35,367 bases of DNA from Romboutsia sp. (GTDB lineage Bacteria > Bacillota > Clostridia > Peptostreptococcales > Peptostreptococcaceae): assembly GCA_017889265.1 (NCBI GenBank), contig JAGHEK010000013.1, positions 1 to 35,367 of the forward strand, given 5' to 3'. This document shows, piece by piece, positions 1 to 35,367 of the stretch (positions are counted from its first letter, which is position 1; each line of letters starts with the position of its first letter). Under the pieces are notes generated by a model. It saw only the letters and a list, made by a program, of their open reading frames with translations, had not been told where the DNA came from and searched no databases. The translations under genes and the position numbers were made by a program.

Positions 1-50
1 AACTTATACTACTAAATTAATAATACAATATATTTTTATGAAAATCAAGT

Positions 51-122
51 AAAAAAAACCTATCAGCAGGCTTACATCCTCCACCTCCTACGGTGAGGAA
101 GAGGAATTACGCCTTATAGGTT
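51..122 (-). terminator. Long imperfect stem-loop plus U-run; probable intrinsic terminator closing the leftmost sugar operon
   Basis: On the minus-strand RNA, outer stem 122-116 pairs with 57-63 (AACCUAU/AUAGGUU). GGC/GCC at 113-111 pairs with 69-71. An inner stem of about 11 bp pairs 105-93 with 77-88 (loop CGUA, one bulged A, one U-U mismatch, one G-U). A run of U follows (complement of A51-A58). The TAA stop of ORF 114..722 lies inside the stem. Confidence 0.5.
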
Positions 123-722
123 AAAAGAATAACATCCAAAGTCTCCTATAGTACCAGCAAATCTTCCTTTGTACTTACCTTTTTTGATGTAACTTCCTAA
201 AGCCTCCGTAGAATCTTCTATAACTTTTAAGTTATACTTATTAGCTACATCCATAAGTTTTTCCATATCAATAATATTTCCAAATATATGAACTATAATT
301 ATAGCTTTTATAACCTTATTAGTTTTTTTGTTAATTAAACGATTATTTTCAAATATACACTCATTTTCACAAAAATCTATTAGTTTATCTAAATCCATAT
401 TCAAAGTGTCATCGCAGTCCATAAAAATAGGTTCTGCTCCAACATACTTTACAGGATTTACTGTGGCTATAAATGTAAGAGTTGGAACTATTACTTCATC
501 ATTATTTGAAACATTACATAACCTTAAAACAAGATGAAGACAAGCCGTTCCACTCTGACAGGCAACAGCTTTCTCTACACCAAGATATTTAGAAATACTA
601 TCTTCAAAACTATTTATATACGAACCACCTGTAGAAACCCATTCTTTTTCTAGTGCATCATTTACATATTTTATTTCATTACCTTTTAAATTGGGTACCG
701 ATAATGGTATAAATTTATCCAT
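114..722 (-). pseudogene. DegT/DnrJ/EryC1/StrS-family sugar aminotransferase, N-terminal 202 aa only (stops just before the PLP-lysine motif)
   Basis: N-terminus IPLSVPNLKGNEIKYVNDALEKEWVSTGGSYINSFE...AVACQSGTACLHL...PTLTFIATVNP is typical of the family. The ORF ends ...GDFGCYSFNL*, where family members continue SFxxxK(PLP-Lys)xxxxGxGG (compare SFHPVKTVTTAEGG in the full-length PseC at 9438..10625). Only 113 nt remain to the window edge and they hold a hairpin plus T-run, not the missing ~170 codons. Confidence 0.65.
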
Positions 723-737
723 AAAATTCTTTCCTTT

Positions 738-1718
738 TTATAAGTTATATATATCCGATTTATATTTATCTATATTCTTTTTTAGAAACTCTATAGTTTC
801 TCTTAATCCTTCTTCTAGCGAATATTTAGGCTCCCAGTTAGTTAATTCTTTTATCTTTTTATTAGAACCAAGAAGTCTATTAACTTCACTATTTTCTGGT
901 CTTAGTCTAATTTCATCACAAACTATCTTTGCATTAGGATTTATTTGTTTTATAAGCTCCTCAGCTAATTCTCCAATAGATATTTCTTGTTGAGTAGCTA
1001 TATTTATCTCTTGTCCTATTGTCTTATCACTTTTTGCTATTTCTATAAATCCTCTAACAGTATCCTTTACATAATTAAAATCTCTGGTTGGTGATAAAGA
1101 ACCTAGCTTTATTTCCTGAGCACCAGATAATAATTGAGTAATAATAGTTGGAATAACTGCTCTAGCAGACTGTCTTGGTCCGTAAGTATTAAAAGGTCTA
1201 ACTATAGTAATTGGCATATTAAAACTTCTATAGAAAGATTCGGCTATTCTATCTGCCCCTATTTTAGTAGCAGAATACGGAGATTGTCCTTGATATGGAT
1301 GTTCTTCATCTATCGGTACATACTTGGCAGTACCATAAACTTCAGATGTAGATGTAACCAAAACTCTTTTAGTATTTAAATCTCTCGCTGCCTGTAAAAT
1401 ATTAAGAGTTCCTTTTATATTCGTATCAACGTATGAATCTGGAGAATGATAGCTAAACGGTATAGCTATAAGCGCTGCTAAATGATAAACTTCATCAATG
1501 CCTTTCATAGCTTCTCTTACTCCATTAGAATCTCTTATATCTCCAGAAAATATTTCTATTTTATCTAATTTTTCTTTAGGTAATGTATCCAACCAACCCC
1601 AAGAATTAAAAGAATTATAATAAACGAATGCTCTTACATCATATCCTTCATTTAATAATTCTTCTACCAAATGGCTTCCTATAAATCCATCTGCTCCTGT
1701 TACTAATACTTTTTTCAT
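738..1718 (-). CDS. Extended-SDR NAD-dependent sugar-nucleotide 4,6-dehydratase/epimerase (LegB-like)
   Basis: 326 aa. Has the Rossmann motif VLVTGADGFIGSH, the catalytic STSEVYG and YSATK (YxxxK) motifs, and YYNSFNSWGWLD, which I associate with the LegB-like subgroup. RBS AAGGTGA lies upstream. Gene order dehydratase then DegT aminotransferase matches legB-legC. Confidence 0.75.
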   Translation of the reverse strand: MKKVLVTGADGFIGSHLVEELLNEGYDVRAFVYYNSFNSWGWLDTLPKEKLDKIEIFSGDIRDSNGVREAMKGIDEVYHLAALIAIPFSYHSPDSYVDTNIKGTLNILQAARDLNTKRVLVTSTSEVYGTAKYVPIDEEHPYQGQSPYSATKIGADRIAESFYRSFNMPITIVRPFNTYGPRQSARAVIPTIITQLLSGAQEIKLGSLSPTRDFNYVKDTVRGFIEIAKSDKTIGQEINIATQQEISIGELAEELIKQINPNAKIVCDEIRLRPENSEVNRLLGSNKKIKELTNWEPKYSLEEGLRETIEFLKKNIDKYKSDIYNL

Positions 1719-1727
1719 AAAATCACC

Positions 1728-2837
1728 TTATTCTTCTTCATAAAATTCCATATGAACATCTCTTTTTACTATATCTTCTAGTAAATCACATATTCTTTCG
1801 TATGCATATTTTTCTTCATCCACATCAAAATACTCATCTATAGTCTCTTTAGGAACAGGGAACTCTATTTCCTTATTAGAATTATTAAATTCACAAAATT
1901 CTTCATACGTTCTAGTAAATTTTCCCGTGTTTAATAAATCATTATGCATATGATCTAATAAATCTATTGGTCTTATTATAGAACAATCTTTTTTCATAAA
2001 ATATATATCAGATATAGATGTACTATACCATATATGTATTTTATCACACACTTTTATCCAACTTCTTACAGTTTCATCTTTTATAATATGAAAATTACTA
2101 TATCTATTTTCTATATCCATTATATTCTCATCAACCGCTTCACTTGGATGTGGTCTATATATAAACTCACATTCATTTTCAACAATGTAATTTATAATCC
2201 ACTCTAATAACACTTTTCTAGTATTTTCTTCTAATTTTATCCTATCTTCAACTTCTATTTTACCATGTCTAACACTATAATACTCTTTTCTAGTACTAGT
2301 TAAATTAACCATACCAAAACTAGATATAAAAAGTATCCATTTTTTATTTTTATTAAGTCCGTATTCTACCGATATTTCTTCTTTAGTTTTATATAACGAC
2401 TCAAATCTATCTAAATCCATATCTATATTTAAACATCCAACTATCGGTGCATTTTCTTTTGAAATACCACCTTTCAAAAGCATATCTTGCATCCTCTTAC
2501 CCCAACATAAATGAATTGCATTTTTATTAATACCATCTGGAGTATGTAATTTTAGTTCATATTCATTGTTGCTAAAAATTTGTTCATACTGAAGATTAAC
2601 TATACGCTTTATCTTGCAATTAAATAATGATTTAAAAGTATCTAATTGCCATTCTTCGTAAAGATATGGAGTTAATATAGCATCTGGTTCAAAATCAAGT
2701 TTTTCTTTAGTTGCGTTATACATTCTAAACGGATCACATATATGTAATTCATGTCCTCTTCTATTCAACTCCGCTTTTAATAAATATGCATTTTGTAATT
2801 CTCTTTCCATTAACTCATAAAATAACACAAATTCCAT
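1728..2837 (-). CDS. Conserved hypothetical 369-aa protein, putative GT-B-like sugar or phospho-sugar transferase with RPHP motif; paralog of 12911..14017
   Basis: Long ORF with RBS AAAGGTAG. Well over half of positions are identical by eye to the 368-aa paralog (shared blocks ERELQNAYLLKAELN, DAILTPYLYE, KRIVNLQYEQI, NAIHLCWGK, NECEFIYRPHP, VRSWIKVCDKIH, EKYAYE). I recognised no other family signature. Confidence 0.5.
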   Translation of the reverse strand: MEFVLFYELMERELQNAYLLKAELNRRGHELHICDPFRMYNATKEKLDFEPDAILTPYLYEEWQLDTFKSLFNCKIKRIVNLQYEQIFSNNEYELKLHTPDGINKNAIHLCWGKRMQDMLLKGGISKENAPIVGCLNIDMDLDRFESLYKTKEEISVEYGLNKNKKWILFISSFGMVNLTSTRKEYYSVRHGKIEVEDRIKLEENTRKVLLEWIINYIVENECEFIYRPHPSEAVDENIMDIENRYSNFHIIKDETVRSWIKVCDKIHIWYSTSISDIYFMKKDCSIIRPIDLLDHMHNDLLNTGKFTRTYEEFCEFNNSNKEIEFPVPKETIDEYFDVDEEKYAYERICDLLEDIVKRDVHMEFYEEE

Positions 2838-2842
2838 ATATA

Positions 2843-4174
2843 CTACCTTTCAAATCTACAAAGTATATTTTCAAATATAATCTTATCACGACTATATATT
2901 TCTATCTTTTTATCAATTTCATAATTCAAATCATCAATTAACTGTTTCAATAAAATTTCTATAGGTTCTAGATAATTATCTGGTAAATTTTTTTTATCTT
3001 TAATATCCTTAATGAGACAATAGATATTGTCACAACTCTTGTACTTTAAAAATTTTTTATGACAAGATATTATTGATATAATTTGACTAATAACTTCAGA
3101 ATTTATCTTTTTTTCTTTTGTTATACTATTTAGTAAAATATCTAAATTTCTAATATTGTTATACTCCCTAGTATAAAACTGCTTCTTATAATTAAATTTC
3201 ATTCTATTATAAACATGCGGAGCATTGCACAAAATATCCATTTCAGTGATAATTTTACTTTCCAGTAAATCTACGCTACAGTTTATATATATATCCTCAA
3301 TATATTTTTTTAATTTATTTAATTTATACAAATCTCTTTTTTCATTTAGTAAGTTTATATATTTATTTATACATATTACGATATATTCTACTAATAAATT
3401 ATATAATTTAACATCTTCTATATTATTTAAAAGATTTTTAATTTCAATTAGTTCATCTGTAGTATAATTATAATTAAATTTAGTATTGTTTTCACTATCT
3501 TTAATTTCATAAGTACTTAATAGACAATAATTTTTATATCTTATGTAATCACAGCAAATAAAACTTTTTAATAGAAATAACTTACTAGAACGATGTATTA
3601 ATTCGTCAAAATAAACATTCTTACTTAAAATAAACATTCTTCTATATATATATATGTTTATATTCTCAATATCAATCTCTTTTATTAGTAATTTTTCTAA
3701 GTATTCCACTCCATTTATTATGTTATTATCTAAATAACGATCTTTACTAATAATTTCATACTTATCTTTTAATACAATATATTCATCATTCGTGTTTCTA
3801 TATTTATTAATGACTTTATAATCAACAGATAGTATTTGTAATTTATTTGACTCACATTCCTGATAATACATTTCCAATGCTTGAGATTCTAAAATATAAT
3901 TGCTATCTAAAAAAATTATATATTTACCTTTTGATAAGTTTATAGCGTCATTTTTACATTTATTTATAGTATGTTCATTTGAAAATAATATTTTTATATT
4001 TATATACTCATCAACAAAATACTTAATTTTGTTCATAAGTAGATCACTATCTATATGATTAGGTATACATAAAAATATTTCTATATCATTTAATGTCTGA
4101 TTCATAATACTATCAATACACTCAAGTAAATACTCGTCTATATTTATAACTTCAACTACAACACTTACATTCAT
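2843..4174 (-). CDS. GT-A (family-2-like) glycosyltransferase-domain protein with degenerate nucleotide-binding and DXD motifs, plus a ~200-aa helical C-terminal region
   Basis: 443 aa. The N-terminus VSVVVEVINIDEYLLECIDSIMNQTLNDIEIFLCIPNH...SKGKYIIFLDSNY follows the GT2 template (hhhhPxYN...LxSLxxQT..hEhhhVDDGS...GxYhxFhDSDD). The P-YN, DDGS and second DXD acid positions are replaced. RBS GGAGGGA. Confidence 0.55.
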   Translation of the reverse strand: MNVSVVVEVINIDEYLLECIDSIMNQTLNDIEIFLCIPNHIDSDLLMNKIKYFVDEYINIKILFSNEHTINKCKNDAINLSKGKYIIFLDSNYILESQALEMYYQECESNKLQILSVDYKVINKYRNTNDEYIVLKDKYEIISKDRYLDNNIINGVEYLEKLLIKEIDIENINIYIYRRMFILSKNVYFDELIHRSSKLFLLKSFICCDYIRYKNYCLLSTYEIKDSENNTKFNYNYTTDELIEIKNLLNNIEDVKLYNLLVEYIVICINKYINLLNEKRDLYKLNKLKKYIEDIYINCSVDLLESKIITEMDILCNAPHVYNRMKFNYKKQFYTREYNNIRNLDILLNSITKEKKINSEVISQIISIISCHKKFLKYKSCDNIYCLIKDIKDKKNLPDNYLEPIEILLKQLIDDLNYEIDKKIEIYSRDKIIFENILCRFER

Positions 4175-4188
4175 AACAGGTATCCCTC

Positions 4189-5634
4189 CTATAAATAATT
4201 TTTAATGTAATTACTGTATACTCTAAAATATGAGTTATAATTATCATCCATATTCATATACATCAAATATGATATATTCCTATTAACCAATGGGGATTCT
4301 TTAAATCTAAATTTTTTATTATTTTCTAAAATAAACAAATATTCTTTATATGCTGAATCATACATACAAGCTTCAAAGTTAAGAACTCCTAATCTGTAAT
4401 CTAAATCTTTATTGGTACTAACATCTGCCAAAGAAAAATTTCCTATGGAAATATTGCATATAAAATCTAACAAATCTTTTTCTTTAATTGAATATAAGTA
4501 AATCACTTCTGCCTTAAATACATCATTACAATAAATACTATTTAAAATAACATCCTTAATATTTTTGTAATCTTTTTGTTTAATCAGTAAAGATAAATAA
4601 ATATTATATAATTCCTCATTTTTATACTTTTCATATAGATCTTTAACTATCATAAATTTTTGTTTATCATTACGTATATATAAACCTAGTAAATAGTTAT
4701 TCTTTTCATACTCATTTTGTAGTGAATCAATATAATTTTTTATATCCCAATTGATATTAGAATTTAAAATACAGTCTAATGTAAATGTCTCATTAATACA
4801 TTTATCTATTAAGTATATATTTTTTCTGTTTTCAACAATTTTCTTATGATTATAAACATCTATGTTATTAGTAACTATAAAATCAGAATCTAAGCAACAT
4901 TCCTTTTCTAAAAATAAGTTAATATTTCTATCTAAAAAATGTTCAGTATAATAATTTACATTACTGTAATAAACAATTTTAGATCTATCTTTAAAAGGTA
5001 TCAAAGAACTTAATATATATAAATCACTATATACTAGTATAACATTACTATAATTTCTTAGTATGTACTCAACAATAACCATAATTTCACTAGAATTTAT
5101 CTCATACACATTAATATTATTTTCTTTATAGGATCTAGCATCATGTTTTAATAGATTATCATTTTTATCTATTCTTATTAAAACATTATTTTTATTTCTA
5201 ACATGTTCAAAAATCAAATCATCTTTATCTATATTAATCATTACAAAAGTATATAATTTTTCATTTAAAATATTTTCTATATCATTTTTTATAGAAACCA
5301 CTTCTTGAATTAAATCATTATCATCACTCAAAGCTATACATCTATCATAAAAATATAAAGCATCTTGTAAATTTCCCAACAGAACATTAAGATAACCCAT
5401 GTTATATAAAACATCAACATTAGAATTATCTATCTCAAAAGCCTTTAAAAAACTATCAACTGCTTCTGATAAATTATTTTCTCTAATAGCTACTATACCT
5501 TTCATAGAAAAATATGAAATATCTTCATTAGATAAAACTCCATATTTTTCAAGATATAATTTAGCATTTTCCAAATCATTTATATTAATTAAGTTTTCTA
5601 TTTCACTTTTTATTATTTCTAAATTATTTTTCAT
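4189..5634 (-). CDS. TPR-repeat protein with central alpha/beta-like region and C-terminal helical repeats; paralog of 15373..16938
   Basis: 481 aa. TPR-like helices in the N-terminal ~120 aa (AVDSFLKAFEIDNSNVDVLYNMGYLNVLLGNLQDALYFYDRCIAL). The central segment (VILVYSD...KIVYYSNVNYY...DFIVTNNIDVYN...NIYLID) alternates hydrophobic strands and helices. RBS GAAGAAGGG. Confidence 0.6.
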   Translation of the reverse strand: MKNNLEIIKSEIENLININDLENAKLYLEKYGVLSNEDISYFSMKGIVAIRENNLSEAVDSFLKAFEIDNSNVDVLYNMGYLNVLLGNLQDALYFYDRCIALSDDNDLIQEVVSIKNDIENILNEKLYTFVMINIDKDDLIFEHVRNKNNVLIRIDKNDNLLKHDARSYKENNINVYEINSSEIMVIVEYILRNYSNVILVYSDLYILSSLIPFKDRSKIVYYSNVNYYTEHFLDRNINLFLEKECCLDSDFIVTNNIDVYNHKKIVENRKNIYLIDKCINETFTLDCILNSNINWDIKNYIDSLQNEYEKNNYLLGLYIRNDKQKFMIVKDLYEKYKNEELYNIYLSLLIKQKDYKNIKDVILNSIYCNDVFKAEVIYLYSIKEKDLLDFICNISIGNFSLADVSTNKDLDYRLGVLNFEACMYDSAYKEYLFILENNKKFRFKESPLVNRNISYLMYMNMDDNYNSYFRVYSNYIKNYL

Positions 5635-5671
5635 TTTATAACCCTTCTTCTACAAAATAATTTATATTTAA

Positions 5672-5698
5672 TAATACGGTATTAATATATTTATTTTA
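5672..5698 (-). promoter_or_regulatory. Sigma-D/sigma-28-like promoter candidate for module copy B
   Basis: Minus strand reads TAAA-ATAAATATATTAATA-CCGTATTA (15-nt spacer), 38 nt upstream of the ATG at 5634. It lies just downstream of the pseI terminator. The same motif recurs at five other 5' regions in the window. Confidence 0.45.
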
Positions 5699-5719
5699 AC
5701 ACCAAAATAAATATAAATA

Positions 5720-5747
5720 CAAAAAAGAACTGTAAAAATTACAGTTC
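5720..5747 (-). terminator. Rho-independent terminator ending the module A-fliB-pse operon
   Basis: Minus-strand RNA GAACUGUAA-UUU-UUACAGUUC (perfect 9-bp stem, 5747-5727) followed by UUUUUU. It starts 8 nt after the pseI stop codon. Confidence 0.8.
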
Positions 5748-5755
5748 TCAAAAAA

Positions 5756-6796
5756 TTATTCAACCATATCAAACGATAAAGGAGTTCCTTTTTTCAAATC
5801 ATCATTAAACTTTTTACCCAAAACTTCATCATAATACTTAGTATGAAGTCCATATCCTGGTCTTATAGATCTTACATTCTCTTTAGTTATTATATCACCC
5901 TTTTTAACGTCTTTTACTATGAATAAAGATCTAGAAAACTCTCTACTTTTCATTTTCTTTTCATCTAGATCATAACTAACAATACCCATAGCTTTTTCAG
6001 CTTTTCTAACAGAATCAACCATAGCTTTAAACTCTTTTTTATCTAAAGAAAAATCTGCATCAGGTCCACCAATACTTCTGTCCAATATAAAATGTTTTTC
6101 TATAACCTTAGCCCCTAGTGCAACAGCTGTTATAGGAACCTCTATATCCATAGTATGATCAGAAAGCCCAACCGTAACACCAAATCTTTCTTTTAAATCG
6201 ACCATAGTATTTAAATTAGCATATTCTAATTTAGCAGGATACTGAGAAGTACATTTAAGTAAAATAATATTATCATTTCCTGCTTTTTTGCAAGTTTCTA
6301 CTGCTAGTTCTATATCATCTAAAGTAGCTATTCCTGTAGATATTATTATAGGTTTTCCTTTTGATGCAATATATTCTATAAGCGGTATATCGTTTATCTC
6401 AAAAGATGCTACCTTATATGCAGGTACTTCTAAATCTTCTAAAAAGTCAACTGCACTCTTATCAAAAGGACTAGAAAAACATACAAGACCTAAACTTTCT
6501 GCATATTCTTTTAATTCTTTTTGCCATTCCCATGGAGTATATGCTTCCTTATATAATTTATATAAAGTAGTTCCGTCCCAAAGTGTACCTTGGTTTATTT
6601 GAAAATACTCATTATCACAATCTATAGTTATAGTATCTGCTGTGTACGTTTGTAATTTTATTGCATCAGCTCCACATTCTTTAGCTGCTTTTATAGTTTC
6701 TTTCGCTGTGTTTATATCATGTCCATGATTAGCAGATAATTCTGCTATTATAAAACAAGGTGATTTATCATTTATCTTAAAATTTCCTATATTCAT
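5756..6796 (-). CDS. pseI: Pseudaminic acid synthase (NeuB family)
   Basis: 346 aa. NeuB signature CFIIAELSANHGHDINTAKETIKAAKECGADAIKLQTY and a C-terminal SAF-like domain (VKDVKKGDIITKENVRSIRPG). Sits in an operon with pseB, pseC and pseG. Confidence 0.85.
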   Translation of the reverse strand: MNIGNFKINDKSPCFIIAELSANHGHDINTAKETIKAAKECGADAIKLQTYTADTITIDCDNEYFQINQGTLWDGTTLYKLYKEAYTPWEWQKELKEYAESLGLVCFSSPFDKSAVDFLEDLEVPAYKVASFEINDIPLIEYIASKGKPIIISTGIATLDDIELAVETCKKAGNDNIILLKCTSQYPAKLEYANLNTMVDLKERFGVTVGLSDHTMDIEVPITAVALGAKVIEKHFILDRSIGGPDADFSLDKKEFKAMVDSVRKAEKAMGIVSYDLDEKKMKSREFSRSLFIVKDVKKGDIITKENVRSIRPGYGLHTKYYDEVLGKKFNDDLKKGTPLSFDMVE

Positions 6797-6806
6797 AAAA
6801 AACTCC

Positions 6807-7817
6807 TTAATAATTTAAAATGCTATCTACTATATTCTTGACACCATCATCATGTATAACATTTTTACTTAAATTATTCATTTTATACCTAGCTTCTTTA
6901 TTATCAATTAAAAAATTTACTTTTTCTAATAATTTATCTTTTCTTAAATCACTAAAATATCCCATATTAATCATAATACCTTTTTTATCAAACTCACAGG
7001 CTATATTTTCTTGATTTTCAGCTTGAACTATCAAAATAGCAGGGACTCCCACTTTACATAACTCATAAGCAGTACTTCCAGATGCAGATATAGCTATATC
7101 ATTATTTTTCATAATTTCAGAAATATTATCAGGGTTATATATTAAGTTTATATTATCATATTTTTTAGATATTTCCTGAATTTCATTGATACATTCAAAA
7201 GACTTACCAATTATCACATTGATATTTATGTTTAATTCTTTTATAGTATCTAGAATAAACGGAGTAAAATTATTTATATCACTTCCACCCATTGTAACAA
7301 GTATATTTTCTACTTTTTCTTTGACTCTAAAATTAAAGTCCTTTCTAAACTCCTCCCTAAGAATACAGTACCGACTACCTAATAATAATTTAGTGTCTTT
7401 ATCGATTAATTTATAATCTAAATTATTCGCATATATATTTCCATTTATTATTATATCACTAGGATAATTATATAAAGAATTATCGTCTATAGAGATAAGT
7501 ATCCTAACATATTGCTTAATTTTAAATAAATAATCATTACTTAGATTATATGAATCTGTTATGACACAATCTATATCATTATCTTTTATTATTTTTTCTA
7601 TTTCCAATATTTCGTCATCTAAATTATTAGAATTTATATTTATAAATTTGATACCTTGATTTATAAATATATCATTTACTTCTTTGCAAAATTTGGATAT
7701 AAAAAAAACTTCTATGTTTCGTTCTAAAAGTTCTTTTGCTATAGCTATGCACCTCATTATATGACCCATACCTATATTATTTCCACCATCAGCTCTTATA
7801 CCTATTGATTTAATCAT
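6807..7817 (-). CDS. pseG: UDP-2,4-diacylamido-2,4,6-trideoxy-beta-L-altropyranose hydrolase (PseG-type, GT-B fold)
   Basis: 336 aa. N-terminal IGIRADGGNNIGMGHIMRCIAIAKEL is the PseG signature (RAD...G.GH..R). Its start overlaps the upstream stop by 8 nt. No GNAT (PseH) domain is fused to it. Confidence 0.75.
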   Translation of the reverse strand: MIKSIGIRADGGNNIGMGHIMRCIAIAKELLERNIEVFFISKFCKEVNDIFINQGIKFININSNNLDDEILEIEKIIKDNDIDCVITDSYNLSNDYLFKIKQYVRILISIDDNSLYNYPSDIIINGNIYANNLDYKLIDKDTKLLLGSRYCILREEFRKDFNFRVKEKVENILVTMGGSDINNFTPFILDTIKELNININVIIGKSFECINEIQEISKKYDNINLIYNPDNISEIMKNNDIAISASGSTAYELCKVGVPAILIVQAENQENIACEFDKKGIMINMGYFSDLRKDKLLEKVNFLIDNKEARYKMNNLSKNVIHDDGVKNIVDSILNY

Positions 7818-8682
7818 TTATATATTCCTCTATAGAATAATCTTCTATTAGTAAAATGCTATCTTTCAATTTTAAATATAAACATTCTTTGTTATTAACT
7901 ACTTTTCCAATTTCTACATCATTATAATTTATAATATTACTATAATCTAAGCTTGCCTTCCATATTATAATTTTTTTATTATCATCAATTAAAAATGCCC
8001 CAGGATATGGTTTTGAAACAGCTCTTATAAGATTATAAATTTCTTTACCTGATTTATTTATGTCTATTAATCCATCTTCTGAAGTCCTTTTTCCAAAATA
8101 ACTTCCTTTGGATAAATCCTGCTTAATACCTTCATAAAACTTATCATTTTGTATTATTTTTATAGCTTTTAAAACTATACTAGGATATATATTTTTTACT
8201 TTTATTAATAAATCTTCTATATAATCATTTTCTTTTATGCATACCTTTTCTTGACATATTATATTACCAGTATCTATACCTTCTTCTATAAAATGAACTG
8301 TAACTCCCGTTTGTTTTTCTCCATTTATAATAGCCCAATTAAGTGGAGCTCTTCCTCTATATTTTGGTAAAATAGAAGCATGGGTATTTATACATCCATA
8401 TTTAGGTATACTAATGATTTCTTTCTTTAATATTTGTTCAAAATTAACAGACACTATTAAATCAATATTAAGTTTTTTTATATCTTGCAAAAATAAAGCA
8501 TTATTAATATTTCTTTCTTTATATAATACCAAATTATATTTATTAGCTATATCATCTACACCTCTATACCAATCATTAGCAGTATCTGTTATAACTACTC
8601 CTACAACTTCAATATTATTTTTTATAAGATTTTCTAGTGTTATAGCTCCTAATTCATGCCCTCCCATAAATAATATTTTCAT
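7810..8682 (-). CDS. Fmt/ArnA-like N-formyltransferase (probable sugar N-formyltransferase)
   Basis: Motif CINTHASILPKYRGRAPLNWAIINGEKQTGVTVHFIEEGIDTGNII carries the N-x-H...D catalytic triad and the SLLP-type loop of formyltransferases, followed by an Fmt_C-like tail. I chose the ATG at 8682 (RBS GAAGGTG 6 nt upstream). The track's 8691 start is a GTG inside that RBS. Confidence 0.8.
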   Translation of the reverse strand: MKILFMGGHELGAITLENLIKNNIEVVGVVITDTANDWYRGVDDIANKYNLVLYKERNINNALFLQDIKKLNIDLIVSVNFEQILKKEIISIPKYGCINTHASILPKYRGRAPLNWAIINGEKQTGVTVHFIEEGIDTGNIICQEKVCIKENDYIEDLLIKVKNIYPSIVLKAIKIIQNDKFYEGIKQDLSKGSYFGKRTSEDGLIDINKSGKEIYNLIRAVSKPYPGAFLIDDNKKIIIWKASLDYSNIINYNDVEIGKVVNNKECLYLKLKDSILLIEDYSIEEYIND

Positions 8683-8683
8683 A

Positions 8684-9430
8684 TTATTCACCTTCAGTCT
8701 TTAGCGCTTTTTGTTTTATATGGCTATTTATATTTTCTAGTTGTTTATTTGTTATCATAACTTTTAATATATCATCTAAATAAAAATCTTTACTGTCTAT
8801 ATATAAAAAATCGTATATTCTTTTTATAAGTTCAAAGTCTTCCTTGGTATCAAGTGTTAATCTATATTTTGAATAATCAATATCATTTTTATAATAATAT
8901 ATATCCTTTTCATTTTCATAAATATATGGTGTTACATGCTCTTTTTGATAATCTTTGTTTGCATTTTTGTATGCATTCTCTAAAGCATTAAAATCAAAAA
9001 TTTCAGTATCTAAACCTCTTGGATAAGTTCTATTATGTATATCTCCTGCATTAGTAACTAATCTATAATTACTTTTTAAGTAAAAACCTAACATTTCATC
9101 TATAACTAAATGGTCTATTAAAGGACAATCAGATGTTATTCTAATAACTATATCCGCTTTATTTTCCTTTGCACACAAATAATATCTACTTAAAACATCA
9201 CTTTCACTACCTCTAAAATATTTACATCCTATTTTTTTACATTCATCCACTATCTTATCATCTTGTTCTAAATCAGTAGTCGCTACTATAACTTCATCTA
9301 TATATTTAGATTTTTTAACTCTATCAACGACATGATTAAGAACAGTTTTACCTTTTAAATCTAATAAAACTTTCCCTGGTAACCTTGTTGAACCAACTCT
9401 TGCTTGTATTATAGCTACTATTTTTTTCAT
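8684..9430 (-). CDS. SpsF/FlmC-type cytidylyltransferase, probable CMP-pseudaminic acid synthetase (PseF role)
   Basis: 248 aa. N-terminus IVAIIQARVGSTRLPGKVLLDLKGKTVL is the CTP_transf_3/SpsF signature. It is the only nucleotidyltransferase in the pse operon. Confidence 0.6.
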   Translation of the reverse strand: MKKIVAIIQARVGSTRLPGKVLLDLKGKTVLNHVVDRVKKSKYIDEVIVATTDLEQDDKIVDECKKIGCKYFRGSESDVLSRYYLCAKENKADIVIRITSDCPLIDHLVIDEMLGFYLKSNYRLVTNAGDIHNRTYPRGLDTEIFDFNALENAYKNANKDYQKEHVTPYIYENEKDIYYYKNDIDYSKYRLTLDTKEDFELIKRIYDFLYIDSKDFYLDDILKVMITNKQLENINSHIKQKALKTEGE

Positions 9431-9437
9431 AAAAATC

Positions 9438-10625
9438 CTACTTTCTATAATAACCTAAAACTTTATTAACAGCATTTATCACATCATAAAAATCATCATT
9501 GCTCATTCCAGGATATAAAGGAAGAGTAATCATAGAATTATATAACTCTTCAGCATTTGGACAAAGACCTTTTTTATAGTCAAGGTTTTTATAATAAGGA
9601 TGCAAATAAACAGGTAGATAATGAACATTTACACCTATATTTTCTGCAAATAATGCCTCAAATATTTCTTTTCTACCAACCTTAAATTTATCTAAATCAA
9701 GTTTCATTATATATAAGTGCCTGCTTGTATCCGAAAATTCTCCTTCCTTTTGAATAATTACTCCATCTATTTTAGATAAATATTCATTATACATTCCAAC
9801 AAGTTCTTTTCTTCTTTTTATAAATCCATCTAACTTATCCATTTGAGTAATACCAAGAGCACATTGCAAATCAGTTATTCTATAGTTATACCCTAAATCA
9901 ATCTGTTCATAATACCAAGGTCCTTCATCTTTATTTTCCATAAACTCAGTATTTCTAGTTATTCCATGAGTTCTAAACAAAATCAATTTTTCATATAAAT
10001 CTTTTCTATTAGTAGTTATAATTCCACCCTCTGCAGTTGTAACAGTTTTCACAGGATGAAAACTAAACTCAGTCATATCAGAAATACTTCCAATAAACTT
10101 TCCTTTATATTTAGTGCCTAATGCATGAGCGGCATCTTCTATAACTATTAGATTATACTTTTTTGCCAATTCCAAAATAGGATCTAAATCAACAGATTGA
10201 CCAGTAAAATGAACTGGTATTATAGCTTTAGTTTTATGAGTAATCTTTTTTTCTATTTCATTTACATCTATATTATAAGTTTCTTTATCTATATCGACAA
10301 AAACAGGCTTAGCACCACAGTAGAGTATACAATTAGCAGATGCTGCAAAAGTCATAGGTGTAGTGATAACCTCATCATCCTCTTTTATCCCTGCCGAAAG
10401 ACAAGCTATATGAAGTGCAGCAGTACCATTGGATACTGCTACAGCATACTTTGAACCAACATAATCAGCAACCTTTTTCTCAAACTCCGAAACTGTAGGT
10501 CCTGTAGTTAAATAATCTCCATTTAATATATTTACTACTGACTTTATGTCATCCTCATCTATAACTTGCTTACCATATGGTAAAAATTTATTTCTTACAG
10601 GAGTTCCTCCATTTATAGCTAACAA
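9438..10625 (-). CDS. pseC: UDP-4-amino-4,6-dideoxy-N-acetyl-beta-L-altrosamine transaminase
   Basis: 395 aa, full-length DegT-family protein. Has LPYGKQVIDEDDIKSVVNILNGDYLTTGP...AVAVSNGTAALHIA and the PLP-lysine motif FSFHPVKTVTTAEGG. Lies directly downstream of pseB. Confidence 0.8.
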   Translation of the reverse strand: MLAINGGTPVRNKFLPYGKQVIDEDDIKSVVNILNGDYLTTGPTVSEFEKKVADYVGSKYAVAVSNGTAALHIACLSAGIKEDDEVITTPMTFAASANCILYCGAKPVFVDIDKETYNIDVNEIEKKITHKTKAIIPVHFTGQSVDLDPILELAKKYNLIVIEDAAHALGTKYKGKFIGSISDMTEFSFHPVKTVTTAEGGIITTNRKDLYEKLILFRTHGITRNTEFMENKDEGPWYYEQIDLGYNYRITDLQCALGITQMDKLDGFIKRRKELVGMYNEYLSKIDGVIIQKEGEFSDTSRHLYIMKLDLDKFKVGRKEIFEALFAENIGVNVHYLPVYLHPYYKNLDYKKGLCPNAEELYNSMITLPLYPGMSNDDFYDVINAVNKVLGYYRK

Positions 10626-10639
10626 ACAAAATCACTCCT

Positions 10640-11659
10640 TTATTTTTCTAGCTTATATATACCTAGTTTTTCCATTTCATTTCTTAAATCTTCAATACTC
10701 AACCACTCAGCATTATTTCCAGAATTATATTCAAACCCATTTTCTATAGGTTTACCGCCTTCTGTAAAATAACTCTCCTTATTCCACCAATCAAAATGTG
10801 GATATATTATATAGTGTTTTTCGTATTCATAAGTAGTTCTAGAATCATCTTTAGTAACCATCACTTCGTGAAGTTTTTCACCTTCTCTTATACCTACATG
10901 CTTTAATTTGCATCCAGGTAACATAGCTTCTGCTAAATCAGTTATCTTAAAAGAAGGAATTTTTGAAATATAAGTTTCTCCACCTTTCGACTCTTCCAAT
11001 GCCTTTAAAACTAAATCTATACCTTCTTCAAGGCTTATCCAAAATCTAGTCATATTAAAATCAGTTATAGGAAGTTCATCTACTCCTTTTTCTATTAAAT
11101 CCTTAAAAAACGGTATTACAGAACCTCTACTACCTGCTACATTTCCGTATCTAACTACCGAAAAAATAGTTCCTTTATCTGCTGCATAAGCATTTGCCGA
11201 AATAAAAAGTTTATCCGATACTAACTTAGTTCCTCCATATAAATTAATTGGATTAACTGCTTTATCAGTAGATAATGCTACAACCTTTTTGACTTTTCTA
11301 TCTATTGCTGCATCTACTACATTTTGCGCTCCGTTTATATTAGTCATTATAGCTTCAAAAGGATTATATTCACAGGCAGGTACTTGCTTCATCGCAGCAG
11401 CATGAACTACATAATCAACTCCATCAAATGCTCTATATAGTCTATTTTTATCTCTTACATCACCTATGAAAAATCTAAGCTTAGATAATTTTTCTGGCAT
11501 TTCTATCGATATTTCTTTTTTGAATAAATCTTGCTTAAATTCATCTCTTGAAAAAATTATTACTTTTTTAGGAGAATATTTTTTTAAAATCATTTTAGTA
11601 AATGATTTACCAAAGCTTCCTGTTCCTCCTGTTATAAGTATTGTTTTATTATTTAACAT
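10640..11659 (-). CDS. pseB: UDP-N-acetylglucosamine 4,6-dehydratase (inverting)
   Basis: 339 aa. Motifs KTILITGGTGSFGKSF, IIFSRDEFKQ, LRFFIGDVRD, HAAAMKQVPACEYNPFEAIMTNINGAQNV, VVALSTDKAVNPINLYGGTKLVSDKLF. This is the classic PseB/FlaA1 pattern. Confidence 0.9.
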   Translation of the reverse strand: MLNNKTILITGGTGSFGKSFTKMILKKYSPKKVIIFSRDEFKQDLFKKEISIEMPEKLSKLRFFIGDVRDKNRLYRAFDGVDYVVHAAAMKQVPACEYNPFEAIMTNINGAQNVVDAAIDRKVKKVVALSTDKAVNPINLYGGTKLVSDKLFISANAYAADKGTIFSVVRYGNVAGSRGSVIPFFKDLIEKGVDELPITDFNMTRFWISLEEGIDLVLKALEESKGGETYISKIPSFKITDLAEAMLPGCKLKHVGIREGEKLHEVMVTKDDSRTTYEYEKHYIIYPHFDWWNKESYFTEGGKPIENGFEYNSGNNAEWLSIEDLRNEMEKLGIYKLEK

Positions 11660-11677
11660 TTATATCACTTCCAAATT

Positions 11678-12895
11678 TTATTTTCCTATCATTAATATCA
11701 TATGATTTATTGTATTTTGATTATTGTCTTTCAAATATTCATATATTCTATTGTTAAGTGTACTATCGTGCAATAAAGCTTTGCTATAATTTTGTATTAA
11801 AGAAACTAGTCTTTCTATATTCATATCATTTTTATAATAAGCACACATACCTATAATATTTAATTTTACTATAACAAAATTAACTATCAAGTTCATATAA
11901 GATAATATTATATTACCTTTATTGTTATATGGAAATAAATTGTTAAATATATAATTTACTAAATAATTTTCATATATATACTCTTTGTCTTTTATAAATT
12001 CTTCGTATGTTCCATTAATAGTATCTATAAATTTATTTCTAGAATTTTCTATGTTATCTATATACAATTCTAAACCTTCAATCATATGTTGTATATTTTC
12101 TCTATATCTTTCATTAAACATAGATCTATTTGGTATAATATTATTCGATAATAAAAATAACAAAGAAAATTGTGCTTCTATTGTATTATCTATACTTATC
12201 TTTTCTAATATATTGTTATAGTATCCTCTGTTTATATTAATATTATATTTATCTATTATACTCAAAATATTACATTCCTCAATAGTATCTAATTCATTAA
12301 AAAATAAACCTAGTATTATTAATCTTTCCTCTATCACAAATTTTCTATTTTGAAGTAATGTTATAGAAAATTCACGAAGTTCATAAAAATATTTTTCTAA
12401 AATATTTTTACTATTTATAGAATGTATATTTTCAGATATCATTATTTCAGATAATTCTTCTTCAACTAACTCAAATTCCATCATATTTTCATTCAATAAA
12501 ACTAATCTTGCAGCTTCTATACAAGATAAAGTTAAAGCTCCTTGAATAACACCATCTACACAATTATATGCTCTTGGATAACTTCTACAAGTATAACACA
12601 TACTATCTTCCCCTAATATACTATATATGCTACATAAATTATTTTCATCTAAAAAAACACATTTATTGTCGTATAATTTAAACCTTGCAAAATTATAATC
12701 ATCAGTTGCTTTCCTGTTCCTAGAAGTGTGTTGTTGTAATTTTTTCCTCATATTTATATTTTTGCATTTAATATACTTTTTATAAGTTTTTTTATCTATA
12801 GTAATATCCCATCCTTTACAACATGTGTCTTCACAATTACTTCCTATACATTTAAATTTATCAAAATACTGTGGTTTAAGTATTTTATATCTCAT
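11678..12895 (-). CDS. fliB: Flagellin lysine-N-methylase (FliB family)
   Basis: 405 aa. N-terminus FDKFKCIGSNCEDTCCKGWDITIDKKTYKKY matches the Salmonella FliB cysteine motif (C-x-GS-x-C-x-D-x-CCKGW-x-IT-x-DK-x-T-x-KKY). Further Cys blocks follow (NKCVFLDENNLCSIY, CYTCRSYPR). Size matches FliB (~400 aa). Confidence 0.8.
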   Translation of the reverse strand: MRYKILKPQYFDKFKCIGSNCEDTCCKGWDITIDKKTYKKYIKCKNINMRKKLQQHTSRNRKATDDYNFARFKLYDNKCVFLDENNLCSIYSILGEDSMCYTCRSYPRAYNCVDGVIQGALTLSCIEAARLVLLNENMMEFELVEEELSEIMISENIHSINSKNILEKYFYELREFSITLLQNRKFVIEERLIILGLFFNELDTIEECNILSIIDKYNININRGYYNNILEKISIDNTIEAQFSLLFLLSNNIIPNRSMFNERYRENIQHMIEGLELYIDNIENSRNKFIDTINGTYEEFIKDKEYIYENYLVNYIFNNLFPYNNKGNIILSYMNLIVNFVIVKLNIIGMCAYYKNDMNIERLVSLIQNYSKALLHDSTLNNRIYEYLKDNNQNTINHMILMIGK

Positions 12896-12910
12896 ACTAA
12901 TATCCTTTCA

Positions 12911-14017
12911 TTAATCGTCATAAAAATTCATCTTTGTATCTTTGATAACTATATCTTCAAGCACATCACAAATCAATTCATATGCATATTTTTCTTTATC
13001 TATATAAAAATTTTCTAGTATTAAATTTTCATCAATAGGAAATTTGGTTATATTATCATTATCATTAAATTGCTTAAATCCTTCATAATCAGTTATAAAA
13101 TTTCCATCATTAGTTAAACCGTTATGCATCCATTCAGCTATAGGTATTGGTCTAAGTATAGAGCAATTTTTTTTCATAAAATATATATCAACTATCGAAG
13201 TACTTATCCACGTATGTATTTTATCACACACTTTTATCCAAGATCTAACCGAATCATTTTTTATTATATGGAAATTTTTATTATTTTCCTGAATAGAATA
13301 TATTTTTTTATCTAATGCTTCTGCTGGATGAGGTCTATATATAAACTCGCATTCATTATCTGATATATATTTTTCGATCCACTCCAATATTATATTTCTA
13401 CTAGTTGTATCAACTTCTATTCTTTCATTTATTCTATCATTTCCAAAACGAATAGCATTATATTTTTTTCTCATTTCACTTAAATTAACCATTGCAAAAC
13501 TCGAAAGAAATATTATCCATTTTTTGTTGGTATCCAAATCATACTCCATCGCAATCTCATCTCTTTTTTTAAAAACACTATTAAATCTTTCTCTATCCAT
13601 GTCAACATTCATAGATCCAGTTATTATACAATTTTCTTTAGGCACCCCATTTTTCACCATATTATCATACCACTTTTTACCCCAACACAAATGAATAGCA
13701 TTTCTATTTAATCCTTTAGGTATATGAAAGCCTATTTCATTATGTCCTTTAGTCAATATTTGTTCATACTGTAAATTTACAATTCTCTTTATTTTAGTAT
13801 CAAATATTTCTTTGAAAATCATTAACTGACCATCCTCATATAGATATGGTGTTAAAATAGCATCTGGAGTAAATTTTAATTTTTCTTTAGTTATATTTAT
13901 CATATAAAATGGATCACAAATGTATAAATTATGTCCTCTTTTATTAAGTTCTGCTTTTAGCAGATATGCATTTTGTAATTCTCTTTCTGTACACTCATAA
14001 AATAATACAAAGTCCAT
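12911..14017 (-). CDS. Conserved hypothetical 368-aa protein, putative GT-B-like transferase with EDG and RPHP motifs; paralog of 1728..2837
   Basis: RBS AAGGAG. E61-D62-G63 (YLYEDGQL) and H230-P231 (FIYRPHPAEA). Tail motif VRSWIKVCDKIHTWISTSIVDIYFMKK resembles the C-terminal half of CMP-sugar or CDP-alditol dependent GT-B enzymes. Confidence 0.5.
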   Translation of the reverse strand: MDFVLFYECTERELQNAYLLKAELNKRGHNLYICDPFYMINITKEKLKFTPDAILTPYLYEDGQLMIFKEIFDTKIKRIVNLQYEQILTKGHNEIGFHIPKGLNRNAIHLCWGKKWYDNMVKNGVPKENCIITGSMNVDMDRERFNSVFKKRDEIAMEYDLDTNKKWIIFLSSFAMVNLSEMRKKYNAIRFGNDRINERIEVDTTSRNIILEWIEKYISDNECEFIYRPHPAEALDKKIYSIQENNKNFHIIKNDSVRSWIKVCDKIHTWISTSIVDIYFMKKNCSILRPIPIAEWMHNGLTNDGNFITDYEGFKQFNDNDNITKFPIDENLILENFYIDKEKYAYELICDVLEDIVIKDTKMNFYDD

Positions 14018-14027
14018 ATAAACTCCT

Positions 14028-15353
14028 TTATAAATTTAGTAATATATTTTTAAATTTATCCTCCAAAAAATTATAATAATTTAACTTTTCATTTATAGAA
14101 AATTCTATATTTTGAATAAGAATATATAGGTTATCCTTAATAGCATCAATATCACCAATAATTACATCTGAACATTCATTAAGATATTTTTTCAGATTGT
14201 CATAACTTTTATATTTTTCAAAATATTTATTGCTAGACAGAAGCTCTTCTAAGACTCTTCGGTCATCTTTTGATAATATTTTATTTTTCTCTATATCATT
14301 AATTATATTAGTTACAGTGTATATATCGTTATAGTGATTTTTATACGAGTTTAATAAATTATTCTTGGTTCTTTCATATAGTATAGGAGAATCTATCAAT
14401 ATTTCGCTTTTTATTTCAATATCTATAAGTTCTTGTTTTTGAGACATATTTTTTATATCATCTATATATTTACTTGCTTTAATCATATCGTCTAAATCAT
14501 AGTTTAATTTCAATTGTTCAACAATACCTTCTATTATCTTAAACATATCATCAAGAATATTATGACATATTCTCAAATCTATAGTTATGCAATCAAAGTA
14601 TATGTTTTTTAATTTATTTAATAATTCAAATCTATATTTTATAGCATTATATCTTGTATAATAATTATCCTTGTATATATTTTTATATACTTTTATATAT
14701 TTTATACTGTTTGATAAATACTGTATTTTATTTACTTTGATTAATGTTTCTAAGATAAATGTATAACAAAAATTAGGAAATTCTTCATTAAAGTATATAT
14801 TTTCTTTTTTTAAAAAACTTTTACTATATACATACATATTTATATCATATATTTCTAAATCTTTCGCTTTGAGCTTAGAGTAAAATTCAGTTCCTTTATA
14901 TAACCCCTCATTTATAAATCTATTTTTATTGGTAAAATCTATTTGCTTTACAACTTCTGTTGAATACTCGTGCATTGTTGATACTTTTTCTGGATTGTAT
15001 GAACAATCAAAGGTTAATATTTCTGATTTAAATATTTCTATATTATTATATAACTCTTCTAATGCATTCTGCTTAAATAAAGACATTCCATCACAAAAAT
15101 ATATATATTTACCAGTAGATAAATCTATCGCCTTATTCTTTAATTTATTTATATTATCATCTTCTGATGTCAATAAAGTAATATTCTTATATTTTTCAAT
15201 ATAATTTTGTAATAAATTAATATTATTGATATTACTTCTTGGAATGCAAATTATTATTTCATATGAATCTAGTCTTTGATTTAAAATGCTTTCGATACAA
15301 TCAAAAATAGTGTCATCTATTCTTACAATAGTTAGTACAACTGTAAATTTCAT
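14028..15353 (-). CDS. GT-A (family-2-like) domain protein with degenerate motifs plus helical C-terminal region; paralog of 2843..4174
   Basis: I chose the ATG at 15353 (MKFTVVL...) because AAAGGAGA lies 4 nt upstream. The track's 15386 start would overlap the upstream gene. Sequence FTVVLTIVRIDDTIFDCIESILNQRLDSYEIIICIPRSN...STGKYIYFCDGMS shows CIP in place of DDGS and DGM in place of DXD. Confidence 0.55.
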   Translation of the reverse strand: MKFTVVLTIVRIDDTIFDCIESILNQRLDSYEIIICIPRSNINNINLLQNYIEKYKNITLLTSEDDNINKLKNKAIDLSTGKYIYFCDGMSLFKQNALEELYNNIEIFKSEILTFDCSYNPEKVSTMHEYSTEVVKQIDFTNKNRFINEGLYKGTEFYSKLKAKDLEIYDINMYVYSKSFLKKENIYFNEEFPNFCYTFILETLIKVNKIQYLSNSIKYIKVYKNIYKDNYYTRYNAIKYRFELLNKLKNIYFDCITIDLRICHNILDDMFKIIEGIVEQLKLNYDLDDMIKASKYIDDIKNMSQKQELIDIEIKSEILIDSPILYERTKNNLLNSYKNHYNDIYTVTNIINDIEKNKILSKDDRRVLEELLSSNKYFEKYKSYDNLKKYLNECSDVIIGDIDAIKDNLYILIQNIEFSINEKLNYYNFLEDKFKNILLNL

Positions 15354-15372
15354 ATAATCTCCTTTAGTAGTT

Positions 15373-16938
15373 TTATATACTTTCAACTAGTACCTTATAA
15401 TTTTTGTAGTATTCTTTATAGTTATCATTCTGATGCATATACATTAGATATGCTATATTTCTATTTGATATAGGTGAATTTATCAGGTTATATTCACCGT
15501 CTATCATTTTTAAATACATTTCATAAGAAGCTGTGTATTTACTAGCTTCAAAATTTAAAATGGCTAATCTATAGTCAATACAATCATCAGAATAAACGTC
15601 TGCTAGCGAAAAATTATGTATAGATATATTTATGATAAATTCCAACAAGCTAAAATTTTTTAAAGAATATAAATATAATATTTCAGCTAAATATATTTTT
15701 TTACAATATTTACTTTTAAGCATCGTGTCTATAATTTTTTCGAATTTTCTATTTCTTAATAATATAGAAATATAAATATGATAAATTTCTCTTGTTTCAT
15801 ATTCTTTATATAAATTTTCACACAATTTTTCTAATTCTTTTATATTGTAGTTTTTAAACCCTATGTCAAAAATCTTCATCATATACTTACTTTGATTATA
15901 TTCCTCATAATTTTCTAATTCTCTTATAAAATATTTATCGTTGGTATCAAAATACTTGTCGTTTAAAATTCTATCTGTAGTAGCATCTTTGTGTAATTTC
16001 TTATCTATAAAGTACATGTTATTTCTATTCTCAATAATTTTCTTATAATTATAAAAATTGATATCATTAGTAACTATTAAATCTGCATTTTTACAACATT
16101 CTTTTTCTAAAAACAAATTGACATTTCTATTAGTATAATATTTTAAGTCTGTATAATAATTAATATTCTGATAATATATAACTTTTATTTTATTTTTAAA
16201 CTTCATTATCAAATCCTGTATATTTACATCATTATATATTAACACTATATTGTCATAATTTCTTAAAATATATTCTATAATTAACTCTACTTTATTTGAG
16301 TTTACTTCATAATTTTTGATATTTGTATTATCTAAGTATAAATTTTCTTTGTCTATATTATCACTATATCTAACTTTTATAAAAATATTCCCACTATTTC
16401 TAGTATGATCAACTAAATTATAGTCATTAAACGAACCCAACATCAAAAAAGTAAATTTTTTATCTGGTAAATTATATACTATTTTTTTCTTTATATTTTC
16501 AATTTCATTTAATATATTTGTATCTTCTGTTATACTTAAACACCTATCATAAAAATATAGAGCTTCCTTAAGATTTCCAAGCAATATGTTTAAATATCCC
16601 ATATTATATAAACTATCAACATTATATTCATCAATTTTTAGAGATTCTAAAAAACAGTTTAATGATTCTTCTAAATTATTTTCTTTAAGACAAAGTATTC
16701 CTTTAAATGAATAGTACTTATCATCACAACCAATATTGTATTTATAACTTTCTAAATATTTTTTAGCTTCTTCTAATTCATTGCTATTTATACAATTTTC
16801 TATAATTTTTTCTAATTGATAACCAGTATAATTATCCATATAATTATACTCTGCTTTATTAGTATATTTTAATATTATACTTTTTAACTCTTCATCTTGA
16901 CTTAAAATAAGATTTCTTATTTTATTTAAATTTTTCAT
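15373..16938 (-). CDS. TPR-repeat protein; paralog of 4189..5634
   Basis: I chose the ATG at 16938 (MKNLNK...) with RBS AGAGGGA 5 nt upstream. The track's 16953 start is a TTG overlapping that RBS. TPR block LESLKIDEYNVDSLYNMGYLNILLGNLKEALYFYDRCLSI is nearly identical to copy B. Confidence 0.6.
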   Translation of the reverse strand: MKNLNKIRNLILSQDEELKSIILKYTNKAEYNYMDNYTGYQLEKIIENCINSNELEEAKKYLESYKYNIGCDDKYYSFKGILCLKENNLEESLNCFLESLKIDEYNVDSLYNMGYLNILLGNLKEALYFYDRCLSITEDTNILNEIENIKKKIVYNLPDKKFTFLMLGSFNDYNLVDHTRNSGNIFIKVRYSDNIDKENLYLDNTNIKNYEVNSNKVELIIEYILRNYDNIVLIYNDVNIQDLIMKFKNKIKVIYYQNINYYTDLKYYTNRNVNLFLEKECCKNADLIVTNDINFYNYKKIIENRNNMYFIDKKLHKDATTDRILNDKYFDTNDKYFIRELENYEEYNQSKYMMKIFDIGFKNYNIKELEKLCENLYKEYETREIYHIYISILLRNRKFEKIIDTMLKSKYCKKIYLAEILYLYSLKNFSLLEFIINISIHNFSLADVYSDDCIDYRLAILNFEASKYTASYEMYLKMIDGEYNLINSPISNRNIAYLMYMHQNDNYKEYYKNYKVLVESI

Positions 16939-16967
16939 AACAATCCCTCTCAAAAATATATATTTTT

Positions 16968-16995
16968 ATATACGGTATTATTATATTTTATTTTA
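16968..16995 (-). promoter_or_regulatory. Sigma-D/sigma-28-like promoter candidate for the module A-fliB-pse operon
   Basis: Minus strand reads TAAA-ATAAAATATAATAATA-CCGTATAT (16-nt spacer), 30 nt upstream of the ATG at 16938 and just downstream of the flagellin terminator. Confidence 0.4.
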
Positions 16996-17006
16996 TATAA
17001 AATTAT

Positions 17007-17039
17007 AATAAAAAAGAGATAAAGTTTTGCTTTATCTCT
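17007..17039 (-). terminator. Rho-independent terminator of the flagellin gene
   Basis: Minus-strand RNA AGAGAUAAAG-CAAAA-CUUUAUCUCU (perfect 10-bp stem, 17039-17015) followed by UUUUU. It starts 9 nt after the flagellin stop. Confidence 0.8.
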
Positions 17040-17047
17040 TATGATTA

Positions 17048-18229
17048 TTAGTTTAATAATTGCATTACACCTTGTGGTTGTTGCTTAGCTTGAGCCGCCA
17101 TTGATTGAGATGCTTGAGTTATTATATTATATTTAGATAATTTAATCATTTCTTTAGCAACATCTACATCTCTAATTCTTGATTCTGCAGCAGTTAAGTT
17201 TTCAGTTGAAGTAGACAAGTTCGCAGAAGTATACTCTAATCTATTTTGTTGAGCCCCGAACTGAGATCTAGCAGTGTTCATTTCCTTTAATGCTGCATCA
17301 ATTCTAGTCATAGATTGCTTAGCTATTTGATGATTAGTTACACCTAAAGATGTAGTTTGACCAGTTGATGTAGAAACTCTAAGATCTTTTAAAGATTCTC
17401 CTATACCTGCTAAGTTTAAACTTTCAACATCTCTAGTTTCTAAATTAGCCCCAGCTTGAATTTTGACAACTTCTGGATCCTTATCATTATTTACTATTTT
17501 ACAGTTACCAGTAGTTAAAACACATGCTGATCCAGCTTTTCCACTACCAGCGCTTGTTAATTTATACATATATGAACCATTATCTGCTATTGCTAATTCT
17601 TTTGTTACTTTACTAGTTAATTTACCTGCTGTATCTTTATATAGTTGAACTAATTTAGAACCATTAGAATTTATAGCTTGAGTACCTTTTTTATAAACTT
17701 TATCACCTGTAGATGTTTCACAACCATATTGTTGATCATAAACCCCTGCTACAGTAGTTCCATCAGATTTTCTAACTACCATAGCATTAAATCCTGCAGA
17801 GTTAACATCTTTTTCTCCAACTAATAATTCTTTTTCATTGAATTTAGTTTCTTCAGCTATTTTTCCTAACTCCTCACCTAATTGAGCTAATTCATTGTTT
17901 ATCTTTTCTCTATCATCAGCAGTGTTAGTATCATTAGCCCCTTGAATAGTTAACTCTCTCATTCTTTGAGCTATATTAGTAGCTTCTTCTAAAGCACCTT
18001 CTGCAGTTTGTATCATAGATATACCATCTTGAACGTTTCTATCTGCTTGTTCCATACCTCTTATTTGAGATCTCATTTTTTCAGATATTGCAAGTCCTGC
18101 AGCATCATCAGCAGCCTTGTTTATTCTAAGACCTGTTGATAATTTCTCCATTGAAGCTGATTGTAATGCAGTATTTTTTGCCATTTGATTTACTGCGATA
18201 TTGGCATTAATATTAGTATTTATTCTCAT
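17048..18229 (-). CDS. fliC: Flagellin
   Basis: 393 aa. Conserved N-terminus MRINTNINANIAVNQ...LSTGLRINKAADDAAGLAISEKMRSQIRGMEQA...IQTAEGAL and C-terminus FGAQQNRLEY...NLTAAESRIRDVDVAKEM...QA. The central variable region is rich in Ser, Thr and Lys. Confidence 0.95.
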   Translation of the reverse strand: MRINTNINANIAVNQMAKNTALQSASMEKLSTGLRINKAADDAAGLAISEKMRSQIRGMEQADRNVQDGISMIQTAEGALEEATNIAQRMRELTIQGANDTNTADDREKINNELAQLGEELGKIAEETKFNEKELLVGEKDVNSAGFNAMVVRKSDGTTVAGVYDQQYGCETSTGDKVYKKGTQAINSNGSKLVQLYKDTAGKLTSKVTKELAIADNGSYMYKLTSAGSGKAGSACVLTTGNCKIVNNDKDPEVVKIQAGANLETRDVESLNLAGIGESLKDLRVSTSTGQTTSLGVTNHQIAKQSMTRIDAALKEMNTARSQFGAQQNRLEYTSANLSTSTENLTAAESRIRDVDVAKEMIKLSKYNIITQASQSMAAQAKQQPQGVMQLLN

Positions 18230-18236
18230 TTTTTAA

Positions 18237-18268
18237 CCCTCCATAGTTTTTTAATCGGCGTCCTTGCC
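18237..18268 (-). promoter_or_regulatory. Flagellin 5' leader with two GGA-type CsrA binding-site candidates (hairpin-loop AAGGA, and a GGA inside the Shine-Dalgarno)
   Basis: Minus strand reads GGC-AAGGAC-GCC (18268-18257), which presents AAGGA in a small loop. The SD is GGAGGG (18242-18237), 7 nt before the ATG. This layout parallels the two-site CsrA-repressed hag leader of B. subtilis. csrA and fliW are encoded 2.3 kb upstream. Confidence 0.45.
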
Positions 18269-18278
18269 TTACTGTTAT

Positions 18279-18306
18279 ATTATTCGTCTAAAAAATATAA
18301 ACTTTA
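18279..18306 (-). promoter_or_regulatory. Sigma-D-like promoter candidate for flagellin
   Basis: Minus strand reads TAAA-GTTTATATTTTTTAG-ACGAATAAT. The -35 overlaps the stop codon of the upstream ORF and the -10 lies 50 nt before the ATG. It is related to, but not identical with, the xCGTAT boxes elsewhere. Confidence 0.4.
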
Positions 18307-18612
18307 TATTTTTTTATTAAAAAGATTTATTTTATTATTAGAATTTCTTTTGTAATTATAATTAGCTTTTTGAGTTATCTTATACTTTTGAATTTCCTGT
18401 TTTACTTTTTGTATTTCTTGTGATAATAGATATTGTATTTCTTCATCTTTTTCTAGATTATCTCCTAAAGCCTCTTTAAAATCTTTTATATCCACTTTTT
18501 CTAGTATTTCTTGACGTTTTTCAAATAACTCATCCAAAATATCATATTTGTCGTTTTTTATAGCTTCAATAATACGTAGATTTAAATCATTCCATAGTTT
18601 AACTTCTTCCAT
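18304..18612 (-). CDS. Small helical protein in the FliT position (after fliS-fliD); function unproven
   Basis: 102 aa, charged and predicted all-helical (EILEKVDIKDFKEAL...EIQKVKQEIQKYK). Its position after fliD mirrors fliD-fliS-fliT in Bacillus. I recognised no diagnostic motif. Confidence 0.35.
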   Translation of the reverse strand: MEEVKLWNDLNLRIIEAIKNDKYDILDELFEKRQEILEKVDIKDFKEALGDNLEKDEEIQYLLSQEIQKVKQEIQKYKITQKANYNYKRNSNNKINLFNKKI

Positions 18613-18621
18613 GATCTAACC

Positions 18622-20121
18622 CTACGCCTGGAAAAATTGTTGCATTTGAGCATTTAATTTATTCATAGTAGACTCTAAGTTACCAAACTTTTTATAAAGC
18701 GAATCTTCTTTTTTGTTCATCTTTTTAATTAATTCAGATACTAACTCTTCTTTTTTCTTTATTTCTTCTGAATAATAATTGTTAGCAACTGATGCAGTAC
18801 TTTCTATACCCGCTTTTTGCGCAAATACAGAAGATGAAGACCCTACATATTTTTTTATAGTACTATTTACATTTTCAAATACGCTATCTGAATTTCCGGC
18901 TAATCTTTTATATACCTCATCTCCATTTTCTTGTAGAGCTTTTTTGAATTTATCTTCATCAAGCGCTAACTGACCTTTTTTATTATAATCAGAATGACTT
19001 GTTATACCAATTGATAGCATAAAGTCCATATTTTCACCAAATATAGCTTTTTGCATATCATCCATAAATCTTCTTAATTCTGGGTCGCTTTTTAATAGAC
19101 CTTCTTTAGCTTTTTCTTCCCATTTTTTTATTTCGTCTTCTGACATTTCTTTTTTCTGTTCGTCAGTTAAAGGTTTATAATCTTTATTCTTCTTTTCTAT
19201 TACTTCTTTGTAGATATCATCCATTAGTTTATTATAATCTTCAATAAACTGATTCATATGGTCAACTACTTTATCTACGTTTTGTTTAGAGGTAACTCTT
19301 GAAGTTCCTGTTGAATGAACGCTATATTTTATACCATCTATTTCAAAATTATTAGATTCTTTATCTAGACTAATCTTTTTACCATTTGATGTAGTCACTT
19401 CTATTTGAGCATTGCTACCTTTTTGTTCCGATTCAAAAGAACTAGATAAAAATCCTAATGCCTTAGATTGAGTTTTTCCATCTTTATCTAATATTTGTAT
19501 AGAAGAATTAACACCCGTTTGAGTTGATTCTAACTTAAACTCCCCAGTCATTTCACTAAAAGTTGCCTTGAAGTTTCCATTAGATGCTTCGTTCATCTTT
19601 TTCATCATACTGTCAAGTGTATCTTCTTTAGTTAGAGTTATAGTTTGACTAGTTCCTCCAGCAGTCTTTATCTGAAACTCTATGTCGCCTTTTGTAAAAT
19701 CTGCTCCTAGTTGTTCTAATTTAGAAGACTTTGTTAAAGCCTTTCCATTGGTAGCTGATGATGTTTCTATTTTAGCACCTGTTGCTAACTTTTTAACATC
19801 AAAAGTATAGTCTATATCGCTAGCACCAGTAGTTCCTGTTGCAGTTATAACATTAGAATCAGTACTTTCTACATCTAATGTATTCCAGTTATTACTATTT
19901 AATATAGAGTCTTTTGATGACATAGAAAGATATTTATCGCTAAAAGATTTAACATCTCCTATTATATCTCTATAAGCCTCTTGTTGCCATTTTAATACTT
20001 GTTCTTCACCTTTTATTGTATCTATCTTTTCTTGGTCTGCAGTTAGCATTTCCTTTACCATAGTATCTGTATCCATACCACTAGCAAGACCAGATAATCT
20101 TATTCCACTTACACTAGACAT
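18622..20121 (-). CDS. fliD: Flagellar filament cap protein
   Basis: 499 aa. N-terminus SGIRLSGLASGMDTDTMVKEMLTADQ and C-terminal heptad region (KFGNLESTMNKLNAQMQ) are typical of FliD. Confidence 0.9.
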   Translation of the reverse strand: MSSVSGIRLSGLASGMDTDTMVKEMLTADQEKIDTIKGEEQVLKWQQEAYRDIIGDVKSFSDKYLSMSSKDSILNSNNWNTLDVESTDSNVITATGTTGASDIDYTFDVKKLATGAKIETSSATNGKALTKSSKLEQLGADFTKGDIEFQIKTAGGTSQTITLTKEDTLDSMMKKMNEASNGNFKATFSEMTGEFKLESTQTGVNSSIQILDKDGKTQSKALGFLSSSFESEQKGSNAQIEVTTSNGKKISLDKESNNFEIDGIKYSVHSTGTSRVTSKQNVDKVVDHMNQFIEDYNKLMDDIYKEVIEKKNKDYKPLTDEQKKEMSEDEIKKWEEKAKEGLLKSDPELRRFMDDMQKAIFGENMDFMLSIGITSHSDYNKKGQLALDEDKFKKALQENGDEVYKRLAGNSDSVFENVNSTIKKYVGSSSSVFAQKAGIESTASVANNYYSEEIKKKEELVSELIKKMNKKEDSLYKKFGNLESTMNKLNAQMQQFFQA

Positions 20122-20132
20122 TTATACCACTC

Positions 20133-20516
20133 CTAACTTATTCCCTTAACTTTTTTGTCAACTTCATACCACATATCTCTTATTTCTTCTATAAGTGGTA
20201 ACACTTCTTCTACTTTTTTTACATCTTTGTTTACGTTAGCTAGTGCTAATTCATTTTTTATGAATTCATATATGTTATATAAATCCTCCATATAAGTTCC
20301 TGCACTTTTATCCATAGTTACCATAAGCTCAAAGAATATATCTTGAACTCTTACAAGTTCCTTATGAGCTCTAGGTATATTATTCTCTATCAAAGCAAGT
20401 CTTGCTATTTTAGTGTATTTAACTGCACCGTCAACAAGCATTAAAAGTAATTGTTCTTGAGTTACTGCAGCTATTGAATTTTTTTTATAATTACTATAAG
20501 GATTGTTTGCGTACAT
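20133..20516 (-). CDS. fliS: Flagellin-specific chaperone
   Basis: 127 aa. NPYSNYKKNSIAAVTQEQLLLMLVDGAVKY...A..ELVRVQDIFFEL matches the FliS four-helix signature. Confidence 0.9.
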   Translation of the reverse strand: MYANNPYSNYKKNSIAAVTQEQLLLMLVDGAVKYTKIARLALIENNIPRAHKELVRVQDIFFELMVTMDKSAGTYMEDLYNIYEFIKNELALANVNKDVKKVEEVLPLIEEIRDMWYEVDKKVKGIS

Positions 20517-20528
20517 TTTGTCACCTCT

Positions 20529-20741
20529 TTATTTAAATAGTTTCATTGCATCATTTATATTTATTTTAAATTCATTATTTTCTTCTTTTATTTTATCATA
20601 TACTTCTTTTCTTAGTATACTAGTAGTTTTTGGTGCCTCTATGCCTATTTTTACAGTTTTGTCATCTACTTTTATAACTTTTATTTCTATATCATTTCCT
20701 ATAAGAAACGATTCTCCTTCTTTTCTAGTAAATACAAGCAT
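20529..20741 (-). CDS. csrA: Carbon storage regulator CsrA (translational repressor of flagellin)
   Basis: 70 aa. [48 protein letters not shown] is near-canonical CsrA. Its start overlaps the fliW stop (TAATG). Confidence 0.95.
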
Positions 20742-21124
20742 TACTTATCACCTCTTATAATAGGCTCTCTAGTTAAATACTTATCATTTTGAATTATATA
20801 TTGCATTCCTTTATTATTTTTTATATTTATAATAATAGGAGCTTTTAAATTAACAGTACTTTCTTTTACGGTTTTACCTAATCTAACTAATCCCAAAACC
20901 ATAACGTCTTCTGTTTTTTCTATTTCAAGCAAATCTATAACTTCATCGTTTATATCAAATTCGTAATCATTTATTATAGTAAATGGAGATACTGCTATAA
21001 ATCCAACATATTCATCATCTACCGATACTATTGATTTGAAATCTTTATTATTTTCTATATCATTTAGTATAAATTTTTTATAGTTTTCAAACCCCGGTAT
21101 ACCGTTTTTAAATTCTATCTCCAT
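20741..21124 (-). CDS. fliW: Flagellar assembly factor FliW (CsrA antagonist)
   Basis: 127 aa. [16 protein letters not shown]...FIAVSPF...NLKAPIIIN matches the FliW signature. Immediately upstream of csrA. Confidence 0.9.
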
Positions 21125-21141
21125 AAATCCACCTCTTTATC

Positions 21142-22116
21142 CTATATAAAATCCATTAAAGTTGGTTGAATAAGTTTTGCACTTACTTTTAATGATGCTT
21201 GATAAATCATTTGTGATGTTGAATATTCTACTAATTTTTCTGCATAATCTGTATCTTGATTGACTGATAAGAGTTTTTCCATTTCAAGCAAGTTATTCTC
21301 ATTCAAATCTTTTACTTTTTCTAATTTTTGTATATTAGTACCTACTTCAGTTCTTATATTTACAGTATAATCAAAAAAATCATCAAGTTCAGTCTTTAAA
21401 CTATCATCATTAAAAAGTAATTTATTTTTATTTTCTTCAACGTCGACTCCGTTTGCTATATCATTCATTGTAATTGATATATTGTTTATCGTATCTAAAA
21501 AACCATTACTCGTTATATTACCATTAGCATCTCTTTCTATACCAAGTATATCATCTACCGAAAAACTATAATCAACGTTTATATTTTCAGATATTTCAAT
21601 GTTAAGCCTCGCTTGTAAATCCTCTGGTCTTATATTAGGATTTATTTCAAGTTGTGTTGGAGGACCTTCATTTATTATTATAGGAGGTTCTTCTAATTCA
21701 GTACCTGCCATTAAATATTTATCTCCGTAAGCATTATTTAGTACATCACCTAATTGCTTTACTTTTTCATCCATTTCTTTAGCAATAGATTTCATTTCTG
21801 TTTCTGAATAAGCTCCATTTCCTACTTGAAGTATAGATTCTTTAAAATCATTTAATATCATTCCAGTTTTATCTAAAGTAGCATCTGTATTATCAAGCCA
21901 ACCACTTACTTCATCTATATTTTCGTTATATTTTTCAGTGTATGCTATTTCATTTTTTAGCCCCATTATTCTTCTTGCTTTATAAGGGTCATCAGACACT
22001 CTATTTATTTCTTTTCCAGTGTTTAATTGTTCATTTAATTTTCCCATTCTTTGAAGGTTTCTTTGTGTTTGATATATCTGTGTTGAAATAAGTCCTGTAT
22101 TAGTAACTCTCATCAA
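21142..22116 (-). CDS. flgL: Flagellar hook-associated protein 3
   Basis: 324 aa. Flagellin-like N-terminus MRVTN...LNEQLNTGKEINRVSDDP and C-terminus LVEYSTSQMIYQASLKVSAKLIQPTLMDFI. Follows flgK. Confidence 0.85.
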   Translation of the reverse strand: MMRVTNTGLISTQIYQTQRNLQRMGKLNEQLNTGKEINRVSDDPYKARRIMGLKNEIAYTEKYNENIDEVSGWLDNTDATLDKTGMILNDFKESILQVGNGAYSETEMKSIAKEMDEKVKQLGDVLNNAYGDKYLMAGTELEEPPIIINEGPPTQLEINPNIRPEDLQARLNIEISENINVDYSFSVDDILGIERDANGNITSNGFLDTINNISITMNDIANGVDVEENKNKLLFNDDSLKTELDDFFDYTVNIRTEVGTNIQKLEKVKDLNENNLLEMEKLLSVNQDTDYAEKLVEYSTSQMIYQASLKVSAKLIQPTLMDFI

Positions 22117-22126
22117 TTAATACCTC

Positions 22127-23797
22127 CTATCTTTTTAGTCCATTTATAACAACATCTAAAAGAGAGTCTAGAGTTGATATTACTTTTGCACTCGCACTAT
22201 AAGAGTGTTGGAATTGAATTAGATTTACCATTTCTTCATCAAGAGATACCCCTGTTATAGACATTCTTGATGATTCTATTCCATTTAACACTTTACTTTG
22301 ATTAGATTCTGCTCTTATTACTTCGCTAGTTTCATTACCTAGTTTTTGAACTAAATCATTATAATAAGTGTTTATACTAACCATTTTAGGATTTCCATTT
22401 GCATCAAGTACAGGATTTCCATTGTTATCAGTAACCGGTATAACCTTTTCATCTTTTAAGTCATACATCTGACCTGCAATATTAACCATTTCATCGTGAG
22501 GTATAGCCCCTAGGATATTGTGGGCATCTTCCACTACGCTAAGCATAGGGTTTCCATTTGCATCAAACTCTATTATATTTCCATTTAGATTGTTATTTGG
22601 GTTAACTATTCTATTTATATTATCTGCTAAATTTTGAGCCATAGTTTGCATATTTGATACATACTCATCTATTTTTTTATTCATCTCTATGCAACCTTGT
22701 ATTTCTCCTGATATACCGCTAGTTGGCATTCCTGATGCTTTAGTTGTATAAGTTTCTCCATTTTGCATCACTGCTTCACCAGTAGTTTTATCCACATAAC
22801 CTATATTTTGTCCTTTATCATTTTTTATATTTCCCATATCATCTACTTTAGCATATACTTTTCCATCTTCATCTAAAAGTTCACTCACTTTTGCTTTACT
22901 TAAATCTTTAACTACCATATCTTTTCCAGTAGTTTTATCTATCGTTACGAATTCTCCATTTTTATTTATTCTATGGTCTAAAACATTTCCATCAGTAGTA
23001 ACTATACTTCCATCTTGTCTAGTTACGTATATTCCAGTTATGTCACCATTTGCATCTTTTGAATATCTAAGCTCATTTCCTGGTTGAATAGCAGAATCTA
23101 AAAGTTCTCTAGTTTCATCTGTATTCATATTCATTTTATAACTCAAATCATCTATTATTCTATCTACTTCATCATATAAATCGTTAGGAGTTTTTCCACT
23201 ACCTTCTACTAACTTTATATCTTTTTGTAATCCTCTTAATTTTTCTATACTAGAATTTATACTTTTTAGATTTTCTTCTAAGTCTGTGTTTATTTGTTCT
23301 TTCATAGAACTTAATTTATCGGTAACATTACTTATATTTTGTGATAAAAATTTAGTATTTTGTATAACTACATCAATAGAACCTGCATCTCCTGGTCTTT
23401 TAGAAAGCTCGTGCCAACTCATATAAAAGTCGTTGTATGCAGATGATATTGATGAATCTGAAGGCTCATTGAATATAGTTTCCATATGTCTAAAGTTTTC
23501 GTATTTTTTAGCAGTTGCACCGTATTCGTGAGTTTCGTTTCTAAATTGAAAATCGTGGAAAGAATTTCTAATTCTAACTACGTCATCTGCTTGCACTCCT
23601 TGCCCTATCTGACCTGCACCCATATAGCTATTATAACCCGGATAGCTATATGCAGATCTTTGAGTTTGCACTACCTGTTGTCTTGTATATCCGGGTGTAT
23701 TCATATTGTTTATATTATGTGATGTTGTTTGTATATTCATCTGACTTACACTCATTCCTGAGTATGATGAATACAATGTCGATATTAATCCTGGCAT
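22127..23797 (-). CDS. flgK: Flagellar hook-associated protein 1
   Basis: 556 aa. N-terminus GMSVSQMNIQTTSHNINNMNTPGYTRQ and C-terminus GVSLDEEMVNLIQFQHSYSASAKVISTLDSLLDVVI are canonical FlgK. Confidence 0.9.
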   Translation of the reverse strand: MPGLISTLYSSYSGMSVSQMNIQTTSHNINNMNTPGYTRQQVVQTQRSAYSYPGYNSYMGAGQIGQGVQADDVVRIRNSFHDFQFRNETHEYGATAKKYENFRHMETIFNEPSDSSISSAYNDFYMSWHELSKRPGDAGSIDVVIQNTKFLSQNISNVTDKLSSMKEQINTDLEENLKSINSSIEKLRGLQKDIKLVEGSGKTPNDLYDEVDRIIDDLSYKMNMNTDETRELLDSAIQPGNELRYSKDANGDITGIYVTRQDGSIVTTDGNVLDHRINKNGEFVTIDKTTGKDMVVKDLSKAKVSELLDEDGKVYAKVDDMGNIKNDKGQNIGYVDKTTGEAVMQNGETYTTKASGMPTSGISGEIQGCIEMNKKIDEYVSNMQTMAQNLADNINRIVNPNNNLNGNIIEFDANGNPMLSVVEDAHNILGAIPHDEMVNIAGQMYDLKDEKVIPVTDNNGNPVLDANGNPKMVSINTYYNDLVQKLGNETSEVIRAESNQSKVLNGIESSRMSITGVSLDEEMVNLIQFQHSYSASAKVISTLDSLLDVVINGLKR

Positions 23798-23812
23798 ATT
23801 CTCCCTCCAATA

Positions 23813-24226
23813 TTATTTTCTGATTTGCCCATAAGCATTATAAGTTCCATTTCCTCTTTTAGGACTTAATAAATTAAGCATTTTTTTTGTATAGAAAAGC
23901 CTATTTTTAACTAATTCCTCATTTGCCTTTTTTTGTTGTTCTATCATATTTAGATTTCTTTGAATATCTCTATATGCTTCAGTTAATTTTTCATCATTTG
24001 AACTTTCTACTAATTCTTTTAAAGAGGCATCTTTCCCCATTATATTTCTTCTTTCGATTTCTAGCTTTGCTAGTTTTTTTGATACATCTTCTAGTTCAGA
24101 AACTATACTGTCCATTTTTACGACTTCTTTATTTACTATATAGTCGTATTGCCTATCTAAAAGATCTAATAAATCTTTTATTACTTTTTTTTCTTCAAAT
24201 ATCACAACCTTAAGATTTGCATTCAT
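23813..24226 (-). CDS. flgN: FlgN-family export chaperone candidate
   Basis: 137 aa helical protein directly upstream of flgK. N-terminal LLDLLDRQYDYIVNKEVVKMDSI and central LAKLEIERRN fit the FlgN pattern. The call rests mainly on synteny and size. Confidence 0.55.
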   Translation of the reverse strand: MNANLKVVIFEEKKVIKDLLDLLDRQYDYIVNKEVVKMDSIVSELEDVSKKLAKLEIERRNIMGKDASLKELVESSNDEKLTEAYRDIQRNLNMIEQQKKANEELVKNRLFYTKKMLNLLSPKRGNGTYNAYGQIRK

Positions 24227-24235
24227 TTTATCACC

Positions 24236-24547
24236 TTATCCATCCATTTTTATTTGAGATAATCTTATGGCCAATTTATTATCTATTATTATACTTTCTC
24301 CACTTGCAATTCTTTTTCCGTTAACCCTTATATCAAGACCTTCCTCAACGTGTTTATCAAGTACTATTATATCTCCTTCTTTGTAGCTAACTATTCTACC
24401 TATTTTTTCTTTAGTCGACCCCATTTCAACACTTATTTCCATACAAGATTGCATAACATCTTCTGTTGCATCTATTTTTTCTTTTTCACCTTGTACTAAC
24501 TGTTCAAACTCAACTTCATATATAGTTTCATTATTTTGTTGAGACAC
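24236..24547 (-). CDS. Stand-alone FliN-like (SpoA domain) protein
   Basis: 103 aa, GTG start with RBS AAGGAGG. MEISVEMGSTKEKIGRIVSYKEGDIIVLDKHVEEGLDIRVNGKRIASGESIIIDNKLAIRLSQI aligns with the FliN C-terminal domain consensus (V.LG.T......L..L..G.VI.LD......V.I.VNG..IA.GE.V.......G.R...I). Confidence 0.7.
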   Translation of the reverse strand: MSQQNNETIYEVEFEQLVQGEKEKIDATEDVMQSCMEISVEMGSTKEKIGRIVSYKEGDIIVLDKHVEEGLDIRVNGKRIASGESIIIDNKLAIRLSQIKMDG

Positions 24548-24559
24548 TAAAATACCTCC

Positions 24560-24982
24560 TTATAAATATACATCTAATAAAAGTCCATTTATTTCTTCTA
24601 CTTTAGATGCTATATCTAGATTTTCCTTTTGCTCATATATCAGCTCTCTAGTCATTTGTTCTAGTTTTTCATTAACCGTTTTTACTGTTGTAAAATAATT
24701 TCCTTCCCAAAAACTAGTATTTTTATTTATACTATATGCATAATCAACTACCGATTTTAAATATCCTTTTATAGCTTTTTTATACATAGAAATATCACTA
24801 TAATTTTGTGTACGTATTAATCTTTCTCCAGATTTTTTGATTTCTTTCATATAATCGTCAAGTTCTTGTTTAGTTTTTGATTTATTCATGCTATCAAAAC
24901 TCTGAGAAAAATCTGTTTTCGTTTTTGTAAAGTTATTTTCTATATTTACACTTTTATTAGAATTTATATTTTGAACTCTCAT
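24560..24982 (-). CDS. DUF327/YaaR-like protein, first gene of the late flagellar operon
   Basis: 140 aa. Architecture and C-terminus (EKLEQMTRELIYEQKENLDIASKVEEINGLLLDVYL) resemble B. subtilis YaaR as I remember it (...EIKGMLINLYT). It is not FlgM-like. Confidence 0.5.
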   Translation of the reverse strand: MRVQNINSNKSVNIENNFTKTKTDFSQSFDSMNKSKTKQELDDYMKEIKKSGERLIRTQNYSDISMYKKAIKGYLKSVVDYAYSINKNTSFWEGNYFTTVKTVNEKLEQMTRELIYEQKENLDIASKVEEINGLLLDVYL

Positions 24983-25014
24983 AAATTTATCCCTCTACAA
25001 ATTATATATATTAT

Positions 25015-25041
25015 TAATACGGTTACTTTATATTTTACTTA
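25015..25041 (-). promoter_or_regulatory. Sigma-D-like promoter candidate for the late flagellar operon
   Basis: Minus strand reads TAAG-TAAAATATAAAGTAA-CCGTATTA (15-nt spacer), 33 nt upstream of the ATG at 24982. Confidence 0.4.
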
Positions 25042-25089
25042 ATATTAATAAATTAATTCTATCATTTATTATTATGCTATTCAAGAATA

Positions 25090-25124
25090 CAAAAAAAGTC
25101 CTGAAAGATTAATTCTTCCAAGAC
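25090..25124 (-). terminator. Rho-independent terminator after cheV
   Basis: Minus-strand RNA GUCUUGGAAGA-AUUA-UCUUUCAGGAC (11-bp stem with two G-U pairs, 25124-25098) followed by U7. It starts 9 nt after the cheV stop. Confidence 0.65.
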
Positions 25125-25132
25125 TATAATAT

Positions 25133-26056
25133 TTATCTATTAGTTAATTCATCTATTAATCTAACAAGCTCTGCTATTTCTGGCTTAGTTATTTGTGCAT
25201 CAGCTCCAAGCTCTATACCTTTTTGTCTCATTTCATCACTTATTAAAGACGAGAAAAGTATAAGTGGCGTAGGAGATAATATAGGGTCTTCTTTTACTAA
25301 TTTAGTGAGTCTATGACCATCCATTAAAGGCATTTCTATATCTGATACTATACAAGCAACATGTTTTCTTATTGGTTCGTTATGTTTTTTTATCTCTTGT
25401 AAATAACTCCAAGCTTCTTGACCGTTATCTGCTTTTATTATATTTTTATATCCTGCACCGTGTAAACAGTCTATTATAAGTTTTGCTAAAAGCATAGAAT
25501 CTTCTGCTACAAGTATTGGTATATCTGTATCTTTACGTTCTCCTAATTTTTCTATTTCTTCTATTTGAATACTTGATTCTGGACTTACTTCTGCAACTAT
25601 TTTTTCAAAATCAAGTATAGTTATAAGTCTATCTGAAAATTCTGCTATACCAGTTGCCGCTCCTTCGTTACCACCGTATATAACTCTATTCGGTTTTTTT
25701 ATTTCTTCCCAAGATACACGTGCAATACCTATTACTTTGTCAACACGAAATGCAAAATTTAACTTATTAAAATGAGTAGCTATAAATACTGCTCTTTTAT
25801 CATCTTCTCTTTTAAGACCTAAATACTTAGCTAAATCTATAACTGTTATTATCTCATCTCTTGGTTTAAATATACCCTCAACCATCTCGTGTGAATTAGG
25901 CATTTTTTTTACTTCTTGGGCTATCATTATTTCACGCACTTTAGCAACGTTTATACCAAAAACTTCTCCAGCTATAACAAACTCCATTAACTCAAGTTCG
26001 TTTGTACCTGATTCCAAAAGTATTTTCGTCTGACCTTTACTTTCCGAAAAACTCAT
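25133..26056 (-). CDS. cheV: Chemotaxis coupling protein CheV (CheW domain plus receiver domain)
   Basis: 307 aa. N-terminal CheW-like region (LELMEFVIAGEVFGINVAKVREIM). C-terminal REC domain (ILVAEDSMLLAKLI...VSDIEMPLMDGHRLTKLVKE...SS...K). RBS AAGGAGGAG. Confidence 0.9.
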   Translation of the reverse strand: MSFSESKGQTKILLESGTNELELMEFVIAGEVFGINVAKVREIMIAQEVKKMPNSHEMVEGIFKPRDEIITVIDLAKYLGLKREDDKRAVFIATHFNKLNFAFRVDKVIGIARVSWEEIKKPNRVIYGGNEGAATGIAEFSDRLITILDFEKIVAEVSPESSIQIEEIEKLGERKDTDIPILVAEDSMLLAKLIIDCLHGAGYKNIIKADNGQEAWSYLQEIKKHNEPIRKHVACIVSDIEMPLMDGHRLTKLVKEDPILSPTPLILFSSLISDEMRQKGIELGADAQITKPEIAELVRLIDELTNR

Positions 26057-26135
26057 AAAACTCCTCCTTGTATATGCAACTTTTTATTATAGAATAAATT
26101 TTATGCTAATTTTTTATATAATTTAATAATATTAA

Positions 26136-26162
26136 CTATACGACTAAAAAATTATTTTCTTA
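26136..26162 (-). promoter_or_regulatory. Weak sigma-D-like promoter candidate for cheV
   Basis: Minus strand reads TAAG-AAAATAATTTTTTAG-TCGTATAG (15-nt spacer), 80 nt upstream of the cheV ATG. This is the poorest match of the motif set. Confidence 0.25.
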
Positions 26163-26239
26163 ATATACTTAAATATATATACTTTCTATTTTTATTATGT
26201 TAGAATATTTCATTATAATATTTTTTAGGGGGTGTAAGT

Positions 26240-27037
26240 TTGCAAGTTACTAATAATTCCAATATATCAAATTATGCTTCATTAATAAAAAGTGCAAGTA
26301 CATTATCTAGTGATGCTTCTATGTTTTCTACATTAGTAGATACAGTTTTACTTGCACAAAATCTAAATAACACTACTAAAAGCACAACTAACTCGTGTTG
26401 TTGTTGCAAAAATAATAATTTAAACTCTCTTGATAATATGCTAAATCTATCAAATGTTAGTTTAAATATAGGTAATGTAAATATAAAAACAAACAATTAT
26501 GATGTAAATTTAGAAAATGTTAAGATAAATTTTGATGGTACTACTCCTAAAGTAGAAGTTGAAGAAAAAACTATTAATAATACTTCTAATAATTTAAACG
26601 TTAATGCTAACAATATCGTTTCTAAAAATGAAGTTACTACTCAACAAGTACAAAATACTGTTGATACTAGAGTAAAAAATGCGATTGATTTAGCTTATGA
26701 CCAACTTGGTAAAGATTATGTTTGGGGAGCAAACGGACCTGATAGTTTCGATTGTTCCGGTCTTACTAAGTATATTTATAAAAAAGCTTTTGGTATAGAT
26801 TTACCTAGGGTTTCTTATGAACAAGCTAAATTCGGAAAAGCAGTTGATAAGGAAGATTTACAGCCAGGAGATTTAATTTTCTTTGACACTATGAACAAAG
26901 ACAGGGTGTCTCACGTCGGTATATACGTTGGAAATAACGAATTTATTCATGCTGCTAATTCTAATAAAGGTGTTATAAAATCTTCTTTAAGCGGATATTA
27001 TGAAGACAGATATATAAATGCAAGAAGACCATACTAA
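26240..27037 (+). CDS. NlpC/P60 (C40) cell-wall peptidase with Asn-rich low-complexity N-terminal half
   Basis: 265 aa, TTG start with RBS AGGGGG 7 nt upstream. Catalytic domain YVWGANGPDSFDCSGLTKYIYKK...GDLIFFD...VSHVGIYVGNNEFIHA (Cys-His core). No hydrophobic signal peptide is visible in the first 40 aa. Confidence 0.85.
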   Translation: MQVTNNSNISNYASLIKSASTLSSDASMFSTLVDTVLLAQNLNNTTKSTTNSCCCCKNNNLNSLDNMLNLSNVSLNIGNVNIKTNNYDVNLENVKINFDGTTPKVEVEEKTINNTSNNLNVNANNIVSKNEVTTQQVQNTVDTRVKNAIDLAYDQLGKDYVWGANGPDSFDCSGLTKYIYKKAFGIDLPRVSYEQAKFGKAVDKEDLQPGDLIFFDTMNKDRVSHVGIYVGNNEFIHAANSNKGVIKSSLSGYYEDRYINARRPY

Positions 27038-27066
27038 AAAAGTCTATGAGAAATCATAGACTTTTT
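27035..27066. terminator. Bidirectional intrinsic terminator between the convergent NlpC/P60 gene and cheY
   Basis: AGTCTATGA-GAAA-TCATAGACT (perfect 9-bp stem, 27041-27062), flanked by an A-run on the left and a T-run on the right. Confidence 0.7.
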
Positions 27067-27067
27067 C

Positions 27068-27436
27068 TTATAACTTAGATAATGCATCTACTATTATATC
27101 TTCTTTAAATGGTTTTACTATAAACCCTTTAGCTCCACTTGTCATAGCTTCTTTCATCATTCCTTCTTGACCTAGGGCAGAAACCATTACCACTGTTGCA
27201 TTTGGGTCATATTCCATTATTTCTTTTAATGCTTCAAGACCTGTTTTATCTGGCATAGTTATATCCATAGTTACTATGTCTGGATTTAATTCTTTATATT
27301 TTGCAACTGCTTCGTTTCCGTTAGCCCCTTCCCCTACTACTTCAAATCCATGCTTACTTATCATATTTTTTATAGATATACGCATAAATGCAGCGTCATC
27401 AACAACTAATACTTTTTTCATATTTTTATCCTCCAT
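27068..27436 (-). CDS. cheY: Chemotaxis response regulator CheY
   Basis: 122 aa single REC domain. KVLVVDDAAFMR...DIVTMDITMPDKTGLEALKEI...VVMVSALG...GAKGFIVKPF. Confidence 0.9.
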   Translation of the reverse strand: MEDKNMKKVLVVDDAAFMRISIKNMISKHGFEVVGEGANGNEAVAKYKELNPDIVTMDITMPDKTGLEALKEIMEYDPNATVVMVSALGQEGMMKEAMTSGAKGFIVKPFKEDIIVDALSKL

Positions 27437-27440
27437 AAAA

Positions 27441-28247
27441 CTATTTTTTCTTATAAACTGACGGTTCTACTCTTTGAAATTCTGTTATTTGACTTGATAA
27501 ATTTTCAGAAAGTCCAATTATTAGGTATCCACCAGGCTTAAGTGCTTCACTTAATTTTGTACATAATTTTTTCTTTGTAGGTTCATCAAAATAAATCATA
27601 ACGTTTCTACAAAAAATAACGTCATACTTATTTTTTTCCCAACCCGTAATACCATTCAAATTAAAATATTTAAATGATATCATTTTTTTTATATCATCAA
27701 TAACTTCATAGTTTCTATTTGTAGTCTGTTTAAAATAATTTTTTACCCAATCGCTAGGCAATTTAGAAACTTTTTCTGGTGAATAAACACCATTTTTAGC
27801 TATTTTTAAAACGTTCATAGAAATATCTGATGCAGTTATTGAAATATTTACTTTTTTATTTATTCCAAGAGCTGATTTTGATGTCATAGCTAGACAATAA
27901 GGTTCTTCTCCAGTTGACGAAGCTGCACACCATATATTCACACTACTTGGCATATTCTTTTTAATCTTTGGAATAATTATATTATTTTTTAAAAAGTTAA
28001 AGTGTTGCTCTTCCCTCATAAAGTAAGTGAAATTAGTAGTTAATTTTTCAACTACAATCGCTACATACTCTCCTGTTTTATCTTTCATAAGTGCATCTAT
28101 ATAGCTTGAAAAGTCATTAAACCCAAGTCTTTTAACTACTAATGCTAATCTAGTTTCTATTAACTTTTTTTTATTTTCTAAATTTATTCCATAGTTATTA
28201 TACATAAAAATTTTTAGTCTTGTAAAGTCTCTATTCGTTAATTCCAT
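27441..28247 (-). CDS. cheR: Chemotaxis protein methyltransferase CheR
   Basis: 268 aa. N-terminal helical CheR_N region (FTRLKIFMYNNYGINL) and a SAM-binding domain (IWCAASSTGEEPYCLAM...DVIFCRNVMIYFD). Its start overlaps the cheW stop. Confidence 0.9.
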   Translation of the reverse strand: MELTNRDFTRLKIFMYNNYGINLENKKKLIETRLALVVKRLGFNDFSSYIDALMKDKTGEYVAIVVEKLTTNFTYFMREEQHFNFLKNNIIIPKIKKNMPSSVNIWCAASSTGEEPYCLAMTSKSALGINKKVNISITASDISMNVLKIAKNGVYSPEKVSKLPSDWVKNYFKQTTNRNYEVIDDIKKMISFKYFNLNGITGWEKNKYDVIFCRNVMIYFDEPTKKKLCTKLSEALKPGGYLIIGLSENLSSQITEFQRVEPSVYKKK

Positions 28248-28728
28248 CTTTTATGCCCTCAACTATTTCAATTAGTGCATCACAGTCTAATATCAGTTGT
28301 GTTTCTCCGTTTATTTGACTAACACCTTTTATGAAGTTTTCATCTATATCAGATTCTTTTGAGTTCATCTTCATACTTTGTTCTGGTAATATATTTATAA
28401 CTTCGTTAACAGCATCAACTATTAAACCTACTTTATCTTCGCCTTTTTCTATTATTATTATACAAGTTCTTTCATTATAATCAATAGGCTCTATACCAAA
28501 TCTCATTCTAGCATCTATAACAGGTATTATTGTACTTCTTAGATTTATTATACCTTTTATATAACTTGGTATAAAAGGAACTTGAGTTATAGGAAGCATT
28601 CCTATTATTTCTATAATGTACTTTGATGATAATGCATATTTTTGATTGTTTATCAAAAACACCATATATAAATCATCAATAGTTTCTTTTATATATTCTT
28701 CATTTACTATATCAGTATTCTCATTCAT
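28231..28728 (-). CDS. cheW: Chemotaxis coupling protein CheW
   Basis: 165 aa. LYMVFLINNQKYALSSKYIIEIIGM...PSYIKGIINLRSTIIPVIDARMRFG...VGLIVDAVNEV. Confidence 0.85.
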   Translation of the reverse strand: MNENTDIVNEEYIKETIDDLYMVFLINNQKYALSSKYIIEIIGMLPITQVPFIPSYIKGIINLRSTIIPVIDARMRFGIEPIDYNERTCIIIIEKGEDKVGLIVDAVNEVINILPEQSMKMNSKESDIDENFIKGVSQINGETQLILDCDALIEIVEGIKDGINE

Positions 28729-28746
28729 AACAATACACCGCCCTTT

Positions 28747-29235
28747 TTAAATAAATTTTTCAACTTTCCCAACACTTTTTATACAAAGCTTATTAGTTGT
28801 TGTATCAAACGTTATAGTTCTTCCACAAGTACCTAAAACATCTTCTGCAACAATTGGTATTTTAAGTTTTAGCAATGTATCTCTGCAAGCTTTTACATTT
28901 CTTTCTCCAACAGTAAATATCCCTGAACTACTAGATGTATTATTAAAATTAAACATATGGGCCCCTCCGGCAAGTTTAGCTTTTAATAATCTGGGGTTTG
29001 CACCAACTTTTTTTAATTCTTCATAAAGAAGTACTATCCCAGTATCAGCATATTTAGCTTTATTTAACAATAATTTATCATGGCTCGAATCAGAAAGTAA
29101 AATATGAACCATACCAGCTATTTTATTTATTTCGTCATAAAGTACTATTCCACAGCAAGAGCCAAGTCCTATAGTAGTTATTGTATCAGGTGATTTCACT
29201 ACTTTAAAGTCAGCTATTCCTACTGTTACTTTCAT
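28747..29235 (-). CDS. cheD: Chemoreceptor glutamine deamidase CheD
   Basis: 162 aa. VKSPDTITTIGLGSCCGIVLYD...AGMVHILL...AKLAGGAHMF matches the CheD catalytic Cys-His pattern. Confidence 0.9.
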   Translation of the reverse strand: MKVTVGIADFKVVKSPDTITTIGLGSCCGIVLYDEINKIAGMVHILLSDSSHDKLLLNKAKYADTGIVLLYEELKKVGANPRLLKAKLAGGAHMFNFNNTSSSSGIFTVGERNVKACRDTLLKLKIPIVAEDVLGTCGRTITFDTTTNKLCIKSVGKVEKFI

Positions 29236-29241
29236 TTATTT

Positions 29242-29850
29242 CTATGCCATACCTAACATTTCAAGTACTTTTTTACAAGATTCCAATTCCGGCATAAAGT
29301 AGTATTTACCTTGTACTTCTTGGTCCATAGTAAAGAAATCTGTTTCTATGCAAAGCGCTGAATCAGTTACTTCTCCATATAAAGTTATTGGTAAATTCAT
29401 TATAGCCATAACCATATCTATACTAAAGTATGGTACAGATTGATTTATTGACATACCTGTCATTTCTGACATAGCTGTTAAGTAGGTACCACATAAAATA
29501 TTACATATCTCACCCATAGATGAAAGTTGCTGACGTATATCATCATAATCATTTGGGTTATATCTTATAACCTGTTTAGTTATTTTCGAGATAAGATTAA
29601 ATGCTGCTTCAACTTTCATAATTACCATTATAAATCCTTTGATATCTCCTGAAAGTTCTAAAACATTTCCCACAACTATTTCTTCTTGTGATTCATATTC
29701 ATCTGTTATGCTAGAAAAGTTTACTAAATCACTTTTTGGTATACCTATATCAACCATTTCATTTAACATTGCAGCTAATGAGTTTGATGCATTACCTGAA
29801 CCAATATTACTAATTTCTTTAAATATACTTAACTTTTCACTATCTAACAT
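29242..29850 (-). CDS. cheC: CheY-P phosphatase CheC
   Basis: 202 aa. Has the two internal CheC/FliY repeats EISNIGSGNASNSLAAML and EICNILCGTYLTAMSEM. Adjacent to cheD. Confidence 0.8.
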   Translation of the reverse strand: MLDSEKLSIFKEISNIGSGNASNSLAAMLNEMVDIGIPKSDLVNFSSITDEYESQEEIVVGNVLELSGDIKGFIMVIMKVEAAFNLISKITKQVIRYNPNDYDDIRQQLSSMGEICNILCGTYLTAMSEMTGMSINQSVPYFSIDMVMAIMNLPITLYGEVTDSALCIETDFFTMDQEVQGKYYFMPELESCKKVLEMLGMA

Positions 29851-29870
29851 TAAAAATACCTACCTTTACT

Positions 29871-30446
29871 TTATTTTTTAAATCTACTTAAAATTAAAGG
29901 AGGAATTAATTCTAATGCAGTTTCAGCCACAACTGCTCCCATTTTATTTGCTACCATAGGCATTCCATATACAACGCAAGTTTCTTTATTTTGTCCTATT
30001 GTATACCCACCAGCATTTTTTATTTTAAGTAGACCATTTGCACCGTCAGAACCCATTCCCGTTAATATTACAGCAATAGATTTTGATTTTGCGTTTTTCG
30101 CAACACTTTCAAAAAGATAATCAACTGATGGACAATGACCACTCACTTTATGAGTATTTTTAATCTCTAGTGAATATCCATTTCCGTTTGATACAATACC
30201 CATTTGATAACCACCTGGAGCTAAATAAGCACAGCTTGGTTTTAAAATATCTCCATTTTTACCTTCAGCTACACTTATTTTACACTCTCTATCAAGCCTT
30301 TTCGCATACTTTTCTGTAAAACCCGGTGGCATATGTTGTGTTATAACTATTGGTGGAAGTCCTAAAGGTAAATGTTTAACAATTTTTAAAATCGCCTCTA
30401 CTCCTCCCATAGATGCTCCAATAGCTATGATATCATATTTTAACAT
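29871..30446 (-). CDS. cheB: Chemotaxis methylesterase CheB, catalytic domain only (no receiver domain)
   Basis: 191 aa. IIAIGASMGGVEAI...ITQHMPPGFT...GHCPSVDYLFESVA...VILTGMGSDGANGL...GQNKETCVVYGMP carries the Ser-His-Asp methylesterase motifs. The ORF starts 19 nt after the cheA stop, so no N-terminal REC domain is encoded. Confidence 0.85.
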   Translation of the reverse strand: MLKYDIIAIGASMGGVEAILKIVKHLPLGLPPIVITQHMPPGFTEKYAKRLDRECKISVAEGKNGDILKPSCAYLAPGGYQMGIVSNGNGYSLEIKNTHKVSGHCPSVDYLFESVAKNAKSKSIAVILTGMGSDGANGLLKIKNAGGYTIGQNKETCVVYGMPMVANKMGAVVAETALELIPPLILSRFKK

Positions 30447-30464
30447 CTAAAATTTCTCCCAATA

Positions 30465-32525
30465 CTACATATTTATTATAGCATTTGCATCAAGTATCAA
30501 ACTTATTGAACCATCTTCAAGTATTGAACATCCAGACATATGAGATTGAACTTGTTCAAATTGAGTAAGCATAGGTGGTATTGGTTTTATAACTACATGT
30601 TGTTGCCCTATTATCTTATCTACTAAAATACAAACACTTCCTATTTCAGTCTCTACTAAAATCATTATATCATCGTCTTTATTTTCTGCTTCAATACCTA
30701 ATATTTCAGATAGTCTAGTTACTTTATAGCATTCTCCTCTTATTATACTATGTTCCTCTCCATTAGGATTTTTTACTACTTCAAATCCACCTTGAGTAAA
30801 CACTTCTTTTATATTAAGAGCAGGAATTATATAAGTTTCTTTACCTATTTGAACTTTCATTCCATCAACTATAGCAAGTGTAAGAGGTATACGAAGTATA
30901 AACATACTTCCTTTTCCAAACTCACTATCTATACTTATAGAACCTCTTAATTTACGTATATTAGTATAAACAACGTCCATTCCAACTCCACGACCAGAGT
31001 ATTCACTAACTTGTTCCTTAGTTGAGAATCCTGGAGCTAATATAAAATTATATGCTTCTTTATCGCTTATCTCATCTGGATTTTTAGTAGTTATACCTTT
31101 TTCTATTGCTTTTTTAATTACCGCTTCTTTGTTTATACCTCTACCATCATCTTTAATTATTATAACAACATCTCCACCAGTATTTTTAGCTTCTAATACA
31201 ATAGTGGCTTTCGAAGGTTTCGTAGTATTTGCACGTTCTTCTGGAGTTTCTATACCGTGGTCCATACTATTTCTTATCATATGCATTAAAGGATCTGAAA
31301 TATTTTCAAGGATATTCTTATCAACTTCAGTTTGCTCCCCAATTAAAACAAGCTCAACTGATTTACCTGTTTTTCTACTCATATCCCTTACAACTCTTTG
31401 CATTTTAGTAAATGTAGAAGATATAGGTACCATACGAATAGACATAACTACATCTTGAAGTTCATTAGTTAATTGATGAAGTCTTCTAGCTTGTTTTTCA
31501 AAGTTATCTCTGTCAAAATTTTCAAGTTGAGATTGTTTTTCTACCATAGATTCAGTAGTAACTATTTCACCAACTAAATTCATAAGAGTATCTATTTTAT
31601 TTATATTAACAGTTAAGAAAGTATTTTTACTAGCTTCTTGCTTTACTTCTTTTTTAGGAGATTGTTTAATAACTTCTTCTTTTATAGTATCTTTTATTTC
31701 AGTTACTTTAGGTTTAGTTTCTTTTATTTCTTCTTTTTGTTCTTCCTTTACAGGTTCTATTATAACCTCTTCACTACTTATACCAAATACTTCGTCTAAT
31801 TCTTTATTATCAACTTTTCTTATCTCATAGTTTTTAAGAAACATAGTTTTTTTAATTACTTCTTCAACGGCATTCAAACCTTCAGGAGTATACAAATATA
31901 TTTCAAGTCCATTTTTAACTATTTCTTCATCACAACCAGAATCTAAATCTTCTGGAGTTATTTTCGCTATTGTAGATACTTTATTAAGATTAGTAACCAC
32001 ACCTAAAGCTCTTATAGATTCCATAGCACATCCTTCTTGAAAAAATACCTTTGAATATAGATATGCTTCTTCTTGTGAGTTTTCAGAAACTACTTCTTCT
32101 TTTTTTTCTGAAGTTTCTTCACCTTTAGCTCTTTTTAAAACATCTTTAGCTATTCCTCTTAACTCATCTATATCTCCATCTGGAGTACTTCCATTTTGAA
32201 CTTTCATAATTTCTTCTTTTAAAAAATCTATACTAGTTAAAACTAAATCTATAAGTTCTTCCCACATATCAGAAGAAAGCTTCAGTCCATTACGAACAGC
32301 ATCGAAGATATCTTCGATACTGTGAGTAAGGTGTGTAAGATTTTCGTATCCCATCATTGCCGATGCACCTTTTATAGTATGCATTGCACGGAAAATTTCT
32401 TCAATCTCTTTTTGTTCTAGCTCTCCACTATCTGATTGCCCTCCTAGAAGAATTTCTTCCAATTGTTCTAACAATTGCATATTCTCTTGGACATAAAACT
32501 CATTCATAGAATCTATTCCACTCAT
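30465..32525 (-). CDS. cheA: Chemotaxis histidine kinase CheA
   Basis: 686 aa. Hpt box IFRAMHTIKGASAMMG, a K/E-rich linker, a dimerisation region, HATPase motifs (DPLMHMIRNSMDHGIE, DDGRGI, GRGVGMDVV) and a C-terminal CheW-like domain. Confidence 0.95.
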   Translation of the reverse strand: MSGIDSMNEFYVQENMQLLEQLEEILLGGQSDSGELEQKEIEEIFRAMHTIKGASAMMGYENLTHLTHSIEDIFDAVRNGLKLSSDMWEELIDLVLTSIDFLKEEIMKVQNGSTPDGDIDELRGIAKDVLKRAKGEETSEKKEEVVSENSQEEAYLYSKVFFQEGCAMESIRALGVVTNLNKVSTIAKITPEDLDSGCDEEIVKNGLEIYLYTPEGLNAVEEVIKKTMFLKNYEIRKVDNKELDEVFGISSEEVIIEPVKEEQKEEIKETKPKVTEIKDTIKEEVIKQSPKKEVKQEASKNTFLTVNINKIDTLMNLVGEIVTTESMVEKQSQLENFDRDNFEKQARRLHQLTNELQDVVMSIRMVPISSTFTKMQRVVRDMSRKTGKSVELVLIGEQTEVDKNILENISDPLMHMIRNSMDHGIETPEERANTTKPSKATIVLEAKNTGGDVVIIIKDDGRGINKEAVIKKAIEKGITTKNPDEISDKEAYNFILAPGFSTKEQVSEYSGRGVGMDVVYTNIRKLRGSISIDSEFGKGSMFILRIPLTLAIVDGMKVQIGKETYIIPALNIKEVFTQGGFEVVKNPNGEEHSIIRGECYKVTRLSEILGIEAENKDDDIMILVETEIGSVCILVDKIIGQQHVVIKPIPPMLTQFEQVQSHMSGCSILEDGSISLILDANAIINM

Positions 32526-32551
32526 ATTCTATCTCCTTTTTTATTTTTTCT

Positions 32552-34291
32552 CTACTCCACTTGTTCTAAATCTTTAAGTTTAAAGTTTTCAATAAGTGAT
32601 TTTAATGATTGAGCTTGTGCGCTAAGTTCTTCACTTGCAGCTGCACTTTCCTCACTAGTTGCAGAATTTGTTTGTACAACTAAAGATATTTGTTCAACTC
32701 CAACACTTACTCTTGATATATCATCTAATTCTCTTGTTGATGACTTTGATATTTCATCAATTAATACTATTGATTCATTAGTACTTTCAATTATTTTTTG
32801 TAGAGATTTGGCAGTATTGTCAACTATTTCGCTACCTTTTTCTACAGCCTCTAATGAATTAAGTATTAAGGCAGATGTATTTTTAGCAGCTTCAGCAGAT
32901 TTTTGCGCAAGATTTCTAACCTCATCAGCAACTACTGCAAATCCCTTACCAGCACTTCCAGCTCTTGCTGCTTCTACTGCTGCATTAAGTGCTAATATGT
33001 TAGTTTGGAATGCTATATCATCTATTGTTTTTATTATTCTACCTATTTCTTGTGATGCAAATGATATTTCTTCCATTGCTTTAACCATTTGCTTCATTTG
33101 TTCATTACCTTCACTTATATCTTTTCCTGCATTTAGTGATAACTCATTAGCTTTTCTTGCATTTTCAGCTGTATCATTTATACTTTGATATATATGATTT
33201 ATAGTAGCAGATAATTCTTGTATCGAACCAGCTTGTTCTGTTGCACCTTGTGCCAACATTTGAGCACCTGTTGAAACTTGTTCTGATGCTAATTCCACTT
33301 CTTCTGATGCTTTATTTATCTTATCTATAGTTTCACTTAAATCATTAGTTATTTTATGTAAAGATAACTCAATATTTTTATAAATCCCTATATATTCACA
33401 ATTAGTTTCAATATCAAAATTTCCTTGTGAAATATTACTTAAAATTCTTGAAGTATCTTCTATAACCTCTTTAGTTCTTTCACTTACTATACGAATATTC
33501 TCAGATAAAGAACCTAACTCATCTTCTGAAGTATACTCTATATTTATATCAAAATCCCCATTTGCCATTTTAACTGCAGCTTCTTCTATTTCTTTTATTG
33601 GATTTTTTATACTCTTATTTATTCTAATTATTATAAATGTTCCAACCCCTACTAAAAGTAATGTTATAGAAGTCGAAAGTTTTAAAGAAGTAGCTAATGC
33701 CTTGTGAACTCCTTCATTAAATAAATTTGCATCTTCTTGTAACATATCATTTAATTTTTTAGTTGTATCTCTTAGTTCAACATAGGATATACTAACAGGA
33801 GTATTTGCACTTAATAAACCTCTCATTAAAGTAGGTTGATTAGCTATATTCTTATCAAGAGTTGATATTTCATTATATATTTGTTCAAATGAATTAACCT
33901 TTTCTTCTAAAGTATTTACTAAATCGATATCCTCAGGTGCTGCTTCACGAAGTTTCGCTATATTTTCTCTTATCGATGTAAAATTGTACTTTATAGTCTC
34001 TTCATAATTGCCAAAGTATCCATTTTTTGTAGATTCTTCTTTAGTAGCATATGGATCCAAAACTAAGAATCCCATATTTTGATGTATTGATATAATATCT
34101 TTTTCAATGGCTGAAGCATAGTTTACAGCCTTATAACTATTATTAAAAAATTCTTGACTCTTTTGTCCTATAAAAAACATTCTACTTAATGTATACATAT
34201 TCGCAAAAACAGATAAACTTAGAAGTATTGCAAATGATACAACAAGCTTTCTAGCTATTTTCATATTTTTAAAGCTTGAAATTTTAAACAC
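32552..34291 (-). CDS. Methyl-accepting chemotaxis protein (two TM segments, helical sensor, HAMP, signalling domain)
   Basis: 579 aa, GTG start with RBS GGAGGG 7 nt upstream. TM1 [20 protein letters not shown]2 [16 protein letters not shown]. Highly conserved tip [43 protein letters not shown]. Confidence 0.9.
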
Positions 34292-34338
34292 TTATCATCC
34301 CTCCATATTCAGTCAAAAAACTACATAGTTCTACATCA

Positions 34339-34366
34339 TAATACGTTTATATCTGATATTTCTTTA
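34339..34366 (-). promoter_or_regulatory. Sigma-D-like promoter candidate for the mcp-che operon
   Basis: Minus strand reads TAAA-GAAATATCAGATATAA-ACGTATTA (16-nt spacer), 48 nt upstream of the GTG at 34291, inside the 84-nt intergenic gap. Confidence 0.35.
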
Positions 34367-34375
34367 TAGTTTTTA

Positions 34376-34645
34376 TTATCTAGTTTTTCTTTCTATTATA
34401 AATGCATTAGTCTGAGGAGGTATACTCATAGTCATAGTATTAGAATGATAACATAATATATAATCAGATTCTTCTAAATCATCAATACTAATTTCATTAT
34501 ATTCACAATCGACTATTAAAGTTTTATCTAAATACATAAGTTTAGTTTGTGAATATACATCAAAATCATTACCAATAATTATAAATTCATCTTCTATACT
34601 TATAATTCTTCTACTAATTAGAGAACAATATTTCAAAATAATCAC
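34376..34645 (-). CDS. Hypothetical 89-aa protein
   Basis: ORF whose ATG overlaps the upstream stop (ATGA), which suggests translational coupling. No recognisable motif. Confidence 0.4.
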   Translation of the reverse strand: MIILKYCSLISRRIISIEDEFIIIGNDFDVYSQTKLMYLDKTLIVDCEYNEISIDDLEESDYILCYHSNTMTMSIPPQTNAFIIERKTR

Positions 34646-35307
34646 CCTTTTAGTATTTCTTCTAAATTAATAAATATATCTAATTCTAGAACATCTTCCT
34701 TTATTAAGATATCATTTAAACTGAATTTTTTAAAATTATCTTTATAAATAATTATATTACCTTTATCTATACTTATATTTAAATTTTTATTACTCGAGAA
34801 TATATCTTTGCAAAAAGTAGTCAATCCAAAATCTACAATCCAATCAGATATATTTATATCTAAAAATTTTAAGTCTTTTATGTTTAAAATTAAGTTTTTC
34901 GCCTCATCTAAACCAATATATAATTTAGCTTTAATAGGTGTTATCATACCATTTAAGTTATATTTAGTAAAAATATCTAAATATCCATCTTTAGTAATTA
35001 TATTTATTTCAGAAAAATTTTTATTACCTTCTAAAAAATATTCCACACCTTTTACAACAGTTTCTTTTGGAGCCTCTATAAATGCTTTTATTCCTACAGG
35101 TTCATTTTCAAGTATAGCACTTTTTATCTCTAAACCATCTATTTTTCTTAATAATTCTAATACTTTATTATATTTATCATCATTATTTTGTTTTATTTCT
35201 TGATTGTTATCATTAGGTTTATTTGATATATTATTTATATTTTTTACTCCAAAGTACACAAAAGAAGTAATTATAATCATAATAAATAGCATTACTATTT
35301 TTTTCAT
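34642..35307 (-). CDS. Hypothetical membrane-anchored protein (single N-terminal TM helix)
   Basis: 221 aa. N-terminus MKKIVMLFIMIIITSFVYFGV, then an Asn/Asp/Lys-rich linker and a soluble domain. RBS AAAGGTGG upstream. No family recognised. Confidence 0.5.
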   Translation of the reverse strand: MKKIVMLFIMIIITSFVYFGVKNINNISNKPNDNNQEIKQNNDDKYNKVLELLRKIDGLEIKSAILENEPVGIKAFIEAPKETVVKGVEYFLEGNKNFSEINIITKDGYLDIFTKYNLNGMITPIKAKLYIGLDEAKNLILNIKDLKFLDINISDWIVDFGLTTFCKDIFSSNKNLNISIDKGNIIIYKDNFKKFSLNDILIKEDVLELDIFINLEEILKG

Positions 35308-35367
35308 ATAAAACCACCTTTCTTTTTAATATATATTATATACTATTCAAGTACATAATTCCTATTA

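Follow-up and report, generated by a model that had tools for sequence, protein, structure and literature searches.

Paralogous cassettes leading nonulosonic-acid operons in a putative flagellin glycosylation island of a gut Peptostreptococcaceae-like bacterium

The flagellar region of an uncultured gut bacterium, of the Peptostreptococcaceae or resembling that family, carries a three-gene module twice, on either side of fliB and a pseudaminic acid (Pse) operon. This locus raises the question of what the two copies do and whether they recombine with one another. The whole stretch of DNA analyzed, 35,367 nucleotides in length, is termed the window. The reading favored here, with a probability of about 60%, is of a flagellin glycosylation island with two ancient paralogous cassettes, each leading one nonulosonic-acid operon, in which the cassettes would work as parallel channels that differ in donor sugar and/or acceptor site.

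Gene order and operon boundaries

The features of the region, in the order in which they would be read, are given below.

17048..18229 (minus strand), gene for a 393-aa flagellin, presumably the acceptor (NCBIfam flagellin models; Flagellin_N/C in the gene calls)
17014..17040 (minus), terminator-like hairpin and T-run after the flagellin gene
16970..16980 (minus), promoter-like upstream motif TAATACCGTAT, ~45 nt 5' of the start of TPR-A
15373..16938 (minus), module A gene 1, TPR protein, 521 aa (Pfam TPR hits, AF2, Foldseek)
14028..15353 (minus), module A gene 2, GT2-like GT-A protein, 441 aa (PF00535, 38 bits; alignments to 3bcv, 5hea and 2z86)
12911..14017 (minus), module A gene 3, RPHP protein, 368 aa (TIGR04396, AF2, Foldseek)
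11678..12895 (minus), fliB, flagellin lysine-N-methylase (NF038110 at 295 bits)
5756..11659 (minus), Pse operon, with tight intergenic gaps (NCBIfam equivalog hits), made up of the next six genes
10640..11659 (minus), pseB
9438..10625 (minus), pseC
8684..9430 (minus), cytidylyltransferase
7810..8691 (minus), formyltransferase
6807..7817 (minus), pseG
5756..6796 (minus), pseI
5725..5749 (minus), terminator-like hairpin and T-run after pseI
5674..5684 (minus), upstream motif TAATACCGTAT before module B, ~45 nt 5' of the TPR-B start
4189..5634 (minus), module B gene 1, TPR protein, 481 aa (Pfam TPR hits, BLASTP against A)
2843..4174 (minus), module B gene 2, GT2-like protein, 443 aa (PF00535, motif alignments)
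1728..2837 (minus), module B gene 3, RPHP protein, 369 aa (TIGR04396)
738..1718 (minus), legB, NAD-dependent 4,6-dehydratase, first gene of the legionaminic acid (Leg) pathway (TIGR04180 at 530 bits)
114..722 (minus), 5' fragment of legC with 202 of ~385 codons, interrupted at window position 121 (matches TIGR04181 over positions 1-193 of its 359)
1..120 (minus), terminal part of an insertion sequence of IS200/IS605 type, with hairpin and T-run, that entered legC after TTTTAA

The order of the genes is identical in copies A and B (TPR, GT2-like, RPHP; all on the minus strand), and independent gene calls agreed with this order and with the protein sizes, both as given in the first-pass annotation of this DNA. 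For TPR-A, the ATG at 16938 is a more likely start than the TTG at 16953. The flagellin gene lies immediately upstream of module A. A promoter-like motif had been noted for each copy, and TAATACCGTAT was indeed located upstream of both TPR genes, in each case preceded by a terminator-like hairpin (17014-17040 and 5725-5749); the same motif also precedes module B of the related island L010 and the single module of island L014. Copy A leads fliB and the Pse operon, in line with the earlier description, and copy B leads the Leg operon. Each cassette would have its own terminator and promoter-like boundary and would form the front part of one nonulosonic-acid operon, A being followed by fliB and a formyltransferase variant of the pseudaminic acid pathway, and B by a legionaminic acid pathway that is interrupted here in legC by an IS200/IS605 insertion.

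Divergence, selection and recombination of the cassettes

The relationship between copies A (12911-16938) and B (1728-5634) was studied by pairwise alignment and a per-gene dN/dS analysis. BLASTP aligned the RPHP proteins at 59% amino acid identity (368 aa, gapless, E 9e-168), the TPR proteins at 45% (474 aa, E 8e-130) and the GT2-like proteins at 30-32% (30% over 450 aa, E 1e-36), and all three pairs are therefore homologous over approximately their full length. With every gene homologous and both order and orientation shared, the copies are colinear paralogous cassettes, and the claim of two diverged direct copies was borne out, together with that of uneven divergence in which the GT2-like pair has drifted furthest. 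In a codon-level comparison, the DNA identities were 62% (TPR), 54% (GT2-like) and 69% (RPHP), dS was 0.9-1.2, which is at or near saturation, and dN/dS was 0.37, 0.61 and 0.35, respectively. All three cassette genes are under purifying selection; between strains the dN/dS values were 0.16-0.31, the GT2-like genes included. A recent segmental duplication does not fit these values (54-69% DNA identity, dS ~ 1, longest exact run 29 nt). The RPHP tree places several lineages in an A-type clade and several in a B/C-type clade, and the A/B duplication is ancient, its split older than several lineages.

The two perfect DNA identities reported earlier are real, being exact and maximal matches of 29 nt (2033-2061 and 13213-13241) and 24 nt (2784-2807 and 13964-13987). 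A further exact match of 22 nt was found (1989-2010 and 13169-13190), and all of these fall within RPHP, the two members of each pair always 11180 nt apart. The exact runs cover residues that are invariant in the family, ERELQNAY (R12/E13/N16) and SWIKVCDKIH (W260/I261/D265), and they are therefore better explained by selection to keep conserved motifs, in a genome rich in AT, than by recent gene conversion. In the TPR gene, the most conserved DNA block (4802-4931 against 16001-16130, 81% identical) lies in the central alpha/beta domain, outside the TPR repeats.

It had been proposed that recombination between the direct repeats would remove fliB together with the pse operon, a hybrid module being left behind. 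In favor of this, the repeats lie in direct orientation with exact matches of 22-29 nt, and cassette-level recombination does happen between the far more similar 3' ends of B and C (see below). However, RecA-type recombination becomes much rarer as sequences diverge and depends on longer stretches of identity, above all in Gram-positive bacteria, and with the A/B identity and dS values given above such an event is unlikely. Among approximately ten related islands there was no A/B hybrid. The single-module island L014 retains fliB and is therefore not the predicted deletion product. As a routine source of variation, recombination of A with B is thus very improbable, and the proposal is not supported.

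The number of modules does differ between strains, from one to three. Module A alone is present with the Pse operon in L078; A with Pse and B with Leg are present in the window, L076 and L077; and L010 carries A with Pse, followed by B, C and Leg. L014 has a single A-type module with leg genes, the only sugar-pathway genes shown within 10 kb. The third module, C, is absent from the window relative to L010, and the junction of this gain or loss falls within a 3'-terminal RPHP segment of ~ 95 nt that is almost the same in B and C of L010; the corresponding segment in the window is the last ~ 100 nt of RPHP B (1728-1831). The cassettes do undergo recombination, but it affects the B/C pair and not A/B. 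Strain variation would arise from gain or loss of whole cassettes, with or without their operon, from recombination at conserved anchors (legB and the 3' end of RPHP), from swapping of single tailoring genes and from insertion sequences that knock out genes, rather than from A/B recombination.

Comparison with relatives lends support to the suggestion of two parallel modification channels: a B/C-type module is present only where a leg operon follows (L007, L010, L076 and L077), the strain with Pse alone (L078) has module A alone, and L014, for which leg genes alone are shown within 10 kb, has one module. An A-type module adjoins leg genes in L014, however, and a simple assignment of A to Pse and B to Leg is therefore not proven. 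This lack of a clean match between type of cassette and type of sugar weighs against the favored reading.

Predicted functions of the cassette proteins

Both RPHP proteins are members of the TIGR04396 family (A, 145.3 bits; B, 139.7 bits; curated cutoff 125). The AF2 model of the protein (pLDDT 94.7) has a GT-B fold, for which Foldseek returned matches to TagF, CMP-binding capsule polymerases and 2-epimerases. The best matches include UDP-GlcNAc 2-epimerases (TM ~ 0.55-0.6), so that a transferase cannot be told from an epimerase or hydrolase by the fold alone. The GT-B fold is accompanied by a conserved HP motif, as in bacterial GT-B sialyltransferases: across 63 sequences H230 is invariant and P231 is present in at least 90%. 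A nonulosonate pathway gene lies within 10 kb at 47 of the 58 genome loci with an RPHP homolog, and a NeuB-type synthase at 40 of them; both copies in the window adjoin pse or leg genes. No TPR fusion was seen in the nine longer homologs scanned. RPHP is a candidate CMP-nonulosonate transferase, and it would transfer the CMP-activated nine-carbon sugar.

RPHP is also a remote relation of the Tannerella forsythia Pse/Leg transferases Tanf_01245 and TFUB4_00887 (BFO_1060 family, NF046086), which are likewise GT-B/TagB-like with an HP motif. RPHP A scored 74.1 bits (E 1e-20) against NF046086, which suggests a distant relationship and not membership. The score is below the cutoff of 200 bits and was obtained with copy A only, and this sub-cutoff link is a further point against the favored reading. 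In Tannerella, the genes stand just after a CMP-Pse or CMP-Leg locus, in strain-specific Pse or Leg versions, and knock-outs lose the Pse or Leg derivative while the CMP-sugar persists (PMC5420450). Unlike what is proposed for the window, these ~ 445-aa enzymes target ManNAcA within the S-layer O-glycan and not flagellin.

The TPR-A protein consists of N-terminal TPRs, a central alpha/beta domain of no known family and C-terminal helical repeats. Foldseek matched its AF2 model (pLDDT 86.8) to TPR proteins only, such as OGT, SPY and Tom70, and a search with the central domain found no recognisable relatives, which counts against the favored reading. TPR B is 100% identical to the TPR protein of module B in L010. 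By comparison with the TPR domains of FlmG and Maf-1, the TPR protein may bind flagellin.

The GT2-like proteins scored 38.3 (A) and 32.2 bits (B) against PF00535, for which the gathering threshold is 23.3. In place of DDGS and DXD, copy A has IPRS and DGM and copy B has IPNH and DSN. Both motifs were lost in all seven cassette members examined (A and B of the window, A, B and C of L010, the L014 protein and a 436-aa protein of L073), whereas the fused GT2+TPR protein of L073 retains DTGS and DADE. With the nucleotide and metal motifs lost, the GT2-like protein probably has an accessory role or confers specificity as a subunit, or else is a metal-independent transferase.

A different division of labor would be a two-step glycan, in which the TPR-guided GT2-like protein attaches the initial hexose or HexNAc to Ser/Thr of flagellin and RPHP caps it with Pse or Leg. 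Such a scheme would correspond to the GT2+TPR flagellin glycosyltransferase of Clostridioides type divided into two proteins, with capping as in Tannerella. The characterized distant relatives of RPHP do use a sugar acceptor, a canonical fused GT2+TPR protein (744 aa) lies directly between the flagellin and RPHP genes in L073, and purifying selection acts on the GT2-like genes. The loss of DDGS and DXD in seven of seven cassette proteins, however, where the L073 fusion and solved GT2 enzymes keep them, makes ordinary UDP-sugar/Mn2+ catalysis unlikely, and the two-step scheme is considered unlikely too.

It could also be that the cassettes do not act on flagellin, but decorate a cell-wall polymer or S-layer glycan with nonulosonic acids, the flagellar region merely collecting surface-glycan genes. 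Most TIGR04396 loci have no flagellin gene within 10 kb; in Terrisporobacter, three tandem RPHP genes and a pse operon stand by MBOAT/DHHW genes with no flagellar genes; and a Clostridium survey describes cell-envelope genes within the flagellar variable region of one species (PMC13317340). Against this, cassette A begins 110 nt past the flagellin gene and is predicted to be co-transcribed with fliB, which encodes a flagellin-specific methylase. The ACCGTAT core of TAATACCGTAT also stands 5' of another flagellar-region gene, at window position 25023, and the cassettes lack accompanying membrane or lipid-carrier genes. The TPR and GT2-like partners were seen together in flagellar contexts only (the window, L010, L014 and L076-L078); L073 carries a cassette-type GT2-like gene as well. 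Taken together, a nonflagellin target is quite improbable, and we infer that flagellin is the acceptor. The nonflagellar context of the Terrisporobacter TIGR04396 homologs nevertheless counts against the favored reading and, together with transfer to a sugar in Tannerella, leaves direct transfer to flagellin Ser/Thr unproven.

No Pfam match to Maf (MAF_flag10/PF01973) was found in any open reading frame scanned across the window, and the cassettes probably form a flagellin glycosylation system without Maf. In architecture, a close likeness is to FlmG of Caulobacter and Brevundimonas, in which flagellin is bound by a TPR part and the choice of Pse or Leg as donor is made by a GT-B part (PMC7591256; bioRxiv 10.1101/2022.03.25.485807). 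TPR and GT-B proteins are likewise encoded beside pse or leg genes in the window, and paralogs go with different sugar operons. In the window, however, TPR and GT-B are separate genes and not one polypeptide, a DXD-less GT-A-like protein is encoded between them, and the TPR protein has the extra alpha/beta domain and C-terminal helical repeats. Maf systems may be bipartite (Maf-1) or tripartite (Maf-2 with GlfM), some needing a separately encoded partner. They too include diverged paralogs in flagellar glycosylation islands near Pse/Leg genes, presumed to have different donor or site preferences, which is the same genomic logic as for the cassettes, but the candidate catalytic fold here is GT-B and not the GT-A-like Maf domain. 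The GT2+TPR systems of Clostridioides and Clostridium share the position after the flagellin and fliD genes and a highly variable gene content; in the window, by contrast, TPR and GT2-like proteins are separate and the latter lacks catalytic motifs. In the flagellar hypervariable region of Clostridium, TPR together with GT2 domains are predicted to mark flagellin glycosyltransferases; in the same survey, the transfer of nonulosonic acids is ascribed to Mafs and TIGR04396 proteins go unmentioned (PMC13317340).

Disruption of legC by an insertion sequence

The first-pass annotation had the copy B operon ending in a legB-like dehydratase and a truncated aminotransferase. That cassette B heads a leg operon holds, but the truncated gene is legC disrupted by an IS200/IS605-type insertion and not a natural operon end. 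Intact legC (385 aa) is present in L007 and L010, and relatives have approximately eight additional leg genes. Window positions 1-120 are 92-93% identical over ~ 124 nt to the flank of tnpA and tnpB in L074 and L075, where the element end adjoins a 133-aa TnpA-like reading frame (Y1 transposase) and a 362-aa TnpB-like one. The segment folds as a subterminal hairpin, as an IS200/IS605 end does, with the transposase genes lying outside the window. Contigs from other samples stop at window positions 73-98.

Two three-gene cassettes in the flagellar region

The window (~26% G+C) carries nearly all of its genes on the minus strand, and in the order of transcription these begin with chemotaxis genes, flgK/flgL, fliW, csrA, fliS, fliD, a FliT-like gene and the flagellin gene. 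Cassette A is followed by fliB and by a pseudaminic acid (Pse) operon in the order pseB, pseC, a CMP-sugar-type cytidylyltransferase gene, a formyltransferase gene, pseG and pseI; cassette B is followed by genes for legionaminic acid (Leg). Each cassette encodes a TPR protein, a GT-A-like protein (GT2-like) and RPHP, a GT-B protein and putative CMP-nonulosonate transferase. The intergenic gaps inside each block are 5-19 nt, so that each cassette is read most simply as the leading part of an operon. No Maf domain was found among the ORFs of the window, and an Rfam scan of the whole window returned no RNA family. The sole sizeable plus-strand gene of the window, at 26240-27037 amid the chemotaxis genes, encodes an NlpC/P60 cell-wall hydrolase.

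Features of the window, in order of transcription
17048-18229, flagellin gene, after the FliT-like gene and before cassette A
15373-16938, minus strand, TPR-A, 521 aa
14028-15353, minus strand, GT2-like A, 441 aa
12911-14017, minus strand, RPHP-A, 368 aa
3' of cassette A, fliB, flagellin lysine-N-methylase (NF038110, 295 bits)
9438-10625, pseC
8684-9430, cytidylyltransferase
7810-8691, formyltransferase of the pse operon
5725-5749, terminator-like hairpin 3' of pseI
4189-5634, minus strand, TPR-B, 481 aa
2843-4174, minus strand, GT2-like B, 443 aa
1728-2837, minus strand, RPHP-B, 369 aa
3' of cassette B, legB (TIGR04180, 530 bits)
114-722, first 202 codons of a LegC-type aminotransferase gene, after legB

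The first-pass annotation had proposed a duplication over all three genes, and pairwise protein and codon comparison bore this out, the members of each pair being homologous along essentially their whole lengths. The two RPHP proteins share 59% identity without gaps (E 9e-168), the TPR proteins 45% (E 8e-130) and the GT2-like proteins 30% (E 1e-36), with codon-based DNA identities of 69%, 62% and 54% and dN/dS values of 0.35, 0.37 and 0.61, respectively; dS was 0.9-1.2 in the codon-based comparison, which is saturated or nearly so. The quoted exact DNA matches between the copies proved to be real and maximal. Together with a further match of 22 nt, all three lie inside the RPHP gene at one constant offset, and they cover residues R12/E13/N16 and W260/I261/D265, which are invariant in 63 family members. 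Recent gene conversion was therefore rejected as the source of the 24-29-nt matches, which are attributed to selection on conserved motifs in a strongly codon-biased genome. In the RPHP tree an A-type clade (cassette A of the window, cassette A of the related contig L010, the single copy of locus L014 and nine metagenome clusters) stands apart from a clade of B-type genes and of cassette C, a third copy present in L010, and the A/B split is therefore taken to be old.

RecA-type homologous recombination is limited by sequence divergence, and with DNA identities of 54-69% the two cassettes are very poorly suited to it. No A/B hybrid was found among the related islands compared, and the suggestion that recombination between the two copies deletes the DNA between them is thus not supported.

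A promoter-like motif had been assigned to each copy, and the same 11-mer, TAATACCGTAT, was indeed located ~45 nt before the start codon in both cassettes, with a terminator-like hairpin also upstream of each. The motif also precedes cassette B of L010 and the single cassette of L014; it is absent upstream of cassette C of L010. The minus strand of the window has its core, ACCGTAT, at three sites (25023, 16976 and 5680), in every case in an intergenic position ~45 nt 5' of a start codon, and these sites precede a DUF327 flagellar-region gene (24560-24982), cassette A and cassette B. The element may be the -10 element of a putative flagellar-sigma-type promoter. A general sigma-70 promoter scan found 162 candidates against 167 expected and is uninformative in such AT-rich DNA.

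The cassette proteins and their proposed roles

With scores of 140 and 145 bits (cutoff 125), both RPHP proteins are members of TIGR04396 ('surface carbohydrate biosynthesis protein'), and RPHP-A also matches the BFO_1060 glycosyltransferase family (E 1e-20, well under the family cutoff). In Tannerella forsythia, Pse and Leg derivatives are transferred by BFO_1060 and its homologs Tanf_01245 and TFUB4_00887; these proteins carry the HP motif of bacterial sialyltransferases, and in the knock-outs the O-glycan lacks the sugar while the CMP-sugar still accumulates (PMC5420450). In the RPHP family the corresponding YRPHP motif contains an invariant H230 and a nearly invariant P231 (63 members). 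A PDB sequence search gave no meaningful match and structure prediction was needed; the AlphaFold model of RPHP-A, of high confidence (pLDDT 94.7), adopts a GT-B fold, for which the best structural matches (TM ~0.55-0.6) were UDP-GlcNAc 2-epimerases, the teichoic-acid polymerase TagF and a TagF-like, CMP-bound capsule polymerase. A nonulosonate pathway gene lies within ≤10 kb at 47 of the 58 homolog-encoding genome loci, and a NeuB-type synthase at 40 of them. A full-library profile search with the family collected 2845 clusters (E ≤ 0.001), the majority of them proteins of 430-460 aa that stand alone. In the best 150 of these 2845 clusters no architecture resembled that of FlmG, and none of nine longer homologs scanned carried a TPR fusion, one of the nine having a GT4 domain.

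The GT2-like protein passes the Pfam GT2 threshold. In comparison with solved GT2 enzymes, its nucleotide-binding DDGS is replaced by IPRS in cassette A and IPNH in cassette B, and the DXD metal site by DGM and DSN, respectively; both motifs are lost in all seven cassette-type members examined. Between strains the protein nevertheless shows dN/dS values of 0.23-0.31, which correspond to purifying selection. In the TPR protein, N-terminal TPRs (39-156) are followed by an alpha/beta domain in the centre (163-310) and by helical repeats in the C-terminal part. For the central and C-terminal parts, both Foldseek and a PDB profile search gave TPR matches only, and profile-profile comparison detected no relationship with the RPHP family. 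Word-based searches gave at least 18 matches for the TPR protein and at least 10 for the GT2-like protein.

The best-supported reading of these sequence data is that the window contains a flagellin glycosylation island in which two ancient cassettes, paralogs of one another, are each coupled to a nonulosonic-acid operon of their own. The roles proposed here follow those in FlmG, Maf-1 and Maf-2/GlfM: the TPR protein would recruit flagellin and the RPHP GT-B protein would transfer the CMP-activated sugar, with the DXD-less GT-A-like protein acting as a possible accessory or specificity subunit. In FlmG the TPR part binds flagellin and the GT-B part selects Pse or Leg; the cassette differs in not being a FlmG-type fusion. 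The Tannerella precedent would also suit a two-step glycan, primed with a hexose by the GT2-like protein and capped by RPHP, as would the layout of a related island, locus L073, in which a fused GT2+TPR protein retains both motifs (DTGS and DADE). That possibility is weakened by the missing catalytic motifs of the cassette GT2-like proteins. A role of the cassettes outside the flagellum is unlikely, given their position, the presence of fliB and the finding of the TPR and GT2-like partners in flagellar settings only.

Three tandem RPHP paralogs precede the pse operon of Terrisporobacter vanillatitrophus (L016, 10001-13385) in a non-flagellar region with MBOAT and DHHW genes upstream, an arrangement which suggests a cell-envelope polymer putatively decorated with pseudaminic acid.

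Flagellar glycosylation islands are expected to be highly variable and to contain multiple diverged transferase paralogs (PMC13317340, PMC2674064), and duplication as such is ordinary for these loci. A recent survey of Clostridium flagellar loci credits Mafs with nonulosonic-acid transfer (PMC13317340). The make-up of the cassette is less ordinary, since it combines a TIGR04396 core with a conserved pseudo-GT-A partner, without Maf and with no FlmG-type fusion. The island is Maf-less, yet its Pse and Leg pathways look complete, and in place of a Maf there is a conserved, repeatedly duplicated cassette around a family to which no function has been given. To our knowledge, Maf and FlmG are the sole enzyme classes that place sialic-acid-like sugars on flagellin, and literature searches found no description of this cassette. 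It could be that the trio represents a third class of machinery, not described before, for the sialic-acid-type glycosylation of flagellin, and separate from Maf and FlmG. In this reading the GT-B subunit would transfer Pse or Leg, the partners would recognise the acceptor, and the trios would serve as plug-in cassettes, each of them tied to a single sugar operon and passed from strain to strain through recombination at conserved anchors; we give this joint reading a probability of roughly 40%. If the cassette is the transferase system, this would provide a function for a family of about 2800 sequence clusters and a new architecture for protein sialylation.

Related islands and variation between strains

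The window sequence recurs with the same two-cassette layout in several metagenome samples, and further islands differ in the number of cassettes and in the sugar operons that follow them.

Cassettes and sugar operons after the flagellin gene in related islands
L078: a single cassette (A), with fliB and the pse operon after it and unrelated genes beyond; Pse only
L014: a single cassette of A type, with fliB and the leg operon after it; pse genes absent within 10 kb
L076 and L077: a B-type cassette between the pse operon and a complete leg operon; both loci are cut upstream, an RPHP gene upstream of fliB being visible in L077 only
L010 (715-kb contig of a 94-96% identical strain): cassette A and the pse operon, followed by cassettes B and C and a complete leg operon
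L010 cassette C: 14014-17894, between cassette B and legB; TPR 475 aa, GT2-like 428 aa, RPHP 369 aa
L073: GT2+TPR fusion, three full RPHP paralogs and a 326-aa RPHP-related ORF, cassette-type GT2-like gene, then leg operon

Among the islands compared, B/C-type cassettes occur only where a leg operon follows. This pattern supports one cassette per sugar operon, and to that extent the earlier proposal of two parallel modification channels gains support; however, the A-type cassette of L014 is found with leg genes, and the type of a cassette alone therefore does not reveal its sugar specificity. The fusion of L073 is a canonical 744-aa protein whose gene (3278-5512) is flanked directly by the flagellin gene on one side and by an RPHP gene on the other. 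In L010, a gene for a 150-aa GNAT acetyltransferase (7377-7829) takes the place of the window formyltransferase gene between flanks that are 94-96% identical, and this single-gene swap should, as predicted from the sequences, change the N-acyl group on pseudaminic acid.

RPHP-B of the window is 93-100% identical to RPHP-B of L010 along the gene body, while RPHP-C of L010 reaches just 57-86% up to approximately window position 1831. In the terminal ~100 nt the two L010 genes alike reach ~96% identity to the window, whose final RPHP codons and all downstream sequence (legB) track cassette C and not cassette B of L010. The gain or loss of a whole cassette thus maps to a crossover in a short conserved RPHP 3' segment, and represents either a deletion in the lineage of the window or an insertion in that of L010. 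When the B/C-type RPHP genes of five islands are compared, the gene body shows an identity of 0.62-0.86, which climbs to ~0.9 in the 3' segment and in legB, the two making up a conserved anchor beside a variable cassette.

Divergence between strains is patchy. Between the window and L010, dS is 0.004 for TPR-B, 0.17 for the adjoining GT2-B and 0.22 for legB; between the window and metagenome contig L002, most island genes are identical and the flagellin, pseC and cytidylyltransferase genes have dS values of 0.11-0.22. Such a pattern indicates recombination patches of imported DNA. Several metagenome contigs break inside the GT2-like B gene (2843-4174), namely L002 and L003 at their ends and L007 at its start. 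L002 and L007 are from one sample and overlap by 30 nt within this gene, and the breaks point to a branch there between co-existing strains.

An insertion element in legC

The aminotransferase gene had been described as truncated. The truncation was confirmed, legC being cut at position 121, but it is not the natural end of the operon. Contig L007, from another sample and 98% identical, matches the window only as far as position 121, beyond which it encodes a full 385-aa legC and eight further called leg-region genes. In two unrelated metagenome contigs (L074 and L075), the flank of an element shares 92-93% identity with window positions 4-126, and this element carries genes for an IS200-type TnpA of 133 aa and a TnpB of 362 aa. 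The element end is preceded by TTTTAA in the window legC and in the matching contigs alike, and in the window it forms a long hairpin with a T-run after it. On these sequence features, legC (114-722) is interrupted by the end of an IS200/IS605-type element (window 1-120), and the remaining leg operon may lie past the element, outside the window. A deletion junction inside the leg operon was considered for positions 1-120 and rejected, as relatives do not have this sequence in their downstream leg genes and it corresponds to the end of an insertion sequence.

The strain of the window is probably a natural Leg-pathway mutant. If the cassette is the transferase system, natural strains with one, two or three cassettes, together with this legC knock-out, would be available for studying how donor and acceptor specificity is encoded. 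A 368-aa protein without a Pfam match in the leg operon of L007 was considered as an RPHP paralog and rejected. Contigs from other samples end at window positions 73-98, as expected for a repeated element.

What the first reader, a model, noticed from the sequence alone, without database searches (positions are those of the whole stretch)
7810..8682. Formyltransferase in the pse operon and no PseH acetyltransferase: prediction of a 7-N-formyl pseudaminic acid
The canonical pathway is PseB, PseC, PseH (a GNAT that N-acetylates the 4-amino group), PseG, PseI and PseF. This operon has clear PseB, PseC, PseG and PseI and a cytidylyltransferase. It has no GNAT, either stand-alone or fused to PseG. 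An Fmt/ArnA-type formyltransferase with an intact N-x-H...D triad sits between the cytidylyltransferase and pseG, and its end overlaps the pseG start.

C4 of the hexose becomes C7 of the nonulosonate. N-formylation of the PseC product would therefore give Pse5Ac7Fo. From memory, that sugar is known chemically from some Pseudomonas O-antigens, but I am not aware of it as a described flagellin glycan.
Basis: partly seen in the sequence, partly recalled or inferred. Interest (0 to 1): 0.6.

Follow-up and report, generated by a model that had tools for sequence, protein, structure and literature searches.

The report
Formyltransferase replacing PseH in flagellar operon
A flagellin-linked pseudaminic acid operon carries a sugar formyltransferase where the usual acetyltransferase would be, so it probably makes a 7-N-formyl pseudaminic acid; this chemistry is already known from the enzyme PseJ, but the enzyme here belongs to a different, mis-annotated branch of the family.

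Summary
On the minus strand, fliC is followed by pseB, pseC, a cytidylyltransferase, a two-domain formyltransferase (7810-8682), pseG and pseI. The genes are tightly coupled and there is no GNAT.

- **No PseH found.** The assembled genome (88.7% complete) has no PseH. Its best match is RimI.
- **Not the housekeeping enzyme.** The true fmt lies elsewhere, in a priA-def-fmt context.
- **A distinct clade.** The formyltransferase falls in a well-supported clade separate from Fmt and ArnA. All nine members I examined sit beside pseI or pseG, including Paraclostridium bifermentans, Paeniclostridium sordellii and Halanaerobium. They are annotated "methionyl-tRNA formyltransferase".
- **Complete genomes agree.** Two complete Clostridia genomes with a pseI-adjacent ArnA/Fmt-type formyltransferase (only one in this clade) lack PseH genome-wide. 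A same-family relative instead has a GNAT fused to the cytidylyltransferase.

The likeliest function is N-formylation of the PseC product, giving CMP-Pse5Ac7Fo for flagellin.

This is not a new idea. PseJ (Reimer 2018) already defines a formyl branch of the Pse pathway. The enzyme here is only distantly related to PseJ, so I class it as a new member of a known kind.

Separately, the island continues on another contig and holds two further sugar formyltransferases.

No biochemistry supports the product assignment.

The parts
7810..8682 (-). Two-domain sugar N-formyltransferase (290 aa). It is the predicted UDP-4-amino-4,6-dideoxy-beta-L-AltNAc N-formyltransferase and functional replacement of PseH.
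   Evidence: Pfam Formyl_trans_N and Formyl_trans_C. Best solved homologue is the ArnA formyltransferase domain, E 2e-40; PseJ scores only 8e-14. Asn99, His101 and Asp137 are invariant. It sits in a clade separate from Fmt and ArnA.
10640..11659 (-). pseB, the inverting UDP-GlcNAc 4,6-dehydratase
   Evidence: TIGR03589, 541 bits against a cut-off of 408
9438..10625 (-). pseC, the aminotransferase that makes the 4-amino substrate
   Evidence: TIGR03588, 506 bits against a cut-off of 424. The second-best model is ArnB.
8684..9430 (-). Cytidylyltransferase, presumed CMP-Pse synthetase (a PseF analogue, not a PseF equivalog)
   Evidence: Pfam CTP_transf_3, 141 bits. The PseF model scores only 30 bits against 206. 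Homologues are present in nearly all Clostridia pse clusters examined.
6807..7817 (-). pseG, the UDP-sugar hydrolase. Its start overlaps the formyltransferase stop.
   Evidence: TIGR03590, 237 bits against a cut-off of 154. ATGATTAA overlap.
5756..6796 (-). pseI, pseudaminic acid synthase
   Evidence: TIGR03586, 528 bits against a cut-off of 340
17048..18229 (-). Flagellin, the presumed glycosylation target at the head of the gene string
   Evidence: Pfam Flagellin_N and Flagellin_C
11678..12895 (-). fliB-type flagellin lysine N-methylase, immediately upstream of pseB
   Evidence: NF038110, 295 bits against a cut-off of 85
12911..16953 (-). Module A: TPR protein, GT2-like protein and a TIGR04396/BFO_1060-type protein. 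These are candidate nonulosonic acid transferases.
   Evidence: No Maf is found in the assembled genome.
1728..5634 (-). Module B, a diverged paralogous copy of module A downstream of pseI
   Evidence: tblastn identities to module A are 59%, 31% and 45%.
114..1718 (-). legB plus the 5' half of a legC-like aminotransferase; this is the start of a second, legionaminic-type pathway that continues on contig C52
   Evidence: TIGR04180, 530 bits. The 3' half of legC lies at the C52 end.
1..116 (.). End of an IS200/IS605-family element that interrupts legC and breaks the assembly
   Evidence: The same 116 bases recur on contigs C104 and C105. Y1 transposase and OrfB HTH genes are on C104.

Best explanation
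The 290-aa protein is a dedicated sugar N-formyltransferase that fills the PseH step of the pseudaminic acid pathway.

The proposed route is as follows. PseB and PseC convert UDP-GlcNAc to UDP-4-amino-4,6-dideoxy-beta-L-AltNAc. The formyltransferase moves a formyl group from N10-formyl-tetrahydrofolate onto the 4-amino group, using the Asn99, His101 and Asp137 residues. PseG removes UDP. PseI condenses the sugar with PEP, so C4 of the hexose becomes C7 and the product is Pse5Ac7Fo. The adjacent cytidylyltransferase then makes CMP-Pse5Ac7Fo, which is transferred to flagellin.

Shown here: the gene identities, the operon structure, the intact catalytic residues, the lack of any PseH-like gene in the assembled genome, the separate housekeeping fmt, and the conserved embedding of this formyltransferase clade in pse clusters. 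Inferred: the acceptor substrate, the final sugar, and flagellin as the target.
For: 1. **Operon structure.** pseB, pseC, the cytidylyltransferase, the formyltransferase, pseG and pseI lie in one tightly packed string behind fliC. The formyltransferase stop overlaps the pseG start, and a ribosome-binding site precedes the ATG at 8682.

2. **No PseH in the assembly.**
   - The best TIGR03585 match scores 28 bits against a cut-off of 93, and it is RimI inside tsaE-tsaB-rimI-tsaD.
   - tblastn with four bona fide PseH proteins gives E > 0.3.
   - Only two Acetyltransf_1 GNATs are found genome-wide: RimI and an Eis-like protein. There is no Acetyltransf_3 and no NeuD/PglD type beyond a 458-aa GlmU-sized frame (identity inferred).

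3. **Not Met-tRNA formyltransferase.**
   - A 312-aa fmt sits in priA-def-fmt on contig C121.
   - The pse enzyme scores below the fmt equivalog cut-off (192 against 201.5).
   - It lacks a 7-residue insertion present in the genome's own Fmt.
   - It lies in a clade with 99% SH-aLRT support, separate from the Fmt clade.

4. **Clade context.** All nine clade members inspected lie next to pseI or pseG in pse clusters. These are this window, P0003, P. bifermentans, P. sordellii, Halanaerobium, P0086, G179 (=P0098), P0109 and P0113.

5. **Complete genomes.** G179 and G042 are both 100% complete and have an ArnA/Fmt-type formyltransferase beside pseI. Only G179's enzyme belongs to this clade. Neither has a PseH above cut-off anywhere in the genome.

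6. **Natural swap.** The same-family genome G043 has pseB-pseC followed by a cytidylyltransferase with an N-terminal PseH-like GNAT domain, and no formyltransferase.

7. **Closest solved relative.** This is the ArnA formyltransferase domain (E 2e-40). From established knowledge, it formylates UDP-4-amino-4-deoxy-L-arabinose, another UDP-linked 4-amino L-sugar. PseC's second-best model is ArnB.

8. **Precedent.** PseJ is described as filling in the Pse5Ac7Fo branch. PseF converts Pse5Ac7Fo to its CMP form as efficiently as it converts Pse5Ac7Ac (PMC11040635).
Against: - There is no biochemical or mass-spectrometric evidence for this organism or any clade member.
- The genome is a 128-contig assembly, 88.7% complete, so a PseH could lie in the missing part.
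- The enzyme is only distantly related to the one characterised PseH-replacing formyltransferase, PseJ (E 8e-14, core only).
- Formyltransferase and GNAT are not strictly exclusive. One clade locus (L124) has a moderately PseH-like GNAT just upstream of pseB. A different, short formyltransferase type co-occurs with GNATs in G162 and G125.
- It is not known whether this PseG, PseI and cytidylyltransferase accept the formyl intermediate.
Confidence: 0.7

Rival explanations
1. The formyltransferase is accessory. The 4-amino group would be acetylated by an unrecognised or unassembled acetyltransferase. The formyltransferase would modify a different amine, for example on the legionaminic-type sugar, on another glycan sugar, or at N5 after de-N-acetylation.
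For: - The genome is 88.7% complete.
- A FemAB-like GNAT (Acetyltransf_6) lies in the same island on contig C52.
- One clade locus has a PseH-like GNAT next to pseB.
- Short formyltransferases co-occur with GNATs in two other Clostridia pse clusters.
Against: - The other two sugar pathways in the island each have their own formyltransferase, so this one is not needed there.
- The formyltransferase is translationally coupled to pseG, and the clade always sits inside the pse core (9 of 9 loci).
- Complete genomes G179 and G042 have no PseH.
- The FemAB-like protein shows no similarity to PseH.
Confidence: 0.15
2. Formylation is transient, as in the Arn pathway. It would pull the PseC transamination forward, and the formyl group would later be removed or exchanged. 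The mature sugar would then carry a free amine or another acyl group at N7.
For: - The nearest characterised homologue is ArnA. From established knowledge, its formyl group is later removed by ArnD.
- Nonulosonates with one free amine and one formamide are reported at the CMP-sugar level in Kuenenia (bioRxiv 10.64898/2026.04.20.719630).
Against: - No deformylase or deacetylase gene lies in the island. The four Polysacc_deac_1 genes are on unrelated contigs.
- There is no ATP-grasp or other acyl ligase in the pse operon.
- PseJ is reported to lead to stable Pse5Ac7Fo.
Confidence: 0.1
3. It is a redundant or degenerate paralogue of methionyl-tRNA formyltransferase, as public annotation says, with no role in sugar synthesis.
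For: - PGAP names the orthologues "methionyl-tRNA formyltransferase".
- It is 36% identical to the genome's own Fmt.
Against: - It scores below the fmt equivalog cut-off.
- It lacks a 7-residue insertion present in the genome's own Fmt.
- It falls in a separate, well-supported clade.
- A canonical def-fmt pair exists elsewhere.
- Its position inside pse operons is conserved across families.
Confidence: 0.03

Closest known systems
PseJ of Anoxybacillus kamchatkensis (PDB 6CI2, 6CI4; Reimer et al. 2018, ACS Chem Biol 13:3161, cited in PMC11040635)
   Same: Both are formyltransferases encoded in a pseudaminic acid cluster and credited with the Pse5Ac7Fo branch. They share the Formyl_trans_N catalytic core, and the same reaction is predicted.
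   Different: They are not orthologues. PseJ matches only residues 74-199 at E 8e-14, whereas ArnA matches at 2e-40. The crystallised PseJ chains are 192-217 residues and the match covers only the catalytic core. The enzyme here has 290 residues and a Formyl_trans_C domain. No activity has been shown for it.
N-terminal formyltransferase domain of E. coli ArnA
   Same: It is the best solved homologue (E 2e-40, 30% identity). The two share the two-subdomain architecture, the Asn/His/Asp residues and the HxSLLPKYRGRAPLNW motif. The acceptor is also a UDP-linked 4-amino L-sugar made by a PseC-like aminotransferase, ArnB.
   Different: There is no fused decarboxylase domain, and the ArnA model scores 219 bits against a cut-off of 777. 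It belongs to a different clade, a different pathway (nonulosonate rather than lipid A Ara4N), and has no ArnC or ArnD partners.
PseH (GNAT N-acetyltransferase of the canonical Pse pathway, TIGR03585)
   Same: It occupies the same pathway step and the same operon slot between pseC and pseG. In relatives that slot holds a GNAT, either free-standing or fused to the cytidylyltransferase.
   Different: The fold and cofactor are unrelated (acetyl-CoA against N10-formyl-THF). The product would be 14.016 Da lighter.
Methionyl-tRNA formyltransferase (Fmt, TIGR00460)
   Same: Same two Pfam domains, 36% identity, and this is the name given in public annotation.
   Different: It scores below the equivalog cut-off and lacks a 7-residue insertion present in the genome's own Fmt. 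It lies in a separate clade, and the real fmt sits next to def on another contig.

Membership tests
Formyl_trans_N / Formyl_trans_C superfamily (N10-formyl-THF-dependent transferases) | Both Pfam domains score above their gathering thresholds | tested here: met
   PF00551 113 bits against 26; PF02911 47 bits against 21
Formyl_trans_N / Formyl_trans_C superfamily (N10-formyl-THF-dependent transferases) | Catalytic Asn, His and Asp, plus the SLLPxxRG folate loop | tested here: met
   N99, H101 and D137 are invariant, and the HASILPKYRGRAPLNW motif is present
PseJ-type function (formyltransferase replacing PseH in Pse synthesis) | Encoded inside a pse cluster that lacks PseH | tested here: met
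   The same holds in 8 of 9 clade loci.
PseJ-type function (formyltransferase replacing PseH in Pse synthesis) | Sequence orthology to PseJ | tested here: not met
   PseJ chains match at E 8e-14 over the core only, and many other formyltransferases rank higher
PseJ-type function (formyltransferase replacing PseH in Pse synthesis) | Formylates UDP-4-amino-4,6-dideoxy-beta-L-AltNAc | not testable with these tools
   Needs an enzyme assay
Methionyl-tRNA formyltransferase (TIGR00460) | Score above the equivalog cut-off | tested here: not met
   192.4 bits against a cut-off of 201.5
Methionyl-tRNA formyltransferase (TIGR00460) | Housekeeping context (def-fmt) and the Fmt-specific loop insertion | tested here: not met
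   The real fmt lies in priA-def-fmt on C121. The 7-residue insertion seen in the genome's own Fmt is absent from the pse enzyme. The two fall in separate clades.
ArnA (NF005998) | Bifunctional formyltransferase plus UDP-GlcA decarboxylase, scoring above the cut-off | tested here: not met
   219 bits against 777. Only model positions 1-263 are matched, and there is no dehydrogenase domain.
Canonical pseudaminic acid pathway (PseB, C, H, G, I, F) | PseB, PseC, PseG and PseI equivalogs | tested here: met
   All four score above their cut-offs
Canonical pseudaminic acid pathway (PseB, C, H, G, I, F) | PseH N-acetyltransferase | tested here: not met
   The best genome-wide match is 28 bits against 93, and it is RimI. 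The genome is 88.7% complete.
Canonical pseudaminic acid pathway (PseB, C, H, G, I, F) | PseF equivalog | tested here: not met
   30 bits against 206. A CTP_transf_3 enzyme of another subfamily occupies the slot.

The most novel reading that the evidence does not exclude
A previously unrecognised ArnA/Fmt-like clade, annotated everywhere as methionyl-tRNA formyltransferase, would be a second, independently recruited type of PseH-replacing enzyme. It is present in Peptostreptococcaceae-like bacteria, including P. sordellii and P. bifermentans, and in Halanaerobium. It would make flagellins of these bacteria the first known to carry Pse5Ac7Fo. In this reduced genome it would be part of a flagellar glycan programme that uses formyl instead of acetyl in three separate amino-sugar pathways.
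Probability: 0.5. Interest if true: 0.45.

Novelty: new member of a known kind. Interest (0 to 1): 0.35.

Why it matters
If correct, three things follow.

- **Annotation.** It corrects a systematic mis-annotation. A whole clade named "methionyl-tRNA formyltransferase" would be sugar enzymes.
- **Enzymology.** It adds a second enzyme type for the formyl branch of pseudaminic acid synthesis.
- **A testable prediction.** It predicts a concrete mass signature on flagellin: a 302.11 Da residue instead of 316.13 Da. This can be tested in cultured Paraclostridium and Paeniclostridium species.

N-acyl variation on nonulosonic acids changes antigenicity and recognition by phages and immune receptors, so knowing which acyl group is present has practical value. 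It does not open a new kind of biology, because both the chemistry and the logic of swapping the N7 acyl enzyme are already established.

Tried and rejected
- **Distant relatives from genome contigs.** The 80 loci at 31-43% identity turned out to be mostly housekeeping fmt genes with no sugar genes nearby. I did not use them for context statistics.
- **Whole-genome PseH search in P. bifermentans and P. sordellii.** I tried this through their loci, but those records are not held. Absence of PseH is therefore shown only within about 10 kb of their clusters.
- **The PseJ paper.** It could not be read. What I say about it rests on its citation in PMC11040635 and on PDB titles.
- **Literature on formylated flagellin glycans.** Searches for a formylated pseudaminic acid on flagellin, or for flagellin glycans of P. 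sordellii, found nothing relevant.
- **Short formyltransferases in G162 and G125.** I checked whether they are PseJ-like. They are not; they match PDB 1ZGH instead.
- **Rfam scan.** The scan of the window found no RNA family. The hairpin at the left end belongs to an IS200/IS605 element.
- **Not done.** I did not fold the protein, because sequence similarity to ArnA (E 2e-40) already fixes the fold. I did not name the organism. The family-level guess (Peptostreptococcaceae-like) is only an inference from the nearest homologues.
Full report
**What is there**

The window is AT-rich (about 18-33% G+C in 1-kb windows) and almost entirely coded on the minus strand. Reading that strand, the order is:

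- flagellin (17048-18229);
- a three-gene module of a TPR protein, a GT2-like protein and a TIGR04396-family protein (12911-16953);
- a FliB-type flagellin lysine methylase (11678-12895);
- pseB, pseC, a CTP_transf_3 cytidylyltransferase, the formyltransferase, pseG and pseI;
- a second copy of the three-gene module;
- legB and the 5' half of a legC-like gene.

PseB, PseC, PseG and PseI all exceed their NCBIfam equivalog cut-offs. The cytidylyltransferase does not reach the PseF cut-off. However, homologues of it occur in nearly every Clostridia pse cluster I looked at.

The formyltransferase has both Formyl_trans_N and Formyl_trans_C domains. A GAAGGTG ribosome-binding site precedes the ATG at 8682. 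The stop codon overlaps the pseG start as ATGATTAA.

**It is not the housekeeping formyltransferase**

- The genome has a 312-aa fmt on contig C121, directly after priA and def.
- The pse-operon enzyme scores just below the fmt equivalog cut-off (192.4 against 201.5).
- It lacks a 7-residue insertion present in the genome's own Fmt, and it has a shorter C-terminus.
- In a maximum-likelihood tree of 58 formyltransferases, it falls in a 20-member clade (SH-aLRT 99). That clade is separate from the Fmt clade (SH-aLRT 100, which contains the genome's own fmt) and from E. coli ArnA.
- Asn99, His101 and Asp137 and the HxSxLPKYRGRAPLNW loop are invariant.

**Is PseH really missing?**

- TIGR03585 finds only a 28-bit match (cut-off 93) in the assembled genome. 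That gene is RimI, inside tsaE-tsaB-rimI-tsaD.
- tblastn with four genuine PseH proteins taken from related genomes finds nothing better than E 0.3.
- Genome-wide there are just two Acetyltransf_1 matches, RimI and an Eis-like protein. There is no Acetyltransf_3 match, and no NeuD/PglD-type enzyme apart from weak hits in a 458-aa, GlmU-sized frame (identity inferred).
- The limitation is that this is a 128-contig assembly estimated at 88.7% complete. The statement is "not found", not "absent".

**Comparative evidence: close relatives**

The nearest relatives (59-69% identity) are in Paraclostridium bifermentans, P. benzoelyticum, P. dentum, P. ghonii, Paeniclostridium sordellii and unnamed metagenomic contigs. 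Halanaerobium saccharolyticum is at 54%. All that carry a name are called "methionyl-tRNA formyltransferase".

In every clade member whose neighbourhood I read, the gene sits directly beside pseI or pseG inside a pseB/pseC/cytidylyltransferase/pseG/pseI cluster. The nine members are this window, P0003, P0009, P0062, P0071, P0086, P0098 (=G179), P0109 and P0113. Where flanks are long enough, the cluster usually lies next to flagellar genes or a Maf gene.

**Comparative evidence: sampled Clostridia genomes**

I took 399 sampled genomes of the same class. Thirty, including this one, have a PseI above cut-off. Among the other 29:

- 14 have a PseH-like GNAT in the cluster;
- two of those GNATs are fused to the cytidylyltransferase, including the same-family genome G043, where the fused domain's best NCBIfam hit is PseH;
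- two genomes, G179 and G042, both 100% complete, have an ArnA/Fmt-type formyltransferase beside pseI and no PseH above cut-off anywhere in the genome; only G179's enzyme falls in the clade;
- the rest carry ATP-grasp/HAD pairs or a hexapeptide acyltransferase in that region, or sit on contigs too short to judge.

The N7-acyl step thus behaves as an exchangeable slot, and the formyltransferase is one of its occupants. These genomes are related to each other, so the counts are descriptive and not a statistical test.

**Exceptions**

- One clade locus (L124) has a moderately PseH-like GNAT just upstream of pseB, at the junction with a second nonulosonate cluster.
- A different, short formyltransferase type co-occurs with GNATs in G162 and G125. 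It matches PDB 1ZGH (E 4e-100), which is deposited as a Met-tRNA formyltransferase.

Formyltransferase and GNAT are therefore not strictly mutually exclusive.

**Mechanism**

The best solved homologue is the ArnA formyltransferase domain (E 2e-40). From established knowledge, ArnA formylates UDP-4-amino-4-deoxy-L-arabinose, the product of ArnB. PseC's second-best family model is ArnB. The PseC/formyltransferase pair therefore mirrors ArnB/ArnA acting on a closely similar UDP-linked 4-amino L-sugar.

The most likely reaction is N-formylation of UDP-4-amino-4,6-dideoxy-beta-L-AltNAc. PseG hydrolysis, PseI condensation and CMP activation would follow, giving CMP-Pse5Ac7Fo. I put this at about 0.7.

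The rivals are:

- an accessory role, with an unseen acetyltransferase doing the PseH step (0.15);
- Arn-like transient formylation (0.1). No deformylase is linked to the island; the four polysaccharide deacetylase genes are on other contigs;
- a redundant Fmt paralogue (0.03).

**Comparison with what is known**

The concept is published. PMC11040635 states that the formyltransferase PseJ (Reimer et al. 2018) "filled in the map" of Pse5Ac7Fo biosynthesis. It lists Pse5Ac7Fo among naturally occurring Pse derivatives. It also shows that PseF converts Pse5Ac7Fo with a kcat/Km equal to that for Pse5Ac7Ac.

A comparative study of Geobacillus flagellin glycosylation islands had already noted Pse clusters without PseH and with formyltransferase genes (PMC5109656). 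Formyltransferases in legionaminic-type clusters are reported for Halorubrum and Kuenenia.

What differs here is the enzyme. PseJ matches it only over the catalytic core (E 8e-14), and the match shows no counterpart to the Formyl_trans_C domain. This is a separate clade of the same superfamily doing what is probably the same job. I found no report of Pse5Ac7Fo on a flagellin, but the searchable library is incomplete. I therefore rate it a new member of a known kind, of moderate interest.

**Surroundings worth recording**

- **legC is split, not deleted.** Its 3' half lies at the end of contig C52. The two halves are separated by an IS200/IS605-family element whose ends recur on contigs C104, C105 and C114.
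- **The island continues on C52.** It encodes a ptmE-like nucleotidyltransferase, a FemAB-like GNAT, a second formyltransferase, legI (NeuB equivalog, 518 bits), a WbuX-type amidotransferase, legG, two GFO oxidoreductases, a cytidylyltransferase and a GT2. These are followed by FdtA, a third formyltransferase and an aminotransferase. The third formyltransferase strongly resembles the sugar 3-N-formyltransferase WlaRD (E 5e-79).
- **Formyl appears to replace acetyl.** The island has three sugar formyltransferases, and the assembly has almost no sugar N-acetyltransferases. This organism may systematically use formyl where others use acetyl.
- **No Maf.** No Maf protein was found in the assembly.

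Noticed in passing
window 1-722 and contig C52 17248-17922 (L120): The legC-like aminotransferase is split, not deleted. The 5' half ends at window 114 and the 3' half lies at the C52 end. An IS200/IS605-family element (Y1 transposase plus OrfB) sits between them, and its ends recur on contigs C104, C105 and C114. The legionaminic branch may therefore be inactivated, or heterogeneous in the population.
   Followed up: partly
contig C52 (L120 1-14423): This contig continues the flagellar glycosylation island. It holds a leg-type cluster: ptmE-like, FemAB-like GNAT, a divergent formyltransferase, legI, WbuX amidotransferase, legG, two GFO oxidoreductases and a cytidylyltransferase. It also holds an FdtA, WlaRD-like 3-N-formyltransferase (E 5e-79) and aminotransferase set. 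That makes three sugar formyltransferases in one island.
   Followed up: partly
whole assembled genome (G000): Only two Acetyltransf_1 GNATs were found: RimI on C116 and an Eis-like protein on C122. There is no Acetyltransf_3 and no NeuD/PglD-type acetyltransferase beyond weak hits in a 458-aa, GlmU-sized frame (identity inferred). The assembly is very poor in acetyltransferases, which fits formyl replacing acetyl in its amino sugars.
   Followed up: yes
whole assembled genome (G000); window 1728-5634 and 12911-16953: No Maf (PF01973) scores above cut-off anywhere in the assembly, whereas the Paraclostridium and Halanaerobium clusters carry one. The duplicated TPR/GT2-like/TIGR04396 modules are the only transferase candidates here.
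   Followed up: partly
L103 10520-11200 (G162) and L106 11189-11884 (G125): A different, short (about 226 aa) formyltransferase sits between pseI and pseG in two other Clostridia, next to a GNAT. It matches PDB 1ZGH (E 4e-100), which is deposited as "methionyl-tRNA formyltransferase" and is probably another mis-named sugar enzyme.
   Followed up: partly
L091, L097, L105, L116 (pse clusters of other Clostridia): The slot between pseC and pseG or pseI is variable. It can hold PylC-like ATP-grasp ligases with HAD or metallophosphatase/SDR partners, or a hexapeptide acyltransferase. This implies several other N7-acyl variants of pseudaminic acid in Clostridia.
   Followed up: partly
L110 10752-11939 (G043) and L095 11567-12751 (G135): These are fusion proteins with an N-terminal PseH-like GNAT domain and a C-terminal CTP_transf_3 cytidylyltransferase, about 395 aa long. 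G043 is in the same family as this genome.
   Followed up: partly

Follow-up and report, generated by a model that had tools for sequence, protein, structure and literature searches.

The paired 368- and 369-residue paralogs encoded beside flagellin in a Romboutsia sp. genome are most likely nonulosonic-acid (NulO) transferases that act in flagellin glycosylation, as judged from their sequences, modeled fold and gene neighborhoods. The cassette of three genes to which each belongs occurs repeatedly and may stand in for Maf, the customary enzyme. The account that best explains our data as a whole, to which we give a little less than an even chance, is that they are CMP-NulO transferases of family TIGR04396 that transfer sugar directly to serine or threonine residues of flagellin, with recognition provided by TPR and GT2-like proteins encoded in the same cassette. 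The core of the original prediction, a CMP-nonulosonate transferase with an HP motif, is supported by a GT-B fold, a near-invariant RPHP motif, homology to Tannerella forsythia enzymes and linkage to NulO synthase genes.

A short subclade of TIGR04396

The two genes are present at the predicted positions and lie on the minus strand of the window, by which we mean the whole 35,367-nucleotide stretch analyzed. Copy A (12911..14017, 368 aa, cassette 1) and copy B (1728..2837, 369 aa, cassette 2) align from end to end without a gap at 59% identity (E = 9e-168), and copy B is 96% identical to its cassette 2 counterpart in a sister strain. They had been described as members of an unrecognized family, but a TIGRFAM search that included the surface carbohydrate model, the check proposed at the time, places both in a family that already has a name. 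TIGR04396, the NCBIfam "surface carbohydrate biosynthesis protein" (427 profile positions, curated cutoff 125 bits), matches copy A with 145.3 bits (profile positions 2-363 of 427) and copy B with 139.7 bits (positions 2-366 of 427), as it does all 67 of 67 aligned homologs. The family comprises about 700 clusters at 50% identity (E <= 1e-30) from bacteria and archaea. Our literature search found no paper mentioning the accession and only one using the family name, in passing.

Neither copy has the full-length architecture of about 427 residues with its C-terminal tail. Both stop 12-15 residues past the core, where members of about 430 residues add an amphipathic tail of 75-100 residues, and they therefore fall in a short subclade of TIGR04396. 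The flagellar clade as a whole lacks this tail, and a polysaccharide locus of Terrisporobacter encodes tail-less short forms too. A Pfam scan of longer family members (478-530 aa) for fusions, such as a fused TPR domain, gave none that was informative.

The closest characterized relatives belong to the BFO_1060 glycosyltransferase family (NF046086, curated cutoff 200 bits). This model matches 61 of the 67 TIGR04396 members (best E = 2e-34). Copy A scores 74.1 bits (E = 1.1e-20), far under the cutoff, and copy B has no match at E <= 1; judged by these profile scores, the window proteins are homologs, not members, of the BFO_1060 family. Knockouts of the T. forsythia BFO_1060/Tanf_01245 family lose the terminal Pse or Leg and keep the CMP-sugar pool, and the Pse and Leg transferase genes do not cross-complement (PMC5420450). 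These genetics show transfer of the sugar rather than its synthesis. Like the window proteins, the homologous Tanf_01245 and TFUB4_00887 are of GT-B type, carry an HP motif and adjoin Pse or Leg biosynthesis genes; the strain-specific Pse and Leg variants of T. forsythia are paralleled here by one copy per pathway, each with a putative specificity of its own. The Tannerella enzymes differ in being about 445 residues long and in targeting ManNAcA within a general protein O-glycan of a Gram-negative host, whereas the window proteins are shorter and are encoded in a flagellar operon with TPR and GT2-like partners.

Fold, cytidine motif and nearest structures

An AlphaFold (AF2) model of copy A (pLDDT 95.1, pTM 0.91) consists of two Rossmann-like domains separated by an interdomain cleft, as expected of a GT-B protein, and the best 50 of 122 Foldseek matches (E <= 0.001) are GT-B proteins. 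GT80, GT52 and GT38 sialyltransferases have GT-B folds as well. The structural comparison proposed with the original prediction therefore upholds the fold but not the expected neighbors: the best matches are UDP-GlcNAc 2-epimerases and TagF/TarL enzymes (E = 3e-8 to 4e-6, TM about 0.5-0.6, identity 11-14%), and none of GT38, GT52, GT80, GT99, GT107, GT140 or GT118 is among the best 50 of the 122. Nor do profile searches reveal sequence similarity between the window proteins and the CMP-dependent sialyl, Kdo or KpsS1 transferases, and a PDB sequence and profile search with the family profile returned nothing better than E = 0.13. What the window proteins would share with the sialyltransferases (GT38, GT52, GT80), the retaining Kdo transferases (GT99, GT107, GT140) and the Pse transferase KpsS1 (GT118) is a CMP-ulosonate donor.

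That donor is suggested by a short motif. Translation confirms the predicted FIYRPHP(A/S)EA, which contains H230-P231, in both copies, and codon translation places RPHP at 13325..13336 in copy A (R228-P229-H230-P231) and at 2145..2156 in copy B, both on the minus strand. Across the 67 homologs R228 is found in 66 (with lysine in the other), P229 in 65, H230 in 67 and P231 in 65 (97-100%), and among window ORFs of at least 100 residues [KR]xHP occurs in copies A and B only. A (K/R)XHP motif binds the cytosine and phosphate of CMP in sialyltransferases and retaining Kdo transferases; it is documented for GT38, GT52, GT80, GT99 and GT107, with a variant form in GT140 (PMC12887879). By its sequence and conservation, RPHP corresponds to this cytidine-binding motif, known from sialyl and Kdo transferases with CMP-linked donors. 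We propose that copies A and B would be metal-independent GT-B glycosyltransferases whose donor is a CMP-activated nonulosonic acid, with R228 and P231 holding the cytosine and H230 contacting the phosphate in the manner of other (K/R)XHP enzymes. Three invariant acidic residues, E13, E85 and D139, line the interdomain cleft of the model, and one of them is probably the base or nucleophile.

The second motif originally put forward fares less well. Copy A does contain E61-D62-G63 and copy B E-E-W at the same place, but residues 61-63 are variable across the 67 homologs, glycine at position 63 is outside the five commonest residues, and no aligned [DE][DE]G triplet is present in five or more of the 67 at any position in the protein. 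The D/E-D/E-G motif of the GT38, GT52 and GT80 sialyltransferases is thus absent as a conserved feature from the 67 aligned sequences, and E-D-G in copy A is a chance match; the argument from its spacing of about 168 residues to the HP motif falls with it.

The Foldseek neighbors themselves suggest two other functions. Copies A and B could be TagF/TagB-like phosphotransferases that attach a phospho-linked group taken from a CDP-activated donor, for which the type A flagellin locus of C. difficile offers a parallel: TagF (3l7k, E = 7e-7), TarL and Bcs3 are among the best matches, TagF/TagB enzymes also bind a cytidine nucleotide, and the T. forsythia relatives were formerly assigned a TagB superfamily domain (PMC5420450). 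We regard this as very improbable, however. Neither copy matches PF04464 in Pfam at E <= 1; the scanned island ORFs include no match to enzymes of CDP-glycerol or CDP-ribitol synthesis (TagD, TarI, TarJ type), and the sole cytidylyltransferase among them, within the Pse operon, is of the CTP_transf_3 (CMP-ulosonate) type. Linkage to NulO synthase genes is strong, and the knockouts of relatives lose the NulO itself. A GT-B epimerase or hydrolase (NeuC, LegG or PseG-like) working in NulO biosynthesis rather than transfer is suggested by the top matches to UDP-GlcNAc 2-epimerases, including NeuC (E = 3e-8), and by a weak, marginal Pfam match to Epimerase_2 (PF02350, E = 0.046). This too seems highly unlikely, since PseG or an Epimerase_2 protein is encoded in addition wherever an island has a complete canonical Pse or Leg gene set, knockouts of the T. 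forsythia homologs still make the mature CMP-sugar, and tandem arrays of three to seven or more paralogs beside one pathway better suit multiple linkage-specific transferases than a step of biosynthesis. The likeness to the TagF group is structural only; for both groups of enzymes, which are the nearest solved structures, gene context and the phenotype of homologs indicate NulO transfer instead.

Cassettes and nonulosonate pathways around flagellin

All genes described here are on the minus strand and are given in the order of transcription. Flagellin (17048..18229, NCBIfam flagellin models), the presumed final acceptor, is followed by a terminator-like hairpin (17014-17040, terminator scan). 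Cassette 1 then begins with a TPR protein (15373..16938, 521 aa from its ATG; the mechanical ORF extends to 16953) in which Pfam detects TPR repeats only, followed by a GT2-like protein (14028..15353, 441 aa when started at the ATG that its orthologs use; ORF to 15386) with a weak PF00535 match of 38 bits, and by copy A. Directly downstream of copy A is FliB, the flagellin lysine-N-methylase (11678..12895, NF038110 295.4 bits against a cutoff of 85), and then the Pse operon (5756..11659), which encodes PseB, PseC, the CTP_transf_3-type cytidylyltransferase, a formyltransferase in the slot that PseH occupies in relatives, PseG and PseI. PseB, PseC, PseG and PseI are equivalog matches above cutoff. 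A second terminator-like hairpin (5725-5749, terminator scan) precedes cassette 2, which consists of a TPR protein (4189..5634, 481 aa, Pfam TPR repeats), a GT2-like protein (2843..4174, 443 aa, PF00535 32 bits, degenerate motifs) and copy B. LegB (738-1718, TIGR04180 529.7 bits) and the N-terminal 201 codons of legC (114-722, TIGR04181 profile positions 1-193 of 359 only) follow. legC is broken by foreign DNA, the LegC of the sister strain being intact at 385 residues by comparison, and the end of the window falls within the Leg cluster.

The terminator-like hairpins delimit one operon for each cassette with its pathway; matches in a promoter scan were no more frequent than in shuffled sequence. 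The original prediction was right that PseB, PseC, PseG, PseI and a cytidylyltransferase adjoin flagellin, whereas the pathway of the second module is not Pse but LegB with a truncated LegC. It had also placed the paralogs at the ends of the modules; in the direction of transcription they precede the sugar pathways. Because copy A stands at the head of the Pse operon and copy B at the head of the Leg operon, each probably uses the sugar of its own operon. Adjacency nevertheless allows no firm inference about donor specificity. The cassette-1 orthologs (68-73% identity) precede Pse genes in three islands and Leg genes in L001, and in the sister strain two pathways are accompanied by three cassettes.

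We compared five islands, the window, L001, L009/L012, L077 and L078, with L018 as a sixth from seed matches only. In this Peptostreptococcaceae clade the TIGR04396 gene always comes after the TPR and degenerate GT2-like genes, and the order flagellin, TPR, GT2-like, TIGR04396 recurs in L001, L009-L012, L018 and L077; in L078 a second cassette is visible, with the 3' end of a 369-aa gene and FliB before it. Four of the five islands have as many cassettes as NulO pathways. Two further genes in relatives proved to be something else: a 368-aa gene after LegI, considered as another paralog, encodes a WbuX-type amidotransferase, and a 716-aa protein after PseI in L077, considered as a hidden Maf, has no Pfam match, no GxGPS and no (K/R)XHP.

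These islands bear on whether flagellin is the target at all. The paralogs might serve a cell-wall or S-layer glycan, with flagellin left to a Maf or FlmG whose gene would lie beyond the window; TIGR04396 is mostly non-flagellar, and the window ends within the Leg cluster. We consider this unlikely, however. In all five islands the cassette is between fliC and fliB, apparently co-transcribed with the NulO pathway. Genes for polysaccharide export or polymerization are missing from these islands, as is a Maf domain, and the TPRs of the partner protein are the module with which FlmG and Maf-1 bind flagellin.

Partner proteins and the acceptor

In the mechanism that we favor, the TIGR04396 enzyme would be the conserved catalytic part of the cassette, and the TPR and degenerate GT2-like proteins most likely the parts that recognize flagellin. 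The cassette 1 TPR protein is modeled (AF2, pLDDT 86) with N-terminal TPRs, a single central alpha/beta domain and C-terminal helical repeats. Its family is narrow, with 17 homologs only; the TPR proteins of cassettes 1 and 2 are 46% identical, and that of cassette 2 is unchanged in the sister strain. Foldseek with the model returned only generic TPR proteins (Tom71, APC/C, the OGT TPR domain), hhalign found no relationship between the central domain and the TIGR04396 profile (probability 0.2%), and the protein has neither an invariant histidine nor (K/R)XHP.

The GT2-like proteins admit a second reading. GT2 and TPR domains together are a hallmark of Gram-positive flagellin O-glycosyltransferases. 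Published surveys rely on the combination to recognize flagellin glycosyltransferases in Clostridium (PMC13317340). It is quite possible, although we would put it at appreciably less than an even chance, that the TPR and GT2-like proteins are the two halves of a GmaR/CD0240-type flagellin O-glycosyltransferase that places a hexose or HexNAc on serine or threonine, which the TIGR04396 enzyme then caps with NulO, much as the T. forsythia relatives cap an O-glycan. Most of the GT2-like proteins keep the first aspartate of DXD, and the three cassette genes are inherited together in all cases. Against this, the GT2-like proteins of every cassette lack the canonical motifs for binding nucleotide and metal, namely PxYN, DDGS(T)D and the second, metal-binding aspartate of DXD, and one has no aspartate there at all. 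They are 32% identical between cassettes 1 and 2 and 24-33% identical between cassettes overall, compared with 56-77% for the TIGR04396 copies, a divergence that suggests relaxed catalytic constraint. Flagellin NulO is, moreover, linked directly to serine or threonine in Campylobacter, Helicobacter, Aeromonas, C. botulinum and Caulobacter.

The wider family also bears on the acceptor. We surveyed 10-kb neighborhoods at 58 loci, each from a different species. A NeuB/PseI-family synthase is present within 10 kb at 40 of the 58 (about 70%), across phyla, and at least one NulO pathway gene at 46; tandem arrays place three to seven or more TIGR04396 paralogs beside one pathway. Only one locus is flagellar, flagellin being absent within 10 kb from the other 57, and the two loci inspected gene by gene (Terrisporobacter and Halodesulfovibrio) are polysaccharide loci. 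Since the characterized T. forsythia relative also transfers onto ManNAcA (PMC5420450), the default acceptor of TIGR04396 is probably a sugar, not a protein. Direct transfer, as we propose it, would instead place the sugar on serine or threonine of flagellin, in the cytoplasm, without Maf or FlmG.

The absence of Maf from the ORFs here was correctly predicted: no scanned ORF matches PF01973 or an NCBIfam Maf model. None of the six proteins of the two cassettes (TPR, GT2-like and TIGR04396) matches PF01973 in Pfam at E <= 1, the domain has no match in 18 TPR-protein homologs at E <= 10, and no Maf domain is recorded among the called genes of the related islands. Maf (PF01973/DUF115) resembles the window cassette in its setting, flagellar glycosylation islands near Pse or Leg pathways, in its presumed job and in its frequent multiple paralogs. 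It is, however, a protein of about 600 residues with a central DUF115, unrelated to TIGR04396 in fold and family, and it recognizes flagellin through an adaptor, either the 89-aa GlfM or a TPR domain fused to it, whereas the adaptors here would be a TPR protein of 480-520 residues and a GT2-like protein.

A Maf-independent flagellin Pse/Leg transferase is not in itself a new concept, as FlmG is already one (PMC7591256). FlmG, from Caulobacter and Brevundimonas, divides the work between a TPR part, which binds flagellin, and a GT-B part, which chooses between Pse and Leg. Compared by architecture, FlmG is a single alphaproteobacterial polypeptide of 596 residues, whereas in the window a GT2-like gene stands between distinct TPR and GT-B genes, and no N-terminal TPR is fused to a C-terminal GT-B domain. 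It is quite possible, though we would lean against it, that the cassettes represent a third class of flagellin "sialyltransferase" beside Maf (with or without GlfM) and FlmG: a modular, duplicating unit, dedicated to one NulO per cassette and to direct serine/threonine transfer, in which a catalytically dead GT2 protein and a TPR protein that retains half of a GT-B domain would recognize flagellin and the site of modification.

Pse and Leg transferases are scarce, and both glyco-engineering and the search for anti-virulence targets have a demand for them. As a test system, the flagellar cassette is simple, soluble and open to reconstitution, and it would revise the working assumption of recent Clostridium surveys that flagellar Pse and Leg islands depend on Maf. 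If TIGR04396 is assigned as a CMP-Pse/Leg transferase family, hundreds of surface-glycan loci would be annotated.

Two TIGR04396 paralogs in a flagellin region

The 368-aa ORF at 12911..14017 (copy A) and the 369-aa ORF at 1728..2837 (copy B) are both real and lie, like every gene of the region, on the minus strand; they align over their full length, with no gaps, at 59% identity (E = 9e-168). The original prediction assigned them to no recognised family. Pfam indeed gives no significant match to either, but TIGR04396 ("surface carbohydrate biosynthesis protein") supplies a name, with copy A scoring 145.3 bits and copy B 139.7 bits against a curated NCBIfam cutoff of 125. Judged by sequence, the two are members of a short subclade: TIGR04396 proteins of ~430 aa carry an extra amphipathic C-terminal tail of 75-100 aa, which the flagellar clade and the Terrisporobacter proteins lack. 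Searched exhaustively with a profile, the family comes to 703 clusters (50% identity) at E <= 1e-30, rising to 1388 at E <= 1e-10. Two proteins from that search, P0172 (1053 aa) with two TIGR04396-like stretches and P0183 (2663 aa) with three, may be multi-module transferases or polymerases of nonulosonic acids (NulO; Pse/Leg). In the literature searched we found no mention of the accession, and a single paper that uses the family name, in passing.

A second model, NF046086 ("BFO_1060 family glycosyltransferase"), matches copy A at E = 1.1e-20, under its cutoff, so that copies A and B are homologs, not members, of that family. Because all 67 aligned homologs match TIGR04396 and 61 of them match NF046086 (best E = 2e-34), the two families are clearly homologous. 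In Tannerella forsythia, source of the proteins BFO_1060, Tanf_01245 and TFUB4_00887 of Tomek et al. 2017, deletion of BFO_1060-family genes strips the S-layer O-glycan of its terminal Pse or Leg derivative, mature CMP-sugar remains in the nucleotide-sugar pool, and neither the Pse nor the Leg enzyme complements the other (PMC5420450). These genetics support donor-specific NulO transfer by a sister family of TIGR04396.

Read along the transcribed strand, flagellin (17048-18229, minus strand) is followed by a TPR protein, a GT2-like protein, copy A and FliB (flagellin lysine methylase), and then by PseB, PseC, a CTP_transf_3-type cytidylyltransferase, a formyltransferase, PseG and PseI. The Pse genes predicted beside flagellin are thus present; the second TPR protein, second GT2-like protein and copy B, however, precede LegB and a truncated LegC, and the window edge falls inside this Leg cluster. 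Since terminator-like hairpins lie immediately 3' of flagellin and of PseI, the layout reads as two operons, each made up of a TPR/GT2-like/TIGR04396 cassette and then one NulO pathway, Pse in the first and Leg in the second. The mechanical ORF starts of 15373-16953 and 14028-15386 (both TTG) probably lie upstream of the true ones; orthologs begin at internal ATG codons, giving a TPR protein of 521 aa (start 16938) and a GT2-like protein of 441 aa (start 15353), which removes the apparent 14-nt overlap of the two genes.

The legC gene (114-722) is cut after codon 201, at ...GCYSFN, and positions 1-113 hold unrelated DNA whose junction end is GC-rich and hairpin-like. Of four assemblies, three independent ones (L005-L007) stop at the same base, ~41 bp beyond the junction, and the fourth (L014) stops 16 bp beyond it; LegC is intact (385 aa) in a sister strain with a 715-kb contig. 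The interruption looks like a mobile-element insertion, and the window strain may therefore not make legionaminic acid. The sister strain carries a resolvase and IS605 OrfB inserted between csrA and fliS (L009 1613-3332).

Fold and conserved residues

Modelling gave a GT-B fold. The AlphaFold2 model of copy A, built from the 67-sequence alignment (pLDDT 95.1, pTM 0.91), has two Rossmann-like domains, and only GT-B proteins are among the Foldseek matches listed from the PDB (TM-score ~0.5-0.6, identity 11-14%). The top matches are UDP-GlcNAc 2-epimerases (NeuC 5xvs, E = 3e-8; 1f6d), then TagF, TarL and Bcs3; sequence and profile searches detected no solved structure related to copies A and B. 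An epimerase-like biosynthetic role is a minor alternative, since PseG or LegG is already present in complete pathways and CMP-sugar persists when the homologs are mutated. We give equally little weight to a TagF-like phosphotransferase, which resembles the copies in structure only: the copies are not TagF-family proteins, PF04464 does not match, and among the scanned ORFs there is no match to a CDP-alditol synthesis enzyme.

Of the sialyltransferase-type motifs originally proposed, the HP part stands. FIYRPHP(A/S)EA, with H230-P231, is present in both paralogs (RPHP codons at 13325-13336 in copy A and 2145-2156 in copy B, minus strand), and RPHP is near-invariant: H230 occurs in 67/67 sequences, R228 in 66/67 (plus one K), and P229 and P231 in 65/67 each. 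RPHP is the (K/R)XHP motif, which is conserved in sialyltransferases GT29, 38, 42, 52 and 80 and in retaining Kdo transferases GT99 and 107, where CMP's cytosine ring is held by the K/R residue together with the proline (Kimber and colleagues, PMC12887879). Among window ORFs of at least 100 aa, only copies A and B contain it. The D/E-D/E-G part, by contrast, is not shared with bacterial sialyltransferases. Copy A does read E61-D62-G63 and copy B E-E-W, but positions 61-63 are variable, Gly ranks below the top five residues at position 63, and fewer than 5/67 sequences share an aligned [DE][DE]G triplet at any place in the alignment. Because this second motif of the pair varies across the 67 sequences, the argument from a ~168-residue spacing has no basis. 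Other invariant residues are R12, E13, E85 (in NLQYEQ), W112, D139, S172, W213, Y227, E233, W260, W270, T273 and P290; judging by conservation and by where they sit with respect to the predicted strands, E13, E85 and D139 are the likelier candidates for the catalytic acid or base. We consider it highly probable that copies A and B are GT-B transferases dependent on CMP-Pse or CMP-Leg.

A cassette within flagellar islands

Surveying one genome per species gave 58 loci of the family, mostly in Clostridia, with others including Terrisporobacter, Sulfurovum, Vogesella, Aeromonas simiae, two bacilli and one spirochaete; the closest belongs to an uncultured Peptostreptococcaceae MAG (68% identity). 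With seeds taken from the window proteins, a NeuB/PseI-family synthase turns up within 10 kb at 40 loci and any NulO pathway gene at 46; flagellin, FliB and the TPR protein occur at just one. Beside the Terrisporobacter gene lie a complete Pse cluster and further glycosyltransferases (GT2, GT-B), the Halodesulfovibrio gene adjoins Leg genes, Wzz and a priming phosphotransferase, and in L020 and L004 three to seven or more paralogs are arrayed in tandem beside a single pathway. The array on the 548-kb metagenomic contig L004 (383-11098), with at least seven paralogs or fragments interleaved with GT2-like genes, is directly upstream of a Leg pathway, with flagellin absent within 10 kb. On this distribution, TIGR04396 is a general NulO-associated GT-B family, its flagellar setting being a specialised offshoot.

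The order flagellin, TPR protein, GT2-like protein, TIGR04396 repeats in close relatives (45-94% identity). There is one cassette with Pse only in L077 and one with Leg only in L001 (L018 is similar); two accompany Pse and Leg in L078, whose sequence begins within the first, and in the window, where legC is broken; the sister strain has three, also with Pse and Leg. Its third cassette (475, 428 and 369 aa; L012 14014-17894, L076) lies between cassette 2 and LegB and is missing from the window strain. In L077, a 716-aa protein (17982-20132), GT2-like by eye at its N-terminus and with no Pfam match, follows PseI at the end of the island.

The absence of a Maf-type protein, noted originally for the window ORFs, holds as far as the scans reach: no PF01973 match is recorded among the called genes of these five islands, nor in Pfam scans of the two window copies of each cassette component (TIGR04396, TPR and GT2-like) and of 18 homologs of the TPR protein. 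The two TIGR04396 copies are themselves not Maf, and they probably serve flagellin glycosylation; a non-flagellar role, with Maf encoded elsewhere, is a minor alternative.

The N-acyl step of the Pse operon varies between near-identical strains: a formyltransferase in the window (7810-8691), a PseH-like GNAT acetyltransferase in the sister strain (L009 15341-15793), a hexapeptide transferase, SDR and thiolase in L010 (12911-15460), and a short formyltransferase with a PIG-L deacetylase in L011 (14588-15956). Since copy A stays ~93% identical between window and sister strain while these genes differ, strain-level variation in Pse derivatives and a tolerant transferase are suggested.

Partner proteins and the acceptor

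The TPR protein family is narrow (17 homologs). In the model of the protein (pLDDT 86), residues 44-161 form TPRs and residues 168-330 one central alpha/beta domain, with helical repeats towards the C-terminus; Foldseek matches only the TPR parts, and the protein shows no invariant histidine and no (K/R)XHP. The GT2-like proteins match PF00535 weakly (32-38 bits). Aligned with canonical GT2 proteins of a neighbouring locus and an SpsA sequence, those of every cassette have neither PxYN nor DDGS(T)D and are missing the second (metal-binding) Asp of DXD; without these nucleotide- and metal-binding motifs they may be pseudo-enzymes. They are also hypervariable (window 14028-15386 and 2843-4174; orthologs in L001, L012, L077 and L078), positional orthologs being 24-33% identical though their TIGR04396 neighbours are 68-73%. 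Non-orthologous cassettes share 56-77% identity in TIGR04396 and 40-71% in the TPR protein, but only 24-33% in the GT2-like protein. With its partners lacking motifs and the GT2-like protein so divergent, TIGR04396 is the only component with both a nucleotide-binding signature and strong constraint.

It is possible, and we propose it tentatively, that the TIGR04396 enzyme transfers NulO directly onto flagellin Ser/Thr. In favour of this are the GT2-like protein's degenerate motifs and rapid evolution, the missing membrane-type tail of the flagellar clade, and the direct linkage of the sugar to Ser/Thr in the NulO-modified flagellins of Campylobacter, Helicobacter, Aeromonas, C. botulinum and Caulobacter. 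The TPR and GT2-like proteins would then be recognition partners, by analogy with the TPR domain of FlmG (PMC7591256) or GlfM with Maf-2 (bioRxiv 10.1101/2023.12.03.569772). Somewhat more doubtfully, the two might form a split flagellin O-glycosyltransferase that places a first sugar, which TIGR04396 caps: the T. forsythia relative has a sugar acceptor, nearly all other TIGR04396 members are in polysaccharide or non-flagellar loci, and GT2 plus TPR is a signature of Gram-positive flagellin glycosyltransferases (PMC13317340).

Maf-independent transfer of Pse/Leg to flagellin is already known from FlmG (PMC7591256), whose architecture copies A and B do not share. A recent Clostridium survey gives NulO transfer to Mafs and leaves the TIGR04396 family unmentioned (PMC13317340). 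What appears to be new, as read from sequence, is that flagellar islands in which no Maf domain is seen carry a TIGR04396 enzyme as part of a three-gene cassette that duplicates.
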